In this document: in pieces, positions 1 to 64,000 of the stretch
How the letters are laid out: every line of letters starts with the position of its first letter
Position numbering within the stretch: the stretch's first letter is position 1
Virus record (IMG/VR): IMGVR_UViG_3300048930_000409
Span: 1-64,000 of that record
From: a virus
DNA length: 64,000 bases
Strand: one strand, 5' to 3'
The notes under the pieces: model-generated
What the model was told of the DNA's origin: nothing
What the model saw: only the letters and a program-made list of their open reading frames with translations
Database searches by the model: none
Position numbers and translations under genes: made by a program

Positions 1-19
1 GCGGTTAAATAGGTTACTA

Positions 20-35
20 CGTTCCACGTGGAACA
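20..35. promoter_or_regulatory. parS-like palindrome (copy 1)
   Basis: cGTTCCACGTGGAACA; 14-bp perfect palindrome matching the bacterial ParB/Spo0J parS consensus. Confidence 0.8.
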
Positions 36-60
36 ATCGGTGTGGTACGGATGAGGTGGA

Positions 61-76
61 TGTTCCACGTGGAACA
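61..76. promoter_or_regulatory. parS-like palindrome (copy 2)
   Basis: TGTTCCACGTGGAACA, perfect 16-bp palindrome, 41 bp from copy 1. Confidence 0.85.
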
Positions 77-223
77 ATGATGGGTAGGGCTTGTTCTGCA
101 GAAGCTGCCTGACCATCCGTGTTGGCAACCCACCCCCACCCCCTCCCCCACCTAAATACTTCCCTTCCCACGGAATCCCCGAGTCGTCCGGGCCGCGGAC
201 TGGACCCCCCATCCCCTATCGAG

Positions 224-252
224 TTGACATCCCCATCCCTGCGGGGCATGAT
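224..252 (+). promoter_or_regulatory. sigma70-like promoter, probably giving a leaderless transcript
   Basis: TTGACA-17 bp-CATGAT; ATG at 259 lies 6 nt after the -10. Confidence 0.7.
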
Positions 253-258
253 GGCCGC

Positions 259-387
259 ATGCCGACCCATCGACCCCTGCGCCCACTGGCCCCACCGCCC
301 GGCACGCTGACCCTGGCGACGTATGCCCTCGTGCTCTGCGCCGCGCCCCTCGTGCTGGGCTACCTGATCCTCCTGCTCTGGAGCTGA
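259..387 (+). CDS. small membrane protein
   Basis: MPTHRP...; hydrophobic C-terminal segment; directly after promoter. Confidence 0.5.
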   Translation: MPTHRPLRPLAPPPGTLTLATYALVLCAAPLVLGYLILLLWS

Positions 388-392
388 ATCCG

Positions 393-587
393 ATGCCCCC
401 ACACACGCCCGAGACGCGCCTGACCCTGGCGGATGATGAAAGTCAGCCCACGCCCGCCCCGAAACAGCACCGCCTGGAACCGCAACGCCCCGACCTCGGC
501 GACGCCCCACAGCCCGCCGACGCAGCCGTGCCTCCCTCCCCGTCCGCCACGCAGCACCCCCTCCCCGTCAGCAGCGCACAGCCATGA
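393..587 (+). CDS. hypothetical protein
   Basis: ORF coupled (ATGA) to next gene. Confidence 0.45.
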   Translation: MPPHTPETRLTLADDESQPTPAPKQHRLEPQRPDLGDAPQPADAAVPPSPSATQHPLPVSSAQP

Positions 588-1003
588 GCGAATGCGACCA
601 CACGCAGGCCCGCAGCACCCGCCCCGCAGCCGAGGCGCAGGAGCTGTTCACGCAGCCCCTCCCCGCCGACGGCAGCGCCGCCCCGCCGCAGGCCCTGCGC
701 GCCACGCCGCAGCCCCCAGACTTTACGTTTGTCAGCACCGGCCTCCACCAGGGCGAGGCCACCCTGCACGGCCAGCCCATGCGGGACCTTGCCTATCTGG
801 AAGTTTCGGACGGCGTCGACCAGCACCCCCAAGTCACCCTCACACTGCGCCCACGGGCGGGGATGTCCCTGGTCCTACCCCATGCGGGCGTGACGGTCCT
901 CTTGCAAACGATGCCTGGCTACAAGATTGTGAGCGTCGACCACCCCGACCGGGCAGAGACCACGTGGACGGCGGAGCGCATCGCGCCCGACGCGCCCGAG
1001 TGA
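584..1003 (+). CDS. hypothetical protein
   Basis: 139-aa ORF, GC3-rich codons. Confidence 0.6.
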   Translation: MSECDHTQARSTRPAAEAQELFTQPLPADGSAAPPQALRATPQPPDFTFVSTGLHQGEATLHGQPMRDLAYLEVSDGVDQHPQVTLTLRPRAGMSLVLPHAGVTVLLQTMPGYKIVSVDHPDRAETTWTAERIAPDAPE

Positions 1004-1004
1004 A

Positions 1005-1322
1005 TCAGTATTCGTGCCGGGCGATTTGCGCGAGCACCGACGCCACCGTCGGGCCGTAGAAATACGGCGTGCCGACGGAATTGACGTCCGAGCACGAGGC
1101 ATAGGACGCCCGCCACCCGCCGTAATCGAGGCGTTCGAGGACGAGCATTTCCCGGTTGGCGAACGCGGCGCCCCGGTCTTCGTTGACGTCCCCGAACCCG
1201 ATGGTCTCGGCGGTGCCCTCGGCGTCGACGTTGACGCCCTCGCCCACCGGGTACATCGAGGCCATGTGGGCGCACACGCCCTTCAATTCGAGGATATCGT
1301 CGTCATTCAGGAAATCCGCCAT
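1005..1322 (-). CDS. hypothetical early protein (only - strand gene seen in the early region)
   Basis: ATG at 1322 preceded by GGAG-loop SD hairpin (1327-1340) and TACAAT -10 (1373-1378). Confidence 0.65.
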   Translation of the reverse strand: MADFLNDDDILELKGVCAHMASMYPVGEGVNVDAEGTAETIGFGDVNEDRGAAFANREMLVLERLDYGGWRASYASCSDVNSVGTPYFYGPTVASVLAQIARHEY

Positions 1323-1543
1323 TGTCGTTCCCTCCGGAACCGGGGTCGCGTCCATCGCCGCCCCGCCCGTCGATTGTATCAACCAGTGCGCCCCTCCGCG
1401 CTTGAAAAGGCCCTCGAGAGTGGCCGAGCGAAAGCTGCATTCCCCACACTCTGGAGATGGAATCGAGCCCCGAGGCGTCCACTGCGCGATATCATCGGAA
1501 CGCGGGCGCCGAATGATGGCGGCCCACGGTCCCGGAGGGGAAC

Positions 1544-1891
1544 ATGTCAGAGGCCCGAATTTTCTCGTACATGGTGGTGCGTGCCATCACGGTCGAACCG
1601 GATGTCTACGTCACGATGCAAGTCTGGCGCGGCGTGGCCGACGTCACGGAAGGCTCCAGCTCGACCCCGGATGACGCCCCGGCGCGGGCTCGCGCCATCG
1701 AGGATGCCATCGCCACATGGACGCATCGCTCGCGTACGGGCAACGCGACGTTCGTCGAAGTGCGGCACGTCATTCTGGAAATCTACCCCGACGGGCACAC
1801 GGACATCGTGGAATCCTATTCCGAGTTCGTGGTCGGCGGGATGCACCTCGAAAACAAGCTGCCCGCCCTCGACGCGCGGTATCGCTCGTAA
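1544..1891 (+). CDS. hypothetical early protein
   Basis: SD hairpin tcccGGAGggga at 1530-1541; TATCAT -10 upstream. Confidence 0.7.
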   Translation: MSEARIFSYMVVRAITVEPDVYVTMQVWRGVADVTEGSSSTPDDAPARARAIEDAIATWTHRSRTGNATFVEVRHVILEIYPDGHTDIVESYSEFVVGGMHLENKLPALDARYRS

Positions 1892-2054
1892 CGCCCCGAC
1901 CCGAGGCCCCTACGGGGGCCTTGGCTTCCGCGTCACGCACCCAGGCAAAGCTTTGCCACCCCCATGAAAACAGAGGCGAAAGCCGACGTCTCCGTTGATA
2001 CAATGGGGGCCACGGCGCCGCCATCGGCGCCCGACATCCCGGAGGGGATACATC

Positions 2055-2471
2055 ATGGAGTTCACCACCGCCGTTTGCACCGCCTGTCTCGCCGAGTTCG
2101 ACGAACCGCTCGCCGACTCCGCGGGCGACACGCACCTTTGCCCGGCGTGCAACGGGCACGAGATTGACGGCACCGAGCCGAGCGTCCCGCCCACCTACCG
2201 CCACGTCAACGCGTACGAGGTCGGCCGATGCTACGGCGGGCCGGAGGAAGGCGGATGGTGGTACGACGCGGGCACGCCGCTCGGGAGCATCATGGTGGAG
2301 AACATCCCCGAGAACATCGAGGCCGGCAAAACCCTGTTGCGGGCCGTGTTCGGGCCAGGGTACGAGGGCAACCGCGACCGCCACTCGGCCGCCGGTGAAG
2401 AGAACCTGGAAATCTACGTCGAAGACCACGTCGCCCGCCCGTTCCCCGCGAGCCGCCCCCGGTACGAGTGA
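2055..2471 (+). CDS. phage early protein with N-terminal Zn-ribbon and YGGPEEGGWWY motif
   Basis: CTAC...CPAC; YGGPEEGGWWY recurs in uncharacterised phage proteins; SD hairpin 2036-2049. Confidence 0.7.
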   Translation: MEFTTAVCTACLAEFDEPLADSAGDTHLCPACNGHEIDGTEPSVPPTYRHVNAYEVGRCYGGPEEGGWWYDAGTPLGSIMVENIPENIEAGKTLLRAVFGPGYEGNRDRHSAAGEENLEIYVEDHVARPFPASRPRYE

Positions 2472-2583
2472 CCCACCCCCGGCCGCGCCTTCGGGCGCGG
2501 TCCACCTACACGCAGGGCAGGGAAAGCTCTGCCTGGGCTGGACAGCACCCCAGAAGTCAGCCCCGCAGCCATCGGTTTTACAG

Positions 2584-2612
2584 TGGACCAGTCCATCGCT
2601 GGTCGATATCAT
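2584..2612 (+). promoter_or_regulatory. sigma70-like early promoter
   Basis: TGGACC-17-TATCAT followed by leader hairpin and SD hairpin. Confidence 0.6.
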
Positions 2613-2659
2613 GGGGTGTTGGTTGCGTGGCGCGACCAACGCACCCCGGAGGGGGCGAC

Positions 2660-2965
2660 ATGAGCAAGACGACCGGTTCCTTGGCCCGTACGACGCAGGT
2701 TCACCGTTTCGACAGCACGGAGGCCGCGTACGACGCGTGCCAGTGCGACGACGCGGTGCAGTCGGGTCACATCCTCTGGATTCCGTCCGAGCACGTCGTC
2801 GGCATCGCGGGCACCTGGCCTGTGGCCGTGTCGACTGACCGGGGTGAGCTGCACACCACGACCGACCCCCTGCTGGGAGGCCGCGTGTCGGCCGCCAACA
2901 TCGCCCTCGCGGTGGCCTTCGCGCGGGAACGGGGCCTGTCGGTGCAGCGCGTGTTCGCCGAATAA
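2660..2965 (+). CDS. hypothetical early protein
   Basis: FDSTEAAYDACQC...GTWPVAV; SD hairpin 2644-2655. Confidence 0.7.
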   Translation: MSKTTGSLARTTQVHRFDSTEAAYDACQCDDAVQSGHILWIPSEHVVGIAGTWPVAVSTDRGELHTTTDPLLGGRVSAANIALAVAFARERGLSVQRVFAE

Positions 2966-3045
2966 CGGAGTCGACATCGCGATTCCTGCGTGACATCATC
3001 ATGGGGTCGGCAATCGCGCCGACCCCGTCTCCCGGAGGGGATGAC

Positions 3046-3327
3046 ATGAAGAACGACCATGACCTCCACGTGGCCCGCCGCACGGCCCGCCGCATCCGCA
3101 TGCTGGCCTACGCGTTCGCGTATCAGCGCCGCCAGGGTATTTCCACTCCCATCGTCCGCATCTCTACTATCACGTTCGCGTGTGCGTCGCGGAGCGACCG
3201 CCTGCACGTGTTGGCCCGGATGCGCGGGGCAGGCGTGTACTGCACGCCCTACCGCGATGCCGTCTCCCCGTGGGCCGTGGCGGGCGACATCACGAAGGCT
3301 CGCGCGTTGATGGGCGGTGCGCGATGA
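3046..3327 (+). CDS. hypothetical early protein
   Basis: TCGACA-17-CATCAT promoter; SD hairpin 3030-3041. Confidence 0.6.
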   Translation: MKNDHDLHVARRTARRIRMLAYAFAYQRRQGISTPIVRISTITFACASRSDRLHVLARMRGAGVYCTPYRDAVSPWAVAGDITKARALMGGAR

Positions 3328-3725
3328 AGCTCCCGAGCACCATCGAATTTCAGCCCCGCGAGATGCGCTTCCTGGTGGAGGATTCCGAGCGGGAGGATGA
3401 CGACCGCTTCCTCGCCCTGCCCGCCCGGTACGAGGTGTGCCCCCGGTGCGAGGGGAAAGGCACGCACTGGCACTCGGCGTTCGACGGCGGTATCACGCAG
3501 GAAGATCGCGACCGGGATTGGGATGATGAGTCCTGGGCGGGCCTGATGTCTGGGCGTTACGACGTCCAGTGCGAGGAATGCGAAGGCAAGCGCGTCGTGC
3601 CCGTGCCGGTCGAGTCCCGCACGACGCCCGAGGCCGAGCACGCCTTCCAGCTGTACACGTCCTACCTGGAGGACGAGGCGGACTACGCCGCCGAACGCGC
3701 CATGGAGCGGAGGATGGGATGCTGA
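3324..3725 (+). CDS. DnaJ-type Zn-finger-like phage protein
   Basis: CPRCEGKG ... CEECEGKR. Confidence 0.7.
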   Translation: MKLPSTIEFQPREMRFLVEDSEREDDDRFLALPARYEVCPRCEGKGTHWHSAFDGGITQEDRDRDWDDESWAGLMSGRYDVQCEECEGKRVVPVPVESRTTPEAEHAFQLYTSYLEDEADYAAERAMERRMGC

Positions 3726-3937
3726 TCACACACCGAGAAATCAACCTGTTGAGGCGCATTTTTCTCTACAAACCCGACCGGTTTGTCTTCGAGATCTACC
3801 GGGGCCGCGTCCTCGTCACGGCCATCGCGCCCACGTGGCGCAGCTGCTGGGAGTGGAACCCCGACCCGATGTACCCGAACGGCGGGTACTGGCGCCCCGG
3901 CGGCGTCCGCGACCTCGAGGCCGCCGTCAATGACTGA
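3719..3937 (+). CDS. hypothetical protein
   Basis: overlapping chain of small ORFs. Confidence 0.5.
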   Translation: MLITHREINLLRRIFLYKPDRFVFEIYRGRVLVTAIAPTWRSCWEWNPDPMYPNGGYWRPGGVRDLEAAVND

Positions 3938-3946
3938 GAGGCTCGC

Positions 3947-4198
3947 ATGAGCAGCGATGGAAAGTGGTTAGCGGGCGCCGCCCTGGTCGTCTCCGTATTC
4001 ACATCCGTAGGCTTCTACAAAGCCTGCGAGTTTCGCGAGAGGGAAGCGGCGCGGCGCTACCGGTGTGTCACGCCGACGCAGACGTTCGAGCACGTCCAGG
4101 TCGGCTACACCTCCCACGGGTCGTGGCTTCTCATTCAAGACAACGGTCTTGAAATCAGAGGCTCCGGCCCCCTGTCCTGCACGGAGATTCTGCCATGA
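3947..4198 (+). CDS. membrane-anchored hypothetical protein
   Basis: N-terminal hydrophobic segment. Confidence 0.55.
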   Translation: MSSDGKWLAGAALVVSVFTSVGFYKACEFREREAARRYRCVTPTQTFEHVQVGYTSHGSWLLIQDNGLEIRGSGPLSCTEILP

Positions 4199-4410
4199 AC
4201 ACCCACGACTACGAAGTCTTGGCCGAGGCGTTCGGCCTCTCGCTGGCCGATACCGCCGACGACACCGCCCGCAGCACCGTGCTGCGTGTGCTTGGCAACG
4301 TGACACGCATGCTGACCGAGACCTACCCCCGATTCCGGCAGGGGAACTTCGTGGGGCAGGTCTACGAAAACGAAGTTCTGATCCGACGACGGAGGTTGTC
4401 CCAGTCATGA
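4195..4410 (+). CDS. hypothetical protein
   Basis: ATGA-coupled on both sides. Confidence 0.6.
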   Translation: MNTHDYEVLAEAFGLSLADTADDTARSTVLRVLGNVTRMLTETYPRFRQGNFVGQVYENEVLIRRRRLSQS

Positions 4411-4670
4411 GCACCATCAAGGAACGCAACACGCGCACGGCCCTCGTGTCGCTGTTTCCCTCGGACGCGCAGATCGTCGAGGCCCGCGCCGTCGTCACGG
4501 ACAACGTCCTGACGTGCCTGCGCATCGAGGCCGTCGACACGGACGCGGACCAAGTCCGTCACTTGATCGACATCGGATCGCTGTCCAACCTCAACGCCCT
4601 GATCGGCGGCCTCGTGGCGTTGCGCGACCACGTCCAGCTGATGGGACCGGATGACCTGGAGGAAAAGTGA
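4407..4670 (+). CDS. hypothetical protein
   Basis: ATGA coupling; gacgacGGAGgttgtc hairpin at 4385-4400. Confidence 0.6.
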   Translation: MSTIKERNTRTALVSLFPSDAQIVEARAVVTDNVLTCLRIEAVDTDADQVRHLIDIGSLSNLNALIGGLVALRDHVQLMGPDDLEEK

Positions 4671-4915
4671 CCGAAATCGCGATGGCATCGCTCACGCTAC
4701 TGACGATTGTCTGCGCACATGAAACCTACCGTGTCTACCGGAGGCACCGCGCGTTCGCCGCCGTCATGAAGCTGGGACGGGTGTGGCTTTTCCTCGAGCA
4801 CTCGCGGGGCCGAGTGATTGCAGGCACGCCCCGTGATGCAGAGCTCCGCGATGCCCAGAACATCATCCTCGCTGCGCGGGCATTCGCCTTGTCTGAACTG
4901 GAGAGGTACCTGTGA
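4667..4915 (+). CDS. hypothetical protein
   Basis: GTGA-coupled ORF. Confidence 0.55.
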   Translation: MTEIAMASLTLLTIVCAHETYRVYRRHRAFAAVMKLGRVWLFLEHSRGRVIAGTPRDAELRDAQNIILAARAFALSELERYL

Positions 4916-5421
4916 ACTTCGACGACTACAACGCCGTCCGGCAGATGGCTCGCGAGCAGTTCAACTATTTCGAGCGAGACCAGCACAACGTCGCGCTGTC
5001 CGCCGCCATCGGTCACTTCCAGAGCGTCGTCAAAGATCTGGAAGACATTCGGGACGCGGTCCAGAAAGGGACCATGGAAGATTGGTCAGTCTACCAGCAT
5101 GTACAGTGGGCCTTCGAGCGCATCCATGGCCGCCGGCCCGCGAATACAGGCGACATGCGCCGGACTGTCAACGATGATGGGCGTACGGCGCCGATACCGG
5201 CCGCCAGTTACGGTTCGGAGGAACCGCCCATGCTCGCCAACGCCCCCGGCAAACTGTACCTGACCGTGGCCCCCGACGGTACCGTCTCCTTGTGGGACGC
5301 GCTCGAAACCGCCAACCACGCGCTCAGGGAAGCCCTGTGCATCCTCCCGCTCACGGATGAGCAGATGGCCGAGCTGCGCCGCGCCCACGCCATCGCCAAG
5401 GCCAAGGTCGAACCGAGATGA
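4912..5421 (+). CDS. hypothetical protein
   Basis: GTGA-coupled 169-aa ORF with SD. Confidence 0.65.
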   Translation: MNFDDYNAVRQMAREQFNYFERDQHNVALSAAIGHFQSVVKDLEDIRDAVQKGTMEDWSVYQHVQWAFERIHGRRPANTGDMRRTVNDDGRTAPIPAASYGSEEPPMLANAPGKLYLTVAPDGTVSLWDALETANHALREALCILPLTDEQMAELRRAHAIAKAKVEPR

Positions 5422-5744
5422 TTACCATCCAGACACGCATCACCTTCACCGCGCCCGAAGTGGAGATGATCCACGCGCACGCCAACGCTGTCTGGGCCTA
5501 CATCGCGGGCGACTGTCTCGCTGGGTTGCGGGACATGGGCAGCAAGCGTACCTACATGACGCGGGCCGAAGTCCTGGACATGGTCCTGGACGCCGACCGC
5601 ATCGAAGAATCCATGCGCGGATTCATGCGCGACTGGGAACCGCGCCGTCGGGATGATTTCTTCGCTCGGTGGAACATCCTGGACTACAAGGCCCGCATCC
5701 GCCTGGTCACGCCCGCGTTCCCGCATCTGCGCTACGGCATGTGA
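5418..5744 (+). CDS. hypothetical protein
   Basis: ATGA-coupled ORF. Confidence 0.65.
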   Translation: MITIQTRITFTAPEVEMIHAHANAVWAYIAGDCLAGLRDMGSKRTYMTRAEVLDMVLDADRIEESMRGFMRDWEPRRRDDFFARWNILDYKARIRLVTPAFPHLRYGM

Positions 5745-5751
5745 CCAACCG

Positions 5752-5830
5752 TCTGCAGGGCCCTGCAGGGCCCGAACGGCACCGGGGACGGGTCACGGCA
5801 TGGCCCGACCCCATATCGCGTCCTGCAGGG
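5752..5830. repeat. CTGCAG-bounded dispersed intergenic element
   Basis: CCTGCAGG ends; reverse strand shares ggggtc(g/c)ggccat(g/a)cc core with the copy at 57.8 kb. Confidence 0.55.
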
Positions 5831-5847
5831 GCGTGGAGGACCAAAGA

Positions 5848-6111
5848 ATGGCCATCGAAGACGCATACCACGTGTGTATCGACACCACCGGCACCGAGGG
5901 CACCGATGCCTATGCCGTGTGGCTGTGCAAGTACGAAGACGACCTCGACGACCGCAACGACCACCCCGGCGACATGCAGTTCTCGTTCATCGTCCATACC
6001 GCGCCGACCCGATGGGAAGCGATGCAGTATGTCGACGAACACTTCCCCAAGGCCGCCATCCGCTTCGTTCGCGAAGCCGACCGTCCCGGCCCGCGCGAGC
6101 TGCACACATGA
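5848..6111 (+). CDS. hypothetical protein
   Basis: GGAGG SD, acidic protein. Confidence 0.6.
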   Translation: MAIEDAYHVCIDTTGTEGTDAYAVWLCKYEDDLDDRNDHPGDMQFSFIVHTAPTRWEAMQYVDEHFPKAAIRFVREADRPGPRELHT

Positions 6112-6365
6112 TGACGGCCCTGCACGCTGACCGCCTGATGCTCCACATCCTGGTGACCTTTGTCTGGGCGCTGTGGCTGTCCCTGTTGTCCGAGGACATC
6201 GTCGCCGCTGGACGAACCCAGCGCCAGTACGAAGCCACGCGCACGCCACTGCCGCGCTTCTACGGGACGTATCGCTTGGCGATGATGTTCCTGATGCTGT
6301 ACTCGTTCCTGGCCTATGCCTGGTACTGGTACCGGGTGTGGACGACCCCGAATTTTCCAGTGTAA
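6108..6365 (+). CDS. two-TM membrane protein
   Basis: two hydrophobic segments. Confidence 0.6.
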   Translation: MMTALHADRLMLHILVTFVWALWLSLLSEDIVAAGRTQRQYEATRTPLPRFYGTYRLAMMFLMLYSFLAYAWYWYRVWTTPNFPV

Positions 6366-6430
6366 CAGGCCATCACTGCATGGCATGATGGGTGGGTCGG
6401 CGATGATGCCGACCCGCCGTCCCGGAGGGG

Positions 6431-6703
6431 ATGATGCTGACCTACTTCCAGTGCGAGTTCGCCCACTACGGCACCGTCGTCAAAGTGCATGTCGACCTCA
6501 AATCACACGAGGCGACCTACCTGGTGCTCCATCAGGGCGTCATCGTTCAGCACGGCCCCATCCACGCCCTCGTCCCTGGCACGACCTGGCGCGAGGTCGC
6601 CACCCCCGAACAGGTCCGTGACCTGATCCGTGCCCGCATCGAGGGCATTCACTTCTCCGCCCAGCTGCTGACGTCCCTGTCCACCCACACCGTAGGAGTG
6701 TAG
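6431..6703 (+). CDS. hypothetical early protein
   Basis: CATGAT -10, leader hairpin, SD hairpin 6420-6431 (start may be 6434). Confidence 0.65.
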   Translation: MMLTYFQCEFAHYGTVVKVHVDLKSHEATYLVLHQGVIVQHGPIHALVPGTTWREVATPEQVRDLIRARIEGIHFSAQLLTSLSTHTVGV

Positions 6704-6704
6704 C

Positions 6705-7220
6705 ATGCCGATCAAGAAGGCTCGATTCACCGCACACGTGATGCTGACGCTGGAAGTCCCCGCGATCCCCCGCGGGTCCATAGTGGCCGACCCCGCGCTC
6801 GCTGCGCGTATCGGGAAGGCGCTCGACAACTACCTCGACGAGCTGCGCGGACAGGACCTCATCCTCTTCCGAGCGCTGATGTCCACGGGGCCTGGCGCCG
6901 ACACTGTCGGCGTGCGCTTGGCCGGCGCCGAGGTCACGAACGCGTACGTCGGCAGCCCCGGCGACCAGGACGAATCCGAGGACGATGAGCCTGCCAAGCG
7001 CCAGGAGCCTGACGTGCCCGCCCTGGCCCCCTACGACCAACACATCGCGCGGATGGCGATGATGGAGTACGTCAAGGGCCTGTCGTTGGACACCGAACCT
7101 CTCAACGAGGAAGAAGCCAGCCGCGTCGCGGCCCACAGCATCCGGTTGGGACAGATCTACGCGCACTACGCGATGCGGCGCCCCATCTACTCCCCCTACG
7201 CGCGGAGAACCCGGTCGTGA
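6705..7220 (+). CDS. hypothetical protein
   Basis: AGGAG SD; 171 aa. Confidence 0.65.
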   Translation: MPIKKARFTAHVMLTLEVPAIPRGSIVADPALAARIGKALDNYLDELRGQDLILFRALMSTGPGADTVGVRLAGAEVTNAYVGSPGDQDESEDDEPAKRQEPDVPALAPYDQHIARMAMMEYVKGLSLDTEPLNEEEASRVAAHSIRLGQIYAHYAMRRPIYSPYARRTRS

Positions 7221-7576
7221 ACCGCCGCAATTTCTTGACTGGTGTCATCGTCTCGGCTGCGGCCGGGGCGGTGACGCTTGCCACGGACGAGGAAGTCTCC
7301 GCATTCGGCACGGGCACGCCCGCCCGGCTGACGCCCAAGCCAGAGCTGTCCCCCGGTCTCGTCACTGGCCCCATCGACCCGGCGCTCTACGTCCAGACCA
7401 CGGACGGGCGCTACGTGGAGGTCGGCCTGATCCGAGACATCCTGATCTCGAGTGAGCCAGGCAGAGCGATGTCCGTCGAGGGCACGTTCATGTCTTGGGG
7501 GGCGCCGGACCCCTTGCTGCTCCGCGCGTTGATGGGCGAATTTCCAAGTGGACGACGGTTTCACTGGCGCCCATAA
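7217..7576 (+). CDS. protein with twin-arginine-like N-terminus
   Basis: MNRRNFLTGVIVSAAAGAVTLA. Confidence 0.6.
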   Translation: MNRRNFLTGVIVSAAAGAVTLATDEEVSAFGTGTPARLTPKPELSPGLVTGPIDPALYVQTTDGRYVEVGLIRDILISSEPGRAMSVEGTFMSWGAPDPLLLRALMGEFPSGRRFHWRP

Positions 7577-7631
7577 TGGTTGATGTCGGGGGCGGGCATG
7601 GTGCTTGCCCCCACCACGGTTCGGAGGAACC

Positions 7632-7853
7632 ATGGCTGGCTCACCGTACACCCCGCATGACATCCCTCGGGAACAGATCATGTCGGACGCGCTCGAAGCG
7701 TTCGAGCATGACTGGACTCACGTCCGTGCTGCGATGCGCGAACGGCGCAACGACCAGGAGTGGTCCGCAGAGTACCGCGCCGCCTACGCCTCGTGCATGT
7801 ACGATGGCGACCGTTTCATCAAGCGTCTTCAGGATCTGTCCCGTGCCCTCTAA
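7632..7853 (+). CDS. hypothetical early protein
   Basis: SD hairpin ggttcGGAGgaacc 7618-7631. Confidence 0.65.
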   Translation: MAGSPYTPHDIPREQIMSDALEAFEHDWTHVRAAMRERRNDQEWSAEYRAAYASCMYDGDRFIKRLQDLSRAL

Positions 7854-8064
7854 GACGCCCCGCGCCCAAGCTCCCATCGTCGACGACGCGGGCCGTCGAC
7901 TCCGTCGCCAGTCCATCTACTCGGCCATGCACCCCGAGGCCCGCAAGGCCTTCAACGCTCTCGCCAAGCAGCACAACGTCTCGCGGTCATGGCTGGCCGC
8001 CTTCGCCATCGAAACCTTCCTGTACGGGGAAGGCAACACCTACGCCGAGGACCCCAATGCCTAA
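7843..8064 (+). CDS. ribbon-helix-helix DNA-binding protein
   Basis: RRQSIYSAMHPEARKAFNALAKQHNVSRSWLAAFAIETFL fits the CopG/Arc pattern. Confidence 0.6.
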   Translation: MPSKTPRAQAPIVDDAGRRLRRQSIYSAMHPEARKAFNALAKQHNVSRSWLAAFAIETFLYGEGNTYAEDPNA

Positions 8065-8644
8065 CCTCACGCCAGAAGGACGCGAACGCTTGCTGGCGTT
8101 CGCCGACGACCTCACCGCTCAGGCCGACCGCTTCGACATGCATGCCTGGATCGGCGCCCGCGACTTCACGAAAGTTCTCTCCGAGTCGGCACCGGGGGAG
8201 CACGGCACGGTTGAAGCCTGCGGTACGACGTGCTGCATCGCGGGCGGTATCGTGCTGCATCACCGAGGCCTGTCCCCAGGAGACATCGACAAGATGCTGA
8301 TCACTCTGCCGTACTATGGCTACAAGCTCGACGGAACGCCGCGCGTGTCGCGCGCCGCGTACGGGGAGCGTCTCGCCCGGCTTCTGGGATTCTCTTCCTG
8401 GGAGGATGAGGCTGCGAGGCTGTTGTTCACAGACGCCGCTGACGGCGACATCGACGTCGAGATACGCAACCACCGGCTGGCCAACCGCCTGTTCCACGTC
8501 GACAACTGGCCGCCCGAGTACGGCAAGCGGTACGAAACCCTCGGCCCCGAGCGTCCTGTCGCTCGGGCCGAAGTAGCGGCAGACTACATCCGCCACTACG
8601 TCGCCGTCGATGGCGAGACCTGGGACCTGGACGGCGACGCGTAG
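8057..8644 (+). CDS. CGTxxC-motif phage protein (paralog A)
   Basis: FDM..W...CGTTCCIAG; LFHVDNWP. Confidence 0.7.
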   Translation: MPNLTPEGRERLLAFADDLTAQADRFDMHAWIGARDFTKVLSESAPGEHGTVEACGTTCCIAGGIVLHHRGLSPGDIDKMLITLPYYGYKLDGTPRVSRAAYGERLARLLGFSSWEDEAARLLFTDAADGDIDVEIRNHRLANRLFHVDNWPPEYGKRYETLGPERPVARAEVAADYIRHYVAVDGETWDLDGDA

Positions 8645-8861
8645 CGCCGCCCTGTAGGACACGCGGGTCCGGGGCCGCCCCGGTCCCCGACCCGCGACCC
8701 GTTCGGGGCTTGTAGGGCCGCGCAGGCGCCCCCAGGAGGCCCCTCCCGGGGCCGCATGCGGGACCACACCCGCCCACATTATCAAGTGGACCAAGGATTC
8801 CTGATCGACGATGATACATGGGTCGGCGGGAATGGCCCGCTGACATGCATCGGAGGATGCC

Positions 8862-9170
8862 ATGGTACGAGTAGTGCTGCAGTCCGACGGCGAACCTGCC
8901 ACCTTCGGACAGTTGATGTTCGGTGCGGAGTTCGTCAAGCACGTCCGGGGCAACAAGCCCGGACAGATGACGGTGACGTCTCTGGATGACCACGGACACC
9001 CTACGGTCCTGTTCGCTATGGACGTCGAGGATGTCGTGTGCGATGGTTGCAACACGGTCGTCGCGCCGCACGATCCCTGCCTGCTGGCGTACAACCGGCT
9101 GTCGTGCTGGACCTGCGCGACGCGGTACTTCCTGGGCTCCCTGGTGCCCACCCTCACGGAGGCCGAGTAG
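8862..9170 (+). CDS. Zn-finger-like hypothetical protein
   Basis: CDGC...CWTC; TGGACC-17-GATGAT promoter; SD hairpin 8847-8860. Confidence 0.7.
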   Translation: MVRVVLQSDGEPATFGQLMFGAEFVKHVRGNKPGQMTVTSLDDHGHPTVLFAMDVEDVVCDGCNTVVAPHDPCLLAYNRLSCWTCATRYFLGSLVPTLTEAE

Positions 9171-9171
9171 C

Positions 9172-9378
9172 ATGTACGTCCGGCCCAACTTCCCCACCAA
9201 GAAGGCCGTCAAGGACGCGATTGCTGCCGGCCAGGTCGTCACGGTCTTCAACCCCGGCCCGTTTGGCTCTCCCCCGGACACCGGCACGGCCACCGTCGAG
9301 GGGCCGCACTACCCGAAGCCGCACCGCTGGTATGGTGAAGTGACTATCGAGAACGGCCGCGTCACCAGCATCAAATAA
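9172..9378 (+). CDS. small phage hypothetical protein
   Basis: PNFPTKKAVK...VEGPHYPKPHRWY; strongly biased codons. Confidence 0.7.
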   Translation: MYVRPNFPTKKAVKDAIAAGQVVTVFNPGPFGSPPDTGTATVEGPHYPKPHRWYGEVTIENGRVTSIK

Positions 9379-9417
9379 CACAGTGGACATCCCCCGGCTG
9401 GCGGGGGATGATGTCCA

Positions 9418-9572
9418 TGTTGGTTCGTCCCCGGTGGGACACGGAATTCTCCACCCCACCTTGAGTCACCCGTGAGGAGGGTCCGACGATGCGCTAGAGA
9501 CCACGCGATTCACTTCGCGCTTCGGAACACTTGCACGGGGGATGTGGGCTGGGTGCCCCGCCCCCCGTTTTT
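9418..9572 (+). ncRNA. candidate small RNA / minigene transcript
   Basis: TGGACA-17-GATGAT promoter (9384-9412), no convincing ORF, ends in a GC hairpin plus TTTTT. Confidence 0.4.
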
Positions 9573-9596
9573 CCTGAAACGGTTCGGAGGAACCTC

Positions 9597-10103
9597 ATGT
9601 CCGTCACCTATCCCGCGCCCCATCCCTCGGTCGCCGCCCCGCTGCTCGCGGCCGTCGAATCCCTGCTCAACCGCCCCGAGACGCTCGACATGGGCGTCTA
9701 CTATGACACGGACCCGGTCTGCGGCACGACGCTGTGCCTGTGCGGCCAGCTGGTCACCAACCACTACGCCAGTCTCGCGATGCCGGTGCCAGCCGACGTC
9801 GTCAAGACGAACTCCTGGTCGTCTGCGGCCCGCGCCATCACGGCGCTCACCGTGGAAGAGTGCAGTCGCCTGTTCCACACCATCGACTGGCCCGAGCCGT
9901 TCCGGACGCGCTACCGGGCGGCAGACGCCGCCCTCAGCGACCTGTACCACGTGTTCCGGCGACAGCCGGATAGTCCGATGGACCTCCCCATGAATCGGTG
10001 GACCGACCGCGAGCGGGCGGCCTACCGTAAAGTCGCCATGCGTCGGGTGCATATCCTCGCCGACCGCGTGGACGCGTTTCTGAACAACGACGACCACGCC
10101 TGA
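9597..10103 (+). CDS. CGTxxC-motif phage protein (paralog B)
   Basis: LDM..Y...CGTTLCLCG; LFHTIDWP; SD hairpin 9581-9594. Confidence 0.7.
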   Translation: MSVTYPAPHPSVAAPLLAAVESLLNRPETLDMGVYYDTDPVCGTTLCLCGQLVTNHYASLAMPVPADVVKTNSWSSAARAITALTVEECSRLFHTIDWPEPFRTRYRAADAALSDLYHVFRRQPDSPMDLPMNRWTDRERAAYRKVAMRRVHILADRVDAFLNNDDHA

Positions 10104-10114
10104 CCGGGGGTTCC

Positions 10115-10399
10115 ATGTCTGTCGACTTTGCTTGGGCCATCTGGCTAGTGTCCATCGCGTCGAGCAGCATCACGTCGCTCATCGCGGAAGCCGACACGCG
10201 GCAGCGAAACACACGGCTTCTAGAGCGACACCGGGACTCCTATGGAGTGCCCTACCGCCGACCGGGGAACGGCGAGCCGCCCCTGCCGCCGCCCGTGCTG
10301 CTCAAGGCGCATTGGGGGCTTCGCCTGGTCGGTGTCTACGCCATCGCGTCGACTTTGGTCTTGGTCGGGTGGGCAATTCTCACACTGGTGACGGCTTGA
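10115..10399 (+). CDS. two-TM membrane protein
   Basis: hydrophobic N- and C-terminal segments. Confidence 0.55.
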   Translation: MSVDFAWAIWLVSIASSSITSLIAEADTRQRNTRLLERHRDSYGVPYRRPGNGEPPLPPPVLLKAHWGLRLVGVYAIASTLVLVGWAILTLVTA

Positions 10400-10400
10400 C

Positions 10401-10592
10401 ATGCTGCCCAGTAGCGAGTTCCGGCACCTGACCGATACCCAGTTACGCGAACGTGTTCGGCGCTTCAAGATGTACGGACGAAAGTCTGCGGAAGCGCACG
10501 AACGCGTGCGAATGCTGCAAGAGCTCGGCGTCCGGCGAGCGCTCAGGGCCGATGGCCGGTCCGTCATTGTGAAGCCCGAATCAAGGACGTAG
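10401..10592 (+). CDS. small basic hypothetical protein
   Basis: 63-aa ORF in operon. Confidence 0.5.
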   Translation: MLPSSEFRHLTDTQLRERVRRFKMYGRKSAEAHERVRMLQELGVRRALRADGRSVIVKPESRT

Positions 10593-10661
10593 CCGGGCGC
10601 CTGTGTGTCATGATGGGTGGGTCGGGGAATGGACCCCGGCCCCATCCCGGAGGGGATGACC

Positions 10662-11009
10662 ATGTACGAGTTCACCAAACACGGCGGCGTGACTGTCACT
10701 TGTGGCGCGTGCCACGCCCAGACCCCCGCCCACACGACCACGCGCCTCCGCATCGGCGACCCGCCCTCGTGGATGAAAGTCGAAACCGGTCAGTGGGATT
10801 TCTCGCACGACTGCGCGGCGACCCGCATCCTCAAGCTGCCCCGGACGGACACGGTCGATGCCTGCCCCGCGTGCGTCGACCGTCTCGCTCGTCAGCGCCG
10901 CCAGGGCGGAAACGATTACCTGCCGCGCCCGACCGCCCCTCGCATCACGAACAACTACATGAAGGCGATGCCGCGCCTGATCAAGACCGGAAAGGCAGCG
11001 ACACCATGA
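10662..11009 (+). CDS. Zn-finger-like hypothetical protein
   Basis: CGAC...CPAC; SD hairpin catcccGGAGgggatg 10643-10658. Confidence 0.7.
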   Translation: MYEFTKHGGVTVTCGACHAQTPAHTTTRLRIGDPPSWMKVETGQWDFSHDCAATRILKLPRTDTVDACPACVDRLARQRRQGGNDYLPRPTAPRITNNYMKAMPRLIKTGKAATP

Positions 11010-11224
11010 ACGACGGACGCGCACGACGACTGCTGGCTCTGGTCGCCTCTTCCATGACGAACGAGGCGCACCGGACCGCACGGCTGACCCTGATGAAGAC
11101 CGAATGGACGGACCCCACGGCGGCGGATGAAGCGCTGGACCGTCTGGCCCGCCTGACCGGCATGCCCAAGGACACCTGGGCCCGTGCCCTGATCGAAGAC
11201 ATGAGAGGACGGAAGACCGCATGA
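11006..11224 (+). CDS. hypothetical protein
   Basis: ATGA-coupled. Confidence 0.55.
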   Translation: MNDGRARRLLALVASSMTNEAHRTARLTLMKTEWTDPTAADEALDRLARLTGMPKDTWARALIEDMRGRKTA

Positions 11225-11727
11225 ACGACAACCCCTACACTGCCCACCCGGCCCGTGTTAGTCGACTGACCAGCCGAGCCAGCAACCTCGCGGCGGTCCT
11301 TCGGGCCGTCGCGGGAGACACGCCGGTCGCCGGAGAAGACCAGCTGAGACGCGCGGCAAAGCTGTTGCAGCCCGCTGCGGAACAGGCCTACGCCGGACTG
11401 AAGAACGTCCACGGCCGAGTCGAGTACGGGTTGATGACGGCCAGTGTCATCGGCGATGCCAACCCCGAGGGCAAAGCCGCTGCCCGGCGTCGGCGCCAGG
11501 CCGGGCGCAATGCCGCCAACCAAGCGGCACGGGCGGCCCGCCAGGAAGCCGAACGCACCCTGTTGCTGGAAATGGCCACCGTCTTCGACGACATGGCGCG
11601 GCTGGCGCGGTTTGCAGCTGACTCCATGGCCGACATGTCGGGCGCCATCAACACGCTGCGCGAAGCGGTCGGCGTGACGCACCGCGCCATGAAGAACATG
11701 GCCGAGTTCAAGGAGCCCCAGGCATGA
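11221..11727 (+). CDS. helical/coiled-coil hypothetical protein
   Basis: ATGA-coupled, Ala/Arg-rich. Confidence 0.6.
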   Translation: MNDNPYTAHPARVSRLTSRASNLAAVLRAVAGDTPVAGEDQLRRAAKLLQPAAEQAYAGLKNVHGRVEYGLMTASVIGDANPEGKAAARRRRQAGRNAANQAARAARQEAERTLLLEMATVFDDMARLARFAADSMADMSGAINTLREAVGVTHRAMKNMAEFKEPQA

Positions 11728-11966
11728 AGCCCCGCACCTGGCTCCAGACTCAGAACATCCGCCTCGAAGAGTCCGGGCACGAGCTGGCCACGTGGACGCC
11801 CGGCGATGCCATGGGCACGCGCTACCGCATTGTGCGGAAGGGGATGGACTACGACGCCGAAAACTCGGTGTTGACGGCCCTCGGCCGGAAGGCCGCCGAC
11901 ACGATGGTGACGGCCTTCACGATTGGCTTCCACCGAGGACAGTATGCCCCCCGGCGCACCCACTGA
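11724..11966 (+). CDS. hypothetical protein
   Basis: AAGGAG SD. Confidence 0.6.
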   Translation: MKPRTWLQTQNIRLEESGHELATWTPGDAMGTRYRIVRKGMDYDAENSVLTALGRKAADTMVTAFTIGFHRGQYAPRRTH

Positions 11967-11978
11967 CGAGAGGACATC

Positions 11979-12203
11979 ATGGGACCATCCGATCAGATCG
12001 AAGCGTTGACGGAGGAGAACCGTCAACTGACCACCCGCCTGAATGACATGCGGATGCGTCGAGACAACTTGGCCCGTCGGGTCGACTCCCTGAACAACAT
12101 GGTCCGTGCCCAGGACACGTTGATTCAGGAGCAGCACACTATGCTGCAGTCCGTCCTGATGGAGAACCCGACCTACGAACCGCCGAAGGTGTACGGCCGA
12201 TGA
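11979..12203 (+). CDS. coiled-coil hypothetical protein
   Basis: heptad pattern; GAGG SD. Confidence 0.6.
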   Translation: MGPSDQIEALTEENRQLTTRLNDMRMRRDNLARRVDSLNNMVRAQDTLIQEQHTMLQSVLMENPTYEPPKVYGR

Positions 12204-12463
12204 CGACTATCTGGAAATACGAGCTCGACGTCACGGACATCCAAGCGGTGCCCATGCCCGAGGGCGCTGTCATCCGGCACGTCGGACAACAGAATGGCCA
12301 GCTGTGCGTGTGGGCAGAAGTCAACGCGTCAGCCCCGTCCGTCGATCTCCTGTTCGAGATCATCGGCACGGGCAACCCGATGCCTGCGCGCAATCGCACC
12401 TACCGCGGAAGCGTGCAGGTCGGCATCTTCGTGTGGCACGTCTACACGGTGGACGGCCGATGA
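12200..12463 (+). CDS. DUF7352-like phage protein
   Basis: IWKY.L...MP.GA...Q.GQLCVWAEV...FEIIGTG...FVWHVY. Confidence 0.7.
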   Translation: MTTIWKYELDVTDIQAVPMPEGAVIRHVGQQNGQLCVWAEVNASAPSVDLLFEIIGTGNPMPARNRTYRGSVQVGIFVWHVYTVDGR

Positions 12464-12813
12464 AGATCAGAATCAAGAAGCCCGCTGCCGCCCCGGCGCC
12501 TGCGCCACCGCGAGGCATCAAGCACTTGCCGGCCAGGACGGACGCCGAAGGGCTGAAGAACTACCATCGGAAGCCCCCGGTCGACAAGCGCATTTTGCTG
12601 CCGTCAGCCGGAGAAGTTCACGACATGTCGGCAGAACACCTGCTGCTCTGGAGCACGCTGACGTCGGAGTTCAACCGGGCGCTGCGCTTGGAGCGCGCTC
12701 GGCAACAGGCCATCAAGGAAGAAAAGCACGCATTGGCAAAGGTCGAGGCCGACACGCGGGACTCGGCCCTGGTCTACTGCTACGACAAGTACTCGGACTA
12801 CATCCCGTTCTAG
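12460..12813 (+). CDS. hypothetical protein with basic N-terminus
   Basis: MKIRIKKPAAAPAP... Confidence 0.6.
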   Translation: MKIRIKKPAAAPAPAPPRGIKHLPARTDAEGLKNYHRKPPVDKRILLPSAGEVHDMSAEHLLLWSTLTSEFNRALRLERARQQAIKEEKHALAKVEADTRDSALVYCYDKYSDYIPF

Positions 12814-12934
12814 TCGCACGTTTGCAGTATACACCGAACCACTGGCGGTTTATCATTGGTTCATTGGATGCGGGCACGACGTCGGCATCTGACACGAACG
12901 GTTCGGTGAGAACCTGAACACCACGGAGGACATC

Positions 12935-13504
12935 ATGAAGCTCGGCATCGTGAAGAAGGCGGCGGTCAAGACCCCCGCACCGGCGAAGAAGAAAGTGGCC
13001 GCGAAGGCCAAGACCACCGACATGGTGACGGCCTCACTCGAGAACGCCGCCCCGGCCCCGGACGAGGCGTCCGCCCCCGCCGCCAAGGCCGACAAGACGG
13101 CCAAGGCCGAGAAGGCCCCCAAGGCGCCCAAGACCCCGAAGGAGAAGGCGCCGTCGAAGTTCGTCTCCCGCGACGCCCACGCGTTCACGCTGCCGAACGG
13201 CGACAAGTTCAACGACCGCCTGCGCGTGTCCGAGTTCCAGGACCTGACGTTCTACCAGAACGGCACCAAGAAGCTCACGGACGCCCAGCTGGTCGAGCTC
13301 TGGCAGGAGCAGTTCCCGACCGCGTGCGGCGGGGCGTTCAACGTCTTCCACGTCAAGGGTGCCCGCCGCGACTACAACGCGGGCAAGCACTCCAAGATGT
13401 TCGACGGCGTCAAGACCGGCGACCGCGTCTCGGTCGAGTACGACGCCACCAAGGCCGTCGTGCCCGTCCGTGGCAAGGCCGCCCCCACGACCGCGACGGC
13501 GTAG
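12935..13504 (+). CDS. histone-H1-like (K/A/P-rich) putative DNA-binding protein, paralog A
   Basis: KAP-rich N-terminus plus globular FQ...KLTDAQL...FP.A...HV.G.R..YN.G domain; very biased codons. Confidence 0.75.
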   Translation: MKLGIVKKAAVKTPAPAKKKVAAKAKTTDMVTASLENAAPAPDEASAPAAKADKTAKAEKAPKAPKTPKEKAPSKFVSRDAHAFTLPNGDKFNDRLRVSEFQDLTFYQNGTKKLTDAQLVELWQEQFPTACGGAFNVFHVKGARRDYNAGKHSKMFDGVKTGDRVSVEYDATKAVVPVRGKAAPTTATA

Positions 13505-13526
13505 GCCCTCCGACTCCGTCGTCGCG

Positions 13527-13570
13527 CCCGGTGTGCCTTCCCCTCCCAGTCGAAGGCACACCGGGTTTTT
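13527..13570 (+). terminator. intrinsic terminator
   Basis: 14-bp perfect stem cccggtgtgccttc/gaaggcacaccggg followed by TTTTT. Confidence 0.8.
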
Positions 13571-13584
13571 CTCTGGAGATATGC

Positions 13585-13815
13585 ATGGCCCTCAAGTGCT
13601 GCCCCGCGATGGTGGTCACGGTGCTACCTTCACACACGCCGCTGCGGTCGCGCACCATCGAACGCTTGTGCGGTGAGCCGCTCAATCCTGGGGAAGAGCT
13701 GTGCGAGCACCACCGGGCCGAGCAGGCCGAACTGAGCCGAAGGATTGCTCGCCGTAACGCCCAGAAGTTGCAGGATTACATGAAAGGCAAAGCCCGTGCC
13801 AAGACGGACGTTTGA
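13585..13815 (+). CDS. hypothetical protein
   Basis: GGAG SD; Cys/His-containing. Confidence 0.55.
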   Translation: MALKCCPAMVVTVLPSHTPLRSRTIERLCGEPLNPGEELCEHHRAEQAELSRRIARRNAQKLQDYMKGKARAKTDV

Positions 13816-14080
13816 CATCCAGGGTCATACGACAGAAGTCGTGCGCCTGCCGTTCTTCGCGGGTCCGGATGGACACCTCGCGATCGAGGCGCACTTCATG
13901 AACAAGTGTCTGTCCGTGTTGAAGATGGTCTCGTCCAAGGCCGGTGATTCCGATACGGTCATTCACTTGACCGACACACGGCTCATCTACGGGATAGAGT
14001 GTCTGGATTCACTCATTCTCGGGTTGACGGCGTTCCGAGAAGAACTGCAGAAGAGAGCCAACCGTGGCGACATCCGATAG
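13796..14080 (+). CDS. hypothetical protein
   Basis: 94-aa ORF. Confidence 0.5.
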   Translation: MPRRTFDIQGHTTEVVRLPFFAGPDGHLAIEAHFMNKCLSVLKMVSSKAGDSDTVIHLTDTRLIYGIECLDSLILGLTAFREELQKRANRGDIR

Positions 14081-14270
14081 TGGCATTTGCCCGCGCTGCG
14101 GCGAACCGATGCCCCAGGGCGAAGCCGACCACGCCACGGCGTGCATCTACGAGCCGTGCAACGAAGTCTCGTGCAAGGCGTTGCGGAATCCGCTGACCTT
14201 CGATCAGATGACCGACGCCCAGCTGCACTTCCGCTACCACAAGATCGTCATCCCCCGGAGGCGTCCATGA
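14064..14270 (+). CDS. small Zn-finger-like protein
   Basis: CPRCG...H...C. Confidence 0.5.
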   Translation: MATSDSGICPRCGEPMPQGEADHATACIYEPCNEVSCKALRNPLTFDQMTDAQLHFRYHKIVIPRRRP

Positions 14271-14476
14271 CCGTGACTGAATTACATGAACACTTGGAGT
14301 CGATGATGGCTTGCAACCCGGCCATCGCCGAGCTCCCCGTCCGCGTGGTGCGCCCGAACGAAGCTACTCCCGCGACCCCGGTGGACGGGATTGCCTACCA
14401 CGCGTTCCTCGGTGAAGTCGTACTCGTGGCCCAGGTCCCGTACACGGTCGTCGAGCGGGCGAAACCCGGCCTGTAA
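14267..14476 (+). CDS. hypothetical protein
   Basis: MTV.EL...L motif; ATGA coupling. Confidence 0.6.
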   Translation: MTVTELHEHLESMMACNPAIAELPVRVVRPNEATPATPVDGIAYHAFLGEVVLVAQVPYTVVERAKPGL

Positions 14477-14482
14477 CATGTT

Positions 14483-14556
14483 CTGCAGGACACGCATGGC
14501 CCGGCCCGGCCCGTGGTATGGGCGGCGCCCCGTTCGTGTCCTGCAGGACCCCTAAG
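14483..14556. repeat. CTGCAG-bounded dispersed intergenic element
   Basis: 12-bp perfect IR ctgcaggacacg/cgtgtcctgcag; core cataccacgggcc on the - strand. Confidence 0.7.
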
Positions 14557-14570
14557 CCACGGAGGTGGCC

Positions 14571-14822
14571 ATGTCCGACGCCCCCATTCGTACCGTCACG
14601 CGTCGTTTCGGCTTTGACCGCGACGACCTGCAAGCCATCGCCGCCTGGTGGGTCGAGTCCGGCCAGGAACGGTGGGACAAGTCCGCCGAGGCCACGACGC
14701 CGGCTTGCGAGATGGAGATTCAAGACTTCCTGGATGCCTGTGTCCGAGGCAACCTCGCGGCCATCAAGGCAGAGCTCGCTGCCCGTGAGCCCCAGAAGAT
14801 GAAGGTCCGCATCAAGCGGTGA
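14571..14822 (+). CDS. hypothetical protein
   Basis: SD hairpin gccacGGAGgtggc; ends KMKVRIKR. Confidence 0.65.
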   Translation: MSDAPIRTVTRRFGFDRDDLQAIAAWWVESGQERWDKSAEATTPACEMEIQDFLDACVRGNLAAIKAELAAREPQKMKVRIKR

Positions 14823-14903
14823 TTTTGCAGGTGACACCCGCCCCGCCTTTCGACGACGATGGGTGTGGGCGGATGGACCGCCCGACCCACATCGGAGGAT
14901 GTG

Positions 14904-15185
14904 ATGCGAGACGGAATTACGGTACACCCTGGCGGTGGCATGACCATCGAGGGCCCCATCCACATCGAGCTGTACCGGTTGATGGCGACCCGGTCGGCGC
15001 TGAAGCTGGAAGTCCGAACGGGCATGCAGATGTCCCGTGGCCGGTCGGCGGCCTCGGTCGCCCGGACCATCGTCGCGCTGCCAAAGCGCAACAAGGCCGA
15101 GCTGCTCGCCCAGCTGGAGGCGTACATCGAGACGTTTTGCGCCAACAACGGTCTCTCGGCCCCGTCGTGGGTGGGTGAGCGATGA
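14904..15185 (+). CDS. hypothetical early protein
   Basis: ALKLEV.TGM.MSRGRS; SD hairpin 14888-14903. Confidence 0.7.
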   Translation: MRDGITVHPGGGMTIEGPIHIELYRLMATRSALKLEVRTGMQMSRGRSAASVARTIVALPKRNKAELLAQLEAYIETFCANNGLSAPSWVGER

Positions 15186-15580
15186 GCAACATCGAAGTTT
15201 GCCCCAAGTGCTACGGGGCCAAGGAGATCACCATCTTCCGCCAGACGAAGACGTGCGGCATGTGCGGCGGGCGCGGCTTCGTCGTCTATGGCACACCGCC
15301 CCCGGACGGCGCTTACGTCCTGCGCGCGACACCGGCGCCCCCGGACAAGCAAGGCTACCCGCTGGCGGCCGGGGGGTTCGACTTCACCCTGACCATCGAG
15401 GAGTACGCGGACGCGGACCTCGGCCCCGGTCTGCATGTGCGCGTCTGGATTCACCACCCGAACGAGGCCTTTGACTGGAACGGCACGCCCATCGGGACGT
15501 TCCAAGACCTCGAGCACGCGGCGCGGGCGTGCAATACGCTGTTCCCCGCGTATCCCCCTGCATTCGTCACCACGTCGTAA
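15182..15580 (+). CDS. DnaJ-type Zn-finger-like protein
   Basis: CPKCYG...CGMCGGRG. Confidence 0.65.
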   Translation: MSNIEVCPKCYGAKEITIFRQTKTCGMCGGRGFVVYGTPPPDGAYVLRATPAPPDKQGYPLAAGGFDFTLTIEEYADADLGPGLHVRVWIHHPNEAFDWNGTPIGTFQDLEHAARACNTLFPAYPPAFVTTS

Positions 15581-15587
15581 GGAGCGT

Positions 15588-16040
15588 ATGGACACCTCAC
15601 ACACCATGCCACTGGCGGACGCCATCGAGTTGATGGGCCGCGATTGGAACGACTTCACTCCCTGGTACACGGCGCTGGCCGAGAGACATCCGGCCGCATT
15701 CCCGTTGGCGCAGGCACCTATCCGCTGGCTGATGGCCATGCGCGGGTGGAAGTACCTGCGCGACGTCCCTCCGGGCCTGCCGACCCAGACCGGCGTGCCC
15801 CAGGACGCGCAATCCTGGTACGAGCTCAACATCACCGAGCGCCCGTTCCTGGTCATCGTCGGCGAGGTCGTGACGATCCTGTTCCTCGCCGAACTGCACT
15901 ACGAAGCGTACGAGTTCATCCGGCGCGTGCGCGACCTGATCGCGTGGCTCGGCGAGAACGACGACTACGACGAAGGCCAACTGTTCCACATCGTTCAGGA
16001 GTACGTGCGGCCGACAACGGCCATGCGCGAACTCTCGTAG
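15588..16040 (+). CDS. hypothetical protein
   Basis: AAGGAG SD. Confidence 0.65.
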   Translation: MDTSHTMPLADAIELMGRDWNDFTPWYTALAERHPAAFPLAQAPIRWLMAMRGWKYLRDVPPGLPTQTGVPQDAQSWYELNITERPFLVIVGEVVTILFLAELHYEAYEFIRRVRDLIAWLGENDDYDEGQLFHIVQEYVRPTTAMRELS

Positions 16041-16047
16041 GAGACCC

Positions 16048-16293
16048 ATGCCGCCGAAAAAGCTCAACCCCCGCACCAACGTCGAAGCCGCCATGGATTC
16101 CTTGCTACTCGCCGGACAAGCACGGCTGTGCATCGTGGCCACGTTCGACGTTCGGAAGTTGAAGACGTCTGACGTGCTCCAGACCGTCACCGAAGCTCTC
16201 GACGCCCTTCGGAATCAGGGTAAAATCGAGGCCGCCACCATCGAGTGGCCCCCGACCGACCCCCACGTCGAGGACGTCACACACCTGAACTAG
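16048..16293 (+). CDS. hypothetical protein
   Basis: AGGAG SD. Confidence 0.6.
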   Translation: MPPKKLNPRTNVEAAMDSLLLAGQARLCIVATFDVRKLKTSDVLQTVTEALDALRNQGKIEAATIEWPPTDPHVEDVTHLN

Positions 16294-16301
16294 AGGAGCC
16301 C

Positions 16302-16592
16302 ATGCCACACGACATCGTCACAGCCCAGATGTCCCCCACCCAGCGGGACACCATGTACCGACTGGCGAACACCGTCGCAGAAAGCTTGATCGCGGCGGGC
16401 GGCAACGAAGACGTTCGCATCTCGACGGTCGCGCTGCTGCGCGTCATCGCGGCCGTCATGGCGCGAAATCCCTGGGGCCGAGATCCGGTGACGCAGGCGC
16501 ACATCAGTGAGCTGTTGCCGCTGTACGTCCGCGCCGCCATCGAGTCCAACGACGGGAGTCGCATCATCCGACCGTTTTCCAAGTTGGTGTAG
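16302..16592 (+). CDS. hypothetical protein
   Basis: GAGGAG SD. Confidence 0.6.
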   Translation: MPHDIVTAQMSPTQRDTMYRLANTVAESLIAAGGNEDVRISTVALLRVIAAVMARNPWGRDPVTQAHISELLPLYVRAAIESNDGSRIIRPFSKLV

Positions 16593-16680
16593 CCCCGCAA
16601 GACAGGCACACGCCCATCGCTTGACGGTATGATGGGTGTGTGCCGTGGACGGACCCCGGCCCGCATCGGAGGATGCGACG

Positions 16681-17406
16681 ATGAAGAACACGCCCGACCC
16701 GATTGCCGCCCGCATCATCAAGCTGTTCAACATGGCCACCCATGCCAACTCGAATCCCTTCGAGGCGGAGTTGGCCATGACCAAGATGCGCCAGATGATG
16801 GCGGAACACGACCTGTCGCTGGCCGACGTCGAGGCCGCCGCTGGGCGCACCGCCGAAAAGCCCCGCATCGAGATCGTCAAAGTCACGTCCTACACCCGCA
16901 AGGGGTTGTTGGCCCGCTATGACCACGCCATCGCCAACGCGGTCGCCACGCTGACTTCGACGTCCGGGTGGCTTCAGACCCGGTACCAGGGACCGCACAA
17001 GTGGCAGTCCATGCAGTTCATCGGCACCCCGGCCGATGCCGAGCTCGCCGCCCAGTTGTTCCACGTCTTCATCGGCGCCGCCCGCCACTACGCCCGGCTG
17101 GCCTACGGCGGCACGTGGAAGGTCAATCACTCATCCTTCGTGTACGGGTTCGGTAACCGCCTGAACGAGCGGGCCAAGGACTGGATGTCCGTGGTCGAAC
17201 CCGCCAAGCGAGCCCAGTACGGCATGATCTTGGTCGGCAAGTCGGCGGCAATCGATCAGTACAAGAATGAGTTGCTCGCCCCGTTCAAGGATCAGAAGAA
17301 GAAAAAAGTCCGGGACGTCGCCATCAACACCGAGGCGTACTTCAAGGGCGTCGACCGGGCCAACAACACCGACCTACTGAAGTCGGCCAAGATCGGCGGC
17401 CGGTGA
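16681..17406 (+). CDS. DUF2786-domain protein
   Basis: RIIKLFNMA...SNPFEAELAMTKMRQMMAEH; SD hairpin 16662-16677; TATGAT -10. Confidence 0.75.
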   Translation: MKNTPDPIAARIIKLFNMATHANSNPFEAELAMTKMRQMMAEHDLSLADVEAAAGRTAEKPRIEIVKVTSYTRKGLLARYDHAIANAVATLTSTSGWLQTRYQGPHKWQSMQFIGTPADAELAAQLFHVFIGAARHYARLAYGGTWKVNHSSFVYGFGNRLNERAKDWMSVVEPAKRAQYGMILVGKSAAIDQYKNELLAPFKDQKKKKVRDVAINTEAYFKGVDRANNTDLLKSAKIGGR

Positions 17407-17675
17407 TGGGGTGGCTTCTCCTGGCGTTCGTCGCGGCCATCGTGGCGGCGTTCTTAGCGGGCTGTTTGGCCACGGCCGGGAACATGCCCGCGCCCCCGCC
17501 CCCGGACATCCTGCAGGAACCGCCAGCCCCCCGGAAGGGGTGGGTCATTGTGACCGGGCGGGGCAAATCGGCCAAGACGTGGAATTTCCCTGTGGACAAC
17601 GAAGGCGTGGCCATTGGATTATTCACCCAGAAGGGCGGCAATCTGGCCGCCATCACGGATTCGAGGCCTGCATGA
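17403..17675 (+). CDS. membrane-anchored hypothetical protein
   Basis: N-terminal hydrophobic segment ending FLAGC (possible lipobox). Confidence 0.55.
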   Translation: MMGWLLLAFVAAIVAAFLAGCLATAGNMPAPPPPDILQEPPAPRKGWVIVTGRGKSAKTWNFPVDNEGVAIGLFTQKGGNLAAITDSRPA

Positions 17676-17766
17676 AAATCATCCGGTCGTACCGCGAACT
17701 CGCACTCTGGACGGTGGTTCTGGCGCTGGTACTGACGTGGGTCGCTGCTGTGCTGACGGAGCACCT

Positions 17767-18018
17767 GTGATGCCGGGTGCTCCGCGCACGTACGAGCCAA
17801 CGCAGTACCCCATCCCCGGTCAGGATGGGCCGGGCGGCTTCAAGCACCGGTTGGCGCAGTACATCAAAGACCTGCCCGACCACCTCGAGATCGAATACGT
17901 ACGTCAATGGTTACCAGGCGAGGAACGGTTCACCGTTGATTGGCGCGAACAGGCCCGCCGCATCCGGGAGGGTGCCCCCTATGAGCTCACGATTACCATC
18001 CGTGACCGTCGGCGCTGA
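17767..18018 (+). CDS. hypothetical protein
   Basis: GGAG SD, coupled start. Confidence 0.55.
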   Translation: MMPGAPRTYEPTQYPIPGQDGPGGFKHRLAQYIKDLPDHLEIEYVRQWLPGEERFTVDWREQARRIREGAPYELTITIRDRRR

Positions 18019-18280
18019 CCGGCACCCCGGTCCGTACTACGTCCGCGTCGGTTCGCTTGGGTGGCTGGCCTGGGACAAAACGGTCACCGACAGCCCCTTG
18101 CGTTCCGAAGTCGCCGCGTTCGAAGACAAGACAGAGAGCTTGATCGCCGCGATTTCGGCAACCCTTCAGACACGGCAAACCGTGTCGGTGTGTGTGTGGG
18201 CACGTGGAACGCCCACTGCAGGGGACTTACAGGGCTTCATGACGGTGGCGTGGTACACTCCGGGTAAATCGGGGGCTTAG
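17981..18280 (+). CDS. hypothetical protein
   Basis: ORF ends at the edge of the origin-like palindrome; start uncertain. Confidence 0.45.
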   Translation: MSSRLPSVTVGADRHPGPYYVRVGSLGWLAWDKTVTDSPLRSEVAAFEDKTESLIAAISATLQTRQTVSVCVWARGTPTAGDLQGFMTVAWYTPGKSGA

Positions 18281-18530
18281 GGTAAATGGGGACGGAAACT
18301 CTGCATCGCACCCCCCACACACCCCATGTCCCCACCCCGCCATCACCCCTTTCCCTTTCTTCCTTTTTCTAACTTGATGTAAATGTGTAATATATGGAAA
18401 TAAAAAAGAAGAAAGAGATACGGCGTCCGGGCGTGGGGGGTGGGGGCACCGGGGGGGTGGACTCCAGAGATTCCGTCCCCATTTCCCCGAAACACCCGAC
18501 AGACCCGAAGACCCCGAATTCCCCGGACGC
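18260..18530. other. candidate replication origin: large imperfect palindrome, AT-rich core, 9-bp iterons
   Basis: arms aaatggggacggaaactctg (18284-18303) / cagagattccgtccccattt (18465-18484), 19/20 match; AT-rich core ~18350-18420; CCCGA repeats with 9-bp period. Confidence 0.65.
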
Positions 18531-19083
18531 GCCACGGCCCTTCCTGGCCAACGTGGACAAGCACCGGCAACGGTTCCACGGGGGGAAGCTGTTCTTGCGG
18601 GAACTGACCTACGCCATCCAGCTGGACCAAGCTGAAGACAAGCTGGTGCTGCCGAGGTTGCGCCTGGAAGTGCGCGACGACCTGCCCACGTGGGTACCCC
18701 CGCGTCGACGGCGCAGACCCCGGCGGTCGCCCATCCCGAACCTGTCGCGGAAGAAGTACTTGCATTCCGTGCAGCTGAAGCAGTGGATGAAACGCATCAT
18801 CGAAATCCTGGCCGGCGAGCGCCAACACATGCGCGTGCTGCTGGTGCAAGATCCCGAGGCCGCCCCGTTGGAATGGGAGGGTCAGTGTGAGACGTGCGGG
18901 GCGACGTTCTCGGTCCGGGGCATCTGGTCCGACCGGGACCGCTTGCCGGACCTGGGAGGCACGGCGTTCCTGGACAACTGTGGCGCCCCGGACCGCGCCA
19001 TCCTGGAGCGCGTGATCATCCCCAGGAAGTCGCCGCAACGGCGGAATTGGCTCCGCATCAAGCGCATTGCGCCCCGGCGGTAA
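18394..19083 (+). CDS. hypothetical basic protein (true start probably downstream)
   Basis: open frame with Arg tract and CETC; 5' part overlaps the origin-like region. Confidence 0.5.
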   Translation: MEIKKKKEIRRPGVGGGGTGGVDSRDSVPISPKHPTDPKTPNSPDAPRPFLANVDKHRQRFHGGKLFLRELTYAIQLDQAEDKLVLPRLRLEVRDDLPTWVPPRRRRRPRRSPIPNLSRKKYLHSVQLKQWMKRIIEILAGERQHMRVLLVQDPEAAPLEWEGQCETCGATFSVRGIWSDRDRLPDLGGTAFLDNCGAPDRAILERVIIPRKSPQRRNWLRIKRIAPRR

Positions 19084-19112
19084 AAAAACAGGGGGCAGAC
19101 GCCGAATTAGTG

Positions 19113-19141
19113 TTGCAATGCATTTGCTGAGTGTGGACAAT
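19113..19141 (+). promoter_or_regulatory. sigma70-like promoter
   Basis: TTGCAA-17-GACAAT upstream of the histone-like gene. Confidence 0.55.
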
Positions 19142-19214
19142 GGATATCGGCGCGTGGGTCGCATGTAGCGACCACGTAAGGCATCCCCCCTAGGGATCAA
19201 GGAGCACGAACATC

Positions 19215-19748
19215 ATGGCAGTCGAGACCACCCCCACCCGAAAGCTCGGGTCCATCAAGACCGTCGCCAAGAAGGCGGCCCCGGCCCCCGCCCCGAAGAC
19301 CAAGGCCAAGAAGGTCGCCCCGGCCGCCGCGCCCGCCGTCGAGGCCAAGGCCGCCAAGACGCCGGCCGCGCCTCGCGAGCGCAAGACCGAGGGTCCGCGC
19401 GGTGCTCGCGGCATGGTGGGCGTGACGTCCGGCCTGTCCATCGCGGCGTTTCAGAACGAGTTGATGCGGAAGAACTTCCGCGCCAAGCTCACCGACGCGC
19501 AGCTGGCCGAGGCCATGCGCGTGGAGTTCCCGAGCGCCATCGCCTACACCGAGAAGCACGTGGCGGGCATCCGCTCGGGCTACAACACCGGCGCCCGTGG
19601 CAACGAGAAGCCCGACACGCCGCTGCCGCGTTTCGGCGAGGACGGCAAGCCGGTCACGGCGCGTGGCAAGGCGCCCAAGGAGCCCAAGGCCGAGAAGGCC
19701 GAGAAGGCGCCGAAGGCGAAGGTCACGACCAAGACCAAGAAGGGCTAG
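19215..19748 (+). CDS. histone-H1-like putative DNA-binding protein, paralog B
   Basis: KAP-rich termini plus the same KLTDAQL domain as 12935..13504. Confidence 0.75.
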   Translation: MAVETTPTRKLGSIKTVAKKAAPAPAPKTKAKKVAPAAAPAVEAKAAKTPAAPRERKTEGPRGARGMVGVTSGLSIAAFQNELMRKNFRAKLTDAQLAEAMRVEFPSAIAYTEKHVAGIRSGYNTGARGNEKPDTPLPRFGEDGKPVTARGKAPKEPKAEKAEKAPKAKVTTKTKKG

Positions 19749-19782
19749 CGCGGCGGCGTCCTCCGTGACGCGTTGGCACTCG

Positions 19783-19819
19783 ACGGCCGGGATGGACGAA
19801 AGTCCCCCGGCCGTTTGTT
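19783..19819 (+). terminator. intrinsic terminator
   Basis: acggccggg..ggac-GAAA-gtcc..cccggccgt followed by ttgtt. Confidence 0.6.
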
Positions 19820-19833
19820 CAGGGAGATACTCC

Positions 19834-20013
19834 ATGACCCTCGATGAACTGATTACCCAGCTACAGGAACTCCGAGCCGACGCCCCGGAATACGGACCCC
19901 GCGACGTCAAAATCGAGTGGACGTGGATGCAGGCATCCATCGAAGACGTCGATGCTGGAACAGGACGGTTCGGGGACCGTGTCATCGTCATCAAGGCAGA
20001 CGTCGACGAATGA
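19834..20013 (+). CDS. small hypothetical protein
   Basis: MTLDELITQLQ; GGAG SD. Confidence 0.6.
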   Translation: MTLDELITQLQELRADAPEYGPRDVKIEWTWMQASIEDVDAGTGRFGDRVIVIKADVDE

Positions 20014-21446
20014 AAACCTTCTGGCCCCATCAAGAGAAGGCGATGGCCTACGCCGCGCCCCGCGACCGCATCGCGCTGTTCATGGAAATGCGCTGCGGCA
20101 AGACGCCTGTGGCCATCCGCTGGATGCGGAACAAGCTCCCCCAGGGCGGCACGATCCTGGTCCTCGGTCCGACCGAGGTCCTGGACGATTGGATCGACGA
20201 GCTCCGGGACGAGGGCGAGACACGCATCCTGATGGCGGCGGGGATGAAGCCCGCCGACCGCGAGTCCCTGGTCGAAGAGATACGCAGCTACACCGGGTCA
20301 TCGCGTATCTGGGTGCTGTTCAACTACGAGGCCATCCGCGCATCGCAGGCCACGTTCCTCGAACGCGTGCCGACGTGGGACGGCATCATCGCAGACGAGT
20401 CGACCAAGCTCCGGAACCCGAAAGCCAAGACCACAAAGCTGGTCACGAAGCTTGGTGCCCGCGTCCGGTACCGGGCTATCCTGACGGGGTTACCCAATCC
20501 GGAAGGCCCCGAAGACTACTTCAGTCAGTTCGTGTTCCTCAACGGGCAGTTCATGGGGTCCGACAATTTCTGGCTGTGGAGAGAGCGCAAGTTCTTTCAG
20601 CCCGTCGGATTCCAAGCATGGAAGTGGGCCGCCCGTGCGACCACCGTCACCGAGATCAAGACCGAGGTCGCCCGCGAAGCGTTCCGCATGACGCGCAAGC
20701 GGGCCAAGATCGGCGGCGCCCTGCTCCAGAACCGATGGATGGTCGACCCCACCGAAGAGCAGGTCAAGGCGATGAAGTCAGTGATGAAACACTTCAGCGT
20801 CGGCGACCATCAAACGCAGTGGGCCACGGTACGCGACGTGTGGCTGGCCCGCATCGCTGGAGGCTACCTCCCAGAAGCGGGGCCGGTCGATGAGGAGACC
20901 GGTGAGCCGACGACGACGTACCGGATGATCTCGGACCGGAAACATCAGGCATTGTTGAACCGCCTGCAGACGGACTTAAGGGGTGAACCGGTCGTGGTGT
21001 GGTTCCGGTTCAACCGGGAACTGTACGACGTCCAACGCGTCCTGCAGGATGCCGGGATTGATGCGCGGGCGATTACCGGCATGACACCCCGCGTCGACCG
21101 GGTGAAGATCCGCACGGCGTTCAAGGAGGGGAAGTTCAACGTCATTCTCATCCAGCTGGCCACGGGGCTGTATGGGTTGAACCTCTCGAGAGCGTCGACC
21201 GCGATCTACTTCTCCAACAAGTACGATTTGGAAGTGCGCGCGCAATCGCAGGACCGCATCATCCACGGCATGAAGACATCGGCCTCGCACGTCATCGATC
21301 TGGTGTGCCGGGGGTCCATTGACGAGGCCGTCTCCAAGGCGTTGCGGAAGAAGTGGAACAACCAACAGGCCTTCGACATGGCCCTTGCGTCCGAGTGGGG
21401 CGCCCAATTCCAGAGGATGTATGGCAACGCTAAATCGCGACAGTGA
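20010..21446 (+). CDS. SNF2-family (SF2) helicase
   Basis: WPHQ Q-motif, MRCGKT, ADEST, LTGLP, GLNL, QSQDRI. Confidence 0.9.
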   Translation: MKTFWPHQEKAMAYAAPRDRIALFMEMRCGKTPVAIRWMRNKLPQGGTILVLGPTEVLDDWIDELRDEGETRILMAAGMKPADRESLVEEIRSYTGSSRIWVLFNYEAIRASQATFLERVPTWDGIIADESTKLRNPKAKTTKLVTKLGARVRYRAILTGLPNPEGPEDYFSQFVFLNGQFMGSDNFWLWRERKFFQPVGFQAWKWAARATTVTEIKTEVAREAFRMTRKRAKIGGALLQNRWMVDPTEEQVKAMKSVMKHFSVGDHQTQWATVRDVWLARIAGGYLPEAGPVDEETGEPTTTYRMISDRKHQALLNRLQTDLRGEPVVVWFRFNRELYDVQRVLQDAGIDARAITGMTPRVDRVKIRTAFKEGKFNVILIQLATGLYGLNLSRASTAIYFSNKYDLEVRAQSQDRIIHGMKTSASHVIDLVCRGSIDEAVSKALRKKWNNQQAFDMALASEWGAQFQRMYGNAKSRQ

Positions 21447-21996
21447 GTATCACTGGAAGAACTGGCCGGAGCACGACGACGCCTACCCGTGGCTGCTGTC
21501 GGTTGACCCTGGCTTGAACTCGTGCGGGTGGGCGCTGTGGTTCGATGGCCAGCTCGTCAAGGTCGGCGTCGTCAAACCCCGAAGGTCTGGTACACTGGGG
21601 GACCGTATGTCCACCATCCTGAATGCCATTGGAGAGGGGACAGCCGGACATCACACACTCCCGGGAAACAGGTACAAGTTCATCACGTCCGAGCCGCGCA
21701 TCCACTGCGTCATCGAGATGCCGCACTACCAGGAAGGCTCGGCCAAAGGATCGTTTGGCTGGAAAACGGGTGACTTGCAAAAATTGACGTTGCTCGTAGG
21801 ATTCCTGGCGGGGCATGATTGGGGGGCCGTGACATTGGCGACGCCGCGCGATTGGAAAGGCCAATTGCCCAAGGACGTTGTCATTCGTCGGGTGACCGCT
21901 CGACTGGGAAAATCCCGGTGCGAGCAGCTGGACATCAAAGCTGACGCGTGGGATGCGGTCGGCATTGGACTGTGGGCGTTGACGGGAAAGGTGTGA
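21421..21996 (+). CDS. RuvC-like Holliday junction resolvase
   Basis: LLSVDPG...CGWALW, VIEMP, DAWDAVGIG. Confidence 0.8.
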   Translation: MATLNRDSEYHWKNWPEHDDAYPWLLSVDPGLNSCGWALWFDGQLVKVGVVKPRRSGTLGDRMSTILNAIGEGTAGHHTLPGNRYKFITSEPRIHCVIEMPHYQEGSAKGSFGWKTGDLQKLTLLVGFLAGHDWGAVTLATPRDWKGQLPKDVVIRRVTARLGKSRCEQLDIKADAWDAVGIGLWALTGKV

Positions 21997-21999
21997 TAC

Positions 22000-22179
22000 A
22001 TGCCTGAAGAAGAACGAATTCTGCATTTCTACTGGCTGCCTACGAATGCGGTGGCTTGCGGACGTCCGGGGCAGACGCCCATCGCATTCAGTTCGGCATT
22101 GGCCGAGCGCGTGACGTGCGAATCGTGCCGGATGACCGAGCTCTGGAAGTACGTCGCTCGGACGCGGGGTGTCCGGTGA
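22000..22179 (+). CDS. small Zn-finger-like protein (below ORF-track cutoff)
   Basis: 59 aa, H...ACG...VTCESC; GTGA-coupled to next gene. Confidence 0.5.
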   Translation: MPEEERILHFYWLPTNAVACGRPGQTPIAFSSALAERVTCESCRMTELWKYVARTRGVR

Positions 22180-22574
22180 CATGGATCGCGCCGTGGTACC
22201 AGCGCCAGCGTGAGTACCATCGCTCGGCCGAGTGGGGGACCGCCGCCGTCGCACGGGTGAAGTTCGCAGCGGGGGAGGCGTGGTCCGCCGAGGATTACGC
22301 CGACCTGATGCCGCCGATGCCTGATCTGTCGACGCACGCCACGCGTCAGCGGTCCGTCGTTCACATCAGGGACTGGCGGACCGGAGACGTGACGTACATC
22401 TGTCTTGGCGACATGACGGTGGACGCGATTCTGTTTCAGCAAGGAAAGCTGCGGCCCGACCGGACCGCGTTTGATGAAGCCTGGCATACCGCCTACGATC
22501 AGGAGCTCGACTACCGTGCCCAAGTCAGTGCCTACGAAACGCAAACCCACGGCCGCTACGACGGCGCAGGTTGA
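22176..22574 (+). CDS. hypothetical protein
   Basis: coupled ORF. Confidence 0.55.
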   Translation: MTWIAPWYQRQREYHRSAEWGTAAVARVKFAAGEAWSAEDYADLMPPMPDLSTHATRQRSVVHIRDWRTGDVTYICLGDMTVDAILFQQGKLRPDRTAFDEAWHTAYDQELDYRAQVSAYETQTHGRYDGAG

Positions 22575-23571
22575 GGAGGCGTTCTACATTCTGGAACGCG
22601 ACGGCATCACGTTCTCGCTGCTGTCGACGTTCCGCGACTGCCGGTGGAAGGCCCGCAACTACATGAAGGGCATCACAAAGATGTCCATGGGCTTCCCCAT
22701 CGTCTTCGGCAACATCGTCCACGCCGCGCTGGAACACGCCTACCAGGGTGTCCGCGACGGCGAATGGGAGGGAGTCATTCCCCGGCCCGTGTTGGGTAAT
22801 CTGCTTGACACGTTGGAGGGAACGTTCAAGAAGGAAAACCCTCGGATGAATGCCGAGTTGACCCAGGACCTCGAGCTCACCATGCTGATGACACAGCAAG
22901 TGTTGCCCCGGTATTTTTCGTTCTGGTGGGAACGGGATAGCGAGCTCACGTGGCTCGAGACCGAGCAGGAGTTCAAGTTGCCGTGGGCGATCACCTTGCC
23001 TGCGGTGTCGGTGAACGGTATCTGGCAGCCCCGCGTGGTCAAGACGTACTTGCGCGGGAAGATCGACGGGTTGTTCGAGCGTGCGTCCGGGGTCGGGTCG
23101 TTCGAGACCAAGACCAAGGGCCGTGTCGAGCCGGGCAACCTGATGTCCATGTTGCCGTACAATCTGCAAGTCATGATCTACTTGCTGGCGGCCGAGATCC
23201 TGTACGGCAAAACGCCGACGTCAGTGATCTACAACATCGTGCGACGCCCGCAACTGCGACAGAAGCAGTCCGAGAACCTGGCGCAGTTCGCGCAGCGCAT
23301 CGGTGAAGACATCGATGATCGGCCCGACTTCTATTTCATGCGGATCAACATGGACCTCGAGCCGAACGACCTGAAACGGGGTCGGGCGAACCTCGACGAC
23401 TTGCTCCGTGACTTCGTGCTGTGGTGGATCGGCGAGGGCGGGCACTACCCGAACGACAACCACTGCGAAAACAAGTACGGGACGTGCGAGTTTCTGAACT
23501 GGTGCGACGGGAGCATGCGGAACCAGTACTACATCCGGCCGAAAATGTTCAGCGAATTGGGGGACGTATGA
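22474..23571 (+). CDS. Cas4/AddB-like PD-(D/E)xK exonuclease
   Basis: FSLLSTFRDC, GKIDGL, FETKT, Q...Y; C-terminal C..C..C completing a 1+3 Cys cluster. Confidence 0.85.
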   Translation: MKPGIPPTIRSSTTVPKSVPTKRKPTAATTAQVEEAFYILERDGITFSLLSTFRDCRWKARNYMKGITKMSMGFPIVFGNIVHAALEHAYQGVRDGEWEGVIPRPVLGNLLDTLEGTFKKENPRMNAELTQDLELTMLMTQQVLPRYFSFWWERDSELTWLETEQEFKLPWAITLPAVSVNGIWQPRVVKTYLRGKIDGLFERASGVGSFETKTKGRVEPGNLMSMLPYNLQVMIYLLAAEILYGKTPTSVIYNIVRRPQLRQKQSENLAQFAQRIGEDIDDRPDFYFMRINMDLEPNDLKRGRANLDDLLRDFVLWWIGEGGHYPNDNHCENKYGTCEFLNWCDGSMRNQYYIRPKMFSELGDV

Positions 23572-24065
23572 GCAATGAAACGCCCGTGTTGACGAAAGAA
23601 CAGCGAGAGAGATTGACGAGAATCGCTCGCAACTCCATGGTCGGAGGAGACCTCCAAGCGGTACTCGCTGCCCTCACCGCCGCCGAGCAGCAGGTGACGG
23701 AGCTGCGGCGGGAGCGGGCCGACCTTGGCGCTCAACTCTACGCGCAGACCGAGCGGGTCAAGCACCTGCTCGACACCATCGACGTGGAGCGCACTGGGCG
23801 CAAGGAAGCCGAAGCCGCCCGCGACGTCGCGCGGGAGGAGGCCGAAAAGTGGCGCACTGCCGCCCGCGTGCTCTGTGGTGCCCATGTTGGCGTTCCGCAG
23901 GCGACGTGCCCGGTGTGTGACCTCGCAGCCGCGCGGGAGGAGACGGCGAGGCTGAGAGGTGCGCTCGAGTTCTACGCTACTCACCACAGCGGCTACGGCG
24001 CAACGGCCAGAGCTGCCCTCACCCCCACCCCGCCCCAGCCCGCGGCGCGGACGGAGGAGGGGTAG
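23568..24065 (+). CDS. coiled-coil hypothetical protein
   Basis: ends QPAARTEEG within the junction repeat. Confidence 0.6.
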   Translation: MSNETPVLTKEQRERLTRIARNSMVGGDLQAVLAALTAAEQQVTELRRERADLGAQLYAQTERVKHLLDTIDVERTGRKEAEAARDVAREEAEKWRTAARVLCGAHVGVPQATCPVCDLAAAREETARLRGALEFYATHHSGYGATARAALTPTPPQPAARTEEG

Positions 24066-24281
24066 ATGACAGTTGTAACGATTGATTGCGGCGGCGGTTG
24101 CCGCTACGAGGTGCCTGTGTATCTCATCGCTGAAGTGCATCACGGCTTTGGCGGATGGGGCTCCAGTGGCGTACGCCGCGTGACGCTCACGACCGGCAAG
24201 GTGTACACCGAAGTCGAGAACCTCGATGAGATTCGACGTGCCATCGCCGAAGCACCGGAGCCCCCGGCGGTGCCCCGATGA
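24066..24281 (+). CDS. hypothetical protein
   Basis: starts within the junction repeat. Confidence 0.6.
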   Translation: MTVVTIDCGGGCRYEVPVYLIAEVHHGFGGWGSSGVRRVTLTTGKVYTEVENLDEIRRAIAEAPEPPAVPR

Positions 24282-24649
24282 CCCGCGAAGCCGCCCAGTC
24301 CGCGGCCCGCGCCCTGCTCGACGCGATGGCGGGGACGACGCCAAAGGGATGCTCTTACACAGCCCCGACATTCGGCGCGAATTACCCGGATGGCGTGTGT
24401 GTCGAGGGCTACTTGTGGGATGCCGACTCCGGCGACTCAGACGGAGATGGATGGGTTTACACGAGCGGCGGAGAGATCCCGTGCCCGTTCTGTAACCGAG
24501 GCGCGGCCATCGAGGCGTGCGCGGAGGAGATGGCTTTCGACAGCCCGAACGAGCGCCACAGGTCGCACCACTTCAGGAAGCGGGCCGAGAAGCGCATCGA
24601 CACGCACCTGCACGACATGCAGCTTCGCTACGGACCGTTCAGGCGATGA
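24278..24649 (+). CDS. hypothetical protein with CPFC motif
   Basis: FGANYPDG.C.EGYLWDADS...IPCPFCN. Confidence 0.65.
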   Translation: MTREAAQSAARALLDAMAGTTPKGCSYTAPTFGANYPDGVCVEGYLWDADSGDSDGDGWVYTSGGEIPCPFCNRGAAIEACAEEMAFDSPNERHRSHHFRKRAEKRIDTHLHDMQLRYGPFRR

Positions 24650-24722
24650 CAACCAAATACATCGCCCGCGCCTGCCCCGCCCGCCTCGGGCCGGTGCTGC
24701 GGGCGCTGATGGGGAGGACTAG

Positions 24723-24947
24723 ATGAGCACCGTTGTGATCAACCCGAACGACACCGCGGATGCCGTTAAGCGAAGGTATCAGGCAGTGTACGGCGAGGAC
24801 GCCTACGACCGCCTTGGCGACGATGAAGACGCGTGCCAGGACGAACCATACGGGTATCGGGCGCGTCTGCTGGCGAAGGCGCACGCGTTGCTCCACCGCG
24901 AAGAAGGCCGAAGCATGTACGGAGAGCCGCCCGAGGCCCCTCGATGA
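24723..24947 (+). CDS. hypothetical protein
   Basis: GGAGG SD. Confidence 0.55.
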   Translation: MSTVVINPNDTADAVKRRYQAVYGEDAYDRLGDDEDACQDEPYGYRARLLAKAHALLHREEGRSMYGEPPEAPR

Positions 24948-25009
24948 CCCGCCCACCCGACTTCGACTTGGGGACGGCGGAGGGGATTGCGCGGACGGAG
25001 GAGGGGTAG

Positions 25010-25240
25010 ATGGCCTGCACAGGAATCTCCGCATCGTGGTGCCCTGAGTGTGGCAACTGCACCTGCCCATACGACGAGGCGGTCGGCTACATCGGCGACA
25101 GGGACACGCCAGGATGCCCGCTCCATGACCCGAACTCGCCGCACGCCGAGTGGAAGTTCTTCTGCGGTTTGGAGCAGGCCGAGTCAATGCCGCCACTGGT
25201 AATGCGAAACCAGCCCGCGGCGCGGACGGAGGAGGGGTAG
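25010..25240 (+). CDS. small Cys/His-rich protein
   Basis: bounded by two junction repeats. Confidence 0.6.
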   Translation: MACTGISASWCPECGNCTCPYDEAVGYIGDRDTPGCPLHDPNSPHAEWKFFCGLEQAESMPPLVMRNQPAARTEEG

Positions 25241-25528
25241 ATGAGTTCTTGGATACAGCATGTCTCGCGACCGGCGCCGCACGTCCCAGTGCCGTGCTCG
25301 TATTGCTCGACGCCTGCGATGTCGCGCACATCGAACTGTGTCTCATGCGGCGGGCCCTTGGTGTGGCCCGACATCGTCGAGGAATACATCGAGCGCCGCA
25401 TCGACATCAGCCGTGATATTCTCGACGTGACGAGCATGGGTGACACGTTTCAGACGTTTCAAGTAGGAAAAAAAACCGCCATTTTGTCAGAAACCATCGT
25501 GCGGTCGTCTGTGCAAAAAACCAGTTGA
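25241..25528 (+). CDS. Zn-ribbon hypothetical protein
   Basis: CSYC...CVSCG. Confidence 0.55.
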   Translation: MSSWIQHVSRPAPHVPVPCSYCSTPAMSRTSNCVSCGGPLVWPDIVEEYIERRIDISRDILDVTSMGDTFQTFQVGKKTAILSETIVRSSVQKTS

Positions 25529-25553
25529 CGCAGGGTGTGGCATGTTCCATGAT
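25525..25553 (+). promoter_or_regulatory. sigma70-like promoter of the nucleotide-modification operon
   Basis: TTGACG-17-CATGAT. Confidence 0.7.
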
Positions 25554-25560
25554 GGTGTTC

Positions 25561-25673
25561 CACCGGGCGGGGAAACACGCAGTGGATGGGCACGCGGACG
25601 GTCCTCGAGGCACTCCGATACCCACGACCTGATGATGCCCGCCCGGTGACTGTTCGAGATACTCGAGGACTTC
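25561..25673 (+). promoter_or_regulatory. structured 5' leader (riboswitch-like candidate)
   Basis: 11-bp stem 25561-25571/25638-25648; crossing 9-bp pairing 25601-25609/25662-25670 covers the SD. Confidence 0.45.
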
Positions 25674-26531
25674 GTGAACTATACTGAAGAGATCGTCATC
25701 ATCGGCGGCGGCATGGTCGGGCGCGTAGCCCAGCGATACATGCCGGATGCCTTGATTCTGGATTGGGGGCCGCCCCCGGTCGCCACGCCCCGGCCACAGA
25801 CGTACGGCGCTATCTACTGGTGGGAGCCAGTTGCCGACCTGCCGTGTGTCCAGTTCCAGGTCCTGACCACCATCGACGGCGAGACGCCCACCCCCGAGGG
25901 CATTCGCGCGTACAAGGAACGCGTGGGCAAGGGATTCGAGGTCCAGACCCGGCCCGATGCCGTCGCCCGGCAGTTCCAGCCGCTGTCGCACGGGTATGCG
26001 CCGACGTCGTTCCCAGCGCCGTCCCGCATCATGTACCGCGCCAGAGTCGAGCGTATCGACCCCGACGTCCGCATGCTGCACATGGTGAACGGGGACACGT
26101 ACCTGTACACACACCTGGTGTCGACTATCCCGCTGCCGGCGCTGCTGAAGATGCTGCCGTTCGACGCCGTCGATCAGTTCGAGCATATGGAGTTCCGGTC
26201 GCGCCCCATCTTTGTCACGGTTGCTCCTGACGACCATGAAGCCCGCACCGTGCTCCAGGTCAACTACTCGACGACGGGCAATGCTTACCGCGAGACGCGG
26301 CATCTGGACGGGTCCACCCATCGGGAGTATGCTTCGGCGCCGATGTACACCGAGTTGCCCGTGAAAAAGCTGGTGCCGGGGCGCATCTACGACGCTTTGC
26401 AATCCGCCGAACTGTTGCTGCACCTGCGTGGGATGGCCATCCACAGCTTCGGCCGCTATGGTCGGTGGGACTCGGACGAGTTGCTGCACATGACCGACGC
26501 CCAGCTCCGGACGTTCGCGTCACTTCTCTAG
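25674..26531 (+). CDS. FAD-dependent oxidoreductase (UDP-galactopyranose-mutase/PPO-like)
   Basis: IIGGGMVG Rossmann motif, LVSTIPL, C-terminal GRYGRW. Confidence 0.75.
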   Translation: MNYTEEIVIIGGGMVGRVAQRYMPDALILDWGPPPVATPRPQTYGAIYWWEPVADLPCVQFQVLTTIDGETPTPEGIRAYKERVGKGFEVQTRPDAVARQFQPLSHGYAPTSFPAPSRIMYRARVERIDPDVRMLHMVNGDTYLYTHLVSTIPLPALLKMLPFDAVDQFEHMEFRSRPIFVTVAPDDHEARTVLQVNYSTTGNAYRETRHLDGSTHREYASAPMYTELPVKKLVPGRIYDALQSAELLLHLRGMAIHSFGRYGRWDSDELLHMTDAQLRTFASLL

Positions 26532-26539
26532 GAGACATC

Positions 26540-26674
26540 ATGAAGATACTTCGTGCCCTTTGGCGCCTGATCGTCAGCGACGACAAGCCATTCAGTCAGG
26601 AATGGATGGATTCCCTCAAGTACGACCGCCAGGGATGGGCGGACGCCCCCTCATGGAAGAGGCTGGGACGATGA
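26540..26674 (+). CDS. small hypothetical protein
   Basis: AGGAG SD, ATGA-coupled. Confidence 0.5.
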   Translation: MKILRALWRLIVSDDKPFSQEWMDSLKYDRQGWADAPSWKRLGR

Positions 26675-27642
26675 GCGAGTGGGGAAAGATCTGGCACGAC
26701 CAGTACGGGTTCAATCGGAAGTTTCGGCCCGACCCCGAGACGGACGCGGAACGAGCCGAGCAGGTCAAGGACATTGCCCTGTTGATGCAGTCTGAGATCC
26801 ATGAGTTGCTCCAGACCGTGGCGTGGAAGAAGCATCGGAAGGACACCCGGCACCGCCCGAACATGGCGCATAGCCATGAAGAACTCACGGACATCTTCAA
26901 GTACTTCGTAACGCTGTGCAACCTGTTTGATGTCACGCCAGAAGCGCTCCAGCGCTTGTACTGGGCTAAGTCGGCCGTGTGCGAGCAGCGATATGTCGAA
27001 GAGTGGGTGTCCGACTACGCGCGGGGCAACCTGCGGGCCAAGGTGGCCATCGTCGACCTGGACAACGTCATCTTTGACTACATCGATCACTTCGGCAACT
27101 TCCTGTACCTGCAGCCCCTGGGCGACGACGTACGGCTGACTCTGATTCGCCTGATCGGCGAACGCAAGTGGATCAGCGCCGAGTCGACAGGCATTCCGGT
27201 GTCGGTGTTCGAGGCGTACAAGCACATGTACCGGACCAGCGGCGCGAAGGCGCACCTGCCCTTGATGCCGTACGCCAAGGAATTTATGCAGGCGCTTCGC
27301 GGGTTGGGATACGTCATCATCGTTGTCACGTCACGGCCGATTGACCGCTACCCGAACCTGATGATGGACACGATTGCCAGTCTGAACCGACACGGCCTGC
27401 CGTACGACCACGTCTGGCACGGCCCGTCAAAGAAAACCGTCCTCGTCGAACGGCTGTCGCCGATGCCGTCGCAGATCTTCGCGATCGACGATGACCCGAA
27501 GTATGTCCAGGAATACGTCAGCCTGGGCATTCCTGTCTTCCATGTGTTGAACGGAGGGACGACCCCGCTGACACAGACGGTCGGGCGCGTACCCGTCGCC
27601 GACCTGGAAGATGCGTTGAACTGCCTGCACCTGATCGGATAG
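26671..27642 (+). CDS. all-alpha NTP pyrophosphatase (dimeric dUTPase/dCTPase/MazG-like) fused to HAD 5'-nucleotidase-like domain
   Basis: SEIHELL...WKKH...EELTDIFKY; then VDLDNVI, VTSRP, IDDDP. Confidence 0.8.
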   Translation: MSEWGKIWHDQYGFNRKFRPDPETDAERAEQVKDIALLMQSEIHELLQTVAWKKHRKDTRHRPNMAHSHEELTDIFKYFVTLCNLFDVTPEALQRLYWAKSAVCEQRYVEEWVSDYARGNLRAKVAIVDLDNVIFDYIDHFGNFLYLQPLGDDVRLTLIRLIGERKWISAESTGIPVSVFEAYKHMYRTSGAKAHLPLMPYAKEFMQALRGLGYVIIVVTSRPIDRYPNLMMDTIASLNRHGLPYDHVWHGPSKKTVLVERLSPMPSQIFAIDDDPKYVQEYVSLGIPVFHVLNGGTTPLTQTVGRVPVADLEDALNCLHLIG

Positions 27643-27647
27643 CACCC

Positions 27648-28802
27648 ATGCCTGACTACGCTGACGCGGGCCACCGCCCGCACGCCGACCACCGGGGGGA
27701 GACCCCTGACTTCAAGATCACGAATGGCCCCGAGTCCATTTCCGTGACGCTGGACACCTGGGGGCCTCGCGACTACTACTCCGCGATGTTCGACTACCTC
27801 CAGTCGAACTGGGGCGGGGCGCCGTCGCGGATTCAGGAGGCGTTGGACCACCCAGAAATTGACGTCGACCACGATGTCGAAGTGTACCTCGACGCGTGCT
27901 TCGGCGGGCGCACACTCCAGCAAGTGTTGGAGGGCATCACGTTCTGGTTCACCATCGACGGCGTAACTCGCGCCATGACTCATGAGATGGTGCGTGCTCG
28001 GTTCGCCGCGTTCATGCAGCATGGCGGGCGCGACAACGACTGGCGCCATCGGGACTGGACCATGCCCGAGACGATCCGCCGGGCCTCAGGCGCTCGCATG
28101 CCGCCGCATCCCACAGCGCCCTGGGACGGCAAACGAGGAAAAGACCGAGTCGACGCCAAGAACCAGTGGCTGAGAGAACAGCTTGACGCCGACCCGACAC
28201 TCCGGTGGACGTGTATCACCGACCACCAGCCTGTCGAAGCGCTGCTCGGCGCCTACGACGAAATCCTGCCCGATGACCGGTTCGGGTTGCAGGATGTCAT
28301 CGAACACCACCTCCGTGAAGGCAAGCGCATCTACGCCGCGCTGGTCGACGCAGGCATACCGTGGCAGGACGCGCGGCGGCTGCTGCCCATCGGCACGCAG
28401 ACGTACATCCACGGGATTTACAACTTCATTTCGTTGCGCGACTTCCTGGCCAACCGGATGGAGTTCATCATGGACTGGGAAATCAACTGCGTCGCGCAGC
28501 TGATGTACCGCGAGATCCTGATGAAGTGCCCGCCTCTCATCGGCAAGTACCTGGGGTCGCACTCCGACCGCCAGGGCCGTGCCGCGTTCGCCGGACTGGA
28601 CTCGTGGCCCCCGGACATGAAGTACCAGCCCACGTTCGAGCAGGAAGACCCCGTGCTGACGCCGCGCCAGCATCGCCGTGAGCAGATGCCGTTCTGGGTC
28701 CTGGCCCAGTCGTCGTTGGACGGCGGGCCGGTGAAGTGGATTCCCACGAACGGCACCTACCCCCACGACCATCCCGACGCCCCCAAGCCGAGGACTCGGT
28801 GA
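27648..28802 (+). CDS. ThyX-like flavin-dependent thymidylate synthase homolog with altered active site
   Basis: FTIDGVTRAMTHEMVRAR, DARRLLP, N..SL..FL..R, WEI; RHRx7S motif not intact. Confidence 0.8.
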   Translation: MPDYADAGHRPHADHRGETPDFKITNGPESISVTLDTWGPRDYYSAMFDYLQSNWGGAPSRIQEALDHPEIDVDHDVEVYLDACFGGRTLQQVLEGITFWFTIDGVTRAMTHEMVRARFAAFMQHGGRDNDWRHRDWTMPETIRRASGARMPPHPTAPWDGKRGKDRVDAKNQWLREQLDADPTLRWTCITDHQPVEALLGAYDEILPDDRFGLQDVIEHHLREGKRIYAALVDAGIPWQDARRLLPIGTQTYIHGIYNFISLRDFLANRMEFIMDWEINCVAQLMYREILMKCPPLIGKYLGSHSDRQGRAAFAGLDSWPPDMKYQPTFEQEDPVLTPRQHRREQMPFWVLAQSSLDGGPVKWIPTNGTYPHDHPDAPKPRTR

Positions 28803-28925
28803 CCGTGCGGCGGGTCCACCCCCTGAACGCCTGGTTCCTGGGGGTGTTGGAGAAGCACCACGGGGCTGACCTGGACAGCCTCGCGGGATACGGTGACGAC
28901 CATCAACGAAGTGACGAGGAGTACA

Positions 28926-29825
28926 ATGGCGAAAGTGAAGCGCATGCCCCCGAAGAAAGCCGGCGACGTGTTGGCCAAGGCCCCCAAGGCCAAAGCCGAC
29001 GACGCCCCGGCGTTCGCCCTACCGACTGACCTGTCGGAGCCGTCCGATTCGTTGCAGGATTACAGCATCCTGCTGTACGGCGCGAAGAAGATCGGCAAGA
29101 CCACCTTGGCGTCGATGTTCCCTGGCGCCTACTTCCTGATGACGGAGCCGGGCGGCCGGGCGCTCCGCATCTACCAGACGCCTGTCACCACGTGGAAGAC
29201 GGCCAAGGACGCGTTGCGGGCGCTGGAGAAGAACCCCGGCAAGTTCCGCACCGTCGTCGTCGATACGGTCGACATGCTGTACCAGCTGTGCTTCGCGCAC
29301 GTCGGCAAGATCGAGGGGTGGGATCACCCGTCCGAGGAAGCGTGGGGCAAGGGATGGGCGGCGCTCCGCAAGGAGTTGTCCGACTACATCACGCGCCTGA
29401 TGGCGTTGCCGATGGGCGTCGTGCTGATCTCCCATGCCACGGAGAAGGAGGTCCAGAAGAGGGACGGCACGAAGTACGACCGCATCCAGCCGACCATGTC
29501 GGGCATGGCCCGCGACTTGGTCGAGGCCATGGTCGATATCTGGATGTACTACGACTACGACGGCGAGGAGCGCGTGTTGCTGCTCCAGGGAGACGACCAC
29601 ATCGCGGCGGGCCACCGCCTGCAGGAACACTTCAGGGCACCGGACGGCGTCCGGTATGTGCGGTCGGTCCCCATGGGGAACGCGCCTGAAGTGGGGTTCA
29701 AGAACCTGATGGCGGCCTTCGACAACACGTTGCCGGTCCCCGACGACGTCGACGAGCCGCCGCCCGCCGTCGCGGCCCCGAAGGCCGTGAAGAAGATGGG
29801 CGTCAAGAAGAAAGCGAAGGCGTGA
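28926..29825 (+). CDS. AAA_24/Sak4-like ATPase
   Basis: LLYGAKKIGKTT, VVVDTVD, GKGW, LISH. Confidence 0.85.
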   Translation: MAKVKRMPPKKAGDVLAKAPKAKADDAPAFALPTDLSEPSDSLQDYSILLYGAKKIGKTTLASMFPGAYFLMTEPGGRALRIYQTPVTTWKTAKDALRALEKNPGKFRTVVVDTVDMLYQLCFAHVGKIEGWDHPSEEAWGKGWAALRKELSDYITRLMALPMGVVLISHATEKEVQKRDGTKYDRIQPTMSGMARDLVEAMVDIWMYYDYDGEERVLLLQGDDHIAAGHRLQEHFRAPDGVRYVRSVPMGNAPEVGFKNLMAAFDNTLPVPDDVDEPPPAVAAPKAVKKMGVKKKAKA

Positions 29826-29971
29826 TGGCGACATCGACCAATCCCCGTGACTGGAAAATCGAGTTGGCGTTGCTGCTCCGCGAGTTGACCGAGATCGCCA
29901 AGGTCGCGCGGGCCAGTTTGGAACAGGAAGCCGAGCACGCTCGGAAAATTCGGGAACGGTCCACGCGATGA
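29825..29971 (+). CDS. small helical protein
   Basis: 48 aa, coupled to both neighbours. Confidence 0.45.
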   Translation: MATSTNPRDWKIELALLLRELTEIAKVARASLEQEAEHARKIRERSTR

Positions 29972-30882
29972 AGGTCAGCGTCAAGCGCGTCGGGTCGCGG
30001 CCGGTCGACCATCCGTCCGAGGACCGCCCACAGCTGTGGCAAAAGTCCATGGCGGTGTGCATCCCGTCCTCGGGGCGGCCCGCGCTCTTGGCTAAGACGC
30101 TGCACACGCAACCGTTCCTGAACGACCGGTCCACCTTCATCGGCGTGGCCACTCACGAAGCCGCCGAGTACCGGACGATGCTTCGCACGGTCGCGCCGTC
30201 AGTCCGACTGGTGACGTACGACAACCCCGAGGGGTCTATTGCGGTCTGCCGTGAGCACTTGCGACAGGCCGCGTTGGACGCCATTCCTGGCGGCCGGATG
30301 GACCGCTTCTGGGTCGTCGTCACGGACGATAACGCGTCGTACTCGTACACGGCGCTCCAGACCTTGGTCGGGGTCGCGTCGTCGTGGCGGGAGCAGCCCT
30401 GCATCGTCGCAGGGATGCACGGCACGGCGGCGCACTTCGACCGTCACCGCATCGGAGAAATGGAGGTGCATGCCGGGTATCGATCCTATCCGCAGGTCGC
30501 CATGATCTTCCAAGTCTACCCCGCGTCGATGTACGCGGACTACGCGTATCCCGCTGATGCGTATGGACTGGATGACCGGCACCTGGCGTTTTGGGCCATT
30601 GCGAAAAAAGGTTTGACCCGTAGTCAATTCCGCGTTGCAATGGACGCACCGTTTCGGAAGTCGCGGTACCAAGCTGGCGGGCAAGGCGACGCGAGGAAAC
30701 GGGCACGAAAGACGGGGCTGGCCATCGCACGGTTGGCCCTGGACTTCCCTGAATTGGTCGGGACACGCGGCACGTTCCCGACTCCATGGCAAATCATCTT
30801 TGCCCTTGCCGAGGGCAAGCAGGTTGACCGGTTGGCGGCCGGCAGCATGCGTAGTGAATCCGCCTTGATCCACCAGGAGTAG
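29968..30882 (+). CDS. GT-A glycosyltransferase, TAGT/GREB1-like (putative DNA-base glycosyltransferase)
   Basis: VCIPSSGRP, E...Y, R, WVVVTDDN, DD..L, GG pattern. Confidence 0.65.
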   Translation: MKVSVKRVGSRPVDHPSEDRPQLWQKSMAVCIPSSGRPALLAKTLHTQPFLNDRSTFIGVATHEAAEYRTMLRTVAPSVRLVTYDNPEGSIAVCREHLRQAALDAIPGGRMDRFWVVVTDDNASYSYTALQTLVGVASSWREQPCIVAGMHGTAAHFDRHRIGEMEVHAGYRSYPQVAMIFQVYPASMYADYAYPADAYGLDDRHLAFWAIAKKGLTRSQFRVAMDAPFRKSRYQAGGQGDARKRARKTGLAIARLALDFPELVGTRGTFPTPWQIIFALAEGKQVDRLAAGSMRSESALIHQE

Positions 30883-30884
30883 TC

Positions 30885-31784
30885 GTGGCCAAGAAGACCG
30901 CAGCACCCCAGACCGATTTCCAGAAGGCTCTCAAGAAGTCCGGCGCCAACTGGGACTCCGCGCGTGAGAAGGCCGCCACCAGCAAGGGCGGCGCCTACCA
31001 GGAATTCGACGACGGCAAGTACCTCGCTCGCGTCCAGAAGATGGAGCCCGGCGTCAACACCAAGGGCCCCTACATCATGGTGATGTTCAAGTTCGTGGAC
31101 GGCGACTACGAGGGCCAGACCAAGCCGCTGTTCCAGAACCTCCAGACGGACGAGAACCTCTTCCACGCCGCCAAGCTGATCGGTTCCTTCGGGTACGAGA
31201 TCCCCGAGAACATCGCCGACATCGAGAGCATCTGCGAAGCCATCACGGCCGAAAAGCCGCTCTGCAAGATCACCATCAAGACCAAGGGCGAGTACCAGAA
31301 CGTCTTCCTCGACAAGGTCATCTCCAGCGACGAGGGCGACGAGGACGCCGAGGAGGAGGACGGCGACGAGGACGCCGAGGAGGAATCCGCCGAGGCCGAG
31401 GCCGAGGACGAGGACGAGACCGAGGAGGCCGACGAGGAGTCCGAGGAAGAGGAATCCGAGGACGAGGACGAGGACGAGGAAGAAGAGGAAGACGAGGAGG
31501 AGGCCGACGAGGACGACACGGCCGAACTCGAGATCGGCATGCGAGTCGAGGCCGAGACGGCCAAGGGCACGCGCCAGGGCGTCGTCCACAAGATGGACCC
31601 CGCCGCCGAGACCGTCAAGATCCGCGATGACGCGGGCAAGATCTTCACGGTGCCCGCCTCGGCCGTCTCGCTTCTGGCCGATGTCCCCGACGAGCCCGAA
31701 CCGCCTCCGGCCAAGCCGAAGGGCGTGAAGAAGCCGGCCGCCCCGGTGACCCCGGCGCCGACGACCAAGAAGAAGACCAAGTAG
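30885..31784 (+). CDS. SSB-like (DUF669-like) protein with acidic tract and C-terminal SH3/KOW-like domain
   Basis: DGKY...GPYIMVMFK..DGDYEG...GEYQNV; about 65-aa D/E tract; position near AAA ATPase. Confidence 0.65.
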   Translation: MAKKTAAPQTDFQKALKKSGANWDSAREKAATSKGGAYQEFDDGKYLARVQKMEPGVNTKGPYIMVMFKFVDGDYEGQTKPLFQNLQTDENLFHAAKLIGSFGYEIPENIADIESICEAITAEKPLCKITIKTKGEYQNVFLDKVISSDEGDEDAEEEDGDEDAEEESAEAEAEDEDETEEADEESEEEESEDEDEDEEEEEDEEEADEDDTAELEIGMRVEAETAKGTRQGVVHKMDPAAETVKIRDDAGKIFTVPASAVSLLADVPDEPEPPPAKPKGVKKPAAPVTPAPTTKKKTK

Positions 31785-31868
31785 CACTGCCCGGCCCCGA
31801 CCGGGTGTAGGACCATGCGGGGGCGGGCGCGATGCCTTCCCCCGCATTTCCTGTCACGGAGGACACCT

Positions 31869-32249
31869 ATGTCAGACATGCCGTCATCGTTCGCCGAATT
31901 GTTGCGGGGCCTGCAGGACCCTCCAGCGGACCCGCCCGTGCCCCCGGACCCCGACACCATGGACGTCGGCGAGTCCCGCCCCGTGACCCTGCAGGAGGCG
32001 TTGTGGGTCGAAGAGATCCGGGCCATGGCCGAACCATCCGCCAAGATCCGGGCCATCACCGCGTTGCTGCATGTCCGGTCAGGCGAGACGGTCAAGCATG
32101 AGCAGTTGGCCATCATGCCGCTGGAAGACTTTCACCGGGCCGTGTCTCGCATGATGGCGGACCTGATGCCCAAACTGGAGAAGGCTCAGCACCTCGCGTC
32201 GATGCTGAACTTGTTCCGTCAGACGCCGCCGAACGGGAGCGGACATTGA
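31869..32249 (+). CDS. hypothetical protein
   Basis: GGAGG SD. Confidence 0.6.
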   Translation: MSDMPSSFAELLRGLQDPPADPPVPPDPDTMDVGESRPVTLQEALWVEEIRAMAEPSAKIRAITALLHVRSGETVKHEQLAIMPLEDFHRAVSRMMADLMPKLEKAQHLASMLNLFRQTPPNGSGH

Positions 32250-32518
32250 AGGCCCAGCTGAACGACGGCCCACAGGTGTGGTTCTGGTGCGCTGGGTGCG
32301 AGACGCATCATGCAATCGACCCAACCAAGTGGACATGGAACGGCGACACTGAACGGCCAACGTTCCGGCCATCGGTACTCGTGACCTACACATTCGGGGT
32401 CGAGCGCACGCCCAAGCGTTGTCACTCGTTCGTAACCGACGGGCATATTCAGTACCTCGACGACTGCACACATGCGCTCGCCGGGCAGACCGTGCTGTTG
32501 GAGGATGTCGAGCTATGA
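32246..32518 (+). CDS. DUF6527-family protein
   Basis: FWCAGC..HH...WTWNGD..PTF.PS...CHSFVTDG.IQYL.DC.H.LAG. Confidence 0.8.
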   Translation: MKAQLNDGPQVWFWCAGCETHHAIDPTKWTWNGDTERPTFRPSVLVTYTFGVERTPKRCHSFVTDGHIQYLDDCTHALAGQTVLLEDVEL

Positions 32519-33150
32519 ACCCCAGGAAGTTCACCGCGCTGGTCGGCCGGTTCTTCCAAGACTGCATGGGAGTCATGGCCCCGAAGAATTCAGACTACAA
32601 TCCGGACGCCGCCGTTCTACTGGATGTGTTCCGGGCGGCCTGTGAAGAAGGGTATCCCCCGGAAACGGTGCTGCGCGTGTTTCTCCGCAAACACTGGACT
32701 GTCATCCGGGGATGGACCCAGGGGCACGTGCATCTGTCCGAGGGACTGGACTCCCGAATGCATGATGCCGCGAACTACATCGGCATGCTGTACATACTGT
32801 CCGTCCCAGAATATCGGGACGAAATCTTCGCAGGTATCTTGAAACTCGAGGGGCAAGCATGCGCGTGCGGGTGCGTCGGACAGCTGGCAGTCAGGGAGTC
32901 ATACGACGGGAATCGAGTCAGAGACGAGCTCCTGTTGCCCCCACGGTGCGAACACGGCGCGCTGTTCCTGTGGCTACTGAGATTGAAAAGTACTTTGGAT
33001 TCGAGTCCCGCGTCGTGGCCCATGACACGGAAGGTACTGGACTCGTTCCGTACGGCCCAGTCAGCTATTGGGGCTACGCCCCCGCCCGACCGTTCGCCTT
33101 CGCGTACTGCGACGCCACCGGCCGCACGGCCTACGTCCGATACACCGTAG
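32515..33150 (+). CDS. nucleotide-modification-associated domain 1 (Nmad1/DUF1599-like) protein
   Basis: KNSDY...KH...E.LDSR..DAANY. Confidence 0.6.
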   Translation: MNPRKFTALVGRFFQDCMGVMAPKNSDYNPDAAVLLDVFRAACEEGYPPETVLRVFLRKHWTVIRGWTQGHVHLSEGLDSRMHDAANYIGMLYILSVPEYRDEIFAGILKLEGQACACGCVGQLAVRESYDGNRVRDELLLPPRCEHGALFLWLLRLKSTLDSSPASWPMTRKVLDSFRTAQSAIGATPPPDRSPSRTATPPAARPTSDTP

Positions 33151-35324
33151 ACCCGTATACGCGCAAGCCGCTGATCGAAAACGACGAAGACTGGGACCAC
33201 ATCGTCGCGCTGCACGCCAGCGAGGAGTTCATCAAGGTCGGCCACAACATCGGCTATGACATGCGGATGGATCGGATGGTCGGGGCGCCTATTCTGGGCG
33301 ATATCCACGACACGATGATTCTGGCGCACGTCATCACGGGCGGCGACGAGCTGATGTACGGCTTGAAACCGTTGGCCAAGAAATACTTGGACTACCCGGA
33401 TGACGACGAAAAGATCCTCGAGGCGGCCGTCAACATGGCCCGCCGTGCCGCCAAGGCACAAGGGTTTTTGATTGCCGGGGGCAAGAAAGAGGTCGAGCGC
33501 GGCGACCATGTCGTGTTCGCGGGCAGCAAACCGGCCAAGGCCGACTACTGGCTTGGTCCGGAAGAGATGTGCGAGGAGTACGCTGTCGGCGACGTCCGGC
33601 GCACCATGCTGATGTTCCTGCTGTGGTTCGAGCGTCTGATGCGCGACCAGCGAGGGGCTGTCACGTACGCCCGAGAGATGCAGTTGTTCCGGGCTCTCCG
33701 TCGGATGGAAGACCGGGGTACGCGGGTCGACCCCGTGCATGCGGCGAAGCTGGTGAAGTGGTACAACGCTTACGCCGCCCGCATGCGCCGATGGGCCGAT
33801 GCCAACGGGGCCGAGGGCGTGAACTTCCGGTCGCCCAAGCAGCTGTGCCGCATCTTCTACGATGAACGTGGCCTGGAACCGGCGTACACTAAGAAAGGTC
33901 ACGAGAAAATCGAGCTCGCCCGCGCCATGGGCGAGGAACCCGATTGGGAGGCGTTGAAGAAGCATAGGTCGTTGGGCAAGGACCAGTTGGCCGAATGGGG
34001 CGGCAAAGACGAACTGACCGACACGTACAAAGACGAGATGGCCAAGGCCATCTTGGAATGGCGGGCGGCCAAGCAGAGCATCAGTTCGTTCCTGAACATT
34101 TACGAGAAGTTCTGGTATCCCGAGGGGCCGGTGTACCAGACCGAAGAAAATCTCGCCGAGTACAACCGGCGCCTCACCCTGTCGCCCCAGGAGAAGGTCG
34201 AATGGGAAAAGGACGAGTGGGTGTTCGTCCTGCACCCGAACTACAACCAGACCGGGGCCGTGACTGGGCGTATGACGTGCTCCGACCCGAATCTGCAGCA
34301 GGTCGCCTCTGCGACTACTGGTTTGCGCAAGGCCGACATCCCGAGCCGACCGAGAGAATGCTTCGGCCCGCGACCCGGATGCATCTGGTATCTACCCGAC
34401 TACTCGCAGGTGGAAGTGTGGCTCTTCGCGTTCCTCTCCGGGGAACCGAACATGAAGGGCCTGCTCTTGTCTGGACACGATTTCCACAGCGGAGTCGCGT
34501 CAAAAACGTTTACCTCGCGACCGGACTACGAAGAGCGGAGCAAGTATTACCGGAAGCTGGCCAAGCTGATCATGTTCGGCAAGCTGTATGGTGGTGGTGT
34601 TGGTTCACGGGAGAAGCCGGGCCGCATGACCAAACTGCTCCAGATGCCGTTCGACGAAGCGAAGGAGTTCATCGAGTCGTTCGATGAGGAGTTCGCCCAG
34701 GCCACCGCGTTCATGAAGCGCATGGCCAAGGACGCCAAGCGTACCGGCGAGGCGTTCAACATCTTCGGCCGGCGCTACGTCCTGGGCCCGGACTGGGCCT
34801 ACAAGGTCGTGAACTATCTGATCCAGGGTGCCGCGGCGGACATCCTGAAGAATGCCACCATCCGGCTGGACTGGATGTTGCAGACGCGCTGGGAGATCCT
34901 CGACCCCCGGTGCCGCATGATCAACTCCATCCACGACGAGTTCATGGTCGAGGTACCGTACACCGTCCATTCACGGCGCCTGATGTACGAGATTATCTAC
35001 ACGATGCAGATGGATTCCGCCCTGGCCGGGTTGCCGGTGCCGCTGCCGATTGGCATCAAGACCGCCAAGAAGCGATGGTCCCACACCACGGACGTGGACA
35101 TTCCCGACTGGGTGAAAGGTGGCGTGCCGCGTGGCCCGGAGGGCACTCGATACTTCCGTGATCTGGAACGACATATGCAGGATTGCCCGTATACGGAATC
35201 CTATGCCGGGGCGCAAGCCCAATTTGCCCGCACGCGAGCTGCTCTTGATTTACGCGACGCTGAGCGCGAGCCAGAGCCAGATCGGGCTGCTCCGCGACGA
35301 AATCGAAGAAGAACGGCGGCTTAG
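32970..35324 (+). CDS. polA: family A DNA polymerase with 3'-5' exonuclease
   Basis: DTEGTG, GHNIGYD, HDTM, TGRMTC..PNLQQ, DYSQVE, RKLAKLIMFGKLYG, NYLIQGAAAD, IHDE; start GTG 32970 inferred (frame open from 32859). Confidence 0.95.
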   Translation: MATEIEKYFGFESRVVAHDTEGTGLVPYGPVSYWGYAPARPFAFAYCDATGRTAYVRYTVDPYTRKPLIENDEDWDHIVALHASEEFIKVGHNIGYDMRMDRMVGAPILGDIHDTMILAHVITGGDELMYGLKPLAKKYLDYPDDDEKILEAAVNMARRAAKAQGFLIAGGKKEVERGDHVVFAGSKPAKADYWLGPEEMCEEYAVGDVRRTMLMFLLWFERLMRDQRGAVTYAREMQLFRALRRMEDRGTRVDPVHAAKLVKWYNAYAARMRRWADANGAEGVNFRSPKQLCRIFYDERGLEPAYTKKGHEKIELARAMGEEPDWEALKKHRSLGKDQLAEWGGKDELTDTYKDEMAKAILEWRAAKQSISSFLNIYEKFWYPEGPVYQTEENLAEYNRRLTLSPQEKVEWEKDEWVFVLHPNYNQTGAVTGRMTCSDPNLQQVASATTGLRKADIPSRPRECFGPRPGCIWYLPDYSQVEVWLFAFLSGEPNMKGLLLSGHDFHSGVASKTFTSRPDYEERSKYYRKLAKLIMFGKLYGGGVGSREKPGRMTKLLQMPFDEAKEFIESFDEEFAQATAFMKRMAKDAKRTGEAFNIFGRRYVLGPDWAYKVVNYLIQGAAADILKNATIRLDWMLQTRWEILDPRCRMINSIHDEFMVEVPYTVHSRRLMYEIIYTMQMDSALAGLPVPLPIGIKTAKKRWSHTTDVDIPDWVKGGVPRGPEGTRYFRDLERHMQDCPYTESYAGAQAQFARTRAALDLRDAEREPEPDRAAPRRNRRRTAA

Positions 35325-35374
35325 GTTGGCGGCCGAAACAGAACTACGTCGCTTGACTGCTCAAGAGGACACAC

Positions 35375-37528
35375 ATGGCATCCGGTAATCCGCTTCCGCT
35401 GTTCGAGGCACACGGGGTCCAGTTCGAAGGGTTCACCGACGATCAGGCCTACGGGACGTGTCCGTTCACCGGCAAGAGCAAGAAGTTCTACGTCAACAAG
35501 ACCACCGGCCTGTGGGACTCCAAGAACACGGGCAAGTCGGGGAACATCCCGCAATTCCTCTCAGAGATGGCCTTGCAGTACGCGGCGGCGATGACGCCCG
35601 TGCTGCTGAAGAAATTGGCCGCCGACCGGGGCGTCGACCCTATTGCGTTCGAGGGATGGAGCATCGGATGGAATGGGTCCGAGTACACGGTGCCTGCGTC
35701 GGGCCCTGATGGACTGGTGACCGATATCCGGTTCTACACCCCCGGTCGGAAGATGCGGTCGACTACGGGCGCCAAAACGAACCTGTTCGGCGCCCACCGG
35801 TTGAAGGAAGACAACACGGGCATCGTCTTCGTGTGCGAAGGCGAATGGGATGCCGTGGCCTGGGCCTGGGTGCTGAAGACCGCCAACAAAGCCGGGGCGG
35901 TTGTCGGCGTGCCGGGTGCGGCCACGTTCAAGCCTGAGTGGGCAACGTACCTGCGGAACAAGCGGGTGTTCGCCATGTACGACCACGACAAGGCCGGGCG
36001 CGAGGGACTGCAGTTGTGCGCCGAACGGTGCGCCAACACGGCGACGAACGTCTCAGGGCTGACGTGGCCTGACGACACCCCAGACGGGTGGGACGTCCGC
36101 GACGAGGTCAAGGCCAACTCGTCGAACATCCTTCGCATCAATACACTGGTCCGCACCTTGATGGGGCGGTTCGAGCCGGTGACGGTGGCCAAGGGCATGA
36201 AGAATGCCAAGCCGCCCGTGGCCCCGCCGCCCGCCTCCCGCAAGGGTGAGGCAAACACGTTGCCGCCTCCCGGGGCCAGCCGCGTGTCCACGTTCAAGGC
36301 TCCGTCGCTGGAGAAGGTGGAGGAGACGTTCCGGAAGTGGTTGTTCCTGGACAACACAGACGCTCTGCGTATCATGCTGGCGTGTGTGGTATCCCAGCAA
36401 ATCGACGGGTCGCCCATCTGGGTCTTTCTGGTGGCGCCGCCCGGCGGGTCCAAGACCGAACACCTGAATTCGCTGTCGACGGTGGCCCACGTCATGATGA
36501 CGTCATCGCTGACGCCGCACTCCCTGATTTCGGGGGCGAACTTCAAGAGCAACGAAGACCCGTCGTTGATTCCACAGCTGGACGGCAAGGTCCTGGTCAT
36601 CAAAGACTTCACCGCGATCATCGGCATGCGTGATGCCGACAAGGAAGAAATCTTTGCCATCCTGCGCGATGCGTACGATGGCCACTGTGGGAAGGTATTC
36701 GGCAATGGCATTCAGCGCAAGTACGACTCGCGCTTTACGATTCTTGGAGCAGTTACACCACGCATTTATGACCTTGGCTCCAACCACGCTGCCTTGGGAG
36801 AACGGTTCCTCAAATTCACGCTCGGAGATAACCTCGACCACGTTGCCGAGGAAGACATCATCCGGCGAGCCATTACCAATATCAATCGCGAGACGTCCAT
36901 GCGGGCCGAGCTCGCGGACGTCGTCAACGCGTTCCTGACCCAAACGGTCAAGACCGACGTGGTGCCCACCATCCCAGAAGAGATCATGAAGCTGATCATC
37001 AATCTGGCGCGGTTCGGTGCCCGCATGCGGGGGACGGTCTCCCGCGATCAGTTCCGCCACGACGTCATGACGTCGCGGCCCTCGGCCGAGGTCGGGTCAC
37101 GTCTGGGCGTCCAGATGGCGAAGTTGGGGCAGTCGTTGGCTATGGTGGCCGGGCGCACCGAAGTCAACATGGACGACTACCGGCTGATGAAGAAGACGAT
37201 GTTGGATACCATCCCCCAGCGACTGGAGGACATGGTCCGACTGATGTACCGGGCGTGCCCAACCCGTAATCACTACATGTCGGCGCGGGAACTGGAGATG
37301 GTGACCCGGTATCCCTCGGCGACGGTCATCCGGTTGTTGCAAGATTTGATCGTGCTGAACGTCGTGCGGCGGGAGGTCGGTGAGGGCGCCGTCGCGGCCA
37401 AGCCCCGGTACACGCTGTCGGATTACATCCGCCGCGCCTTGAACCAAGCGCACCTGTACATCACGGAAGAGGAATATGCCCGCAAGTCGGCTATCGCCAT
37501 GCGGATCAAGCGAAAGAAGGTTTCGTGA
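35375..37528 (+). CDS. primase-helicase (TOPRIM plus AAA+/MCM-like ATPase)
   Basis: CPF N-terminus, VCEGEWDA, YDHDKAG, APPGGSKT, LVIKDF, LRDAYDG, ERF. Confidence 0.85.
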   Translation: MASGNPLPLFEAHGVQFEGFTDDQAYGTCPFTGKSKKFYVNKTTGLWDSKNTGKSGNIPQFLSEMALQYAAAMTPVLLKKLAADRGVDPIAFEGWSIGWNGSEYTVPASGPDGLVTDIRFYTPGRKMRSTTGAKTNLFGAHRLKEDNTGIVFVCEGEWDAVAWAWVLKTANKAGAVVGVPGAATFKPEWATYLRNKRVFAMYDHDKAGREGLQLCAERCANTATNVSGLTWPDDTPDGWDVRDEVKANSSNILRINTLVRTLMGRFEPVTVAKGMKNAKPPVAPPPASRKGEANTLPPPGASRVSTFKAPSLEKVEETFRKWLFLDNTDALRIMLACVVSQQIDGSPIWVFLVAPPGGSKTEHLNSLSTVAHVMMTSSLTPHSLISGANFKSNEDPSLIPQLDGKVLVIKDFTAIIGMRDADKEEIFAILRDAYDGHCGKVFGNGIQRKYDSRFTILGAVTPRIYDLGSNHAALGERFLKFTLGDNLDHVAEEDIIRRAITNINRETSMRAELADVVNAFLTQTVKTDVVPTIPEEIMKLIINLARFGARMRGTVSRDQFRHDVMTSRPSAEVGSRLGVQMAKLGQSLAMVAGRTEVNMDDYRLMKKTMLDTIPQRLEDMVRLMYRACPTRNHYMSARELEMVTRYPSATVIRLLQDLIVLNVVRREVGEGAVAAKPRYTLSDYIRRALNQAHLYITEEEYARKSAIAMRIKRKKVS

Positions 37529-37884
37529 CGCCTCACAAACGAGCCGGGTTGGTTGGGCTGGTCGCGTTGTTCTTCATCGCGTCCGTCTACGATGCGCGAC
37601 AGTACAAGTGGGAGCGGGATGAACTGCGCCGGATGCTGGACGAGTCGTATGACATGAACTGGCGACTGATGCAGGACTGCCCGTCGGTGGCACCGTCGGG
37701 ATCGCTGGCCGGGGAGGGCGTGCGATTGGAAAAGCCGTCCTGCCCCGAGTCCGGATGGTTTCTGGTTGACGGCCGTCTGGAGGGACGTGACTGCGAGGGA
37801 AAGGTTACGGTTGTGTTCGGACCGGGGGATGTGGGCGTCGGACGTGTTCCCGCGATGCCGGTCTTACGTCCTGCAGAACCCTAA
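37525..37884 (+). CDS. membrane-anchored hypothetical protein
   Basis: N-terminal TM plus short coil. Confidence 0.55.
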   Translation: MTPHKRAGLVGLVALFFIASVYDARQYKWERDELRRMLDESYDMNWRLMQDCPSVAPSGSLAGEGVRLEKPSCPESGWFLVDGRLEGRDCEGKVTVVFGPGDVGVGRVPAMPVLRPAEP

Positions 37885-37960
37885 GGGCGACGTTCGGGGG
37901 TCCGGACATACCATGGGGGCGGCCCCCACCCCCGCGCCCCGCATATGCGTCTGCAGGACG
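37867..37960. repeat. CTGCAG-bounded dispersed element
   Basis: 11-bp IR cgtcctgcaga/tctgcaggacg; core ctaag...tcgggggtccggacatacca. Confidence 0.7.
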
Positions 37961-37962
37961 AA

Positions 37963-38069
37963 TGAACGTACGGGGGGACGGCGGGCACCCGGCCACGGGC
38001 AAGGAGCAACAGACGCGGCCGGGACAACGGTGGCGAAGCGCTGGTGCCCGCCGCCCCCTCGTACGTTCA
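37963..38069. other. long inverted repeat at the convergence of the two transcription arms
   Basis: 27-bp arms 37963-37989 / 38043-38069 with 2 mismatches, plus an internal ccggcc/ggccgg stem. Confidence 0.7.
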
Positions 38070-38582
38070 CTTGGCAATGTCCGCGATGCGGTTCAGCCAG
38101 CCCTTCAAATTCGCCCGCTGCTTGGGCAACCGCCGCACCTCATCGTGACAGTGCCGCTCCCATTCGGCCCGGTACATCCGCCGCATGGCTACAGGGTCCG
38201 TAGCGCGATTGACGGCGCCCGCCGTGACCGGACCCACGACCCCGTCGACCGCGACGCCCACGATTCGCTGCAGACCGCGTGCCGCATCGTCGGGGCCGGA
38301 CATCACGCCCCAATGCACGGCCATCTCAGCCAGGGCGGCATCCTTCAACAACGAGAACCCCGGCCCCCGGATGTACCACGCCCGGTAGATCCGGATAGCC
38401 GTATCCCGTGTCAACGCCTGCATGTCGGCAAGGGTTGCGGTGCGCCTCAGCCACTTGGAGTAGGTGCGCCACGTGATGCCCCACTTGGTCAAGCCACCGA
38501 GATCCGTCGCGTGATTTGTCAGCTTCCCCGTCTCCCACCGGAGCACGGATTCCAGGATGGCGGATTCCTCGAGGTCGGTCAT
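38067..38582 (-). CDS. endolysin, glycoside hydrolase family 108 with PG-binding domain
   Basis: E..KLTNHATDLGGLTKWGIT...LQ..VGV.VDGVVGP.T...GWLNR. Confidence 0.9.
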   Translation of the reverse strand: MTDLEESAILESVLRWETGKLTNHATDLGGLTKWGITWRTYSKWLRRTATLADMQALTRDTAIRIYRAWYIRGPGFSLLKDAALAEMAVHWGVMSGPDDAARGLQRIVGVAVDGVVGPVTAGAVNRATDPVAMRRMYRAEWERHCHDEVRRLPKQRANLKGWLNRIADIAK

Positions 38583-38947
38583 GGCGCCGCCACCTCCTCA
38601 CGGGACTGATGCTGGGAGCGAAGTTCCGCGCGAACGTTGCGTGTGGTCTGCACAACGAGCAGGAAGGCAAACGCCGCCAGCACAGACTCCTTTACTAGAA
38701 TCAAGTTGTTGGCAGGCATCGGGTATCGGAGCGCGATGGCGCTGAGCACGATGATGGCGCCGCCGAAGTACCGCACCATAACGTCGCCAGTCTTTGTCAT
38801 TGCGAGCCACGCCCACGGGCGCGTCGCCGTATACCGCCGCGCCATCAAATAGCTACGGCGATACTGCAGCATCAACCATGTCTGCAGCGCAAACGATGTC
38901 GATACGCACACCACGACACACACAAACAGCAAAGTTTCAATCGTCAC
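38579..38947 (-). CDS. 3-TM membrane protein (holin-like)
   Basis: three hydrophobic segments, adjacent to endolysin. Confidence 0.6.
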   Translation of the reverse strand: MTIETLLFVCVVVCVSTSFALQTWLMLQYRRSYLMARRYTATRPWAWLAMTKTGDVMVRYFGGAIIVLSAIALRYPMPANNLILVKESVLAAFAFLLVVQTTRNVRAELRSQHQSREEVAAP

Positions 38948-39128
38948 GGCTTGGATCCTTCACATAGATGCCGGAGACCACGCGTGCTTCCATGCACAGA
39001 GCATGGACACGGTGTTTCAGTTCGTCCAGTTCTCCGGCGTCACGCCGCTCGGGTACCGGGGGAAAGCGCACATCGTCGACAGGCTTGCTCGGTCGGAACG
39101 GGGCCGGGGTACGATTCAGGCGGTCCAT
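38937..39128 (-). CDS. small hypothetical protein
   Basis: AGGAGG SD; resembles 39571..39765. Confidence 0.55.
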   Translation of the reverse strand: MDRLNRTPAPFRPSKPVDDVRFPPVPERRDAGELDELKHRVHALCMEARVVSGIYVKDPSRDD

Positions 39129-39136
39129 GGAGCCTC

Positions 39137-39574
39137 CTACTCTGGGGAGATTTCTGGACGGCCAGCACGGTTCCATTCGGCGACGGCGCGGTGCCGGTCA
39201 TACATCGCCCAGATGCCCTTGGTGATTGACGCGACAGCAATGATGATGACGCTGATCCGGTTCGAGTACACGGACGCCAAGATCATGTCGGCATGCTCGG
39301 TCGTGTGATTGGCGATCTGGATCAGGGGCGGCGGAGATGTCAACACGCCCCGCGTACCCTGCTGAAGAATGGCCAACGCCTGAATCAGCCGGAGGACGGC
39401 GGTCCGGTTGCCCGACATCGCCAGGATGTGGAGGAACCGGTACTTCCGCCAGTGCGACCGTCGAAATGCGGAGTAGCGCATCATGACGTCCCAGCACTCG
39501 ACGGCATGCACCACGACCATCAGGACGCCAAGGGCCAGGGCCCACCACTCGACCGGGTATGCGTAAAACGTCAT
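39137..39574 (-). CDS. multi-TM membrane protein (holin-like)
   Basis: hydrophobic segments; resembles 38579..38947. Confidence 0.6.
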   Translation of the reverse strand: MTFYAYPVEWWALALGVLMVVVHAVECWDVMMRYSAFRRSHWRKYRFLHILAMSGNRTAVLRLIQALAILQQGTRGVLTSPPPLIQIANHTTEHADMILASVYSNRISVIIIAVASITKGIWAMYDRHRAVAEWNRAGRPEISPE

Positions 39575-39765
39575 CGGGACTTTCCCTTCATCCGTTCGTG
39601 AATCAAGAAATTGTGGGCATCCCACAAGATCGGCGCCAGCTGGTTGCGTAGCGCGTGCAATTCTTCACGGTGGTCGGGTTTCGGCGGTAGGGGTGCGACG
39701 TCCAACGGGGGCGGGGCCTCCACGCGTCCAAAGCGCCGAATGAACTGCACGACCCGGTCAATCAC
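39571..39765 (-). CDS. small hypothetical protein
   Basis: coupled ORF. Confidence 0.5.
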   Translation of the reverse strand: MIDRVVQFIRRFGRVEAPPPLDVAPLPPKPDHREELHALRNQLAPILWDAHNFLIHERMKGKSR

Positions 39766-40060
39766 GGGGTGCTTCTTCCTTCTTGGCTTCAATGACATGC
39801 TTGGTGACCCCCATCAGCTGGTACACCAGTTTGCGCGTTTCCCGGAGTTCAACGTCTTGTTCGGCGATACGCTTGTCGCGGATGTCGATGGCCTCTTTGG
39901 CAGCCTTCTCGATGACAGCGACGATACGCTCGTGCGACGTGGCAAACAGCCACCACGGCTTTGCTTTCCACCCGCCATACAGGATGGCGAGCAACAAGGC
40001 GCCGATTGACCCGCCGCCGATAGCTTTGAGAATCAGATCAAACGACGGGTCAGTCGGCAT
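39758..40060 (-). CDS. membrane protein with coiled coil (holin-like)
   Basis: GGGSIGALLLAILYGGW TM plus coil. Confidence 0.6.
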   Translation of the reverse strand: MPTDPSFDLILKAIGGGSIGALLLAILYGGWKAKPWWLFATSHERIVAVIEKAAKEAIDIRDKRIAEQDVELRETRKLVYQLMGVTKHVIEAKKEEAPRD

Positions 40061-40064
40061 GGCA

Positions 40065-40418
40065 TTACTTCTTTGGAGCGGGGGCCTTGACCAGCACCAT
40101 CTTCTGGAAGTCCCACGAGTCAACGTCGGGGTCGCCCTTGGCTTCCGTGATCAGCCGACGCGTCAGCGCCTGGGTCTGCGTCTTGGAGGCCGCCTCGCGC
40201 ATGGTGGCGTTCTCGGCCAGGAGTTGAGAGATGAGCGCATCTTTCTGGGCGAGCTGTTCCTGCATTCGCAACAGCGCTGCTTCGAACTGCCCAGCCTTCT
40301 GTTCTGCGGTCAAGGTCGCCCCGACGGTCAGGGCGTTCGGGGCGGTCGTCTGGCCGTAGGCCATCGTGCCGAGGATCAGCATCGTGGCCGTGAGTGTTCC
40401 GAAGATGAACCGAATCAT
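40065..40418 (-). CDS. signal-peptide coiled-coil protein
   Basis: MIRFIFGTLTATMLILGTMAYG-Q; AAGGAG SD. Confidence 0.65.
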   Translation of the reverse strand: MIRFIFGTLTATMLILGTMAYGQTTAPNALTVGATLTAEQKAGQFEAALLRMQEQLAQKDALISQLLAENATMREAASKTQTQALTRRLITEAKGDPDVDSWDFQKMVLVKAPAPKK

Positions 40419-40496
40419 GTGTGCTCCTTGCACGTCACCGGTAGCGGTGACTCGTTAAAGGGGGAATCGGCGCGGAGCGACCGCGCCGATCCAGGG

Positions 40497-40958
40497 TTAC
40501 CGGCGCACGGCCCGGACGAAGGCCCCGGTGCGCTGGTTGATGCCGGTCAGGTCCGTGCGGCCATCGCCGTCCAGATCTCCGGCCGTCCAGACCATGTTCG
40601 GGCTGAGGCGTACCCACTCGAACTGCTCCCAGACACCCATGGCGGCGTAGGGCGACGTGTAGCCGAACGGCGTCGACTTCACGAGCAGGTGCCATTCCGA
40701 GTCGGCGTTGTAGATCAGGATGTCGGCCGTGGGCTTGACGCGCACGGGGACCGCCGGACCGTAGACGTTCAGGTGTGTCGGCGGCGCGTAGGCATCGTTC
40801 AGCACCAGAACCTGGCATCGGCAGATGCCACCGGGGTCCGACTGCTCGACGAACGTGGACCCGTTCGCGGCAGGGAAGGTACGGTCCTGCGCTTCGGCGG
40901 GCGCCGCCAGCGTGGACATCAGGAACAGCATCATCAGGGACCACAGAAACTTCGTCAT
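40497..40958 (-). CDS. signal-peptide protein with FG-GAP-like Ca-binding motif
   Basis: MTKFLWSLMMLFLMSTLAAPAEA-Q; GDLDGDGRTDL. Confidence 0.7.
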   Translation of the reverse strand: MTKFLWSLMMLFLMSTLAAPAEAQDRTFPAANGSTFVEQSDPGGICRCQVLVLNDAYAPPTHLNVYGPAVPVRVKPTADILIYNADSEWHLLVKSTPFGYTSPYAAMGVWEQFEWVRLSPNMVWTAGDLDGDGRTDLTGINQRTGAFVRAVRR

Positions 40959-41053
40959 GTTCTCATCCTCAAGGGTGGGCGTCCGGATCGACGCGACCCC
41001 CGAATGGTACCGCGACACGGGGGCATATCCCCTGCAAAGTCGCGGTACTGGTA

Positions 41054-41308
41054 TTAGGTCAATGACTCGCGTACGTCGATCTCGTCCATCATGACTTGCG
41101 TGCTCGTCGGCGTACGCAGTCCGGCGAGCATGCCCCCGAACGACACAGGCACGGTCGCCGCGATGGGGAACCCCGGCTTGCCCGCCGCAATGTTCGCAGC
41201 GACGAGCGTGTTGATGGCGTTGACGTCGGTACCCAGCGCCTGCGCGGCAAGCGCCTTTGTCAGGTAGTAGTCGCGGAACTGCAAGGCGCGAATCTCGTAG
41301 ACCTTCAT
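41054..41308 (-). CDS. hypothetical protein (possible fibre chaperone)
   Basis: AAGGAG SD directly after tail fibre. Confidence 0.6.
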   Translation of the reverse strand: MKVYEIRALQFRDYYLTKALAAQALGTDVNAINTLVAANIAAGKPGFPIAATVPVSFGGMLAGLRTPTSTQVMMDEIDVRESLT

Positions 41309-41320
41309 GTAGTCGTCTCC

Positions 41321-44300
41321 TTACGGGCAGAGCCCTGAGTAATTGACAATCAACCCACCAGACACAATCAAATTGCACGAAGCCGTAACAGCAAGCGTCC
41401 CGCTCCAGCCGGGGGTTGATCCTGCGTAGTATTGCGTCGCGTACATAGTGTCCCACGGGTTAGACGCTGAACCGATACGGGATGTGCTTGTCGCTTCCCC
41501 GGACTCGAAGGCGTACGATTGCCCAGACACCGCCGGCACACCGAGGTAGAGCGTCTGAACACCTGACACAACGCCTAGTTGAAGGTGCGCCGAACCGCCA
41601 CGCATGTTCAGGTAGTCGCCAGTGGCGTTGCCCCAAATAGATGCGTCAGGAGATCCTGCTGTGCCCCACGAGATCGCCTTTGCTGCTGCGTAAGTTGACG
41701 TGCCTGCAACGAAGTTCAGGCCGTTGTTTTGCGTCAGCGCGAAGTTGCCCGTGCTCGTAACGTTGCCGCCCGTCGACAGTAGAATGCTGCCCGTGCTGGT
41801 GATATCGCCTGAATTGCCGTCGAACTCGAGCGTACAGCCAACTGCTGTCTTACACAGCCGGAAGTAGCGGTCAGTAATCTGCACGTACCCCTTGGCGCCG
41901 ACGCCCGAATGCCAATCGCCGAGCAACCACCCGTTCGCCGCACTCAACGACGCATAGAGTGTGCCTGCAGAGTTGTATGCCTCGATAGCGCCGCCGTACG
42001 TGATCTGGAATCGTTCATTGGACACCGACCCGAACTTCGCCATTGACGCATCGAGGATAGTTCGTGCCGTGCCGGCCGTGTCGTTGATCTGCACCTGCGT
42101 CGAGTTGACGACCACGCGCTGCGTTGTGCCGACGCGGAACAACGCCTGCGTGCTATCGATGTACAAGTTCTCCTGTCCAGCACCATCCTGGCCAATGAGC
42201 ACCGCGCCCGTCGAACGGTCCACATAGAACCTCCGTTCGGCCGCATCGTCGTACATCTGGATGCCCGGAGAAGACAACGTGATCAAGGGGTTGGTGCCCC
42301 ATCGCAACGCGACGACCCCAGGATCGATGTACGTGTTGGCCTGCCCCGCGCCTGACTGACCCAGCAGAATGCTCGCATCGGGTGCAAAGCGAGCGTTCTG
42401 CGTCGTGCCGCTAGTCATGAAGCGAATGCCGTTCGTCGTGTCGATACCGAGCCACCCACCTGAAGGGTTGCCGAACGCGGCGCCCCATACGGTGGAGGCG
42501 CCATAGTCGAACAGCCCCTTCATGTTGCCGAGCGCCCATCGCGTCGACAGGGCGTTGTACGTCGTGCTGGTGCGCTCGTATCCCTGAATGGTCGGCCCCT
42601 GCTCGCCACTGCCCTTGATCGACTGGATAGCGTACATGTTGATGCCGCCATCCCCCGTCGTGCCAGTGTTCGCCAACGCGACGCCGCCTGCCCACGCGCG
42701 GGCCGGGAACACGCCACCGTAGCCGCGCGTCACGTCGTAGGAATACGGCGTCAGACCGATGCCCACAATCTCGACGGTCACACTGCGCCAATTCGCCGAT
42801 GAGATCGTCAGGGGCGAGGACGCGGCCACCGACGTGGCCAGGATCGGCCCATTGCTGTCGAAGCTGGCCGATTCCGGCACGGCGGTATTGTTCGAGCGCA
42901 GGGTGTACCCCGAAGGAGCGTTCTGGATGTTCGTACCTGCCGACGACATCGCCGCCCGCGCGACCCAGGAACTGTAGTCGGATTTGGACAGCGTCAGCGA
43001 CGGGTACGACAGCGACGTACTGGCGGCGCCGTTGTCGTGGCTGCACGACACAGGAATCGGCATGGTGCCCGCACTGCTGCGATACACGGACGACATTACA
43101 CTGGTTGCGTTCGTCCACGTGCCCGACGCGGTACCCGCGCCCGAAGCAATCAGGTATCCCACGCGTACACTGGTACTGCCCCCGCTCTGCGTACACAGCG
43201 TGGTCCACCCGCCGCCCGGCAGAGAAGGCGCCGTCGCAGCGTTCCGGAACGCGAACACCAGCAACAGGTCGCCCGCCTGATGCGTGGGCAGCGTGACGCT
43301 TGTGGCAACCGCTTCGGCTTCTCCCACGAACGAGATACTCGACGCCCCGGCGCGTGGCCCGCCCGTCACCTGCACGAACTCGGTCTGCAAGTTGTCATTA
43401 ATGTAGGCGATGTCATTGACCGCCATCTCGTTGTGCGTGGTCAGGAACGTGGTGGCTCCCGAGGAGACCGCCGCTTCCAGCTTAGTTGTCGGCGTGACCA
43501 GTACGGCACCGCCGACAGTCGAAATGGCATCCTGCGCGACCAGCGTCGTCGCGAACAGGCTCCGGACCCACAGGTTCGCGTACTGACTGGCGTAGACTCC
43601 CAGGTCCGTCGTGAAGTCCTGGTCCGGCCCGACCTGACGCACACCGGGGCCAAAGTACAGGCCATTGGCGATGCTGGCCGCTGCCGTCGACCGAAACAAC
43701 GTCGACCACGACGACCCGGCATCGTTCCCGGCCTCGAACCGGAAGTTGCCCCCGACGATGCCAGCACGCCAGTTGCGCGACCCCGAGGCATTACCCGTCG
43801 CGTTGTACTCCCAGTAGGCGTTCGTGCCCGTATTGCCGATCCAGGTGCGCCCGCTGTCATAGGCACGAAGCAATGCGGTCGCGCCTGTGGCTGAGTCATA
43901 GACCGTGAACGGATCGGCCGACCCGCGATAGCCAGTGGCCGTGACCAGGTCATTGACCGTCAAGGGCTCAACAAACGTGATAGCCGTATCCCCGAACTGC
44001 GCGACGTTGGCGCTGTCGGCGACGTTGCGGATGTCGACGGTCCCACTACTGGTGCGAATCCCTCCGGTGCCCGTGATCAGGTCGTTGGCCCCGGACAGAG
44101 ACAGGTTGGCGTTGACCGTGGTCGCGCGGTTCAGGGCAATCGCCGAGTCGCCAATCGTCGCGGAGTCCGACGAATCGGCGACGTTCCGAATCACCACGCT
44201 GCCCGAGCCTGCGCGAATACCGCCCGTCCCGACGATGAGGTCGTTGGCGCCGCCAATTGTGAGCGCGCCATTGCTGGTCAACCCTCCGTTGAAGATCGCG

Positions 44301-44602
44301 GTCGCCGTGAAGGTCTGGGCCGGCACCCATGTCTGGGCAGTGTCGGTGAAGCCCGTCACGCCTGGCAGGTCCGTCTTGGCCAGAGCGCGGCGGACCACCT
44401 CGAAGTTCGACGTCCCGATCAGGAGCACCTGCGTGCCGCCCGAAGTGCCTAGGCCCTCCAACCGCACGGTAGACCCTGCAGGCGGCGCGTACGTGCCGAC
44501 CGACAAGGCACCCGCGACCTGGTTCGGTTGTGCCTGTAGCGTCCCTGCAGACGCCCACAGGGCCATCCACACGACCATCATCACCATCCATCGGTGCATC
44601 AT
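41321..44602 (-). CDS. tail fibre / receptor-binding protein
   Basis: 1093 aa G/S/T-rich beta repeats; TGATG-coupled start; position after tail-tip gene. Confidence 0.8.
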   Translation of the reverse strand: MMHRWMVMMVVWMALWASAGTLQAQPNQVAGALSVGTYAPPAGSTVRLEGLGTSGGTQVLLIGTSNFEVVRRALAKTDLPGVTGFTDTAQTWVPAQTFTATAIFNGGLTSNGALTIGGANDLIVGTGGIRAGSGSVVIRNVADSSDSATIGDSAIALNRATTVNANLSLSGANDLITGTGGIRTSSGTVDIRNVADSANVAQFGDTAITFVEPLTVNDLVTATGYRGSADPFTVYDSATGATALLRAYDSGRTWIGNTGTNAYWEYNATGNASGSRNWRAGIVGGNFRFEAGNDAGSSWSTLFRSTAAASIANGLYFGPGVRQVGPDQDFTTDLGVYASQYANLWVRSLFATTLVAQDAISTVGGAVLVTPTTKLEAAVSSGATTFLTTHNEMAVNDIAYINDNLQTEFVQVTGGPRAGASSISFVGEAEAVATSVTLPTHQAGDLLLVFAFRNAATAPSLPGGGWTTLCTQSGGSTSVRVGYLIASGAGTASGTWTNATSVMSSVYRSSAGTMPIPVSCSHDNGAASTSLSYPSLTLSKSDYSSWVARAAMSSAGTNIQNAPSGYTLRSNNTAVPESASFDSNGPILATSVAASSPLTISSANWRSVTVEIVGIGLTPYSYDVTRGYGGVFPARAWAGGVALANTGTTGDGGINMYAIQSIKGSGEQGPTIQGYERTSTTYNALSTRWALGNMKGLFDYGASTVWGAAFGNPSGGWLGIDTTNGIRFMTSGTTQNARFAPDASILLGQSGAGQANTYIDPGVVALRWGTNPLITLSSPGIQMYDDAAERRFYVDRSTGAVLIGQDGAGQENLYIDSTQALFRVGTTQRVVVNSTQVQINDTAGTARTILDASMAKFGSVSNERFQITYGGAIEAYNSAGTLYASLSAANGWLLGDWHSGVGAKGYVQITDRYFRLCKTAVGCTLEFDGNSGDITSTGSILLSTGGNVTSTGNFALTQNNGLNFVAGTSTYAAAKAISWGTAGSPDASIWGNATGDYLNMRGGSAHLQLGVVSGVQTLYLGVPAVSGQSYAFESGEATSTSRIGSASNPWDTMYATQYYAGSTPGWSGTLAVTASCNLIVSGGLIVNYSGLCP

Positions 44603-46593
44603 CACTGGTTCTCCAACGAAGACATGCCCACGAAGCCAGACGCCGTAGCGGCCGACATGTTCATTTCCAACTGGTAAACCCCGTCCACGGTCACCACCGG
44701 GAGATTGTGAACAACCTCGGACACATTGGGTGCCGCGACAGCGCCGCTGCTCGCCGAGGCTGTGCCCAGAATGGTCGTGCCATCCGTGTAGTTCTTCATC
44801 CGGAACTGGCACGTCAAGGCCCCGTTGCTGGATGAGAAGTAGGTGCGGAACCGCAACGCGTTCGGGAAGTCGGCTGCCTTGAGCAAGACCGGCACCGCAT
44901 TCGGCACCGGGCGCCAGCCCGTCGTGTTGACCGGTTCGGAGTTGTTGCCGCCCAGCAGGATACGGACCGGGCCAGCCGTCGTGCCGCCCCCGCCTGTCGA
45001 TCCACCCGTGCCCGGCGTCGCAGGAATCACGCCGCCCGGCGACGACGGCGCCGCCGCGCCCGACGACGACACGGCAGCGGCTTCGTTGTCGGGTGTCATC
45101 TCGCGCCAGAAGTCAATGAACCGCTCCCGGTACGAATTGCCGAGCGCCATTTCGATGACGTACTTCAGCGTGTAGGAATCGTCATCCACGCCCGACACGG
45201 ACAGCACGACGAAGTTGACCGTCGACAAGCCTCGGTTCGGCAGGTTGACCGGCACACGGGCACCTACGACGGCGTACGTCTCGTCATAGGTTTCCATGGT
45301 CAACATGGTCTGTGGCGCTTGCCCGTACCGCGTGATCAGTTCGTCGGCATACGCCTGCGCGACTTCCTTGACCGAGGTCTGGGGGTAATCATCTGACCGG
45401 CTGAAGAACCCGTACGTCGAGACCCCTGTCGGATTGCCTGCGCCGACTACCAGCGGGAACTGTGTGACATACTCCACCAGAAGAAAATCGTTGCTGTCCA
45501 GCAGCGTTTCGGACACGTTCTGAACGATGCGGTTGTTCGCGGGGTCGTACTCGTACGGAGCGCCGGACCCCAACGCGCCCAAGACCTTGGTCGCATCCAC
45601 GGCGCCAGGATTCGTGGTCACGACAACTTGGCCGATGTCCTCGACTGGGTCGACCACGGGGAACGCGAACAGCGGGAAGTATCGCGTGACGCCGTCGCCG
45701 TAGATGTAGTCCGCGAAGTAGCCCTGGCCCGTGCCTCCGAAGAATACCCGCTGGTCGTTGCGGTAGTCGTCGAAGTTGCGTTCAATCTCGATGGTGCCTT
45801 CCAACGGCGTTGCGCTGGTCATGGTCGGCAACGTGACCGTCGAGGGCGGGTACGCGCGGAAGACATTGTCCGGCGTAATGGTCCAGATCCATTCCTCTTT
45901 CTGGACAAGGCGGTCCGTTGGCTCCATCCCTGGGCGCCATGAATAGCTGAGCAGCGATCCAATCGCGGACCCGGCCGGCATCGCGGGGTCCAAGCGCGTG
46001 CCGAACGCGAAGTTCAACGTCTGCTGAATGACCGTCAACGCGTCCTTGGTCGTCACGGACGGCAAGAAATACGTGTTGATCAGGATGCGGTTGATGTAGG
46101 AGTTGTAGTCCTGACACGTGACGGTGAACCGGTGGCCCGAGTCGGCCGAGAACGGTGACTCCCCCAGACGCGTGATGAACCCGCCCCACAGCCACTTGGC
46201 CAGAATGGACGACGACGACACGGCGGCCCCGGCCGGGAACTCCAGCGTCCCCGCCGTGGATGAGCTCCTGGTCATGATTCGGGCGATCAGGGTAATGCCC
46301 GGCCCGCCGCCGTTCGGGATGGACAGGACGCGCCCGACGTCTGTCGTGTTCAAGGGCCCGCCCGCCGTCACGGTGAAGTTGACCGATCCGTTAACGGTCT
46401 GGATTGTCATGGTGCGACGGTCCTTGACCAGCTGCACCGTGTGGCCAATGACCGGCCGATACGACCCGTCCGTCGAGATCAGCGAGCACGTCAACGTGCC
46501 CTGCTCCTGGACCGTGGACTCGTACTCCAACGTCCCCGGCACTAGGTGCAGGTTGCGGTCGGCGTTGTTGATGTACAGCGTCAGGACGTCCAT
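44602..46593 (-). CDS. tail tip/hub protein
   Basis: 663 aa directly downstream of tape measure; WGGFI...VTCQDY hub-like pattern. Confidence 0.7.
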   Translation of the reverse strand: MDVLTLYINNADRNLHLVPGTLEYESTVQEQGTLTCSLISTDGSYRPVIGHTVQLVKDRRTMTIQTVNGSVNFTVTAGGPLNTTDVGRVLSIPNGGGPGITLIARIMTRSSSTAGTLEFPAGAAVSSSSILAKWLWGGFITRLGESPFSADSGHRFTVTCQDYNSYINRILINTYFLPSVTTKDALTVIQQTLNFAFGTRLDPAMPAGSAIGSLLSYSWRPGMEPTDRLVQKEEWIWTITPDNVFRAYPPSTVTLPTMTSATPLEGTIEIERNFDDYRNDQRVFFGGTGQGYFADYIYGDGVTRYFPLFAFPVVDPVEDIGQVVVTTNPGAVDATKVLGALGSGAPYEYDPANNRIVQNVSETLLDSNDFLLVEYVTQFPLVVGAGNPTGVSTYGFFSRSDDYPQTSVKEVAQAYADELITRYGQAPQTMLTMETYDETYAVVGARVPVNLPNRGLSTVNFVVLSVSGVDDDSYTLKYVIEMALGNSYRERFIDFWREMTPDNEAAAVSSSGAAAPSSPGGVIPATPGTGGSTGGGGTTAGPVRILLGGNNSEPVNTTGWRPVPNAVPVLLKAADFPNALRFRTYFSSSNGALTCQFRMKNYTDGTTILGTASASSGAVAAPNVSEVVHNLPVVTVDGVYQLEMNMSAATASGFVGMSSLENQ

Positions 46594-46596
46594 GGA

Positions 46597-49500
46597 CTAT
46601 CGCCTCACCACGCCACGGTCGCGGAGGTACCGGGCACCGTGCCGCATGCTGGACCCGCCGATCTTCCGCCCGTCCAACCAGACATCGACGTTCGGCTGCG
46701 TGCTACCGGACCGGTGCATATCGTCGCGCAACGGCCGCACGACCTCGGCCTCACGCTCGCCAATCATCGCCAACGTCGGCTTGTACACGATGCCGCCTGT
46801 TGCTAGATGCGGGACATTGAGCGTGGGGTCCGGGCGTTCCGACGCCGGCAGTTCCGGACCATCGCCTTGCTGCTCGAACTCGTACGGGATCTTGAGCGTC
46901 GGCATGTTGCGGAACTGGTTCGCAATAGTGTCGGGCAGCTCTCCGGTCTTGTTCGTGATCTCGTTGATACCACCCTTGGCTTTGTCGACAAACCCCTTCC
47001 ACGCGGCAGGCACTTCGCCCCCGAGGGCCGTGATCAGCGCGGCCAGTCCCGACATCAGAATGTTGTTCAACGACAGCTGCTCGTCCTTGATGACGCCCGT
47101 GGCAATCCCCTGCGCAATCAACTTGGCGGTCGCCTCGTCGATGGGGATGCCCATCTGATGGTGCGCCTCGTACACGTTCTGGAGATACCCCTGCATCAAT
47201 CGGAGCGTCTCGTTCTCCGTGAATCCGGCGGCGATCAGGGAGTCGTACGTCTGCATCCCCTGGGTCTCCATATCGGCCAACGACTCGGCGTTCAAGGCTC
47301 CGGTGATCGAGGCCGCCATCATCATGGTGTTCAAGGCACTGGCCGAATCCACGAGCTCCCGGTTCTGATTAACCCGGTCACGGAACTCGGCCAACCCGGC
47401 GACGGCCGTCCCCTCCATCGACAGGCCCAGGCCCTGGTACATGCTGATCAGGGAATCGAGCGCTGGTCCCATAGCATCCAGTGCCGCAATCGTCCCCATG
47501 CCGCCCTGTTCGGCGGCGACGAACCCGGCCAGCGCAAGGCGCCCCATTCTGGCGAGTTCGTCTCCGGCGGTGGCGGCGCCCTGGGCCTGCTTGGCCATCA
47601 ACTCGGCCAATGCCTTGTTGGCTTCCTGTGCAGCCTTTCGGTTGGCGTCCGAGTCGTCGTCCTTCAACGCGGTCTGGGCATCCTCGACGGCTTTCCGCGC
47701 CGCCTCCATGTCCGTCTTCAACGTGCCGTACTGCTTGGACAGGCCGCCGAATACGCCGGTGAGGGCCGTGGAGTACTTCGTCGTCTGCTCGGCCAGTACC
47801 TTGTACACGTCAGCCGACCGCACGCCCATGGATTCGTTCAGGGCGATGATCTCGGCAATGACGGGCGGCGCGATGCGGCCAGTCGTCTCGACGGCCGTGA
47901 CGATGTTAGCGAAGTTATCCTTGAGTACCTTGGCGGCATCAGCCGCGTCGAAGATGCCCCGCTCCAACATGACGAAGACATCGCGCAACTTGCCGATCTT
48001 GTCAAGGTTAGCATCCCACCCGCCAACCTCGCCGACGATGTCCGACATGTTGTACAGGCCAGCGGCCACCTGATCGCCGAACTGCTTCTTGCTCTTCTTG
48101 ATTTTGTCGGCCAATCCCTTGCTGATGTCGCCGCCCCACTCCTGGCCGACATCTTCCATGATAGACCGCGTCTCGCGTCCACGCCAGTAGGCGACCATGA
48201 TGCCGACGATAGCGCCCGCGACAGCGCCCCAGACACCGGCCACCATCATGCCCTTGCCCATGGAGGCTGCAATGCCCGCGCCGATGGCCCCGCCGTACAT
48301 CGCCCCGGTCGAGGCACCGCCCAACATGTTCTTCATCAAAGAATCGCCCGACGTCGCCTGGGCCAGTGCCCCGACCCCGGCCAGCATCCCTGACGCCAGG
48401 CCCATCATCCCATCCATCATCATCTGGCCGCCGCCAGCGACTTTTTTCTTCATCATGTCCCAGCCCTTGTCGAACTGGGCAAACCCTTCGGAGAACATGT
48501 CCCCGGCCGTCAAGGCGGCCTGTCCCGCGCCTGCGATGCCTGCGATGAACGACACCCAAGAATCCGCCCCGGCACCGACCGTCTGGGCAATCTGCTGGAA
48601 CTGCTGGGTGAGGGTCGCCAACGGCGCCCGCCACGCGCCCAGGAACTTTCCGCTCATGGCAATTTGCGCGTCGTACATCTTCTTCCACGCTTTTCCGATG
48701 GACTCGGCGCTGAACTTGCCCGAATCCGCCATCTGCGTGAAGTCGGTCTCCGCCCCGTCGGCTGCTTCCTTCATGGCCTCGTTGGTCAGGATACCGGCTT
48801 CCCTCATGCGGAAGACGATGGTGTCTGCCGTGCGGTTGACGACGTCGATGCGGAACTGCGCCTCGGCATTGATGGCCGTGACCGCCTCGGCATACGCCCC
48901 GGCGTTTTCCGCCTTGGTCTGCTTCAGGCCTTCAATCTTGGCCTTGCGTTCGTTCTCGATTCCCTGAATCGTAGCAGCGACACGGGACGATTCGGAGTCC
49001 TGAATCGCCAGATTCGACGCACGGGCCACCTGTGCGAGTGCTTCATACTCGTCGCGGGTATCCTGCTGGAGCTTGTTCATGTACGCGAGGTCCGACGTGT
49101 CCAACGTCATCTGTCCGCTGGCCGGGTCGAACATCGCAAACGCGTTCTTGTTGTTCAAGGCCTCCGACGCGTCGGCAACGCTCTTCAAGTTGCCGATCAT
49201 CTCGATACCCCAGGCCCGGCCCGTGACGCGCAACTTGTCGATCTCGCTGCCCCACGCTTCGAGGACCAGCGGCATCGGCGTGTTCTGCGACACGGCCTCG
49301 TTAACGGCCTCGGACATGTCATACAGGTCCAGCAGGAACGCCGTCATCAGTGATTTGCGCGTCCGCTCGTACGGTTCCCGTGCGGCGCGGTCGTCGGCCT
49401 TGGGCGTCGTTGGCGGACCCGTCTCGGGCGGCTTGCCAGTCGGCTCGCCTGCAGGCGCCCCCGGTACCGGCGTCGACTTGCCCAACTGAATGTCCCGGTT

Positions 49501-51789
49501 CTTCACCCCCCAGCCGAGGTCTGCCATCGTCTGGTTGATTTGCTTGATACGCTCTTCGAGGGCGTTGGCCTTTTCGATTTCTCGGGCAATCGCTGACTCG
49601 CGATCCTCTTTCGTCGCACGGCGCCCACTTACGCCTGCAATGATTTCCGTGCCGTCCCCGATGGCCTTGGCACGGCGACGAAGAGTCTCGGCGGCGAGCG
49701 CGGCCTTCTCCTTCTCGATCCGCATGTCCTGCACGTTGAAGGCCAACTGCTCCTTCGCGGCCTGGATGTTGTTCCACCGCTGCGCCGCCTGCAGCTTCAA
49801 CGAATCCAGGAGCTCGTTGGACCGAGCCGTCTCGTTCTGGAACCCCTCGGCGCTGTACCCCGTCCACTTAGCCAACTCTTCCGTGGCACGGCGCAAGTTG
49901 TTCTTTTCTTCCTTGGTCAAGTTGACCTTCTTGGAGAGGTCGTCGTATACCCGAATGACCTCGGCCAACTTGGTTTCCATCTTCTCCAAGGATGCGGAAT
50001 TTTTCCCCATCTCGGCGACGGCCGCCGTGTTGTCTGTCTTCCACTTGTACAGCGCGATGCCTGTCGTCACGATGGCCGTTGCCAGCATGCCCCACGGCCC
50101 CGCCAGCCTAGGCAGGAAAGATGCCAACGTTCGGCCAACGTTCAGCATGCCAGTCCATGCGGCAGCCATCTTGCCGGTCCCCGTGACCATCACCGGCACC
50201 GTGTTCTGGGCAATCATCTTCCCGGTATCGGCGAACGAGTACATCGCGCCCCGGAGGCCCAGGATGGATGACGATGTCGTGGCCGATGCCACGGTGGTAG
50301 CCATCATCCCTGCAGACGCCGCCTTGGACCAATTGTTCCAGGCCGCGACCCCAGATGCCGCCGCCGATGCCGCGTTGACTACAGTGCCTGCCACGGTGCC
50401 CATGGCCCGTCCGTACACGACCGTAGCCGCGTGCCCGACCGTCAGGTAGTTCGTCGCCAGGTGGACCGCCGTCCCGAACGTCGAGATCGCCCGCAGCGGC
50501 ACCGCGACCCCCGCCCCCAGGGCACTGAGTGCCGACAGCATACCGCCCATGACATAGACGGCCGGACCCAACACGGCCAAGAATGCCGCCATGCCGAGCG
50601 CGGTCGACTTGACCGGACCAGGCAGCTGCGCGAACATCTTGAATACTTCACTCAGTACGCCGACACCAGTCTTCAGTGTCGGGAGCAAGTCATTCTTGAG
50701 AATAGGCAAGAAGTCCTGGAACAACTGAATACCAAGAATCTTTGCCGACTCCGTCACCTGCTTCAGCTGATTGGAGAACGCCTCCATCTGCTTCTTGGCG
50801 ACCCGTTCGGCCGTTCCCGCCACATCGCCCAGGATGCCTTCGAACCGCTGCATCTCCGGTCCCATGCCCAACAGGGCCTGAATCGCGCCCCGGCTCTTGT
50901 CCTGGAATCCGAGCAACGAGATCGCGGCGAACTTTTGCTGGGCGCTCATGCCCTCCGTATAGCGAGCAATGTCGTTGATGACTTCGCCCATGGAGCGCAA
51001 GTTGCCTTCGAGGTTGTAGACCTCGATGCCTTCCTTCTTCCACGTCTCGGCGTTCTTTACGGACGCTTTCTGCATGTCGCGCAGGGCGATGTACATCTGC
51101 TCGCCGGCGCGCTGACCCTTGATGTTCTGCGATGCGAACGCCATCAGGGCACTGACGCCCTGTTCGATGCTCAGCCCGTACTGGTTGATGGCACCACCCG
51201 CACGGGTGGAGATCGCCTTGGCGAAGTCTTCGACCGTGCCGAGCGCGGAGTTGTTGGCGGCGGTCAAGATGTCGGCCATCTTGGCCATACCCTCGACCTT
51301 GCCCGTCGTCCCGAGCGAGGCATCGCCGACCGCCGTCACCGCGCCGGCCAGGTAGTCGCCCGCGTCGGACAACTTCATGACACCGGCCTGTGCGAAGTTG
51401 GCAACGGTCTGCAACGACCCCATCGAGTCTTCAGCCGACAAGCCCGCCGATGCCAAGTCGTAGTACGCCTCGGCGGCCTCGGTCGCGCCGAACTTCGTGG
51501 ACCGCGCGACCGTGAACGCCGTTTCCTCCATCTGCTTGCGGAGGGCGTCGTTCATGTTGCTCATGATCGAGGTGGACTCGGTCATGGCCTTGTCAAAGTC
51601 GGCGCCGAACTTCCCAATCGCCCCGAGGGCGCCGGCCAAGGGTGCGGACACCCCGAAGGTGATCCGCGACCCCAGGCTGGCCAGGCGATTGCCCATCGCG
51701 TCGAACGTCCGCTCGACGCGGCTAACGTCGCCGGCGAGTGACCCGCTCTGGATTCCGACTCGTACGAGGATCTCTCCAACGGTAGGCAT
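46597..51789 (-). CDS. tail tape measure protein (TP901-type core)
   Basis: 1730 aa; T.FGA.EAAEA.Y.LASAG; Ala/Gly-rich helical. Confidence 0.95.
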   Translation of the reverse strand: MPTVGEILVRVGIQSGSLAGDVSRVERTFDAMGNRLASLGSRITFGVSAPLAGALGAIGKFGADFDKAMTESTSIMSNMNDALRKQMEETAFTVARSTKFGATEAAEAYYDLASAGLSAEDSMGSLQTVANFAQAGVMKLSDAGDYLAGAVTAVGDASLGTTGKVEGMAKMADILTAANNSALGTVEDFAKAISTRAGGAINQYGLSIEQGVSALMAFASQNIKGQRAGEQMYIALRDMQKASVKNAETWKKEGIEVYNLEGNLRSMGEVINDIARYTEGMSAQQKFAAISLLGFQDKSRGAIQALLGMGPEMQRFEGILGDVAGTAERVAKKQMEAFSNQLKQVTESAKILGIQLFQDFLPILKNDLLPTLKTGVGVLSEVFKMFAQLPGPVKSTALGMAAFLAVLGPAVYVMGGMLSALSALGAGVAVPLRAISTFGTAVHLATNYLTVGHAATVVYGRAMGTVAGTVVNAASAAASGVAAWNNWSKAASAGMMATTVASATTSSSILGLRGAMYSFADTGKMIAQNTVPVMVTGTGKMAAAWTGMLNVGRTLASFLPRLAGPWGMLATAIVTTGIALYKWKTDNTAAVAEMGKNSASLEKMETKLAEVIRVYDDLSKKVNLTKEEKNNLRRATEELAKWTGYSAEGFQNETARSNELLDSLKLQAAQRWNNIQAAKEQLAFNVQDMRIEKEKAALAAETLRRRAKAIGDGTEIIAGVSGRRATKEDRESAIAREIEKANALEERIKQINQTMADLGWGVKNRDIQLGKSTPVPGAPAGEPTGKPPETGPPTTPKADDRAAREPYERTRKSLMTAFLLDLYDMSEAVNEAVSQNTPMPLVLEAWGSEIDKLRVTGRAWGIEMIGNLKSVADASEALNNKNAFAMFDPASGQMTLDTSDLAYMNKLQQDTRDEYEALAQVARASNLAIQDSESSRVAATIQGIENERKAKIEGLKQTKAENAGAYAEAVTAINAEAQFRIDVVNRTADTIVFRMREAGILTNEAMKEAADGAETDFTQMADSGKFSAESIGKAWKKMYDAQIAMSGKFLGAWRAPLATLTQQFQQIAQTVGAGADSWVSFIAGIAGAGQAALTAGDMFSEGFAQFDKGWDMMKKKVAGGGQMMMDGMMGLASGMLAGVGALAQATSGDSLMKNMLGGASTGAMYGGAIGAGIAASMGKGMMVAGVWGAVAGAIVGIMVAYWRGRETRSIMEDVGQEWGGDISKGLADKIKKSKKQFGDQVAAGLYNMSDIVGEVGGWDANLDKIGKLRDVFVMLERGIFDAADAAKVLKDNFANIVTAVETTGRIAPPVIAEIIALNESMGVRSADVYKVLAEQTTKYSTALTGVFGGLSKQYGTLKTDMEAARKAVEDAQTALKDDDSDANRKAAQEANKALAELMAKQAQGAATAGDELARMGRLALAGFVAAEQGGMGTIAALDAMGPALDSLISMYQGLGLSMEGTAVAGLAEFRDRVNQNRELVDSASALNTMMMAASITGALNAESLADMETQGMQTYDSLIAAGFTENETLRLMQGYLQNVYEAHHQMGIPIDEATAKLIAQGIATGVIKDEQLSLNNILMSGLAALITALGGEVPAAWKGFVDKAKGGINEITNKTGELPDTIANQFRNMPTLKIPYEFEQQGDGPELPASERPDPTLNVPHLATGGIVYKPTLAMIGEREAEVVRPLRDDMHRSGSTQPNVDVWLDGRKIGGSSMRHGARYLRDRGVVRR

Positions 51790-52000
51790 TCGTATCGACC
51801 TCGTCGAATTTCGGTCCCATCATGCGGCCCAAAATCTTTTCGGGCCGCATCGCGCCACTCTTCGGTCGCCCGTTGATCAGGTAGGAGACCGCAATTGCCC
51901 GAACTTCTTCTTCGCGCCGCTGCCGGTAGATATACCCCAACAGCAACCAGTTGAACTCCGTTGGCGTCAGCCGATAGAATTCATCGGGCTTCAACGCCAA
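51722..52000 (-). CDS. tail assembly chaperone, frameshift (gpT-like) portion
   Basis: AFGPLALKPDEFYRLTPTEF; -1 frame relative to the upstream chaperone and open through its 3' end. Confidence 0.7.
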   Translation of the reverse strand: MALKPDEFYRLTPTEFNWLLLGYIYRQRREEEVRAIAVSYLINGRPKSGAMRPEKILGRMMGPKFDEVDTNAYRWRDPRTSRNPERVTRRRR

Positions 52001-52080
52001 CGGGCCGAACGCGGTCGGTAGGGCGCGGACAATCCACTCGGTCCAAGAAAGGTTCTCTTCGGCCCGAGGTGTGAGCGCTT

Positions 52081-52536
52081 CTACTGACCCTGGGACGGGA
52101 CGTCGGACGGGCTCAGGACGTGGCCCTCGATGTCGTCGTGGCTCACGGGCGCCGGACCGACCGCCTTCGGACCGGCTGCCGCCAGGGCCTTCTTCCTGAA
52201 ATCCTCGGCACGTCCGAACGCGCCGTGCTCCTGGGCCACCTCATACGCGAAGGCCAGCAGCTTCTCGATGCCGTTGTCGGGACGCGCCTCGTCGGAGACG
52301 TACTCCTGGATCAGGTCACCGACCTGCCGCACGGTGATACGCCGGTCTTCGTGCTGAAACCCGGCCCACAGCAGCCCGCGCACCACGGCGAAGATCGCCT
52401 TCTGCTGCATCAGCTGGCCGAAGCCCATGCCGGTTTCCTGCTCGAAGTCGCTGAGTGCGTTCATGTCGAACTTCAGCGTACGGACGTGGCCCTCGTAGGG
52501 CTCGAAAAAAGTGAAATTCCTTGCCTGAATGGCCAT
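52081..52536 (-). CDS. tail assembly chaperone (gpG-like)
   Basis: TLKFDMNAL.DFEQETG...RGLLWAG; position. Confidence 0.8.
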   Translation of the reverse strand: MAIQARNFTFFEPYEGHVRTLKFDMNALSDFEQETGMGFGQLMQQKAIFAVVRGLLWAGFQHEDRRITVRQVGDLIQEYVSDEARPDNGIEKLLAFAYEVAQEHGAFGRAEDFRKKALAAAGPKAVGPAPVSHDDIEGHVLSPSDVPSQGQ

Positions 52537-52620
52537 GGTGAGCTCCTTGCTCTTCTGGGGGTGTTTCGGGACCGCCCCCGCCCGGAGACGGCCCCGCCCT
52601 GATTGCCCGACGGCCGCTGG

Positions 52621-53049
52621 TTAGGCGACAGCCCGCGTCAGCACGTTCGAGGCGCCGCCGCCCGCACGGAACGTGCAGGACGTCATGCCCAGGGTGCCGA
52701 CCTCGCCCGCGATGGGCGAGTAGTTCTCCAGCACGGCGTTGCCCGAGTACATCGGGTTGGTCGCGCTGGTGGCCGAGCCCTTGACGGCCTTGGCCGTCAC
52801 CGGGAACGACGCGGCGCCGATCAGCGGGAACAGCGTGGCGTCGACCGACCCCGCCGCGAAGTCCTGCGTGAACTCGACCTCGAGGCTCCAGTTCTTGAGC
52901 CCCGGCTTGGACGACCGCGTCCCCGACGTGCCCATGACGGTGTCGTCGAGCATCTCGGCTTCGTAGTTGAGGGTGAGCGACTTGACGTGGTCGCTGAGGT
53001 CGATCGAGTTGACCGTCAGCAATGCGTCGGTATAGACGAGTGTGGGCAT
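52621..53049 (-). CDS. major tail tube protein
   Basis: DLSDHVKSLTL...DDTVMG....PGLKNWS; NPMYSG; high codon bias. Confidence 0.8.
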   Translation of the reverse strand: MPTLVYTDALLTVNSIDLSDHVKSLTLNYEAEMLDDTVMGTSGTRSSKPGLKNWSLEVEFTQDFAAGSVDATLFPLIGAASFPVTAKAVKGSATSATNPMYSGNAVLENYSPIAGEVGTLGMTSCTFRAGGGASNVLTRAVA

Positions 53050-53061
53050 GATGATCTCCCG

Positions 53062-53787
53062 TTACTGGATCCCGAGGACCAGGAACGCATTGAAGACGGG
53101 CGAGGTACCGGAAATGGTCCAATCGACCCGCCAGTACTGGTCGGTCACCGGACCGGCCAATTCCAGCCACTGGGCGCCGATGGCGGTCGCCGGAGCGAAC
53201 GTCAGGCGCGTCGTCGGCGACCCGAACCCGACGACGGTGGCACTCTTGACGGTCACGGTCATCGAGGGCGTCGTGCCCCCGGCTTGCGTGACATGCAGTG
53301 CTGCGTAGACCCGCTGCGTGGACAGCGCGGCGCCCAACTGCTGCACCGTGCCGGTCCCCGTGGCGGTCTTGGTCCCCGGTGCCAGCATGACAATCCCGCG
53401 CACCAGCGGCGTGTTGGAGCTCATGCCCGAGAACTCCGACGCCATCAGGGCGCCGACTTCACCGGAGAGCGGGTTGTACGTGCCGTTGACGGCTCGCACG
53501 GAGTAGCCTCGGTCGCCGATGATGTTCCCATCCGGTGAGAACGACATGACCTCACGCGCGGCGCCGATGCGGTTGTAGACGACGGCGTCCACGTCCGTGT
53601 CCCAGAAGATCGAGCCATTGAACTCGAACCCCTTGAGACCGGGCTTGGACGACCGGGTACCAGACGTTCCGAAGACCGTGTCATCCAGCATCTCGGCGCT
53701 GTACGACATGTCGATGGAGTTGTGGTACCCAGACAGGTTGTACCCGCCGAGGAACACCTTGCAGTCCAGGAGCGTCTGGGTCGCCAT
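53062..53787 (-). CDS. tail tube paralog with C-terminal extra domain
   Basis: shares AEMLDDTV.GTSGTRSSKPGLK with its neighbour. Confidence 0.75.
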   Translation of the reverse strand: MATQTLLDCKVFLGGYNLSGYHNSIDMSYSAEMLDDTVFGTSGTRSSKPGLKGFEFNGSIFWDTDVDAVVYNRIGAAREVMSFSPDGNIIGDRGYSVRAVNGTYNPLSGEVGALMASEFSGMSSNTPLVRGIVMLAPGTKTATGTGTVQQLGAALSTQRVYAALHVTQAGGTTPSMTVTVKSATVVGFGSPTTRLTFAPATAIGAQWLELAGPVTDQYWRVDWTISGTSPVFNAFLVLGIQ

Positions 53788-53790
53788 GGG

Positions 53791-54045
53791 TTACTTGCCC
53801 TTCTTGTCCGAGACCTCGGCGATGACGCCATCCACGGCGGCCGAGGCGGCCGGGCTGACTTCATCCTGCGGAGTCCGCGTGACCTTCAGGAACCCGTACT
53901 GGCGGACGAGCCAGTCCTCGCGCTCCGGGTCGAGGGCGAGAGGCACCGACACTTCGCCAGCGGCGATGATGTGGGCCTCGCCCGTGTCGACATCGCGGAC
54001 ATGGATGTCCTGCGTGCCGATGTTCTTGTAAACCTTCTTGCTCAT
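53791..54045 (-). CDS. hypothetical structural-region protein
   Basis: GGGGAG SD, ATGA-coupled. Confidence 0.6.
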   Translation of the reverse strand: MSKKVYKNIGTQDIHVRDVDTGEAHIIAAGEVSVPLALDPEREDWLVRQYGFLKVTRTPQDEVSPAASAAVDGVIAEVSDKKGK

Positions 54046-54308
54046 CCGATCGTCTCCCCGCATTTCTTGCAGTAGAACCGGTTCACGTGGCCCATGGACG
54101 GGCTGCTCACACGGGCATCTTCCGGATGCGTACATCCCTGGACGCCCTCTTCGGACCCTTCCGGGTCCGCTTCTGGATCGGGTTCGAGTTCGACGTCCTC
54201 CTTGAGAAATTCGAGAAAGTGGCCAATCGCCAAATCGACGGCGGCACACTGCGCTCGAATGGCTTGGAGCAGCAGCACCAGCATGCGAAGACGGGCGTTG
54301 CCGTTCAT
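54042..54308 (-). CDS. small Zn-binding hypothetical protein
   Basis: CTHP...FYCKKCG. Confidence 0.55.
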   Translation of the reverse strand: MNGNARLRMLVLLLQAIRAQCAAVDLAIGHFLEFLKEDVELEPDPEADPEGSEEGVQGCTHPEDARVSSPSMGHVNRFYCKKCGETIG

Positions 54309-54715
54309 GGATTCTTGCGCCTCACGTGGAGGTTGAATGCGTACTGCATGAGCCCGTCGTTCTCCGTGACCCCCATGGACCAGGGCGGCTGAATCGCCTC
54401 AATCAAGAAGTACCGGGTGCCGAGCACTTCTCCCTGGAAACCGTCGAACCGATCGTGCAAGTCCAGGGCGACGGATTCGGCCACTTCAGGGTCCGTCCGC
54501 CGTACGTAGACTTGTACGTGCGGTTGATGGTACACCGTCGCGGCCTTTCCGACACCCATAGTCTTCTCGGCGCGTCGGCCCATGGTCGGAATCAGGGCGA
54601 CGATGTTCGCGGGCTTGCCCGTCCACCGGCCCAGCTGAATGGTGGCGATGGGGCCGGACATCGTCCCGTGGCCCCACAGCTGCACCAACGACCCGAGCTC
54701 TTGAAGCATTCCCAC
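54305..54715 (-). CDS. tail terminator / minor-capsid-family protein
   Basis: P.VQVYVR...Y..I.A.Q.P..G...FN. Confidence 0.7.
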   Translation of the reverse strand: MGMLQELGSLVQLWGHGTMSGPIATIQLGRWTGKPANIVALIPTMGRRAEKTMGVGKAATVYHQPHVQVYVRRTDPEVAESVALDLHDRFDGFQGEVLGTRYFLIEAIQPPWSMGVTENDGLMQYAFNLHVRRKNP

Positions 54716-54716
54716 G

Positions 54717-55406
54717 TCAGCCCTCCGTCTCCGATTTGAAGATCTCGGCGATCTGTTCTGCCTTGCTGCCCGACGGCGGTTCCGGTTCGTGACGAATGGT
54801 TACCGCTCTGGTGGCACCGCCTGACGACGTGCCCTTCTTTACGAGCATGGGCGGGCGTCCTGACGGGCTCGAGGACACCGTCGGCTGGTTGGCCAGAAAC
54901 TTTCGAATTTCGTCCCCCACGATGTCGACGTAATCGGCGCTGACTTCCGCGGCGGCTTTTTCCAGAAATTTTGCCTGCCTGCCTCGATCCGACGGGGGGA
55001 TTTCCTTGAACCCTGGAAGTGTCTCCCCTGGCTGGCGAAACTTGACCCATGTGGACTCGTGGATCTTCCAGGCATACTCCGTGTCGTAACTGATCGTGTA
55101 CTCTCCGACGGATGACGACCCGAAGTCTTGCGTGCCTTTGCTGACCTTTCCGGAGTCCCTCGTGTTCCCCGTCCGATGGGGGACCATGTCATTTGAAAAC
55201 TTCAAGATTCGCGCCGCTGCGAAGTAGGCGCCGTGCCCCGCGCGACGGCGAAAGTTTCCCGTGAACGTGCCCCAGTACTTCTTCAGTTCAGGAAGACCCG
55301 CGATCTCAAAGTCGAACAGCATCGGGTAGGAGCCATTCCCACCCTTTGTCCATTCGTCATCCGGTTGAGGAAGTCGCCGGAATTTGGTCCCTGCGCTGAA
55401 GGCCAC
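54717..55406 (-). CDS. HK97-gp10-like neck protein
   Basis: VPHRTG..RDSG...YA..IHE...QAKFLE. Confidence 0.75.
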   Translation of the reverse strand: MAFSAGTKFRRLPQPDDEWTKGGNGSYPMLFDFEIAGLPELKKYWGTFTGNFRRRAGHGAYFAAARILKFSNDMVPHRTGNTRDSGKVSKGTQDFGSSSVGEYTISYDTEYAWKIHESTWVKFRQPGETLPGFKEIPPSDRGRQAKFLEKAAAEVSADYVDIVGDEIRKFLANQPTVSSSPSGRPPMLVKKGTSSGGATRAVTIRHEPEPPSGSKAEQIAEIFKSETEG

Positions 55407-55446
55407 GTTATGCGCTCTGACGGTGGTACGGTGGTACCATACCGGT

Positions 55447-55872
55447 ATGGACCCACACTGGTTTTACAACCGAACTACCCAAACCCCCACTTGCTGGGAG
55501 TGGAAAGGATGCCGAGCGAGAAACGGATACGGCAAATTGAAGTACAAAGGAGAGGTGCTGTACGCACATCGGAAATCCTTTGAACTCCATAACGGACCGG
55601 TCCCTCCGGGAAAATCGGTTCTTCACACTTGCGATAACCGAGCGTGCGTGCGCCCATCCCACTTGTACCTTGGCACTCAACAAGACAACATGACCGACCG
55701 AGTTGTAAGGGGACGGCACCCTAACACTCGTTTGACCCTCGATGAAGTTCTTGAAATTCGACGGCTGTACGGCACCATGAGTGTCTCCGCCATTGCTCGC
55801 AACTACCCTCACATGACCAGGGCAGCTGTGTACGACGTTGCGGTACGACGCTCGTGGAGTCATGTTGCTTAG
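55447..55872 (+). mobile_element. free-standing HNH homing endonuclease gene
   Basis: CWEWKG...GYG...AHR...VLHTCDNRACVRPSHL..GT..DN; opposite strand and lower GC than neighbours. Confidence 0.9.
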
Positions 55873-56270
55873 GCAGACTGTCTATGGTACATGAAGCCGC
55901 ACTGAATCAGGTAGTGGTGCAACCCCTGTTCATCGGGATAGCGCCCTACCGAGAAAATCTCTGGTTCCTGGTCTTCCCACCGGACGTCCGGGGGCAACAC
56001 CAACTTGTCCTGGATCGTGAAGATGCCGATGGACCCGCCCTCTAGCGGGCGCCGATCCTCGTCCACGGGCACGCCATCCGTATAGACGTCGTAGATGACG
56101 GCACTGTCTTCGTTCAACGCCCGCCGCAACGCCACGCCCCGGCCGACAATCCGCGCCCGGTATCGCTGCACGGGGCCGAACGTCTTGCGCAAGAAGGCGT
56201 CCGTGCCCGTGTACGGCGCGACCGTGACCGTGTCGGTCATCATCGACAGGAATTCGTTGTCGAAGGCCAT
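55869..56270 (-). CDS. head closure / head-tail joining protein
   Basis: position and VTVAPYTG.D...FG pattern. Confidence 0.65.
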   Translation of the reverse strand: MAFDNEFLSMMTDTVTVAPYTGTDAFLRKTFGPVQRYRARIVGRGVALRRALNEDSAVIYDVYTDGVPVDEDRRPLEGGSIGIFTIQDKLVLPPDVRWEDQEPEIFSVGRYPDEQGLHHYLIQCGFMYHRQSA

Positions 56271-56674
56271 TAGTGGTCGTGCATCCCTTTGCGGAATGCC
56301 CCCTGGATCAGATCCGACCGGTTGCGGGCCGTCTGGTTCTGGATGACGTACACGCCGCCTGCCGTGGGGATACCGCTGATCGCGGGGTCACCGCCGCCCA
56401 CCTGCAACGTGGTCTTCAACTTCACGAACTGTTCGTACCGCTGACTGGCGAGGATTTTGAGATCGCCGACCCACTTGTCGACCTGCCGGGCGTACCGCGC
56501 GATCAAGGCGTCCACGGCCAGGACCGACGCGGCACGCGGTGAGCCGCCCACCGACGCCAGCAGCGCCACGATCTCCTCGTCCTGCATTTGCGGATCTTCG
56601 GAGTAGATGTCTCCAATCATGAAGCGCACTTGGTCGAGGGCCGTTTGCTGCGAAGCGTCGTACGAGAAACTCAC
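56270..56674 (-). CDS. head-tail adaptor
   Basis: SFSYD...DQVRFMIGD......QDEEI. Confidence 0.75.
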   Translation of the reverse strand: MSFSYDASQQTALDQVRFMIGDIYSEDPQMQDEEIVALLASVGGSPRAASVLAVDALIARYARQVDKWVGDLKILASQRYEQFVKLKTTLQVGGGDPAISGIPTAGGVYVIQNQTARNRSDLIQGAFRKGMHDH

Positions 56675-56683
56675 CGCGGCCTC

Positions 56684-56938
56684 CTACTGGTCGGGGTCGG
56701 AGTACAGCGCGTCCCGGTCGGCCTGTACGTCGGCCAGGAACTGGTTGGCGCGGGCCTTGAGCAGTTCCGCCAGCTGCAGCGTCGTCAGCTCGGGGTACGG
56801 CGTGGGGTCCGGAGCGTTGGCGCGGAACGTGTTGTACAGCGCCAGAATGCCCGCGATCCCCATGCCCACCTTCCCAGCCAGCGGGGAGATGAAGTCGAGG
56901 ACCGAGTTGACCTTGTCGAGGTTCTGCTGAAGGGACAT
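56684..56938 (-). CDS. small amphipathic protein
   Basis: AGGAG SD. Confidence 0.6.
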   Translation of the reverse strand: MSLQQNLDKVNSVLDFISPLAGKVGMGIAGILALYNTFRANAPDPTPYPELTTLQLAELLKARANQFLADVQADRDALYSDPDQ

Positions 56939-56945
56939 GATGCTC

Positions 56946-57755
56946 CTAGGCGACGGGCGCCGGAACCGGGGACCGGAACAGGTCACGAATGGCCTGCAGT
57001 TGCTTGATCAGATCGTTGACCTTGACGGCTGTCTCCCCGATGCCGGGCGAGATGTTCGGCAACACGGATTCCAGCGACGTCAAGATCGCCTTGGCCTGCG
57101 TGGCCAGCGTCTGCTGCTCGGCGACGGTCGTGGCCACCTCGTACGCGATCAGGACGTCGGCCAGCTTGCCGATTTGCGTCCCGGCCGTCTCGAACACGTC
57201 GAGCAGGGTCTCGTACTGCTTCTGGTCGAGCGTCTTAACGGCGTACGCCTCCTTGGCGAACGACCGGGCTTCCTGGAGGATAGAGACCGCCCGGAGTCCC
57301 TCGGCCGAGATACGCCGCTGTGCCACGTCGGGCGACACGTCGACCGCCCGGCCCGCACACCCCGCCATCAGACCGAACGCCAGCAGCGCGGCCATCAGTT
57401 TCCGAACGGAGTTCGAGTTGGTCATCTCGACCGGACCGGGGTCCGCGACGTCGGGCGCCTTCATGTCGGCCGCCGCTCTCGTGAGGGCCATGGACGGCGT
57501 CACCACCATCGGGTTCGAGGCTTGGTTGGCCAGGTACCGCTGGAACAGTACCGTGCGGTTCTCCTTGACCCACGACGCGACCGCCGAGATGCCCAGGATG
57601 ACGAGGCCCGTAGCGAACTCCGCGAAGTTCGACACGGCCGGCGTCCAGTCACCTTCGGTCACGATGCCCTTGGCGATCAGGAAGCCGCCCAGGATGGACA
57701 GCAGCTTGATGAATCCCGACTTGAACAACCGTTCGTACAGTACCCGTTCCAACAT
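56946..57755 (-). CDS. two-TM holin-like domain fused to an internal lipoprotein-signal-like segment
   Basis: LGGFLIAKGIVTEGDW...GLVILGISAVASW; RKLMAALLAFGLMAG-C; AAGGAG SD. Confidence 0.65.
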   Translation of the reverse strand: MLERVLYERLFKSGFIKLLSILGGFLIAKGIVTEGDWTPAVSNFAEFATGLVILGISAVASWVKENRTVLFQRYLANQASNPMVVTPSMALTRAAADMKAPDVADPGPVEMTNSNSVRKLMAALLAFGLMAGCAGRAVDVSPDVAQRRISAEGLRAVSILQEARSFAKEAYAVKTLDQKQYETLLDVFETAGTQIGKLADVLIAYEVATTVAEQQTLATQAKAILTSLESVLPNISPGIGETAVKVNDLIKQLQAIRDLFRSPVPAPVA

Positions 57756-57839
57756 GGTCTCTCCTTGGTTTTGGGGGGTCATACCGTCGCCGTGCCGTTT
57801 CGGGGCAACCCCACGCCCCCGGACGGCCCCTATTTCGTT

Positions 57840-57918
57840 CTGCAGGACGCTAAGACGGGCGATCGGGGGTCCGGCCATACCACGGGCCACCCCCGGCGTC
57901 GCAAACGTCCTGCAGGAC
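57840..57918. repeat. CTGCAG-bounded dispersed intergenic element
   Basis: IR ctgcaggacg/cgtcctgcag; core ctaag...tcgggggtccggccataccacggg. Confidence 0.7.
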
Positions 57919-57928
57919 CGGAAACCCA

Positions 57929-58306
57929 TCATGCGCCCACCCGCCGGAGTTCCTGGACATAGAACACGATCAGGCGGTGCAACATGCCGCCCCCGGTGTA
58001 GGCCACCTTCAACGTCATCCACCGCTTCTGAATCCGGGCGGCCCCGACCGCGACCGTGTCCAACGGGCCGAGGCGCACTTCGAACCGGTCGGCATAGAAC
58101 GCCCCGCCGTTCACGTTGAAGAAGCTCTGGTTGTCGCGGTCGTTGATGATGGCCTGCGTCGCGGCATCCTCGAGCGTGATGGAGGCCGAGACGACCTCCT
58201 CGGGCTGGAGGACGTCGCCGTTCTCCTTGACGATGGCGGCCGTGTACAGGACGGACCCGCCCTCGGGCACGGGAACCGTGAATTCCTTGATCGCGTAGTC
58301 CGGCAT
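57929..58306 (-). CDS. small beta-rich structural-region protein
   Basis: 125 aa, GAGG SD. Confidence 0.6.
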   Translation of the reverse strand: MPDYAIKEFTVPVPEGGSVLYTAAIVKENGDVLQPEEVVSASITLEDAATQAIINDRDNQSFFNVNGGAFYADRFEVRLGPLDTVAVGAARIQKRWMTLKVAYTGGGMLHRLIVFYVQELRRVGA

Positions 58307-58314
58307 GGCCGCCT

Positions 58315-60015
58315 CTACAGACTGTCGAACAACTGTTCCTGCGTGACCGACGTCCGTCGCAACACTTCTTGAACCACTTCTGGGGTGAGGAACGATTCAC
58401 CCCGGACGCCTGCGGTCCGCATGGCTTCGTTCAAGACCCAGACGATATAATACGTCACCGGGACATTGACGACGACCAAGTCTCCGTTGATGGCCCACAC
58501 CATCGCCACGGTGCCCTGCGCGTGGATGGCGGTCGACAACGCCCCGGTCAGTCCCAAGGACATCGCGGCGGTGCCGACAAGGGCGGCGGATGGCTTGAAC
58601 AGGTCGCCGGTCACGCCCACGCTCACGGGCAAGGTGCCCCCGAGGGCGATGGCCGTCGACAGGTCGCCGGTCACCCCCACCGTCAGCGGTGTCGCCCCGG
58701 CCAGCGCCAGCGCTGTAGCCAACGCCCCGGACACCTGCACCGACATCGGCGCGGCCCCGCCCAGCGCGATGGCCGTCGACAACGCTCCCGATAGGCCGAG
58801 GACCATGTCCGCTGCGCCGGCCAGCGTACTGTTCCCGAGCAGGGCGCCCGTCACGTCCCACGCCATCGGCAACGCGCCAGCGAAGGAGATGACGGTCAGC
58901 AACTGCCCGGTATTACTCACCACGACAGGCAACGCGCCGGTCAGGGCAATCGCGGTCGACAGGTCACCGGTCAGGGCAAACGCCGCGCCCAGGTCACCCG
59001 ACAGCCCGGACCCGACGACCAGCCCGCCCGTCACGCCGAACACGGCCCCAACGGAGGCGGCCAGTTGAATCTGGGTCGTCAGGTTTGCTGACGCAGCTAT
59101 CGCTATCGGAACGGACCCGCCGAGTGCGATACTGGTCAGCAGATCGCCGGAGGCGGCCATCGCCATTGCGGCATTGCCATTCAAGGCAATCGCGGTCGAC
59201 AGCGCTCCCGTCACGCCGAACGCGGACGCGGCCGACCCAGCCAGCGCGATCTGCGTCGACAAGGCGCCTGTCGCGGCCACCGATGCTGCCATCGCGCCCG
59301 CCATGGTGATCTGCGTCGACAGCGCGCCAGTCAACGAAGCCGTAACATTCAGGGCGCCGTCGAATGTCGCGGGACTGCCGCCTGACACGAGCGGAAACGC
59401 CACCATGCACGCGTAGGCGAACCGCGCCGTTCCGATGTTGGTGAAGTTGCCCCGCTGATCGGACTCTGCGGATATCGAATTCCGCCATCCAAAATACTGC
59501 TGGTTGCCTCCGACGGTGCCCTTTGTCCAACCGGCGCCTTCGACAGTGCCGCTGTTCGATCCGCTGATGCGGCCGATTACGAACATCAGTGTCGGACCGG
59601 TTGTGTCGACATCCCCGACCGCGCCCGCGTAGTGATCGCCGTCGTTGATACCGTCGTAGAACGTTGACGCAATCGGCGTCGCCAACGGATCAAGTCCCGT
59701 ACACTCGAACGCCGTGCAGAACATGTTCTGCGCCGTGCCTGTAACTTGCGCGATGCTGATGTCGTGATTGCCGGCGCTCACGCCGAACTTTACGAAGATG
59801 TATTGCGGGAACGACCCGAGCGACGGACGACTGTCGCCCACCAACACAAAGTCTCCCGCGTCCAGGTTCGTCGTGATGATGTACTCACGCGACGCCGACG
59901 ACTCGCGCCCGATCAGCACTACAAGGTCGCTCCCGCCCGCCACCCCTAGAAGCTGCAGGAGTGACGGGCCGGGAGTGCCGCTGTAGACGTTGCTCTGCTG
60001 AATGGGCGCGGCCAT
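58315..60015 (-). CDS. fibre-like protein with about 14 tandem 20-aa repeats
   Basis: TGALSTAIALxGxxxxxxxV repeats. Confidence 0.75.
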   Translation of the reverse strand: MAAPIQQSNVYSGTPGPSLLQLLGVAGGSDLVVLIGRESSASREYIITTNLDAGDFVLVGDSRPSLGSFPQYIFVKFGVSAGNHDISIAQVTGTAQNMFCTAFECTGLDPLATPIASTFYDGINDGDHYAGAVGDVDTTGPTLMFVIGRISGSNSGTVEGAGWTKGTVGGNQQYFGWRNSISAESDQRGNFTNIGTARFAYACMVAFPLVSGGSPATFDGALNVTASLTGALSTQITMAGAMAASVAATGALSTQIALAGSAASAFGVTGALSTAIALNGNAAMAMAASGDLLTSIALGGSVPIAIAASANLTTQIQLAASVGAVFGVTGGLVVGSGLSGDLGAAFALTGDLSTAIALTGALPVVVSNTGQLLTVISFAGALPMAWDVTGALLGNSTLAGAADMVLGLSGALSTAIALGGAAPMSVQVSGALATALALAGATPLTVGVTGDLSTAIALGGTLPVSVGVTGDLFKPSAALVGTAAMSLGLTGALSTAIHAQGTVAMVWAINGDLVVVNVPVTYYIVWVLNEAMRTAGVRGESFLTPEVVQEVLRRTSVTQEQLFDSL

Positions 60016-60021
60016 GTCGAG

Positions 60022-60381
60022 TTACACGCCAGCCTTCTGCGTGCCAGACAGGGCGCCGAGATCGATCATGCCCTGCTCGAGAGCGCTCTGCGCGGCTGCA
60101 ATCATCGCCGCAACGGCCGCCAACGCTCCGGCGTTCATCTTCACTCGAGCCAGGAAGTTGAGTCGTTCGACATCGATTTCGAGGATACCTCCACTGATGT
60201 GATACCGCGCGTCCAGTACCGGGGCATCGGGACTGGTCGTCGACGTCATCTTCCCCAGACCGTTGATCGTGCCGCGATCCGTGTCGTACACGATCTGGCT
60301 CAGGTAGAACTTGTCGTATGCTGTAGACCCAGCCCCGCCGAGGACGGTCTTCAGCTGCGGAGGAGTTGAAAGCGTGATCAT
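60022..60381 (-). CDS. hypothetical structural-region protein
   Basis: AAGGAG SD. Confidence 0.65.
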   Translation of the reverse strand: MITLSTPPQLKTVLGGAGSTAYDKFYLSQIVYDTDRGTINGLGKMTSTTSPDAPVLDARYHISGGILEIDVERLNFLARVKMNAGALAAVAAMIAAAQSALEQGMIDLGALSGTQKAGV

Positions 60382-60390
60382 GACTGCTCC

Positions 60391-60825
60391 TTACGTCAGC
60401 GACGCGGTCAGCGTGCCAGCCGGGAACGACGGGGCCGGGTCGCTGTTGTTGATGGTCTTGGGCGCGTTCAGCGCCCCCTGCATCGCCACGCTACCGCCCG
60501 TGGGGGCCGTCATCAGGGCGAAGTGCGTTGCGGTGCCCCAGTTCGCCGACGGCACCGGGAACGTCACCGTCAGCAGGTTCGAGGTCGTGCCGGTCGTCCC
60601 GCTGCTGGCGCCGGTACCCGAGTTCTGGGTGTTGCGCCAGTTCGTGGAATTGCATGGCACCTGCACGCGGGCGTAGCTACCGCCAGTGATCTCGGTGCCG
60701 CCGCCCGCATCCGACGGAGCGCCCGTGAACAGCGCGACGTACCAGTCGGTCGGGGCCGTGTGCTGGATACCCCGGAACAGGTGATCGATGAGAAGATTCT
60801 CGAGATAGTCGGTAGCTGCAGACAT
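60391..60825 (-). CDS. minor virion/fibre-associated protein
   Basis: DYLEN.L.DH.FRG...YVALFT..P.D..GGTE..GGSYAR...NWGT.THF. Confidence 0.75.
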   Translation of the reverse strand: MSAATDYLENLLIDHLFRGIQHTAPTDWYVALFTGAPSDAGGGTEITGGSYARVQVPCNSTNWRNTQNSGTGASSGTTGTTSNLLTVTFPVPSANWGTATHFALMTAPTGGSVAMQGALNAPKTINNSDPAPSFPAGTLTASLT

Positions 60826-60834
60826 TGGGTCTCC

Positions 60835-62391
60835 TTACCGTACGCGGAACGCGACGGCCTTCATGTTGTTGCTGTCACGCCGCTCGTCGAGGACTTCGAC
60901 GCCCGGTCCCTTCACGAAACTGCTGATATCCTTGTCGGCGCGGATCGGAAACATCACGCCCCGATTGCCGACACCCACGGCACGGAAGGCCCCTCGGCCA
61001 TCCTGGATGAACTTCTCCACAGCACGGACGTCGTCCGTCGTCGGGAAGGCATCGGCACGGAAGGGCGCCTCGGCCCAGTGCCCGCGCCACACGCGGTCGT
61101 CACTCATCGGAATGGCGTCCAGGCCTGCGTTGAACGCATCCAGGCAGCGGTCCGTGTCCGGCCCCCACCCCATGCACCACAGCCCATCGTCGTGGTGGAA
61201 GCACATGACATGCTTGCGGGCGCGGCTGTGCGCGGCAGCGGCAAACGCCGCCATCTCGCTCTGGCAGACATCCCCGTTTCGGCCGTCGCGGCGGAGGTCG
61301 CCGAAGTTGCACGGCTCGCCGGAATCGAACGGCATGTCTTCCAGCTGGTGATGGTCGCGGTTCATCTCCTTGCTGTCGATGACGGCGGCCTCGCCCGAGC
61401 GCTTGATCCACTCGGTCCAGAACACTCCCGTGTCGCGGGAGATGTGGGCCGAGACGTACGTCGCCGGACGGCGCGAGAACTTCGGGTCGTGCCAGTCGGC
61501 GCCGTCGATGCCCGACAGGTTGACCATGGCATCAGGGTCTTCACGGCGGATCATGTCCACCACACGCCACAGGAACGCTTCACTGCGGGAGAAGCCGATG
61601 TTCTTGAACTCGTTCGCCACTTCCCAAATGACGTTGTTCTCGAACGTCAGGGCACGCACAAACGTCTCGGCGTACCGCATCAGCGCCGTCTGCCGGTGCG
61701 GATGGCCATCGACCACGTCGCGGCGGTCGCGCCAGTCCTCGAACGAGACGGCGTCCGCATCGGGCAGCAGTTCGTGCAGGTCGCCGAAGATGAACCAGCG
61801 CACCTTGAGCCCGTGGCGTGCCGCCTCCTGGGTGAGTTCACGCGCGGCCGTGAACGTCTCGGGCGTGTTCGGAATGGTCAGGTCCAGGCCCGTCAGGGCG
61901 CGGGCCGTGTCGGACCAGTATGGACCGCCCAGACTGCCGGCGCACCGAAGAATCGTCACTCGCTTGGACGCCGCCCGCGCCATCCACGCGGAGACATGAG
62001 ACTTGCGCCCCTGCATCCAGTGGGACAGCAGGCTCATGGCGGTGAACTCGCGCCAATCGAACAGGCCCAGGTCTGTCATGAACCAGCGCTTGCTGGGCGA
62101 TACGCGGAGCGGAAGCGTCGTGTCCGGACGCGCGGCCGGGGGCGGCGTCTCCGGCTCATCCGGCACGGGCACCGGCTTCGCGTGCATGTCCTTGTATTCC
62201 TGGGTGGAGTGCCACCAGGCGACCAAGGCTTCCTTGGAGAGCGTGCGGTTGGCTTCGAGCGACGCGAACGCCGTCAGCCAGGCCGCCATGAAGTCCGCGT
62301 CCGCCAGCACTTGCGGAAACGGACGCCATGGCGCCTCGGTTCGGATGATGTCGACGATGGTGGCCCACTCGTGGGACTGGTAGGGTCGCAT
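60835..62391 (-). CDS. putative clan GH-A (TIM-barrel) glycoside hydrolase
   Basis: NVIWEVANE acid/base motif, S.H, D.GEP, FH. Confidence 0.55.
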   Translation of the reverse strand: MRPYQSHEWATIVDIIRTEAPWRPFPQVLADADFMAAWLTAFASLEANRTLSKEALVAWWHSTQEYKDMHAKPVPVPDEPETPPPAARPDTTLPLRVSPSKRWFMTDLGLFDWREFTAMSLLSHWMQGRKSHVSAWMARAASKRVTILRCAGSLGGPYWSDTARALTGLDLTIPNTPETFTAARELTQEAARHGLKVRWFIFGDLHELLPDADAVSFEDWRDRRDVVDGHPHRQTALMRYAETFVRALTFENNVIWEVANEFKNIGFSRSEAFLWRVVDMIRREDPDAMVNLSGIDGADWHDPKFSRRPATYVSAHISRDTGVFWTEWIKRSGEAAVIDSKEMNRDHHQLEDMPFDSGEPCNFGDLRRDGRNGDVCQSEMAAFAAAAHSRARKHVMCFHHDDGLWCMGWGPDTDRCLDAFNAGLDAIPMSDDRVWRGHWAEAPFRADAFPTTDDVRAVEKFIQDGRGAFRAVGVGNRGVMFPIRADKDISSFVKGPGVEVLDERRDSNNMKAVAFRVR

Positions 62392-62398
62392 GGTCAGG

Positions 62399-63159
62399 TT
62401 ACCTGCACTGGAATTCGATGGGAACGACGACCGGGGCCACGCCCGGCGGAATGTTCGGCTGATACCAATTTGTGACGGTGGCCCCGCACTTCACGAGGCC
62501 GCCATCACACACCAACTCGCCGAACGCCATGACCTGCATGCCCGCTACTTCGGACTCGGGGAAGAGGTCAGCGATGCGGATTTCCCAGGCAGCGCCTGGT
62601 TCGACAAGCTGAGCCCATGTTCGGCGCCGACCGTCAGTGAAGACGAACGCAAGCTCGACGCGAGTGGCTCGATCACGTGAGTTGAACCCTCCCACATACG
62701 AATCAAGGAATCGTCCGTCACGTCGCCAGATCCCGGCTTGCCCGATGACGCCTGCGCCTCCGCGACGACACCCCGGAAATTCCCCGGTGCTCCCGGTGGC
62801 GTCGCTCTCCTGAAAAGCAGGGAGTTCGAGTGGACCGACTTCAGCGTCCCGGAGATGGCACGGAGCGAGGCGTAGAAGTTCTTGACCGATGGCATCTCCG
62901 ACACGGTCACTTCCAGGCTCACGGCATTCGGGTCGTTGATCGCGATGGTCTTCAGCACTTGGCCGGACACCCCCTCGCCGGTCTGGGCCGTGTTGGCGAA
63001 GACCACTTCGTACCCCGTCACGGGGTCGCCGGTCGTGGGCTTGTCCCACCCCAGCTGCACGGACGTCGCCGACGGGAGCAGCACGATCTCGGGCGGGGCC
63101 TGCGCCAGTGCGACCGTCGAGGTCAAGCACAGCATCAGGAACATCATCAAGACTCTCAT
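62399..63159 (-). CDS. signal-peptide FN3-like protein, apparently frameshifted near 62750
   Basis: MRVLMMFLMLCLTSTVALA-Q; LGWD.P....VTGYEV; protein-like sequence continues in the -1 frame to 62399 (0-frame stop at 62545). Confidence 0.6.
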
Positions 63160-63177
63160 GGACATCTCCTTGCACGT

Positions 63178-63214
63178 AGAAGAAACGGCCCGCACATGCA
63201 ACACGTGCGGGCCG
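63178..63214 (-). terminator. intrinsic terminator after capsid-region genes
   Basis: 10-bp stem cggcccgcac/gtgcgggccg followed by tttcttct on the - strand. Confidence 0.6.
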
Positions 63215-63249
63215 AGTGACCTCGATCGTTGGTGTCGAGGGCGAACCGC

Positions 63250-63666
63250 CTACTTCTTCGCCGTCTTCTTGGCCTTGGCCGGGGCCTTCGTCTTCTTGGC
63301 CTTGGCCGGCTTCACCGGGGGCGGGGGAGGCGCGTCATCTTCTTCCTCCTCGTCATCCTCGGTCTCGGTCTCGTCGACGTCGGCATCGTCGTCTTCGGTC
63401 ACATCGACCGCGTCGGATTCCTCCTCGTCCTCGACGGACTCCTGCGCGGCAGCGGCCTTGCGACCACGTGCCAGCGGGGCGGCCTCGGCGTCGAAGGAAG
63501 ACGTCAGGCCCATGGCCTCGGCGTACTCCTCCGGCGTCGCAGGCCGAATCATGCGCGTAGACGTCATCGCGGCTTCGTTGCGGAAGCTGCCCGTGTCCAC
63601 GAGGTCTCCCCGTTCATACGCCTCGCCAAAGGCGGTGAAGGGCTTGACCACTACAGAAATCGCCAT
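63250..63666 (-). CDS. capsid-adjacent protein with acidic and K/A/P-rich tail
   Basis: AAGGAGG SD; follows MCP. Confidence 0.7.
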   Translation of the reverse strand: MAISVVVKPFTAFGEAYERGDLVDTGSFRNEAAMTSTRMIRPATPEEYAEAMGLTSSFDAEAAPLARGRKAAAAQESVEDEEESDAVDVTEDDDADVDETETEDDEEEEDDAPPPPPVKPAKAKKTKAPAKAKKTAKK

Positions 63667-63693
63667 GTCCGTTCCTCCTTGCTGGTGGACGGG

Positions 63694-64000
63694 TTATCCG
63701 ACGATGTTCTCGATGAACACGCCGAGGTCGGGCGCCACGGCCTTGTTGTCGAACGCGACCTCCATCTCGTACCGCGTCGACTTGGTCAGCGGCACCGGGA
63801 TGGTCGCCACGCCCGCGCCGAGGCCGAGGCCACCGGACACGCCGGTCCAGCGGAACGTGTAGCCCGCCGACGGAGTCAGTCGACCGGGGTTCGCAGCCAC
63901 GTGCCCGAACCAGGCCGACTTGCCGAAGATGAACGACACGGCCTTGGTCGCGCGCTCGGGCGCCGTGTTGACGACGGCCTTGGCGATCAGGATGCGGTCG
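63694..64000 (-). CDS. major capsid protein, C-terminal part (runs off the window)
   Basis: DRILIAKAVVNTAPE...PSAGYTFRW...K.VAPDLG.F. Confidence 0.8.
   Translation of the reverse strand, partial: DRILIAKAVVNTAPERATKAVSFIFGKSAWFGHVAANPGRLTPSAGYTFRWTGVSGGLGLGAGVATIPVPLTKSTRYEMEVAFDNKAVAPDLGVFIENIVG

What the first reader, a model, noticed from the sequence alone, without database searches (positions are those of the whole stretch)
1327..16677. Early-gene RNA regulon: Shine-Dalgarno displayed in a C-GGAG-G loop on a covarying stem
Seen: the SD of at least 13 genes is the loop of a 4-6 bp hairpin whose stem changes compensatorily while C(GGAG)G is fixed: gttcc/ggaac (1327-1340, -), tccc/ggga (1530, 3030, 6420), atccc/gggat (2036), cccc/gggg (2644), ggttc/gaacc (7618, 9581), gcatc/gatgc (8847), catccc/gggatg (10643), gccac/gtggc (14556), cacatc/gatgtg (14888), cgcatc/gatgcg (16662); also gacgac/gttgtc (4385). 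Most head a transcription unit. I did not see the pattern at late-gene RBSs. Known: CsrA/RsmA binds GGA in hairpin loops over the SD. Inference: a shared translational operator or translation enhancer for a host or phage RNA-binding protein; no csrA homolog is visible in this window.
Basis: partly seen in the sequence, partly recalled or inferred. Interest (0 to 1): 0.8.

Follow-up and report, generated by a model that had tools for sequence, protein, structure and literature searches.

The report
Early-gene ribosome-site tetraloop hairpins in phage
An uncultured 76-kb wastewater phage puts the ribosome-binding site of 15 early genes into the same tiny RNA hairpin (GGAG as a four-base loop on a stem whose sequence changes but always pairs); the pattern is real and far beyond chance, but what reads it is unknown.

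Summary
Fifteen early genes (window 1.3-16.7 kb) have GGAGG arranged as a GGAG tetraloop closed by C-G on a 4-6 bp stem. There are at least six different stem sequences, and the start codon lies 0-5 nt behind the stem.

- 13 of 30 early GGAG ribosome sites carry such a stem, against 0 of 28 middle or late sites and 4 of 550 non-RBS GGAGs.
- A covariance model finds no further copy in 370 kb (this genome plus five relatives).

Most copies sit in a repeated cassette: sigma-70-like promoter, covarying hairpin I near the predicted RNA 5' end, SD hairpin, ATG.

A sister genome (85-97% identical) keeps every hairpin; its single stem change turns G.U into A.U. Relatives at 40-67% DNA-polymerase identity lack the element, so it is lineage-specific.

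No CsrA, RegB or other RNA-binding domain was found in the phage, and the loops do not fit the CsrA A(N)GGA(N) hexaloop rule.

Best reading: a cis-acting early-leader RNA structure that holds the SD core unpaired, and possibly also a handle for an unidentified shut-off factor. The closest known are the start-associated sequences (SAS/ESAS) of actinophages, whose function is also unknown.

This scan noted similar SD hairpins in other, unrelated phages.

The parts
1327..1340 (-). SD hairpin GTTCC[GGAG]GGAAC; ATG at 1322 (gene 1005-1322, minus strand)
   Evidence: -7.2 kcal/mol; 24.1 bits
1530..1541 (+). SD hairpin TCCC[GGAG]GGGA; ATG 1544
2036..2049 (+). SD hairpin ATCCC[GGAG]GGGAT; ATG 2055
2644..2655 (+). 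SD hairpin CCCC[GGAG]GGGG; ATG 2660; sigma-70-like promoter at 2584-2612
3030..3041 (+). SD hairpin TCCC[GGAG]GGGA; ATG 3046; promoter-like site at 2971-2999; hairpin I at 3003-3026
4385..4400 (+). SD hairpin GACGAC[GGAG]GTTGTC (one G.U); ATG 4407. It is internal to an operon, inside the 3' end of gene 4195-4410, with no promoter module
   Evidence: (-7.4 kcal/mol)
5211..5226 (+). SD hairpin CGGTTC[GGAG]GAACCG with its own -10-like hexamer and hairpin I. The whole module lies inside the conserved ORF 4912-5421, before the in-frame ATG at 5230.
6420..6431 (+). SD hairpin TCCC[GGAG]GGGA, plus an outer G.U that is A.U in the sister genome; ATG 6434
7618..7631 (+). SD hairpin GGTTC[GGAG]GAACC; ATG 7632; promoter-like site at 7549-7577; hairpin I at 7588-7612
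8847..8860 (+). SD hairpin GCATC[GGAG]GATGC; ATG 8862
9581..9594 (+). SD hairpin GGTTC[GGAG]GAACC; ATG 9597. It follows a terminator-like hairpin; the nearest promoter-like site is 9384-9412
10643..10658 (+). SD hairpin CATCCC[GGAG]GGGATG; ATG 10662; hairpin I at 10619-10642
   Evidence: (-10.5 kcal/mol)
14556..14569 (+). SD hairpin GCCAC[GGAG]GTGGC; ATG 14571. It follows a CTGCAGGAC-bracketed element, not the usual promoter module
14888..14903 (+). SD hairpin CACATC[GGAG]GATGTG; ATG 14904; hairpin I at 14862-14887
16662..16677 (+). SD hairpin CGCATC[GGAG]GATGCG; ATG 16681 (DUF2786/DUF7168 protein)
6384..6417 (+). Example of the upstream half of the cassette: -10-like CATGAT (6384-6389), then hairpin I (6392-6417, -20.3 kcal/mol). 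Equivalent units stand before 12 of the 15 SD hairpins

Best explanation
The hairpin is the 3' half of a repeated, roughly 70-nt early promoter-leader cassette. The cassette runs: host sigma-70-type promoter, a variable but always paired hairpin I at or near the predicted RNA 5' end, the SD hairpin, then 0-5 nt and ATG.

In the mRNA the SD hairpin acts in cis. It locks the bases on both sides of the Shine-Dalgarno sequence into a short helix. The four core bases GGAG therefore stay single-stranded as a loop, whatever GC-rich sequence lies around them.

This gives the first cistron of each early transcript a context-independent ribosome site. That cistron has no upstream ribosome to open it. 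Together with hairpin I, the leader is compact and almost fully paired, so it is probably nuclease-resistant.

Shown:
- the structure, its covariation, its restriction to early genes and its cassette context;
- the predicted exposure of the SD core;
- purifying selection between two strains.

Inferred:
- that the RNA forms in vivo;
- that the promoter start lies at hairpin I;
- that the effect is on translation or stability.

The uniform C-GGAG-G geometry would also make a good common handle for a trans-acting factor (see rivals). I cannot exclude that both apply.
For: - The structure is real and selected for pairing. There are at least 6 different stems, 90% of cells are paired, and 5 of 6 pairs show double changes.
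- The sister genome G006 is 85-97% identical. It has 1 change in about 200 nt of stem and loop, and that change turns G.U into A.U. The adjacent upstream leader differs by 6.4%.
- The element always lies on the coding strand directly before the ATG, including the one minus-strand gene.
- Cassette context: a -10-like hexamer plus hairpin I precedes 12 of 15 sites. Sigma-70-like sites number 8, against 2.4 expected, and 3 of them directly precede SD hairpins (2644, 3030, 7618) while a fourth lies about 170 nt upstream of the 9581 hairpin.
- Truncated leaders fold as two adjacent hairpins.
- SD-core opening energy is 0.07 kcal/mol per nt, against about 0.9 for all other genes (p = 4e-7). Opening the whole SD window costs only about 1.5-2.5 kcal/mol more than at other genes. 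The hairpin therefore displays the SD rather than blocking it.
- No candidate binding protein was found.
- The element is absent from relatives that keep the promoter and hairpin I at the orthologous gene. It is also absent from the early region of G002. This fits a recent cassette-borne design.
Against: - If only SD exposure mattered, loops of varied size and position would be expected. Here all 15 are exactly GGAG on a C-G pair.
- A four-base loop is a poor geometry for pairing with the anti-SD, so the helix must still melt.
- Site 4385-4400 has the hairpin without any cassette, inside an operon. The hairpin is therefore selected in its own right.
- Middle and late first cistrons do without it.
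- Relatives with equally GC-rich leaders do without it.
- There is no transcript or expression evidence.
Confidence: 0.42

Rival explanations
1. The hairpin is a translational operator for a trans-acting RNA-binding protein. The protein could be host CsrA/RsmA-like or an unrecognised phage protein. It reads the GGAG loop on its C-G pair and so represses, or activates, all early first cistrons together. This would be a temporal class switch.
For: - Loop and closing pair are invariant on variable stems, as in classical protein-hairpin operators.
- Distribution is strictly early-only, 13/30 against 0/28.
- One hairpin occurs without a cassette, at an internal gene (4385-4400).
- 4-5 leaders carry a second GGA in the loop of hairpin I, 17-19 nt upstream. 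This lies within the 10-63 nt range for CsrA dual-site binding (PMC7652899).
- Presence only in this lineage fits a co-evolving, phage-specific factor among the many orphan early genes.
- A GGAG tetraloop closed by C-G is a known protein-binding RNA surface: HIV-1 SL3 with nucleocapsid (PMC7599994). This is a structural precedent only.
Against: - No CsrA family match in six frames at E <= 10.
- No RNA-binding domain found by Pfam on 47, or PHROGs on 30, of the 48 predicted early proteins.
- The CsrA rules are not met: there is no A(N)GGA(N) hexaloop, no conserved A, and the stems are more stable than the SELEX optimum (PMC7652899).
- The second GGA is missing in 10 of 15 leaders.
- The host is unknown, so host CsrA cannot be assumed.
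Confidence: 0.3
2. The hairpin is the target of a RegB-like, GGAG-specific endoribonuclease that inactivates early mRNAs by cutting inside the Shine-Dalgarno sequence. It presents GGA unpaired with the fourth G constrained.
For: - T4 RegB cuts GG^AG in early SD sequences and spares most middle and all late ones.
[quoted passage not shown] That is the geometry predicted here.
- Late RBSs of this phage are of the unstructured AAGGAG type.
Against: - No RegB family match at E <= 10.
- The strong RegB sites of T4 need the A-rich 3' context GGAGRAYARAA (PMC1702504, PMC3014915). Here the 3' side is a GC-rich stem.
- RegB is generally inhibited by secondary structure (PMC1702504).
- No nuclease domain was found among the early proteins.
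Confidence: 0.1
3. There is no RNA function for the pairing. The inverted repeats would be a DNA-level feature, such as a protein-binding palindrome or a recombination site. Or they would be a by-product of copying one promoter cassette around the early region.
For: - Cassettes are clearly paralogous. For example, 6384-6433 and 10609-10660 share CATGATGGGTGGGTCGG...TCCCGGAGGGGATG.
- The early region is mosaic between strains.
Against: - At least six unrelated stem sequences cannot be one DNA-binding site.
- The loop is asymmetric and always on the coding strand.
- G.U pairs are tolerated at 4385-4400 and 6419/6432, and one becomes A.U in the sister genome. That is an RNA signature.
- Simple copying would give identical stems, not compensated ones.
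Confidence: 0.08

Closest known systems
Start-associated sequences (SAS) with extended SAS (ESAS) of Cluster K mycobacteriophages and Cluster EF Microbacterium phages (PMC3203893, PMC7302621)
   Same: - A repeated element sits at the RBS position, contains the SD core and lies a few nt before mostly ATG starts.
- There are 10-19 copies per genome, all in one orientation and only in the non-structural half.
- The outer parts are symmetric (GGG-N7-CCC).
- About half of the copies are preceded by an inverted-repeat element with a variable spacer.
- The function is unknown.
   Different: - SAS is a conserved 13-bp sequence. Here only CGGAGG is constant, and the flanks vary with compensation, which shows RNA pairing.
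- The SAS authors found no support for ESAS hairpins in mRNA. Here hairpin I covaries.
- There is no sequence or phage relationship between the two.
- The host here is unknown.
CsrA/RsmA/RsmE binding sites over Shine-Dalgarno sequences (glgC, hcnA; PMC7652899)
   Same: GGA sits in the loop of a short hairpin overlapping the SD. Some leaders have a second GGA loop at a suitable distance.
   Different: - The loop is a tetraloop, not an A(N)GGA(N) hexaloop.
- There is no conserved A.
- The stems are stronger.
- No csrA gene is found in the phage.
- The host is unknown.
T4 RegB endoribonuclease targets (PMC1702504, PMC3014915)
   Same: An early-gene-specific GGAG Shine-Dalgarno. The geometry (GGA unpaired, fourth G constrained) matches the S1-independent substrate.
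   Different: There is no regB homologue and no A-rich 3' element. The hairpin context is otherwise inhibitory for RegB.
PeSL (promoter-early stem-loop) cassettes of T4-type phages (PMC2839356)
   Same: Many copies of a small cassette with a sigma-70-like early promoter plus a stem-loop. They are spread through a plastic region of small orphan genes that differs between sister phages.
   Different: - The PeSL stem-loop is a transcription terminator.
- Here both hairpins lie downstream of the promoter, in the leader, and the second carries the SD.
HIV-1 psi-site SL3 (GGAG tetraloop bound by nucleocapsid; PMC7599994)
   Same: The same loop sequence, GGAG, on a stem. It is a proven protein-recognition surface.
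   Different: An unrelated biological system with no zinc-knuckle protein here. The weak CCHC hit of gene 3324-3725 is a DnaJ-type CxxCxGxG finger. It is a structural precedent only.

Membership tests
CsrA/RsmA binding site | GGA unpaired in the loop of a hairpin overlapping the SD | tested here: met
   GGAG is predicted unpaired with P >= 0.9 in 11 of 15 leaders
CsrA/RsmA binding site | A(N)GGA(N) hexaloop or the RUACARGGAUGU consensus, with the ACA and GGA motifs 100% conserved (PMC7652899) | tested here: not met
   All 15 loops are 4 nt. The base before GGA is always C. There is an A two bases upstream in only 2 of 15
CsrA/RsmA binding site | Weak stems, mostly 4 bp or fewer; very stable structure is disadvantageous | tested here: inconclusive
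   Stems are 4-6 bp and GC-rich, at -6.1 to -10.5 kcal/mol
CsrA/RsmA binding site | A second GGA site 10-63 nt away for dual-site binding | tested here: inconclusive
   An unpaired GGA lies in the hairpin I loop in 4-5 of 15 leaders
CsrA/RsmA binding site | A CsrA protein is available (phage or host) | tested here: not met
   Phage: PF02599 gives no six-frame match at E <= 10. Host: unknown, not testable
SAS/ESAS (actinophage start-associated sequences) | A repeated element at the RBS position containing the SD core, a few nt before the start, in one orientation, in non-structural genes only | tested here: met
   15 sites, 0-5 nt between stem and ATG, all on the coding strand, all within 1.3-16.7 kb
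SAS/ESAS (actinophage start-associated sequences) | A conserved 13-bp asymmetric sequence (GGGATAGGAGCCC or GGGAAAGGACCCC) with at most 2 deviations | tested here: not met
   Only the six bases CGGAGG are invariant. The flanks vary
SAS/ESAS (actinophage start-associated sequences) | An upstream inverted repeat with a variable spacer at a subset of sites | tested here: met
   Hairpin I stands before 12 of 15 sites. Here, unlike ESAS, its changes are compensatory
RegB target site | GGAG in the SD of early mRNAs, with GGA unpaired and the fourth G constrained | tested here: met
   rule quoted from PMC3014915
RegB target site | A-rich 3' context GGAGRAYARAA | tested here: not met
   The 3' side is the GC-rich stem arm
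RegB target site | A RegB nuclease is encoded | tested here: not met
   PF10715 gives no match at E <= 10
PeSL cassette | Repeated sigma-70-like early promoter plus stem-loop in a plastic region of small ORFs | tested here: met
PeSL cassette | The stem-loop is a terminator | tested here: not met
   Both hairpins lie between the promoter and the ATG and lack a U-tract
Rfam families | Match to any curated RNA family | tested here: not met
   Only two sub-threshold microRNA chance hits in 1-20000

The most novel reading that the evidence does not exclude
A lineage-specific early-translation regulon. An unidentified factor, a phage orphan protein or a nuclease, would recognise a C-GGAG-G tetraloop that is itself the Shine-Dalgarno sequence. 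It would use this to silence or cut all early first cistrons at the switch to middle expression. That would be a new type of SD operator, distinct from the CsrA, RegA and RegB sites.
Probability: 0.3. Interest if true: 0.8.

Novelty: new variant of a known kind. Interest (0 to 1): 0.6.

Why it matters
Repeated motifs at the ribosome sites of non-structural phage genes (SAS/ESAS) have been known since 2011. They still have no mechanism, and it has not been shown whether they act as RNA.

Here the equivalent element has lost sequence conservation but kept pairing, so it must act as RNA structure. That makes the old question testable: 15 natural stem variants, one loop, a sister strain, and relatives that lack the element.

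If a factor reads the loop, this would be a compact phage device for switching off a whole temporal class at the level of translation. If no factor does, it is a natural design rule for context-independent ribosome sites in GC-rich leaders, of use for synthetic biology.

The same scan has seen comparable SD hairpins on first early cistrons in several unrelated phages. That suggests a convergent and under-described strategy.

Tried and rejected
- **Known RNA families:** Rfam at E <= 1 over 1-20000 gave nothing relevant.
- **Phage CsrA or RegB:** none at E <= 10.
- **RNA-binding, nuclease or Arg-rich N-like proteins among the early ORFs:** Pfam, PHROGs and a composition scan gave nothing usable. 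The weak CCHC hit of gene 3324-3725 is a DnaJ-type CxxCxGxG zinc finger. ESM Atlas look-ups of two basic proteins gave no lead.
- **Close relatives in GenBank phages:** none.
- **Relatives in IMG/VR:** only one sister contig, plus relatives at 40-67% PolA identity.
- **Relatives in JGI metagenomes:** the single scan gave two short contigs with the DUF2786 orthologue.
- **Exact-pattern scan of IMG/VR with a 17-mer of the cassette:** only the sister contig and unrelated matches.
- **Expression:** no RNA holder is on record. Four wastewater runs labelled RNA-Seq are held as contigs and are probably DNA. Laying them gave strain variants but no transcript ends.
- **A permissive 'any SD-like triplet in any 3-8 nt loop' criterion:** not informative. 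Chance gives about 10% of genes, and relatives reach 4-18%. Only the specific GGAG-tetraloop class stands out.
- **Restriction-site explanation:** rejected, because only some stems create CCGG or TCCGGA.
- **Lambda boxB/nut or HK022 put reading:** considered and rejected. There is no GNRA-like pentaloop, no N-like protein, and there are 15 copies, each fused to an SD.

Full report
**Context**

The window is bases 1-64000 of a 76,211-bp IMG/VR virus record. It is 64% G+C, and CheckV rates it complete. Its contigs recur in wastewater metagenomes.

My own codon-bias gene call gives 115 genes:
- Small orphan genes on the + strand from 1.5 to 18 kb.
- A replication block from 19 to 38 kb. It holds an SNF2 helicase, a PD-(D/E)XK nuclease, a ThyX-like protein, AAA_24, family A DNA polymerase and a Toprim primase-helicase.
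- Structural genes on the - strand from 38 to 73 kb. The 1730-aa protein is a tape measure.

The left 18 kb is therefore the early region.

**The observation**

I found one more at 5211-5226.

In each, GGAGG is arranged as a GGAG loop closed by C-G. The G of that pair is the fifth base of the SD. The stem is 4-6 bp, and the start codon follows 0-5 nt after it.

The stems fall into at least six unrelated sequences:
- (A/T/C)CCC/GGG(T/A/G)
- GGTTC/GAACC
- GTTCC/GGAAC
- (G/A)CATC/GATG(C/T)
- GCCAC/GTGGC
- GACGAC/GTTGTC

**Is it more than chance?**

Yes.
- Of 30 early-gene GGAG ribosome sites, 13 have a perfect stem of 4 bp or more. The other 28 sites have none (Fisher p = 5e-5).
- Of 550 GGAGs not at a ribosome site, 4 have such a stem.
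- Shuffled flanks give a mean of 0.2. Permuted partners give a mean of 1.6 and never more than 7.
- Five related genomes serve as GC-matched controls. They have 0-5 such hairpins each; only one (G005, 15220) lies at a predicted ribosome site.
- A covariance model built from the 15 sites scores them at 20.5-26.6 bits. Nothing else exceeds 16.1 bits in 370 kb, which covers the window, the rest of the genome and five relatives.
- On the anchored alignment, 90% of cells pair and 5 of 6 pairs show changes on both sides. No shuffle out of 500 reached this, and every slid register collapses.
- RNAalifold finds the same helix unaided.

The sites were picked for pairing. I therefore treat the enrichment figures, not the covariation counts, as the unbiased test.

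A looser criterion does not separate this genome from chance or from relatives. That criterion accepts any SD-like triplet in any 3-8 nt loop. It is the uniform tetraloop class that is special.

**Surroundings**

Twelve of the 15 hairpins are the last part of a repeated module. The module has three parts:
- A -10-like hexamer (TATCAT, TACAAT, CATGAT, CATAAT and similar), sometimes with TG before it.
- A first hairpin, 1-11 nt further on, of variable sequence (-11 to -22 kcal/mol). Its loop often reads AUGG(A/C).
- The SD hairpin, a few nt after that.

The consensus scan finds 8 sigma-70-like promoters in 1-19500, against 2.4 expected. Three of them directly precede SD hairpins: 2584-2612, 2971-2999 and 7549-7577. 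A fourth, 9384-9412, lies about 170 nt upstream of the 9581 hairpin.

With a start about 7 nt behind the -10, the transcript would begin at or just inside hairpin I. This is an inference; no RNA ends are available.

Three sites depart from the module:
- 4385-4400 lies inside the end of the preceding gene of an operon.
- 9581-9594 follows a terminator-like hairpin.
- 14556-14569 follows an element bracketed by CTGCAGGAC boxes.

The whole module before 5230 lies inside an ORF (4912-5421). That ORF stays open and conserved in the sister genome.

**Related genomes**

*Sister genome.* G006 (IMGVR_UViG_3300006056_000056) aligns at 82-99% over this genome and 85-97% over the early region.
- It keeps all 14 perfect hairpins.
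- In about 200 nt of stems and loops there is one change, and it turns an outer G.U into A.U. The leader just upstream differs at 6.4% of positions.
- Hairpin I shows compensated changes too: G-C to U-A at the 5217 module and G.U to G-C at 7623.

*More distant relatives lack the element.*
- G002 (PolA 67%) has the syntenic early region with ordinary GGAGG and AAGGAG sites.
- G001 and G003-G005 have none.
- In two metagenome contigs the orthologue of gene 16681-17406 is 59-64% identical. It keeps the promoter and a long hairpin I with a GAUGG loop, but its SD is not in such a hairpin.

The SD hairpin is thus a recent, lineage-specific addition to an older promoter-plus-hairpin leader.

**What the hairpin does to the RNA, by prediction**

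- The isolated hairpins are worth -6.1 to -10.5 kcal/mol. In 11 of 15 leaders the four loop bases are unpaired with P >= 0.9.
- The SD core costs 0.07 kcal/mol per nt to open. The cores of all other genes in this GC-rich genome cost about 0.9 (p = 4e-7).
- Opening the whole -14..-4 window costs a little more than elsewhere: median 7.1 against 4.5-5.9 kcal/mol.

The structure therefore displays the core and locks the flanks. It is not a strong block.

**Who might read it?**

Nothing could be identified.
- CsrA (PF02599) and RegB (PF10715) give no six-frame match at E <= 10.
- Pfam (47 of the 48 early proteins) and PHROGs (30 of them) give no RNA-binding or nuclease domain.
- Composition scans and two Atlas look-ups gave no lead.

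Against the published CsrA rules (PMC7652899), the hairpins have GGA in a loop. They lack the A(N)GGA(N) hexaloop and the conserved A, and they have stronger stems. Only 4-5 leaders have a second exposed GGA.

Against the RegB rules (PMC1702504, PMC3014915), the geometry fits the S1-independent substrate: GGA unpaired and the fourth G constrained. The A-rich 3' element is absent.

**Judgement**

The pairing is selected and acts in RNA. The signs are an asymmetric loop, coding-strand orientation on both DNA strands, tolerated G.U pairs and compensated changes.

I favour a cis-acting role within a portable early leader cassette (0.42). In this reading the hairpin gives a context-independent, exposed SD core, and with hairpin I it makes a compact 5' leader.

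A trans-acting reader cannot be excluded. It is suggested by three things: the strictly uniform loop geometry, the early-only distribution, and the cassette-free copy at 4385. I put an operator for a binding protein at 0.30 and a RegB-like cut site at 0.10. A DNA-level or hitch-hiking explanation is unlikely (0.08).

**Comparison with what is known**

The nearest described elements are the SAS/ESAS of Cluster K mycobacteriophages and Cluster EF Microbacterium phages (PMC3203893, PMC7302621).
- Shared: position, copy number, orientation, restriction to non-structural genes, and an upstream inverted repeat.
- Different: those are conserved sequences. Their function, and whether they act as RNA, are unknown.

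The cassette organisation recalls the PeSLs of T4-type phages (PMC2839356), but there the stem-loop is a terminator.

I file the finding as a new variant of a known kind. It is not a member of any of these families. Earlier notes of this scan report comparable SD hairpins on first early cistrons in unrelated phages, some with a phage CsrA-like gene. Here I tested for such a gene and found none.

Noticed in passing
window 5173-5232, inside ORF 4912-5421: A complete promoter-like, hairpin I and SD-hairpin module lies inside a 169-aa ORF. The ORF is open and conserved at protein level in the sister genome. The hairpin encodes GSEEP and precedes an in-frame ATG at 5230. It is either an internal start giving a 63-aa C-terminal isoform or a recent fusion of two genes.
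   Followed up: partly
window hairpin I loops, e.g. 1350-1356 (-), 10628-10634, 14873-14878; L005:245-252: The loop of the first leader hairpin often reads (A/G)AUGG(A/C)C. The same GAUGG loop is kept at the orthologous leader in relatives at about 60% protein identity, which lack the SD hairpin. Hairpin I is therefore the older element.
   Followed up: partly
window 14480-14556; also 5745-5847, 8645-8700, 37885-38066, 57756-57928: Repeated (G/T)TCCTGCAGGAC-like palindromic boxes, often in pairs that bracket GC-rich spacers, sit at the borders of transcription units. One pair stands directly before the SD hairpin at 14556. Other readers of this genome also noted them.
   Followed up: no
window about 1905-1930 and 2480-2504: Early units end in GC-rich hairpins directly after the stop codon. 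An example is GGCCGCGCC-TTCG-GGCGCGGTCC, with a UUCG loop and no clear U-tract. Each early unit is thus bracketed by 5' and 3' stem-loops.
   Followed up: no
window 3937/4193, 4670/4971, 11966/12446, 13591/13743, 15185/15353: Wastewater contigs of related strains replace or delete whole small genes exactly at gene borders. For example, 255 nt is replaced by 345 other letters, and 479 nt is deleted. The early region is a mosaic of gene cassettes.
   Followed up: no
L087:8310-8341 and 11095-11124; L092:14684-14715 and 17434-17465: Two relatives (G001, G002) share conserved hairpins that hold the SD in an 8-nt loop before two structural genes: TTCTG[AACAGGAG]CAGAA and ACGA[ACACGGAG]TCGT. This genome has no equivalent at the orthologous genes.
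   Followed up: no
window 18250-18393 and L002 about 13700-13900 (genome 73.7-73.9 kb): Two stretches are unusually AT-rich and polypyrimidine, unlike the rest of this 64% GC genome. Each runs CCCC...CTTTCCCTTTCTTCCTTTTTCT and is followed by TAATAT-type sequence. The gene at 18394 starts right behind one of them, with no SD.
   Followed up: no
window 3324-3725: An early acidic 133-aa protein carries two CxxCxGK(G) motifs, a DnaJ-type zinc finger. Apart from the 16681 DUF2786/DUF7168 protein and DUF7352 (12200-12463), which clear Pfam's cut-offs, this sub-threshold match is the only other recognisable domain among the early genes.
   Followed up: partly

Follow-up and report, generated by a model that had tools for sequence, protein, structure and literature searches.

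A three-gene phage module with a divergent ThyX-fold protein and a possible role in C5 modification of deoxyuridine nucleotides

Introduction

Base replacement in phages of the T4 and SPO1 type is built on a ThyA-fold hydroxymethylase, a dNTPase or dNMPase and a kinase, with or without a glycosyltransferase, and to our knowledge every phage pathway to C5-modified pyrimidines that has been characterised is entered through an enzyme of the ThyA fold or through a TET/JBP dioxygenase. A related chemistry is found in the tRNA xm5U pathway of MnmEG and MnmC, in which a folate- and flavin-dependent one-carbon transfer to uracil C5 is followed by the action of an oxidoreductase that uses FAD and of a methyltransferase that uses SAM. 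The 5-hmdU routes of phages have been covered in the literature, together with the capture by nucleophiles of the flavin-delivered methylene in MnmEG and ThyX (PMC8989533). The ThyX homologue PolB of polyoxin biosynthesis is a C5-methylase of UMP and dUMP, and the tyrosine of its substrate-recognition peptide is essential (PMC5003785).

The locus described here belongs to an uncultivated wastewater phage whose IMG/VR record measures 76 kb, with a G+C content of 63%; the window is the 64,000-nucleotide stretch of that record that was analysed (IMGVR_UViG_3300048930_000409:1-64000). An original prediction had read five gene families of its replication module as one DNA hypermodification pathway. 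Judging from gene order in relatives, the set is a core trio (flavoprotein o1, fusion enzyme o2 and ThyX-like protein o3) accompanied by interchangeable tailoring cassettes.

The locus and its genome setting

All the open reading frames are present at the coordinates of Table 1 and form a single run on the + strand, as had been claimed, and the interleaving of the candidate modification genes with an AAA ATPase (AAA_24/Sak4), an SSB-like gene and Pol A was borne out by Pfam and PHROGs. The reported lack of ThyA-fold and TET genes holds for the whole 76-kb record, in which no ThyA (Thymidylat_synt), TET/JBP or dCMP deaminase gene was found.

Table 1. Genes of the region, with positions counted from the first letter of the window
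Feature	Coordinates	Strand	Evidence
o1, FAD-binding protein, UGM/amine-oxidase fold, 285 aa, trio gene 1	25674..26531	+	GGGxxG, profile, AF2/Foldseek
o2, all-alpha NTP pyrophosphatase (closest to dimeric dUTPase) + HAD fusion, putatively NT5C-type	26671..27642	+	motifs, PDB profile
o3, divergent ThyX-fold protein, 384 aa	27648..28802	+	Pfam Thy1, motif comparison, Foldseek
AAA_24 / Sak4-like ATPase, recombination, context gene	28893..29825	+	Pfam AAA_24 E 7.5e-40; phrog_124 E 4e-38
o5, GT-A-fold glycosyltransferase (predicted), optional tailoring gene	29968..30882	+	DDN motif, Atlas structure, relatives' TAGT matches
SSB-like protein, long acidic region, context gene	30885..31784	+	phrog_7778 SSB E 6e-7; translation
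o7, 144-aa ORF	31815..32249	+	tblastn match only in L002
o8, small helical protein, conserved part ~160 aa	32515..33150	+	alignment A5
Family A DNA polymerase with 3'-5' exonuclease	32859..35324	+	Pfam DNA_pol_A E 8.7e-52

The longest o2 reading frame opens at a TTG codon at 26560, and the starts of its relatives lie near 26671. The start of Pol A is uncertain, with GTG candidates at 32946, 32970 and 33015 (from start codons and codon-position GC), and the 3' tail of o8 overlaps its longest reading frame. Pfam, PHROGs and NCBIfam returned nothing usable for the window copies of o1, o5, o7 and o8, and o7, without a family match in these three collections, was found only in a relative of 92% identity. 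An Rfam search over 24-34 kb gave no riboswitch and no other RNA family. Neither megablast with the region nor tblastn with o3 and o5 matched any of 50,697 phage records, the trio module is absent from the cultured phages in INPHARED, and the sequence is held by a single public run, from wastewater and stored as assembled contigs.

A divergent ThyX-fold protein

The product of o3 matches Pfam Thy1 (PF02511) with an E value of 3.4e-18 (66.5 bits against a cut-off of 24.8; 66.1 bits in the six-frame search), falls below the cut-off of the NCBIfam thyX equivalog TIGR02170 (56.8 bits against 87.9) and retrieves ThyX structures only in Foldseek. Its signature is RAR..G..RD in place of RHR..S..RY and does not fit the RHRx7-8S pattern: the window copy reads RARFAAFMQHGGRD, the family RTRxGAGFMQHGGRD and canonical ThyX RHRIASYSQxSQRY. 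The Thy1 match and the missing RHR..S signature bear out the earlier description of an atypical ThyX.

What o3 has in common with the ThyX of T. maritima (TM0449) is the fold, a Pfam score above the gathering threshold and the dUMP-binding arginines, since the equivalents of R78, R80, R90, R147 and R174 are all kept when the o3 family is aligned to canonical ThyX, and that of E58 likewise. The equivalents of H53, H79, S83, S88 and Y91, in contrast, are replaced: RHR has become RAR or RTR, Ser88 is now Gly and Tyr91 Asp, and the histidines of GH..S..EH are gone. The family also differs in a new invariant loop, GGRDNDWRHR, in a His-rich N-terminal extension of approximately 60 residues and a C-terminal one of approximately 90, and in being always paired with a separate flavoprotein. 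The FAD contacts of canonical ThyX (the His of RHR and the R165 equivalent) are lost in o3. PolB, a ThyX homologue like o3, remains a methylase and retains the FAD pocket as well as Tyr99, which is essential in it, whereas o3, which is known from sequence, is without that tyrosine.

These features allow for an ordinary two-component thymidylate synthase, in which o1 would give reduced flavin to an o3 that has no NADPH/flavin handling of its own, the product would be dTMP, o2 would be a dUTPase-type pool sanitiser, and the target of the glycosyltransferase would be unrelated. No second ThyA or ThyX was found in the window phage by six-frame and profile searches, so o3 could still be its source of dTMP; the retained arginines are in keeping with this proposal, and the lost FAD contacts make an external flavoprotein plausible. 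The gene contexts described below weigh against it.

The flavoprotein and the fusion enzyme

The o1 protein carries a GGGxxG FAD Rossmann motif and belongs to a family that occurs in phage-size contigs only and has no Pfam domain. The family profile matches a eukaryote-type UDP-galactopyranose mutase (UGM; 4dsg, E 6e-9), and the top Foldseek match of the AF2 model (pLDDT 91.5) is also UGM (E 1.7e-11, TMq 0.64), with protoporphyrinogen oxidase, polyamine oxidase and renalase reaching almost equal fold scores. The name "mutase-like" thus stands as a resemblance, UGM being the best match by both profile and fold. The FAD Rossmann motif, the STIP strand, YR and GRFxxW align with 4dsg and 3uka, and the invariant YR and GRF of the family fall on "FYRAT" and "GRFGSW" of 3uka, with numbering by position only. 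In the A. fumigatus UGM the substrate diphosphate is bound by arginines R327 and R447.

The differences from UGM are considerable. Members of the o1 family measure 275-285 aa, against 470-510 aa for UGM; profile positions 13-103 correspond to chain residues 22-224 of 4dsg and positions 199-228 to residues 334-407, and approximately 170 residues are absent, approximately 120 of them from the stretch that links the Rossmann motif to the sheet domain and approximately 50 from a later one. The helical domain, which in UGM covers the UDP moiety, is missing, and with it the three-domain architecture. Nor is there any linkage to a glycosyltransferase. The proposal that the flavoprotein supplies an NDP-sugar to the glycosyltransferase is not supported, because the latter is missing from approximately half of the relatives and the flavoprotein is present in all of them, including three whole records estimated to be 98-100% complete in which the glycosyltransferase is absent (G002, G005 and G010). 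On this evidence o1 does not look like the source of an NDP-sugar, and for the same reason the five families would not form one obligate unit.

In the fusion enzyme o2, residues E42, E45, E71 and D74 of the pyrophosphatase motif ExxE...ExxD are invariant or almost so in the family alignment, and the HAD motifs (DxDxV / TSRP / K / DDD) contain the invariant residues D129/D131, T220, K254 and D274. Its PDB profile matches include the dimeric dUTPases 2cje, 2yay and 1w2y (E 1.8e-4 to 4.8e-4, 2cje being the best) and the 5'(3')-deoxyribonucleotidase 2jao (E 0.027). In Pfam, the window copy finds the generic HAD model alone, below the cut-off, and a distant orthologue scores 24.6 bits with NT5C against a cut-off of 24.8. 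Taken together, the invariant motifs and the profile matches confirm the reading of o2 as an NTP-pyrophosphatase/HAD fusion.

Conservation and recurrence of the trio

Among the 43 loci fetched with the ThyX-like gene, the genes for the flavoprotein, the fusion enzyme and the ThyX-like protein are adjacent and in constant order wherever the flank is long enough, and in the loci fetched with the flavoprotein the other two genes lie directly downstream in 34 of 36, the other 2 being truncated. The association recurs among distant His-less ThyX-like genes of phages with DnaE/MCM replication, where a flavoprotein gene and then an NT5C-HAD gene are found upstream in 33 of the 44 loci whose flank on that side measures 7 kb or more, and in an AEP-primase/UvrD context, where the flavoprotein is directly upstream of the ThyX-like gene. 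In loci of canonical ThyX, used as a control, the flavoprotein was seen in 3 of 80, whereas of the 56 His-less loci 46 have it (Fisher p = 1e-22). All three exceptions (L167, L197 and L201) have, approximately 2 kb from the canonical ThyX, a divergent second ThyX-like gene with the flavoprotein and a MazG-HAD fusion.

Since in these three contigs the complete trio occurs alongside a canonical ThyX, it does not simply take the place of a thymidylate synthase, and there it is harder to see why o2 should clear dTMP. Redundancy of this kind is unlikely for an ordinary two-component synthase; furthermore, a conserved 5'-nucleotidase would be out of place in dTMP supply, and tailoring enzymes cluster with the trio. 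We consider such a synthase unlikely. The invariant synteny, the recurrence in distant lineages and the coexistence with canonical ThyX support, at the level of sequence, a functional tie of the ThyX-like enzyme to the fusion enzyme and the flavoprotein, as well as the earlier suggestion that it is something other than an ordinary thymidylate synthase.

Regarding the extent of the family, 400 cluster representatives matched the profile at E < 1e-10, a number that includes canonical ThyX at lower scores, and the divergent gene is present in well over 100 viral contigs, with the flavoprotein nearby in at least 80. The contexts of intermediate ThyX-like proteins come from IMG/VR scans only; two of these proteins, searched by tblastn against phage records, found only ordinary phage ThyX of approximately 28% identity. 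The locus search with the mixed flavoprotein alignment A7 drew on the GxGxxG pattern alone, and a search with the single protein P0157 gave no loci.

Tailoring genes, restriction sites and kinases

The co-occurrence proposed for the five families is invariant for the trio and fails for the glycosyltransferase, which is absent from complete relatives. The tailoring genes that adjoin the trio vary (TAGT-like glycosyltransferase, radical SAM/SPASM, CmoB-like methyltransferase, and SDR, a conceivable stand-in for dihydrofolate reductase for which NCBIfam gave generic SDR matches only), and to judge by this distribution the glycosyltransferase is optional, one of several alternative cassettes.

The original prediction had named o5 a TAGT-like glycosyltransferase of the GT-A type. 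The GT-A fold is supported by the Atlas model (TM 0.60-0.66 to GT2/GT-A clusters) and by an invariant acidic motif of the DxD type in the family (D120-D121-N122). The TAGT assignment comes from relatives, 6 of 16 family members matching PF20691 (cut-off 27.5 bits) with a best E of 7.5e-5, which we take as sub-threshold; the window copy had no match in Pfam, PF20691 included, and no match to Tet_JBP, the dioxygenase family with which TAGT is associated, was found in the genome. The TAGT and Nmad1 families were reportedly both defined in the paper of Iyer et al. in 2013. The label "Nmad1-like" for o8, which co-occurs with o5, could not be confirmed: nine family members gave no match to DUF1599/Nmad1 (PF07659) by hmmscan at E values up to 10, the six-frame search for DUF1599 and the PDB profile search were also empty, and the sole lead is an Atlas feature match (0.87) to a cluster with DUF1599 in 27% of its members.

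The genome avoids 6-bp palindromes, some of which contain T (GTGCAC, 0 observed against 11 expected; GGATCC, 2 against 9). The most strongly avoided words are the G/C-only palindromes (O/E 0.60), with CCCGGG observed 3 times against 47 expected. The persistence of this avoidance indicates that the phage DNA is not broadly shielded from restriction, and the suggestion of normal restriction exposure is a further point for the ordinary synthase discussed above; as an indirect test, the avoidance argues against global cytosine modification and does not discriminate for thymine. In a Walker-A scan the only clear P-loop proteins were the Sak4-like ATPase and the terminase, with no dNMP kinase, which would leave the phosphorylation of any new dNMP to a kinase of the host.

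Proposed pathway and alternatives

The reading that we favour, tentatively, is a C5 modification of dUMP at the nucleotide level by a three-gene module that acts on deoxyuridine nucleotides; its substrate, its product, the destination in DNA and the role of each partner are all things that we infer. The o3 protein would most likely place a one-carbon unit from folate on C5 of dUMP, and the compound that it releases would not be dTMP. In the simplest case water would be captured by the exocyclic methylene to give 5-hydroxymethyl-dUMP; a product of the aminomethyl type is the alternative. As a guess, o1 may partner o3 by keeping the flavin reduced, or may process the new C5 substituent. The fusion enzyme would convert pyrimidine dNTP to dNMP and then to nucleoside, tilting the pool toward the new nucleotide, and the phage Pol A would incorporate the modified dNTP. 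Lineage-specific cassettes would then tailor the product: here the GT-A glycosyltransferase and o8, and in relatives a radical SAM protein, a methyltransferase, or SDR + c12 + c13. That the one-carbon step is a two-protein flavin relay, in which the ThyX-fold enzyme and a miniature flavoprotein of the UGM/amine-oxidase fold put a non-methyl substituent on dUMP, is possible but doubtful.

The product could also be a free nucleoside or nucleotide in place of a DNA base, either a C5-modified uridine-type metabolite, as with PolB, or an anti-defence molecule, with the HAD step releasing the nucleoside as the end product. ThyX homologues do occur in nucleoside-antibiotic pathways (PMC5003785), the nucleotidase domain suits a final dephosphorylation, the phage has no dNMP kinase, and in one relative a carrier-protein domain is fused to the ThyX-like protein. 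This proposal is nevertheless rather improbable, given that the module is always within the replication/recombination module beside the polymerase, on several unrelated phage backbones, and that the companion glycosyltransferase family has sub-threshold matches to TAGT, a family of DNA-base glycosyltransferases. Least probable is that o3 acts on dCMP to yield 5-methyl- or 5-hydroxymethyl-dCMP, with the glycosyltransferase decorating hmC as in T-even phages, which would agree with 5hmC as the best-known base of TAGT enzymes, with the coexistence of a cytosine-directed paralogue and canonical ThyX and with the high G+C content, but not with the R174 equivalent (in T. maritima ThyX the reader of uracil O4), invariant in all clades, with a G/C-only palindrome avoidance unexpected if every C were modified, or with the resemblance of o2 to dUTPases and dU/dT nucleotidases.

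Relation to known systems and significance

The favoured scheme, C5 modification of dUMP, follows the logic of the T4 and SPO1 replacements: one carbon is transferred to C5 of a dNMP, a competing nucleotide is destroyed enzymatically, the polymerase is the phage's own, and tailoring after replication, glycosylation included, is optional. It differs in that the ThyA fold gives way to a ThyX fold, in that an extra, obligate flavoprotein is present, in that pyrophosphatase and nucleotidase are fused, and in that no dNMP or 5-HMUDK-type kinase was found. With MnmEG/MnmC, the proposed chemistry would have in common the one-carbon unit on uracil C5 and its capture by a nucleophile, and relatives carry a methyltransferase beside the trio; the protein families are unrelated and the substrate there is tRNA, so that the parallel is mechanistic only.

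If true, a route to such bases that depends on a ThyX fold and an obligate partner flavoprotein would add a third, independent way in to the two that are characterised, and both flavoenzyme folds would gain a new reaction. The flavin relay, if it exists, would install a hydroxymethyl or aminomethyl substituent for further processing and would represent a previously unknown route of thymidine replacement, one that is spread over several large uncultivated phage groups and whose product is diversified by glycosyl, radical-SAM, methyl and reductase cassettes. The trio offers a clean three-gene system for enzymology, and, since the module is common in viral contigs, it marks many phages whose DNA may misbehave in sequencing, restriction and CRISPR assays.

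Genomic Setting

The record of which the window is the first 64 kb is a 76,211-bp IMG/VR virus sequence, rated complete by CheckV; the G+C content is approximately 63%. A long replication and recombination module occupies the plus strand from approximately 19.9 to 37.9 kb, with structural genes downstream on the minus strand, and the gene order bears out the original prediction that the candidate modification genes are interleaved with those for an AAA_24/Sak4 ATPase, an SSB-like protein and Pol A. The INPHARED phage collection holds nothing resembling the region at the DNA or protein level, and a wastewater metagenome is the only public run that contains the window sequence.

Features of the replication and recombination module, in gene order
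Feature	Position	Strand
SNF2 helicase	19917-21446	+
PD-(D/E)XK nuclease	22471-23571	+
Small ORFs (approximately 2 kb)	23571-25673	
o1, flavoprotein	25674-26531	+
o2, pyrophosphatase/HAD fusion	26671-27642	+
o3, ThyX-like protein	27648-28802	+
AAA_24/Sak4		
o5, GT-A glycosyltransferase (GT)	29968-30882	+
SSB-like protein	30885-31784	
o7, small ORF	31815-32249	+
o8	32515-33150	+
Pol A		
Primase/helicase		

The small ORFs inserted between the nuclease gene and o1 are also present in L002, a 92% relative; in most relatives the nuclease gene lies directly 5' of the flavoprotein gene, without the insert. The tail of o8 and the longest Pol A ORF share 292 bases (32859-33150), where codon-position G+C favours neither frame. 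Since the relatives of o8 end approximately 45 residues earlier than the window protein, the true start of Pol A is probably a GTG at 32946, 32970 or 33015. The SSB-like protein carries, around residues 148-215, a run of approximately 70 residues that are nearly all Asp, Glu or Ala.

A Conserved Three-Gene Unit

A scan of IMG/VR with o3 recovered 43 loci (45-92% identity); in all that extend far enough upstream, o1 and o2 come before o3 in unchanged order. The reverse scan, with the flavoprotein profile, recovered 36 loci; in 34 of them o2 and o3 follow immediately, and the remaining two are cut off. For more distant lineages the profile was built from intermediate ThyX-like proteins (A6), and the scan reached another group of phages, whose replication enzymes are a DnaE-type polymerase and an MCM-like helicase. 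Of the 44 loci there that extend at least 7 kb upstream, 33 have a distant homologue of o1, followed at once by an NT5C-type HAD protein, approximately 6.4 kb ahead of the ThyX-like gene and in the same orientation. In a third context, with an AEP primase and a UvrD helicase, the flavoprotein gene is directly 5' of the ThyX-like gene. The control set consisted of 80 loci (1.14 Mb) fetched by the canonical RHR ThyX profile: the flavoprotein occurs in three of these, as against 46 of the 56 loci whose ThyX-like protein lacks the His of the RHR signature (Fisher p = 1e-22). Taken together, the data show that the three proteins o1, o2 and o3 form a functional unit with deep conservation.

In some phages of the DnaE-type clade a gene of the UDG superfamily adjoins the flavoprotein/HAD pair (L109:2578-3234; Pfam E 3.6e-21); with plain uracil in the DNA, a uracil-DNA glycosylase in that position would be odd.

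One reading still in play is that o3 is, in the window phage, an ordinary, two-component dTMP synthase, given that this phage has no thymidylate synthase besides it. In three of the control loci (L167, L197 and L201), however, a canonical ThyX stands alongside another, divergent ThyX-like gene (355-376 aa; motifs RVR and GTRDNN), which lies approximately 2 kb downstream of the canonical one and is followed by the flavoprotein and then by a full MazG-HAD fusion. This pairing of two ThyX homologues, with the trio attached to only one, is the strongest argument here against o3 simply making dTMP. The three contigs (the region in L197 is 7953-13663) are AT-rich, and one of them measures 116 kb.

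The ThyX-Like Protein

An atypical ThyX had been predicted, and o3 fits that description: it matches Pfam Thy1 well above threshold, falls under the NCBIfam thyX equivalog cut-off, and its model (pLDDT 75) returns only ThyX structures in Foldseek. Residues were compared across the aligned family, the intermediate forms, the distant clade and canonical ThyX, together with a HMMER alignment to T. maritima ThyX, whose numbering is used here. The equivalents of R78, R80, R90, R147, R174 and E58 are retained, those of H53, H79, S83, S88 and Y91 are replaced (as is that of R165 in the close family), and an invariant GGRDNDWRHRxW loop is new, as are an N-terminal extension rich in His and a conserved extension at the C terminus. 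The T. maritima mutants held in the PDB (H53A/D, S88A, R90A, Y91F and R174K) mark H53, S88, R90, Y91 and R174 as positions of recognised importance, and in PolB, a homologue of ThyX, the substrate-recognition peptide has an essential Tyr99 at the corresponding position (PMC5003785). When 1.84 billion representatives were searched exhaustively with the profile, the o3 family came to approximately 25 full-length clusters; the search also gave, with 400 hits at E < 1e-10, an R[T/S/A/Q]R continuum that grades into canonical RHR.

Two elaborations occur among relatives. The ThyX-like protein at L038:10001-11530 ends in a carrier-protein domain (Pfam PP-binding, E 2.5e-10), where the alignment shows Glu in place of the usual Ser of the DSL motif. 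One subclade has, within the C-terminal extension, a Cys/His-rich insertion of 40-70 residues (CxxCxH ... CxxC; columns ~440-500 of alignment A2, e.g., L021:9995-11248) that resembles a zinc ribbon, and which the window copy does not have.

The Pyrophosphatase/HAD Fusion and the Flavoprotein

The fusion of an NTP pyrophosphatase with a HAD domain is confirmed by family alignment A3, in which the N-terminal half of o2 has the four acidic residues of all-alpha NTP pyrophosphatases, and all four HAD motifs, with a cap insertion, lie in the C-terminal half. Against the PDB, the first half of the profile matches dimeric dUTPases and dCTP pyrophosphatase 1 best and the second half mammalian 5'(3')-deoxyribonucleotidases; for the HAD half, a distant orthologue scores 24.6 bits with Pfam NT5C (cut-off 24.8). 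Because of these pyrophosphatase and nucleotidase matches, o2 is predicted to be a protein that can convert a pyrimidine dNTP to the nucleoside.

The flavoprotein alone has no Pfam match. The alignment of its 24-member family (A1) matches eukaryote-type UDP-galactopyranose mutases (UGM) in the PDB (E 6e-9) across the N-terminal Rossmann motif, the 'STIPL' strand, the 'YR' motif and the C-terminal 'GRFxxW...H' motif, and Foldseek places the T. cruzi and A. fumigatus UGM on top for the AlphaFold model (pLDDT 91.5), with protoporphyrinogen oxidase, polyamine oxidase and renalase close behind; the mutase-like assignment is upheld, as a resemblance, by both searches. The members of this family are small for UGM, at 275-285 aa; by the alignment coordinates they lack approximately 170 UGM residues, among them the helical domain. 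Within 5.8 billion proteins, the family is a tight, unnamed island of approximately 100 clusters, all of 266-300 aa, on contigs that reach approximately 132 kb; beyond it there is a gap, and then amine-oxidase-like proteins of approximately 435 aa at E ~1e-10.

Optional Tailoring Genes

The DDN motif is invariant in the o5 family. The TAGT-like GT-A fold that had been assigned to o5 stands as regards the fold, since the Atlas model of the window copy matches GT2 clusters (TM 0.60-0.66), and less so as regards TAGT: in Pfam, 6 of 16 family members match TAGT and 2 of 16 a GT2 family, all sub-threshold, and the window copy matches neither. The o8 family (approximately 150 aa) occurs in this phage group alone and matches neither DUF1599 nor anything else in Pfam or the PDB, so that its description as Nmad1-like fails and four of the five family assignments hold at some level; a language-model feature search with o8 gave a DUF1599-containing cluster as third hit (0.87), which is a lead only.

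Both genes are optional among close relatives. The GT never occurs without o8 where both positions are covered, o8 occurs without the GT in two lineages, and approximately half of the close relatives have instead, in that spot between SSB and Pol A, c12 (with a faint glyoxalase-fold hint), c13 and a classical SDR. The GT profile, run against whole records, found matches in three controls and nothing in relatives whose estimated completeness is 98-100%. In one subclade the GT immediately follows o3, and its companions there are a small coiled-coil protein plus a radical SAM/SPASM enzyme or a CmoB-like SAM methyltransferase; in the distant clade an SDR or methyltransferase is also found beside the flavoprotein/HAD pair. 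The original prediction, in which all five genes made up one pathway and the flavoprotein supplied an NDP-sugar to the GT, was therefore broadly right in proposing an unusual nucleotide pathway based on ThyX and wrong about its unit, since only o1, o2 and o3 are invariant. The role of sugar supplier is rejected, because o1 is universal whereas the GT is not.

Proposed Chemistry and Role

The most economical chemistry would have o3 transfer the methylene of folate via flavin to dUMP, at C5; since the canonical signature residues are gone, the resulting exocyclic methylene may be captured by water or an amine instead of hydride. Capture of this kind has been discussed for MnmEG and ThyX intermediates (PMC8989533). 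The flavoprotein could be a reductase, holding in the reduced state a flavin that is not consumed, or an amine-oxidase-type enzyme that acts on the new substituent. The genome encodes no dNMP kinase. The literature searched did not yield a description of a ThyX-type hydroxymethylase or of the trio.

The whole record avoids 6-bp palindromes, most strongly the words made only of G and C (O/E 0.60, vs. 0.90 with two A/T and 0.86 with four), which argues against wholesale cytosine modification. Some T-containing palindromic sites are likewise avoided, and any thymine modification would thus be partial or not broadly protective. Observed and expected counts are 3 and 47 for CCCGGG, 13 and 66 for CCGCGG, 12 and 54 for GCGCGC, 12 and 32 for GGGCCC, and 271 and 431 for GATC.

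The trio sits inside replication modules, flanked by interchangeable tailoring enzymes, and the nearest characterised relatives of each of its proteins are among enzymes that bind uridine or deoxyuridine nucleotides. In known phages, such a gene pattern goes with base modification at the nucleotide level followed by post-replicative decoration (PMC8989533), and by analogy the pattern of the trio would match this two-stage scheme.

What the first reader, a model, noticed from the sequence alone, without database searches (positions are those of the whole stretch)
27648..28802. ThyX homolog lacking the RHRx7S signature
Seen: THEMV-RAR-FAAFMQH-G-GRD where canonical ThyX has Q..RHR.......SxRY. By eye alignment to T. 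maritima ThyX, the equivalents of His53, His79, Ser88 and Tyr91 are replaced (L, A, G, D) while Arg78/80/90/147/174 appear kept; there is also a long insertion and a C-terminal extension. Inference: flavin and nucleotide binding are retained but chemistry or substrate has changed.
Basis: partly seen in the sequence, partly recalled or inferred. Interest (0 to 1): 0.75.

Follow-up and report, generated by a model that had tools for sequence, protein, structure and literature searches.

The report
Rewritten phage ThyX with flavoprotein partner
An uncultured wastewater phage encodes a true relative of the flavin-dependent thymidylate synthase ThyX whose hallmark active-site residues have been replaced by a different, invariant loop, and which always sits behind a second flavoprotein and a nucleotide pyrophosphatase-phosphatase; it probably still supplies the phage's thymine-position nucleotide, by a mechanism or with a product that nobody has tested.

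Summary
ORF 27648-28802 (+, 384 aa) is a ThyX-fold protein (Pfam Thy1 66.5 bits; model Z about 15 to Mtb and T. maritima ThyX) in which RHRx7S..RY reads RARx7G.RD and the His53 position is Leu. This is not decay: across 121 homologues of about 45-92% identity the loop MQHGGRDNDWR is invariant. The five nucleotide/flavin arginines are also invariant. The protein scores below NCBI's thyX equivalog cut-off (56.8 against 87.9).

It belongs to a large, mostly viral non-RHR branch of the family, which also holds Pbunavirus PB1 gp61. It is the only thymidylate-synthase-type gene in six near-complete phage genomes. In every long related locus it follows a UDP-galactopyranose-mutase-like flavoprotein and a MazG-HAD fusion, in that order.

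I read it as an active flavin-dependent enzyme that adds a carbon to C5 of dUMP. Most likely it is a partner-assisted dTMP synthase (0.45). The main rival is the entry enzyme for a modified thymidine (0.33).

This scan has noted RTR-type ThyX with a flavoprotein partner before on other phage DNA. This subclade is distinct and has no cultured member.

The parts
27648..28802 (+). ThyX-like gene (384 aa), the finding itself
   Evidence: Pfam Thy1 66.5 bits against a cut-off of 24.8. AlphaFold model mean pLDDT 86.4. VIA Z 14-15 with about 210 residues aligned to Mtb and T. maritima ThyX. More than 300 homologues.
27648..27710 (+). N-terminal extension (residues 1-21) with invariant D6, H9, R10 and H12, absent from canonical ThyX
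   Evidence: Alignment A1. Structural alignments to solved ThyX start at model residue 22-27.
27978..28052 (+). Rewritten signature and active-site loop, residues 111-135 (THEMVRARFAAFMQHGGRDNDWRHR)
   Evidence: Ungapped HMMER alignment to the Mtb ThyX signature. MQHGGRDNDWR is invariant in 121 sequences.
28059..28229 (+). Insertion of about 55 residues (about 138-194) relative to T. maritima ThyX; variable in length across the clade
28578..28799 (+). Conserved C-terminal extension (residues 311-384); 15 of 30 aligned relatives carry a CxxC...CxxC insertion here that the window's protein lacks
   Evidence: pLDDT 91-98 over this part.
26560..27642 (+). MazG/dUTPase_2-like NTP pyrophosphatase fused to a HAD phosphatase; it ends 5 nt before the ThyX-like start codon. 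The true start may be the internal ATG at 26671.
   Evidence: Weak Pfam dUTPase_2 and HAD hits; PHROG 415 at 6e-14. ExxE and DxDxV motifs are present. Found in 14 of 14 large related loci, always directly upstream.
25674..26531 (+). Partner flavoprotein (285 aa), a minimal UDP-galactopyranose-mutase-like FAD enzyme
   Evidence: GGGxxG and FGRFAxW motifs. Model pLDDT 91. VIA Z about 20 with 277 of 285 residues aligned to eukaryotic UGMs, against Z 16 for PPO. Found in 14 of 14 large related loci in fixed order. Homologous to PB1 gp68.
29968..30882 (+). GT-A (GT2-like) glycosyltransferase, an accessory neighbour
   Evidence: Atlas structure matches of TM 0.60-0.71 over 225-246 residues. Present in 25 of 50 related loci, at varying positions.

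Best explanation
The gene encodes an active enzyme of a virus-dominated, non-RHR branch of the ThyX fold. It still binds dUMP, activates its C5 and uses a reduced flavin to add a one-carbon unit.

In this phage it is most likely the thymidylate (dTMP) synthase, but a remodelled one. Three elements of the cellular enzymes are gone:
- the folate/flavin-stacking His;
- the Ser and Tyr that help the flavin-carbinolamine hand over its carbon;
- half of the contacts to the FAD phosphates.
In their place stands an invariant loop, QHGGRDNDWRHR, together with new N- and C-terminal extensions.

I infer that it works in a three-gene cassette. The MazG domain upstream makes dUMP from dUTP. The UGM-like flavoprotein supplies or regenerates reduced flavin, or reducing equivalents, which canonical ThyX obtains from NADPH by itself.

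Shown: fold, family branch, residue pattern, conservation and gene linkage. Inferred: activity, substrate, product and the partner's role.
For: - Fold and family.
- All five arginines that bind the dUMP phosphate and uracil O2/O4, and that face flavin N1/C2=O, are invariant in 121 homologues. Their roles come from PMC5003785, PMC8316439 and PMC11940539.
- The replaced positions are themselves invariant, which indicates selection for catalysis.
- It is the only Thy1 gene, and no ThyA is present, in the window's genome (CheckV 100%) and in five relatives' records, four of them at least 96% complete.
- It sits in the replication module.
- No phage dNMP kinase or hmU-DNA kinase is recognisable. 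That fits a product which host kinases accept.
- The non-RHR branch is broad. It includes phages such as Mycobacterium phage Onyinye, which has no adjacent flavoprotein within 5 kb. This favours a general housekeeping role.
- The eukaryotic UGMs that the partner resembles most can bind NAD(P)H directly (PDB 5vwt and 5vwu among the top hits).
Against: - S88A and Y91A/F in T. maritima ThyX slow the carbon-transfer or flavin-oxidation step by 100- to 1000-fold (PMC8316439, PMC11940539). Here these positions are Gly and Asp.
- The protein scores below the NCBIfam thyX equivalog cut-off.
- A HAD phosphatase fused to the NTP pyrophosphatase has no obvious use in plain dTMP synthesis.
- A GT-A glycosyltransferase lies in the same module in half of the clade.
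- Pbunaviruses, which share the ThyX-variant/flavoprotein pair, carry modified thymidine whose biosynthetic genes are unknown (PMC12191111).
- No member of the non-RHR branch has been assayed, as far as the searchable literature shows.
Confidence: 0.45

Rival explanations
1. It is the entry enzyme of a DNA base-modification pathway. It converts dUMP into 5-hydroxymethyl-dUMP or another 5-substituted dUMP instead of dTMP, either by trapping the exocyclic-methylene intermediate with water or by using a carbon donor other than CH2-THF. The MazG-HAD fusion would act like the dTTPase/dUTPase plus dTMPase of hmU phages. The glycosyltransferase, where present, and perhaps the flavoprotein would act later, possibly on DNA.
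For: - Every known thymidine hypermodification pathway starts with a thymidylate-synthase homologue making 5-hmdUMP in the pool. Phage dTTPase and dTMPase deplete dT nucleotides, and hmdU is later converted in sequence-specific contexts to a hypermodified base or to thymine (PMC8989533). The NTP-pyrophosphatase/phosphatase fusion directly upstream fits that logic.
- The residues lost are those of canonical carbon hand-over and folate stacking.
- ThyX flavin can use free formaldehyde (PMC8316439).
- A GT-A glycosyltransferase lies in the replication module of half the clade.
- The partner resembles UGM, an enzyme whose reduced flavin N5 forms covalent sugar adducts.
- The same ThyX-variant/flavoprotein pair occurs in Pbunaviruses. 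About a quarter of their T is a sugar-type derivative of unknown origin (PMC12191111).
- Kropinski et al. proposed a second Thy1-family protein of phage SP-15 as a hydroxymethyluridylate synthase (PMC5977210).
Against: - No dNMP kinase, hmU-DNA kinase, aGPT-Pplase or other known downstream enzyme is recognisable.
- The glycosyltransferase is missing from half of the clade.
- The lost residues would also be needed by a hydroxymethylase, so their loss does not point to this product.
- The HAD domain is closest to the PNK-phosphatase type, not to a proven dTMPase.
- An AG/CT-free stretch elsewhere in the genome cannot be tied to modification. PB1, which marks T in TG, has no TG/CA-free stretch.
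- There are no data on the DNA of any clade member.
Confidence: 0.33
2. It acts on a different substrate: dCMP or CMP (giving a 5-methyl or 5-hydroxymethyl cytosine nucleotide), UMP as PolB does, or a uracil or thymine within DNA or RNA instead of a free nucleotide.
For: - PolB shows that the fold can shift towards UMP (PMC5003785).
- The new basic and aromatic residues in the loop (W132, R133, H134, R135) and the extensions could form a new binding surface.
Against: - The arginines equivalent to R90 and R174, which donate hydrogen bonds to uracil O4 and O2, are invariant. They would clash with the cytosine N4 amino group.
- All three 5'-phosphate arginines are kept, as expected for a mononucleotide.
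- PolB itself keeps the Ser and Tyr of the canonical motif (Ser96, Tyr99; PMC5003785).
Confidence: 0.1
3. It is a catalytically dead ThyX relative kept for a structural or regulatory role, for example nucleotide sensing or scaffolding of the replication complex.
For: Several residues that are important in the cellular enzymes are missing.
Against: - The substrate-binding arginines and a 13-residue polar loop in the active-site position are invariant across sequences of only about 45-55% identity. This is the pattern of a working active site.
- The gene is tightly coupled to two other enzymes of nucleotide and flavin chemistry.
Confidence: 0.05

Closest known systems
Canonical flavin-dependent thymidylate synthase ThyX/FDTS (T. 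maritima TM0449, M. tuberculosis Rv2754c; Pfam PF02511, TIGR02170)
   Same: - Same fold over the whole catalytic domain (Z 14-15, about 210 residues).
- Same arginines for the dUMP phosphate, uracil O2/O4 and flavin N1/C2=O.
- Same Glu58, Trp181 and Glu182 equivalents.
   Different: - The His53, Ser/Thr55, His59, His79, Ser88, Tyr91, Arg165 and Gln180 equivalents are replaced (L, Q, variable, T/A/S, G, D, non-basic, D).
- It has an N-terminal extension, a 55-residue insertion and a 74-residue C-terminal extension.
- It scores below the equivalog cut-off.
- It is always linked to a second flavoprotein.
Pbunavirus-type 'RTR' ThyX (Pseudomonas phage PB1 gp61) with PB1 gp68
   Same: - Same non-RHR superclade.
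- hhalign probability 97%, with a shared THQLVRTR motif.
- PB1 gp68 is homologous to the partner flavoprotein (probability 96%).
- PB1 also encodes HAD and MazG proteins nearby.
   Different: - Only 26% identity.
- A different active-site loop (YQQETSRALE against FMQHGGRDNDWRHR).
- A different sub-branch of the tree.
- The genes are not adjacent in the same order.
- PB1 relatives have experimentally shown modified thymidine (PMC12191111); nothing is known about the DNA of this clade.
PolB, the UMP/dUMP C5-methylase of polyoxin biosynthesis (PDB 4P5A/4P5B)
   Same: A ThyX-fold enzyme with a function other than housekeeping; similar structural match (Z about 14).
   Different: PolB keeps the Ser and Tyr of the canonical motif (Ser96, Tyr99) and still methylates. 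Its specificity shift comes from two extra loops (PMC5003785).
ThyA-family dUMP/dCMP hydroxymethylases of hmU and T-even phages, with their dTTPase/dTMPase or dCTPase helpers
   Same: A phage thymidylate-synthase homologue placed next to nucleotide-pool-clearing hydrolases (PMC8989533). This is the logic of the rival reading.
   Different: An unrelated fold and a folate-only mechanism. Those phages also encode a dNMP kinase, which is not seen here.
Bacillus phage SP-15 gp130, a second Thy1-family protein proposed as a hydroxymethyluridylate synthase (PMC5977210)
   Same: A divergent Thy1-family protein in a phage, suggested in print to make something other than dTMP.
   Different: It is a hypothesis only. 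An SP-15 'thymidylate synthetase' model is a weak structural match here (BFVD rank 19, TMq 0.34). No relation to this clade beyond the fold is shown.

Membership tests
Thy1/ThyX fold family (Pfam PF02511) | Significant match to the family profile | tested here: met
   66.5 bits against a gathering cut-off of 24.8, E 3.4e-18.
Thy1/ThyX fold family (Pfam PF02511) | ThyX three-dimensional fold over the catalytic domain | tested here: met
   Model pLDDT 86. VIA Z 15.0, rmsd 3.4 A, 212 residues aligned to 3gwc. T. maritima residues 5-217 align to model residues 27-310.
ThyX thymidylate synthase proper (equivalog TIGR02170) | Score above the curated equivalog cut-off | tested here: not met
   56.8 bits against a cut-off of 87.9.
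ThyX thymidylate synthase proper (equivalog TIGR02170) | Signature RHRx7S with a following R-[Y/H/F] | tested here: not met
   The window reads R-A-R x7 G-G-R-D. In 28 canonical representatives H, S and an aromatic or His residue are each at 100%. In the clade these positions are T/A/S, G at 100%, and D/N.
ThyX thymidylate synthase proper (equivalog TIGR02170) | His53 equivalent that stacks on folate and reduced flavin, within the GH.S..EH motif | tested here: not met
   Leu in 120 of 121 sequences. The Ser/Thr55 position is Q/N and the His59 position is variable. The register is taken from the E58 anchor.
ThyX thymidylate synthase proper (equivalog TIGR02170) | Arginines for the dUMP phosphate and uracil (R78, R80, R90, R147, R174) | tested here: met
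   R116, R118, R128, R243 and R270 are invariant in 121 sequences.
ThyX thymidylate synthase proper (equivalog TIGR02170) | Second-subunit contacts to the FAD phosphates and ribityl (Mtb Ser71 and Arg190) | tested here: not met
   These positions are Q92 and I261 (L/V/I/P/Q across the clade). Roles are from PMC6514825.
ThyX thymidylate synthase proper (equivalog TIGR02170) | Makes dTMP from dUMP, CH2-THF and NADPH; complements thyA | not testable with these tools
   This needs the genetic and biochemical tests listed under decisive next steps.
ThyX thymidylate synthase proper (equivalog TIGR02170) | Homotetramer with active sites shared between subunits | not tested
Viral non-RHR ('RTR-type') ThyX branch, as defined here | Groups with R-[T/A/S]-R sequences, apart from canonical RHR enzymes, in a tree | tested here: met
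   The split between a 43-row set (37 RHR) and a 92-row non-RHR set has SH-aLRT 97. The query lies in a 24-row subclade with support 98. The tree is midpoint-rooted and sampled from the query's own hits.
hmU-phage type pool pathway (TS homologue + dTTPase/dTMPase + dNMP kinase) | Phage dNMP kinase and dCMP deaminase accompany the synthase | tested here: inconclusive
   Pfam scans of 37 window ORFs and a Walker A scan of all 97 called ORFs recognised none. Many small ORFs remain unassigned.

The most novel reading that the evidence does not exclude
The ThyX-like enzyme, together with its UGM-like flavoprotein partner, attaches something other than a methyl group to C5 of dUMP. This could be a hydroxymethyl group or a sugar-derived polyol chain, added by reductive alkylation with an aldose in place of formaldehyde. 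By my own arithmetic, dU (228) plus a pentose (150) minus O (16) gives 362, the mass reported for the phage F8 nucleoside. If so, this would be the first ThyX-fold enzyme with a non-methyl product. It would also be the missing entry step for the sugar-type thymidine modifications of Pbunaviruses, and by extension for a large uncultured phage group.
Probability: 0.3. Interest if true: 0.85.

Novelty: new variant of a known kind. Interest (0 to 1): 0.6.

Why it matters
The RHRx7S motif, His53 and Tyr91 are treated as defining and mechanistically important for flavin-dependent thymidylate synthases. They are also used as anchors for drug design.

A large, strongly conserved viral branch that lacks them but keeps the substrate arginines means one of two things. 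Either the accepted catalytic roles can be taken over by quite different residues and a partner protein, or the fold has been recruited for new nucleotide chemistry.

Either result would be informative. The second would give a concrete candidate for the unknown biosynthesis of the modified thymidines recently found in therapeutic Pseudomonas phages. The cassette (flavoprotein, MazG-HAD, ThyX-like) is small enough to test directly in E. coli.

Tried and rejected
- tblastn of the protein against 50,697 GenBank phage records found nothing at E 1e-5. The clade has no cultured member in that collection.
- A scan of one genome per prokaryote species for the clade's motifs found no relative, so no prophage or host clue came from there.
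- A search for longer, fused forms found none.
- Complex prediction on the ThyX-like protein plus the flavoprotein gave no verdict (score 0.00). I do not use it either way.
- I tested whether the 968-nt AG/CT-free stretch elsewhere in this genome is a footprint of context-specific thymidine modification. PB1, whose T is marked in TG, shows no TG/CA-free stretch, so I dropped this as evidence about the gene.
- Sequencing-run search: only assembled wastewater contigs hold the phage and no raw long reads are served. No read-level test for modified bases was possible, and read laying was not used.
- Three papers I wanted were not held: Mishanina 2016, Koehn 2012 and Ulmer 2008. Their content is cited only through papers that quote them.
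- Decay or pseudogene was rejected because of the invariance. A cytosine substrate was largely rejected because the O4/O2-binding arginines are kept.

Full report
WHAT IS THERE

The window is the first 64 kb of a 76,211-bp IMG/VR virus record that CheckV rates complete. Its GC content is about 64%. Sequence matching it turns up only in wastewater metagenome contigs; one run holds 60% of the sampled words and may be the source sample.

ORF 27648-28802 (+) encodes 384 residues. It lies in the replication module. The gene order there is:
- SNF2 helicase
- PD-(D/E)XK nuclease
- a 285-aa flavoprotein
- a MazG-HAD fusion
- this gene
- a Sak4-like AAA_24 ATPase
- a GT-A glycosyltransferase
- an SSB-like protein
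- a family A DNA polymerase
- a primase-helicase
.

The protein matches Pfam Thy1 at 66.5 bits against a cut-off of 24.8. A model built from 30 homologues has mean pLDDT 86. It superposes on M. tuberculosis and T. maritima ThyX with Z 14-15 over about 210 residues, and T. maritima residues 5-217 map to model residues 27-310.

HMMER aligns residues 93-125 without gaps to the Mtb segment that carries the signature. RHR is RAR there. In the same register the motif Ser falls on Gly126 and the RY pair on R128-D129, which the MAFFT table confirms. The C-terminal half aligns to T. maritima ThyX, which places R147 on R243 and R174 on R270. The His53 equivalent is Leu90, read by register from the conserved Glu.

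An insertion of about 55 residues, a 74-residue C-terminal extension and a 21-residue N-terminal extension are all present and conserved.

IT IS A SELECTED STATE, NOT DECAY

More than 300 metagenomic proteins match at 45-92% identity, many of them on contigs of 55-78 kb. Across the window's protein plus the 120 listed hits:
- the loop M-Q-H-G-G-R-D-N-D-W-R is invariant;
- position 117 is T, A, S or N and never H;
- position 126 is always G;
- position 129 is always D;
- position 90 is L in 120;
- R116, R118, R128, R243 and R270 are invariant
.

Compared with 28 canonical representatives, about eight of the canonical near-invariant positions I tabulated are replaced. These are the equivalents of H53, S/T55, H59, H79, S88, Y91, R165 and Q180. 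The substrate arginines and the E58, W181 and E182 equivalents are kept. The protein falls below the NCBIfam thyX equivalog cut-off, at 56.8 bits against 87.9.

WHERE IT SITS IN THE FAMILY

An exhaustive search of 1.84 billion representatives gave 29 clusters at E below 1e-30, 83 below 1e-10 and 761 below 1e-3. Read along that gradient, the sequences run from this clade, through a broad set of 270-340-aa proteins, to canonical 200-250-aa ThyX. The broad set has THQLVR-[T/A/S]-R, no GH.S..EH motif and WEIN in place of WEIR.

A tree separates a canonical set of 43 rows (37 of them RHR) from a non-RHR set of 92 rows with SH-aLRT 97. The query lies in a 24-row subclade with support 98. PB1 gp61 lies in another sub-branch. 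The tree is midpoint-rooted and its sampling is biased towards the query.

Cultured phages of the wider branch include Pbunaviruses, Wifcevirus coliphages, a Serratia phage and Mycobacterium phage Onyinye. The window's own subclade has no hit among 50,697 GenBank phage records. It also has none in one genome per prokaryote species.

CONTEXT

In all 14 related loci of 15 kb or more, the flavoprotein, the MazG-HAD fusion and the ThyX-like gene are present. In 18 loci of 12 kb or more they are contiguous in that order. This holds even though identity falls to 28-43% for the partners.

The window's genome and five relatives' records (four of them at least 96% complete) contain one Thy1 gene each and no ThyA.

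The flavoprotein has the GGGxxG and FGRFAxW motifs. Its model (pLDDT 91) aligns almost end to end with eukaryotic UDP-galactopyranose mutases: Z about 20, 277 of 285 residues. That stands above protoporphyrinogen oxidases (Z 16) and bacterial UGMs (Z about 15-16).

The MazG-HAD fusion has the ExxE and DxDxV catalytic motifs. It gives weak dUTPase_2/MazG and PNK-phosphatase-type HAD matches.

The 304-aa neighbour has a GT-A fold. It is present in half of the related loci, at varying positions.

PB1 gp61 and PB1 gp68 are homologues of the ThyX-like protein and of the flavoprotein (hhalign probabilities 97% and 96%). The pairing is therefore older than this clade. It is not universal, however: Onyinye has no flavoprotein homologue within 5 kb.

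WHAT THE RESIDUE PATTERN MEANS

From the literature:
- R78 faces N1/C2=O of the reduced flavin. H53 stacks on the reduced isoalloxazine or on folate and is hydrogen-bonded to Y91. Y91F slows flavin oxidation about 1000-fold (PMC11940539).
- S88 and Y91 are thought to assist attack of dUMP on the flavin N5-carbinolamine. S88A, R90A and Y91A all slow that step. R174 activates dUMP. ThyX can use free formaldehyde (PMC8316439).
- The RHR motif plus Mtb Ser71 and Arg190 hold the FAD phosphates and ribityl (PMC6514825).
- In PolB the equivalent arginines bind the phosphate and uracil O2 and O4 (PMC5003785).

Here the nucleotide site and the isoalloxazine anchor are intact. That argues for a uracil mononucleotide substrate and a flavin at the usual place. 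The folate/flavin gate, the leaving-group helpers and half of the contacts to the ADP part of FAD have been exchanged for a new polar loop and extensions.

A dTMP synthase and a hydroxymethylase would both need the lost steps. So the pattern points to a different carbon or electron hand-over, not to a particular product.

HOW IT MOST LIKELY WORKS

My best reading (0.45) is a partner-assisted thymidylate synthase. The MazG domain provides dUMP. The ThyX-like enzyme transfers a methylene from reduced flavin N5 to C5 and reduces it. The UGM-like flavoprotein provides the reduced flavin or reducing equivalents that the remodelled enzyme can no longer obtain in the canonical way. Three things support this:
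- it is the only thymidylate-synthase-type gene in these phages;
- no phage kinase for an unusual nucleotide is visible;
- the non-RHR branch is broad.

The main rival (0.33) is that it makes 5-hmdUMP or another 5-substituted dUMP as the first step of a DNA modification. This follows the established scheme, in which a synthase homologue plus dTTPase and dTMPase replace dTTP, and the base is later processed in sequence-specific contexts (PMC8989533). That scheme also answers the objection that a pool enzyme cannot give context-specific marks. Four further observations fit this rival:
- the HAD fusion;
- the glycosyltransferase;
- the UGM-like chemistry of the partner;
- the modified thymidines of Pbunaviruses, whose biosynthetic genes are unknown (PMC12191111).
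None of these is decisive, and nothing is known about the DNA of any clade member.

Another substrate (0.10) and a dead enzyme (0.05) are less likely, for the reasons given under the rival explanations.

COMPARISON AND NOVELTY

The protein is a member of the ThyX fold family. It fails several defining features of ThyX proper: the signature, the His53 equivalent, the FAD contacts and the equivalog score. It should therefore not be annotated as thyX by transfer.

I found no paper that characterises a non-RHR ThyX. The nearest in print is the untested proposal that a second Thy1-family protein of phage SP-15 is a hydroxymethyluridylate synthase (PMC5977210).

Earlier notes of this scan described RTR-type ThyX with a flavoprotein partner in Pbunavirus-like phages and coliphages. 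I checked that link myself. The window's subclade is a separate lineage, with its own invariant loop and a fixed three-gene order. I rate it a new variant of a known kind.

Noticed in passing
genome positions 74045-75012 (about 10 kb beyond the window's end): A 968-nt stretch contains no AG or CT dinucleotide on either strand, where the next-longest such run is 88 nt. AG/CT is also the most depleted pair genome-wide apart from TA (observed/expected 0.79). It is mildly depleted (0.74-0.96) in most relatives' replication modules. PB1, which marks T in TG, shows no comparable TG/CA-free run.
   Followed up: partly
A1 alignment columns about 393-450; between window residues about 331 and 337 (28638-28658): Fifteen of 30 clade members carry a CxxC...CxxC (zinc-ribbon-like) insertion in the C-terminal extension. 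The window's protein lacks it. PB1 gp61 and Mycobacterium phage Onyinye gp86 also have Cys-rich C-terminal extensions.
   Followed up: no
protein P0101 (510 aa, a clade member from a 52.6-kb contig): It is a ThyX-like protein fused to a C-terminal PF00550 (phosphopantetheine-binding, ACP-like) domain. The usual Asp-Ser-Leu attachment motif reads Asp-Glu-Leu in it.
   Followed up: no
window 29968-30882 (+): A 304-aa protein with no Pfam or PHROG match but a GT-A/GT2-like predicted fold sits between the Sak4-like ATPase and the SSB-like gene. It is present in 25 of 50 related loci, at varying positions in the module.
   Followed up: partly
window 30885-31784 (+): An SSB-like protein (weak PHROG match) has a very long Asp/Glu-rich central tract of about 70 residues. 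It is conserved in all large related loci.
   Followed up: no
window 38067-38582 (-): An endolysin with a GH108 domain and a PG_binding_3 domain. By my own recollection this combination is commonest in phages of Gram-negative bacteria, but the host of this phage remains unknown.
   Followed up: no
Pseudomonas phage PB1 (NC_011810), about 50,530-51,170: A run of about 540 nt contains neither AT nor TA dinucleotides, across the gp69 coding region. It was seen while computing dinucleotide-free runs as a control.
   Followed up: no
window 26560-27642 (+): The longest ORF of the MazG-HAD gene starts at a TTG. An internal ATG at 26671 (MSEWGKIW...) may be the true start. Orthologue lengths (317-370 aa for most) do not settle it.
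   Followed up: no
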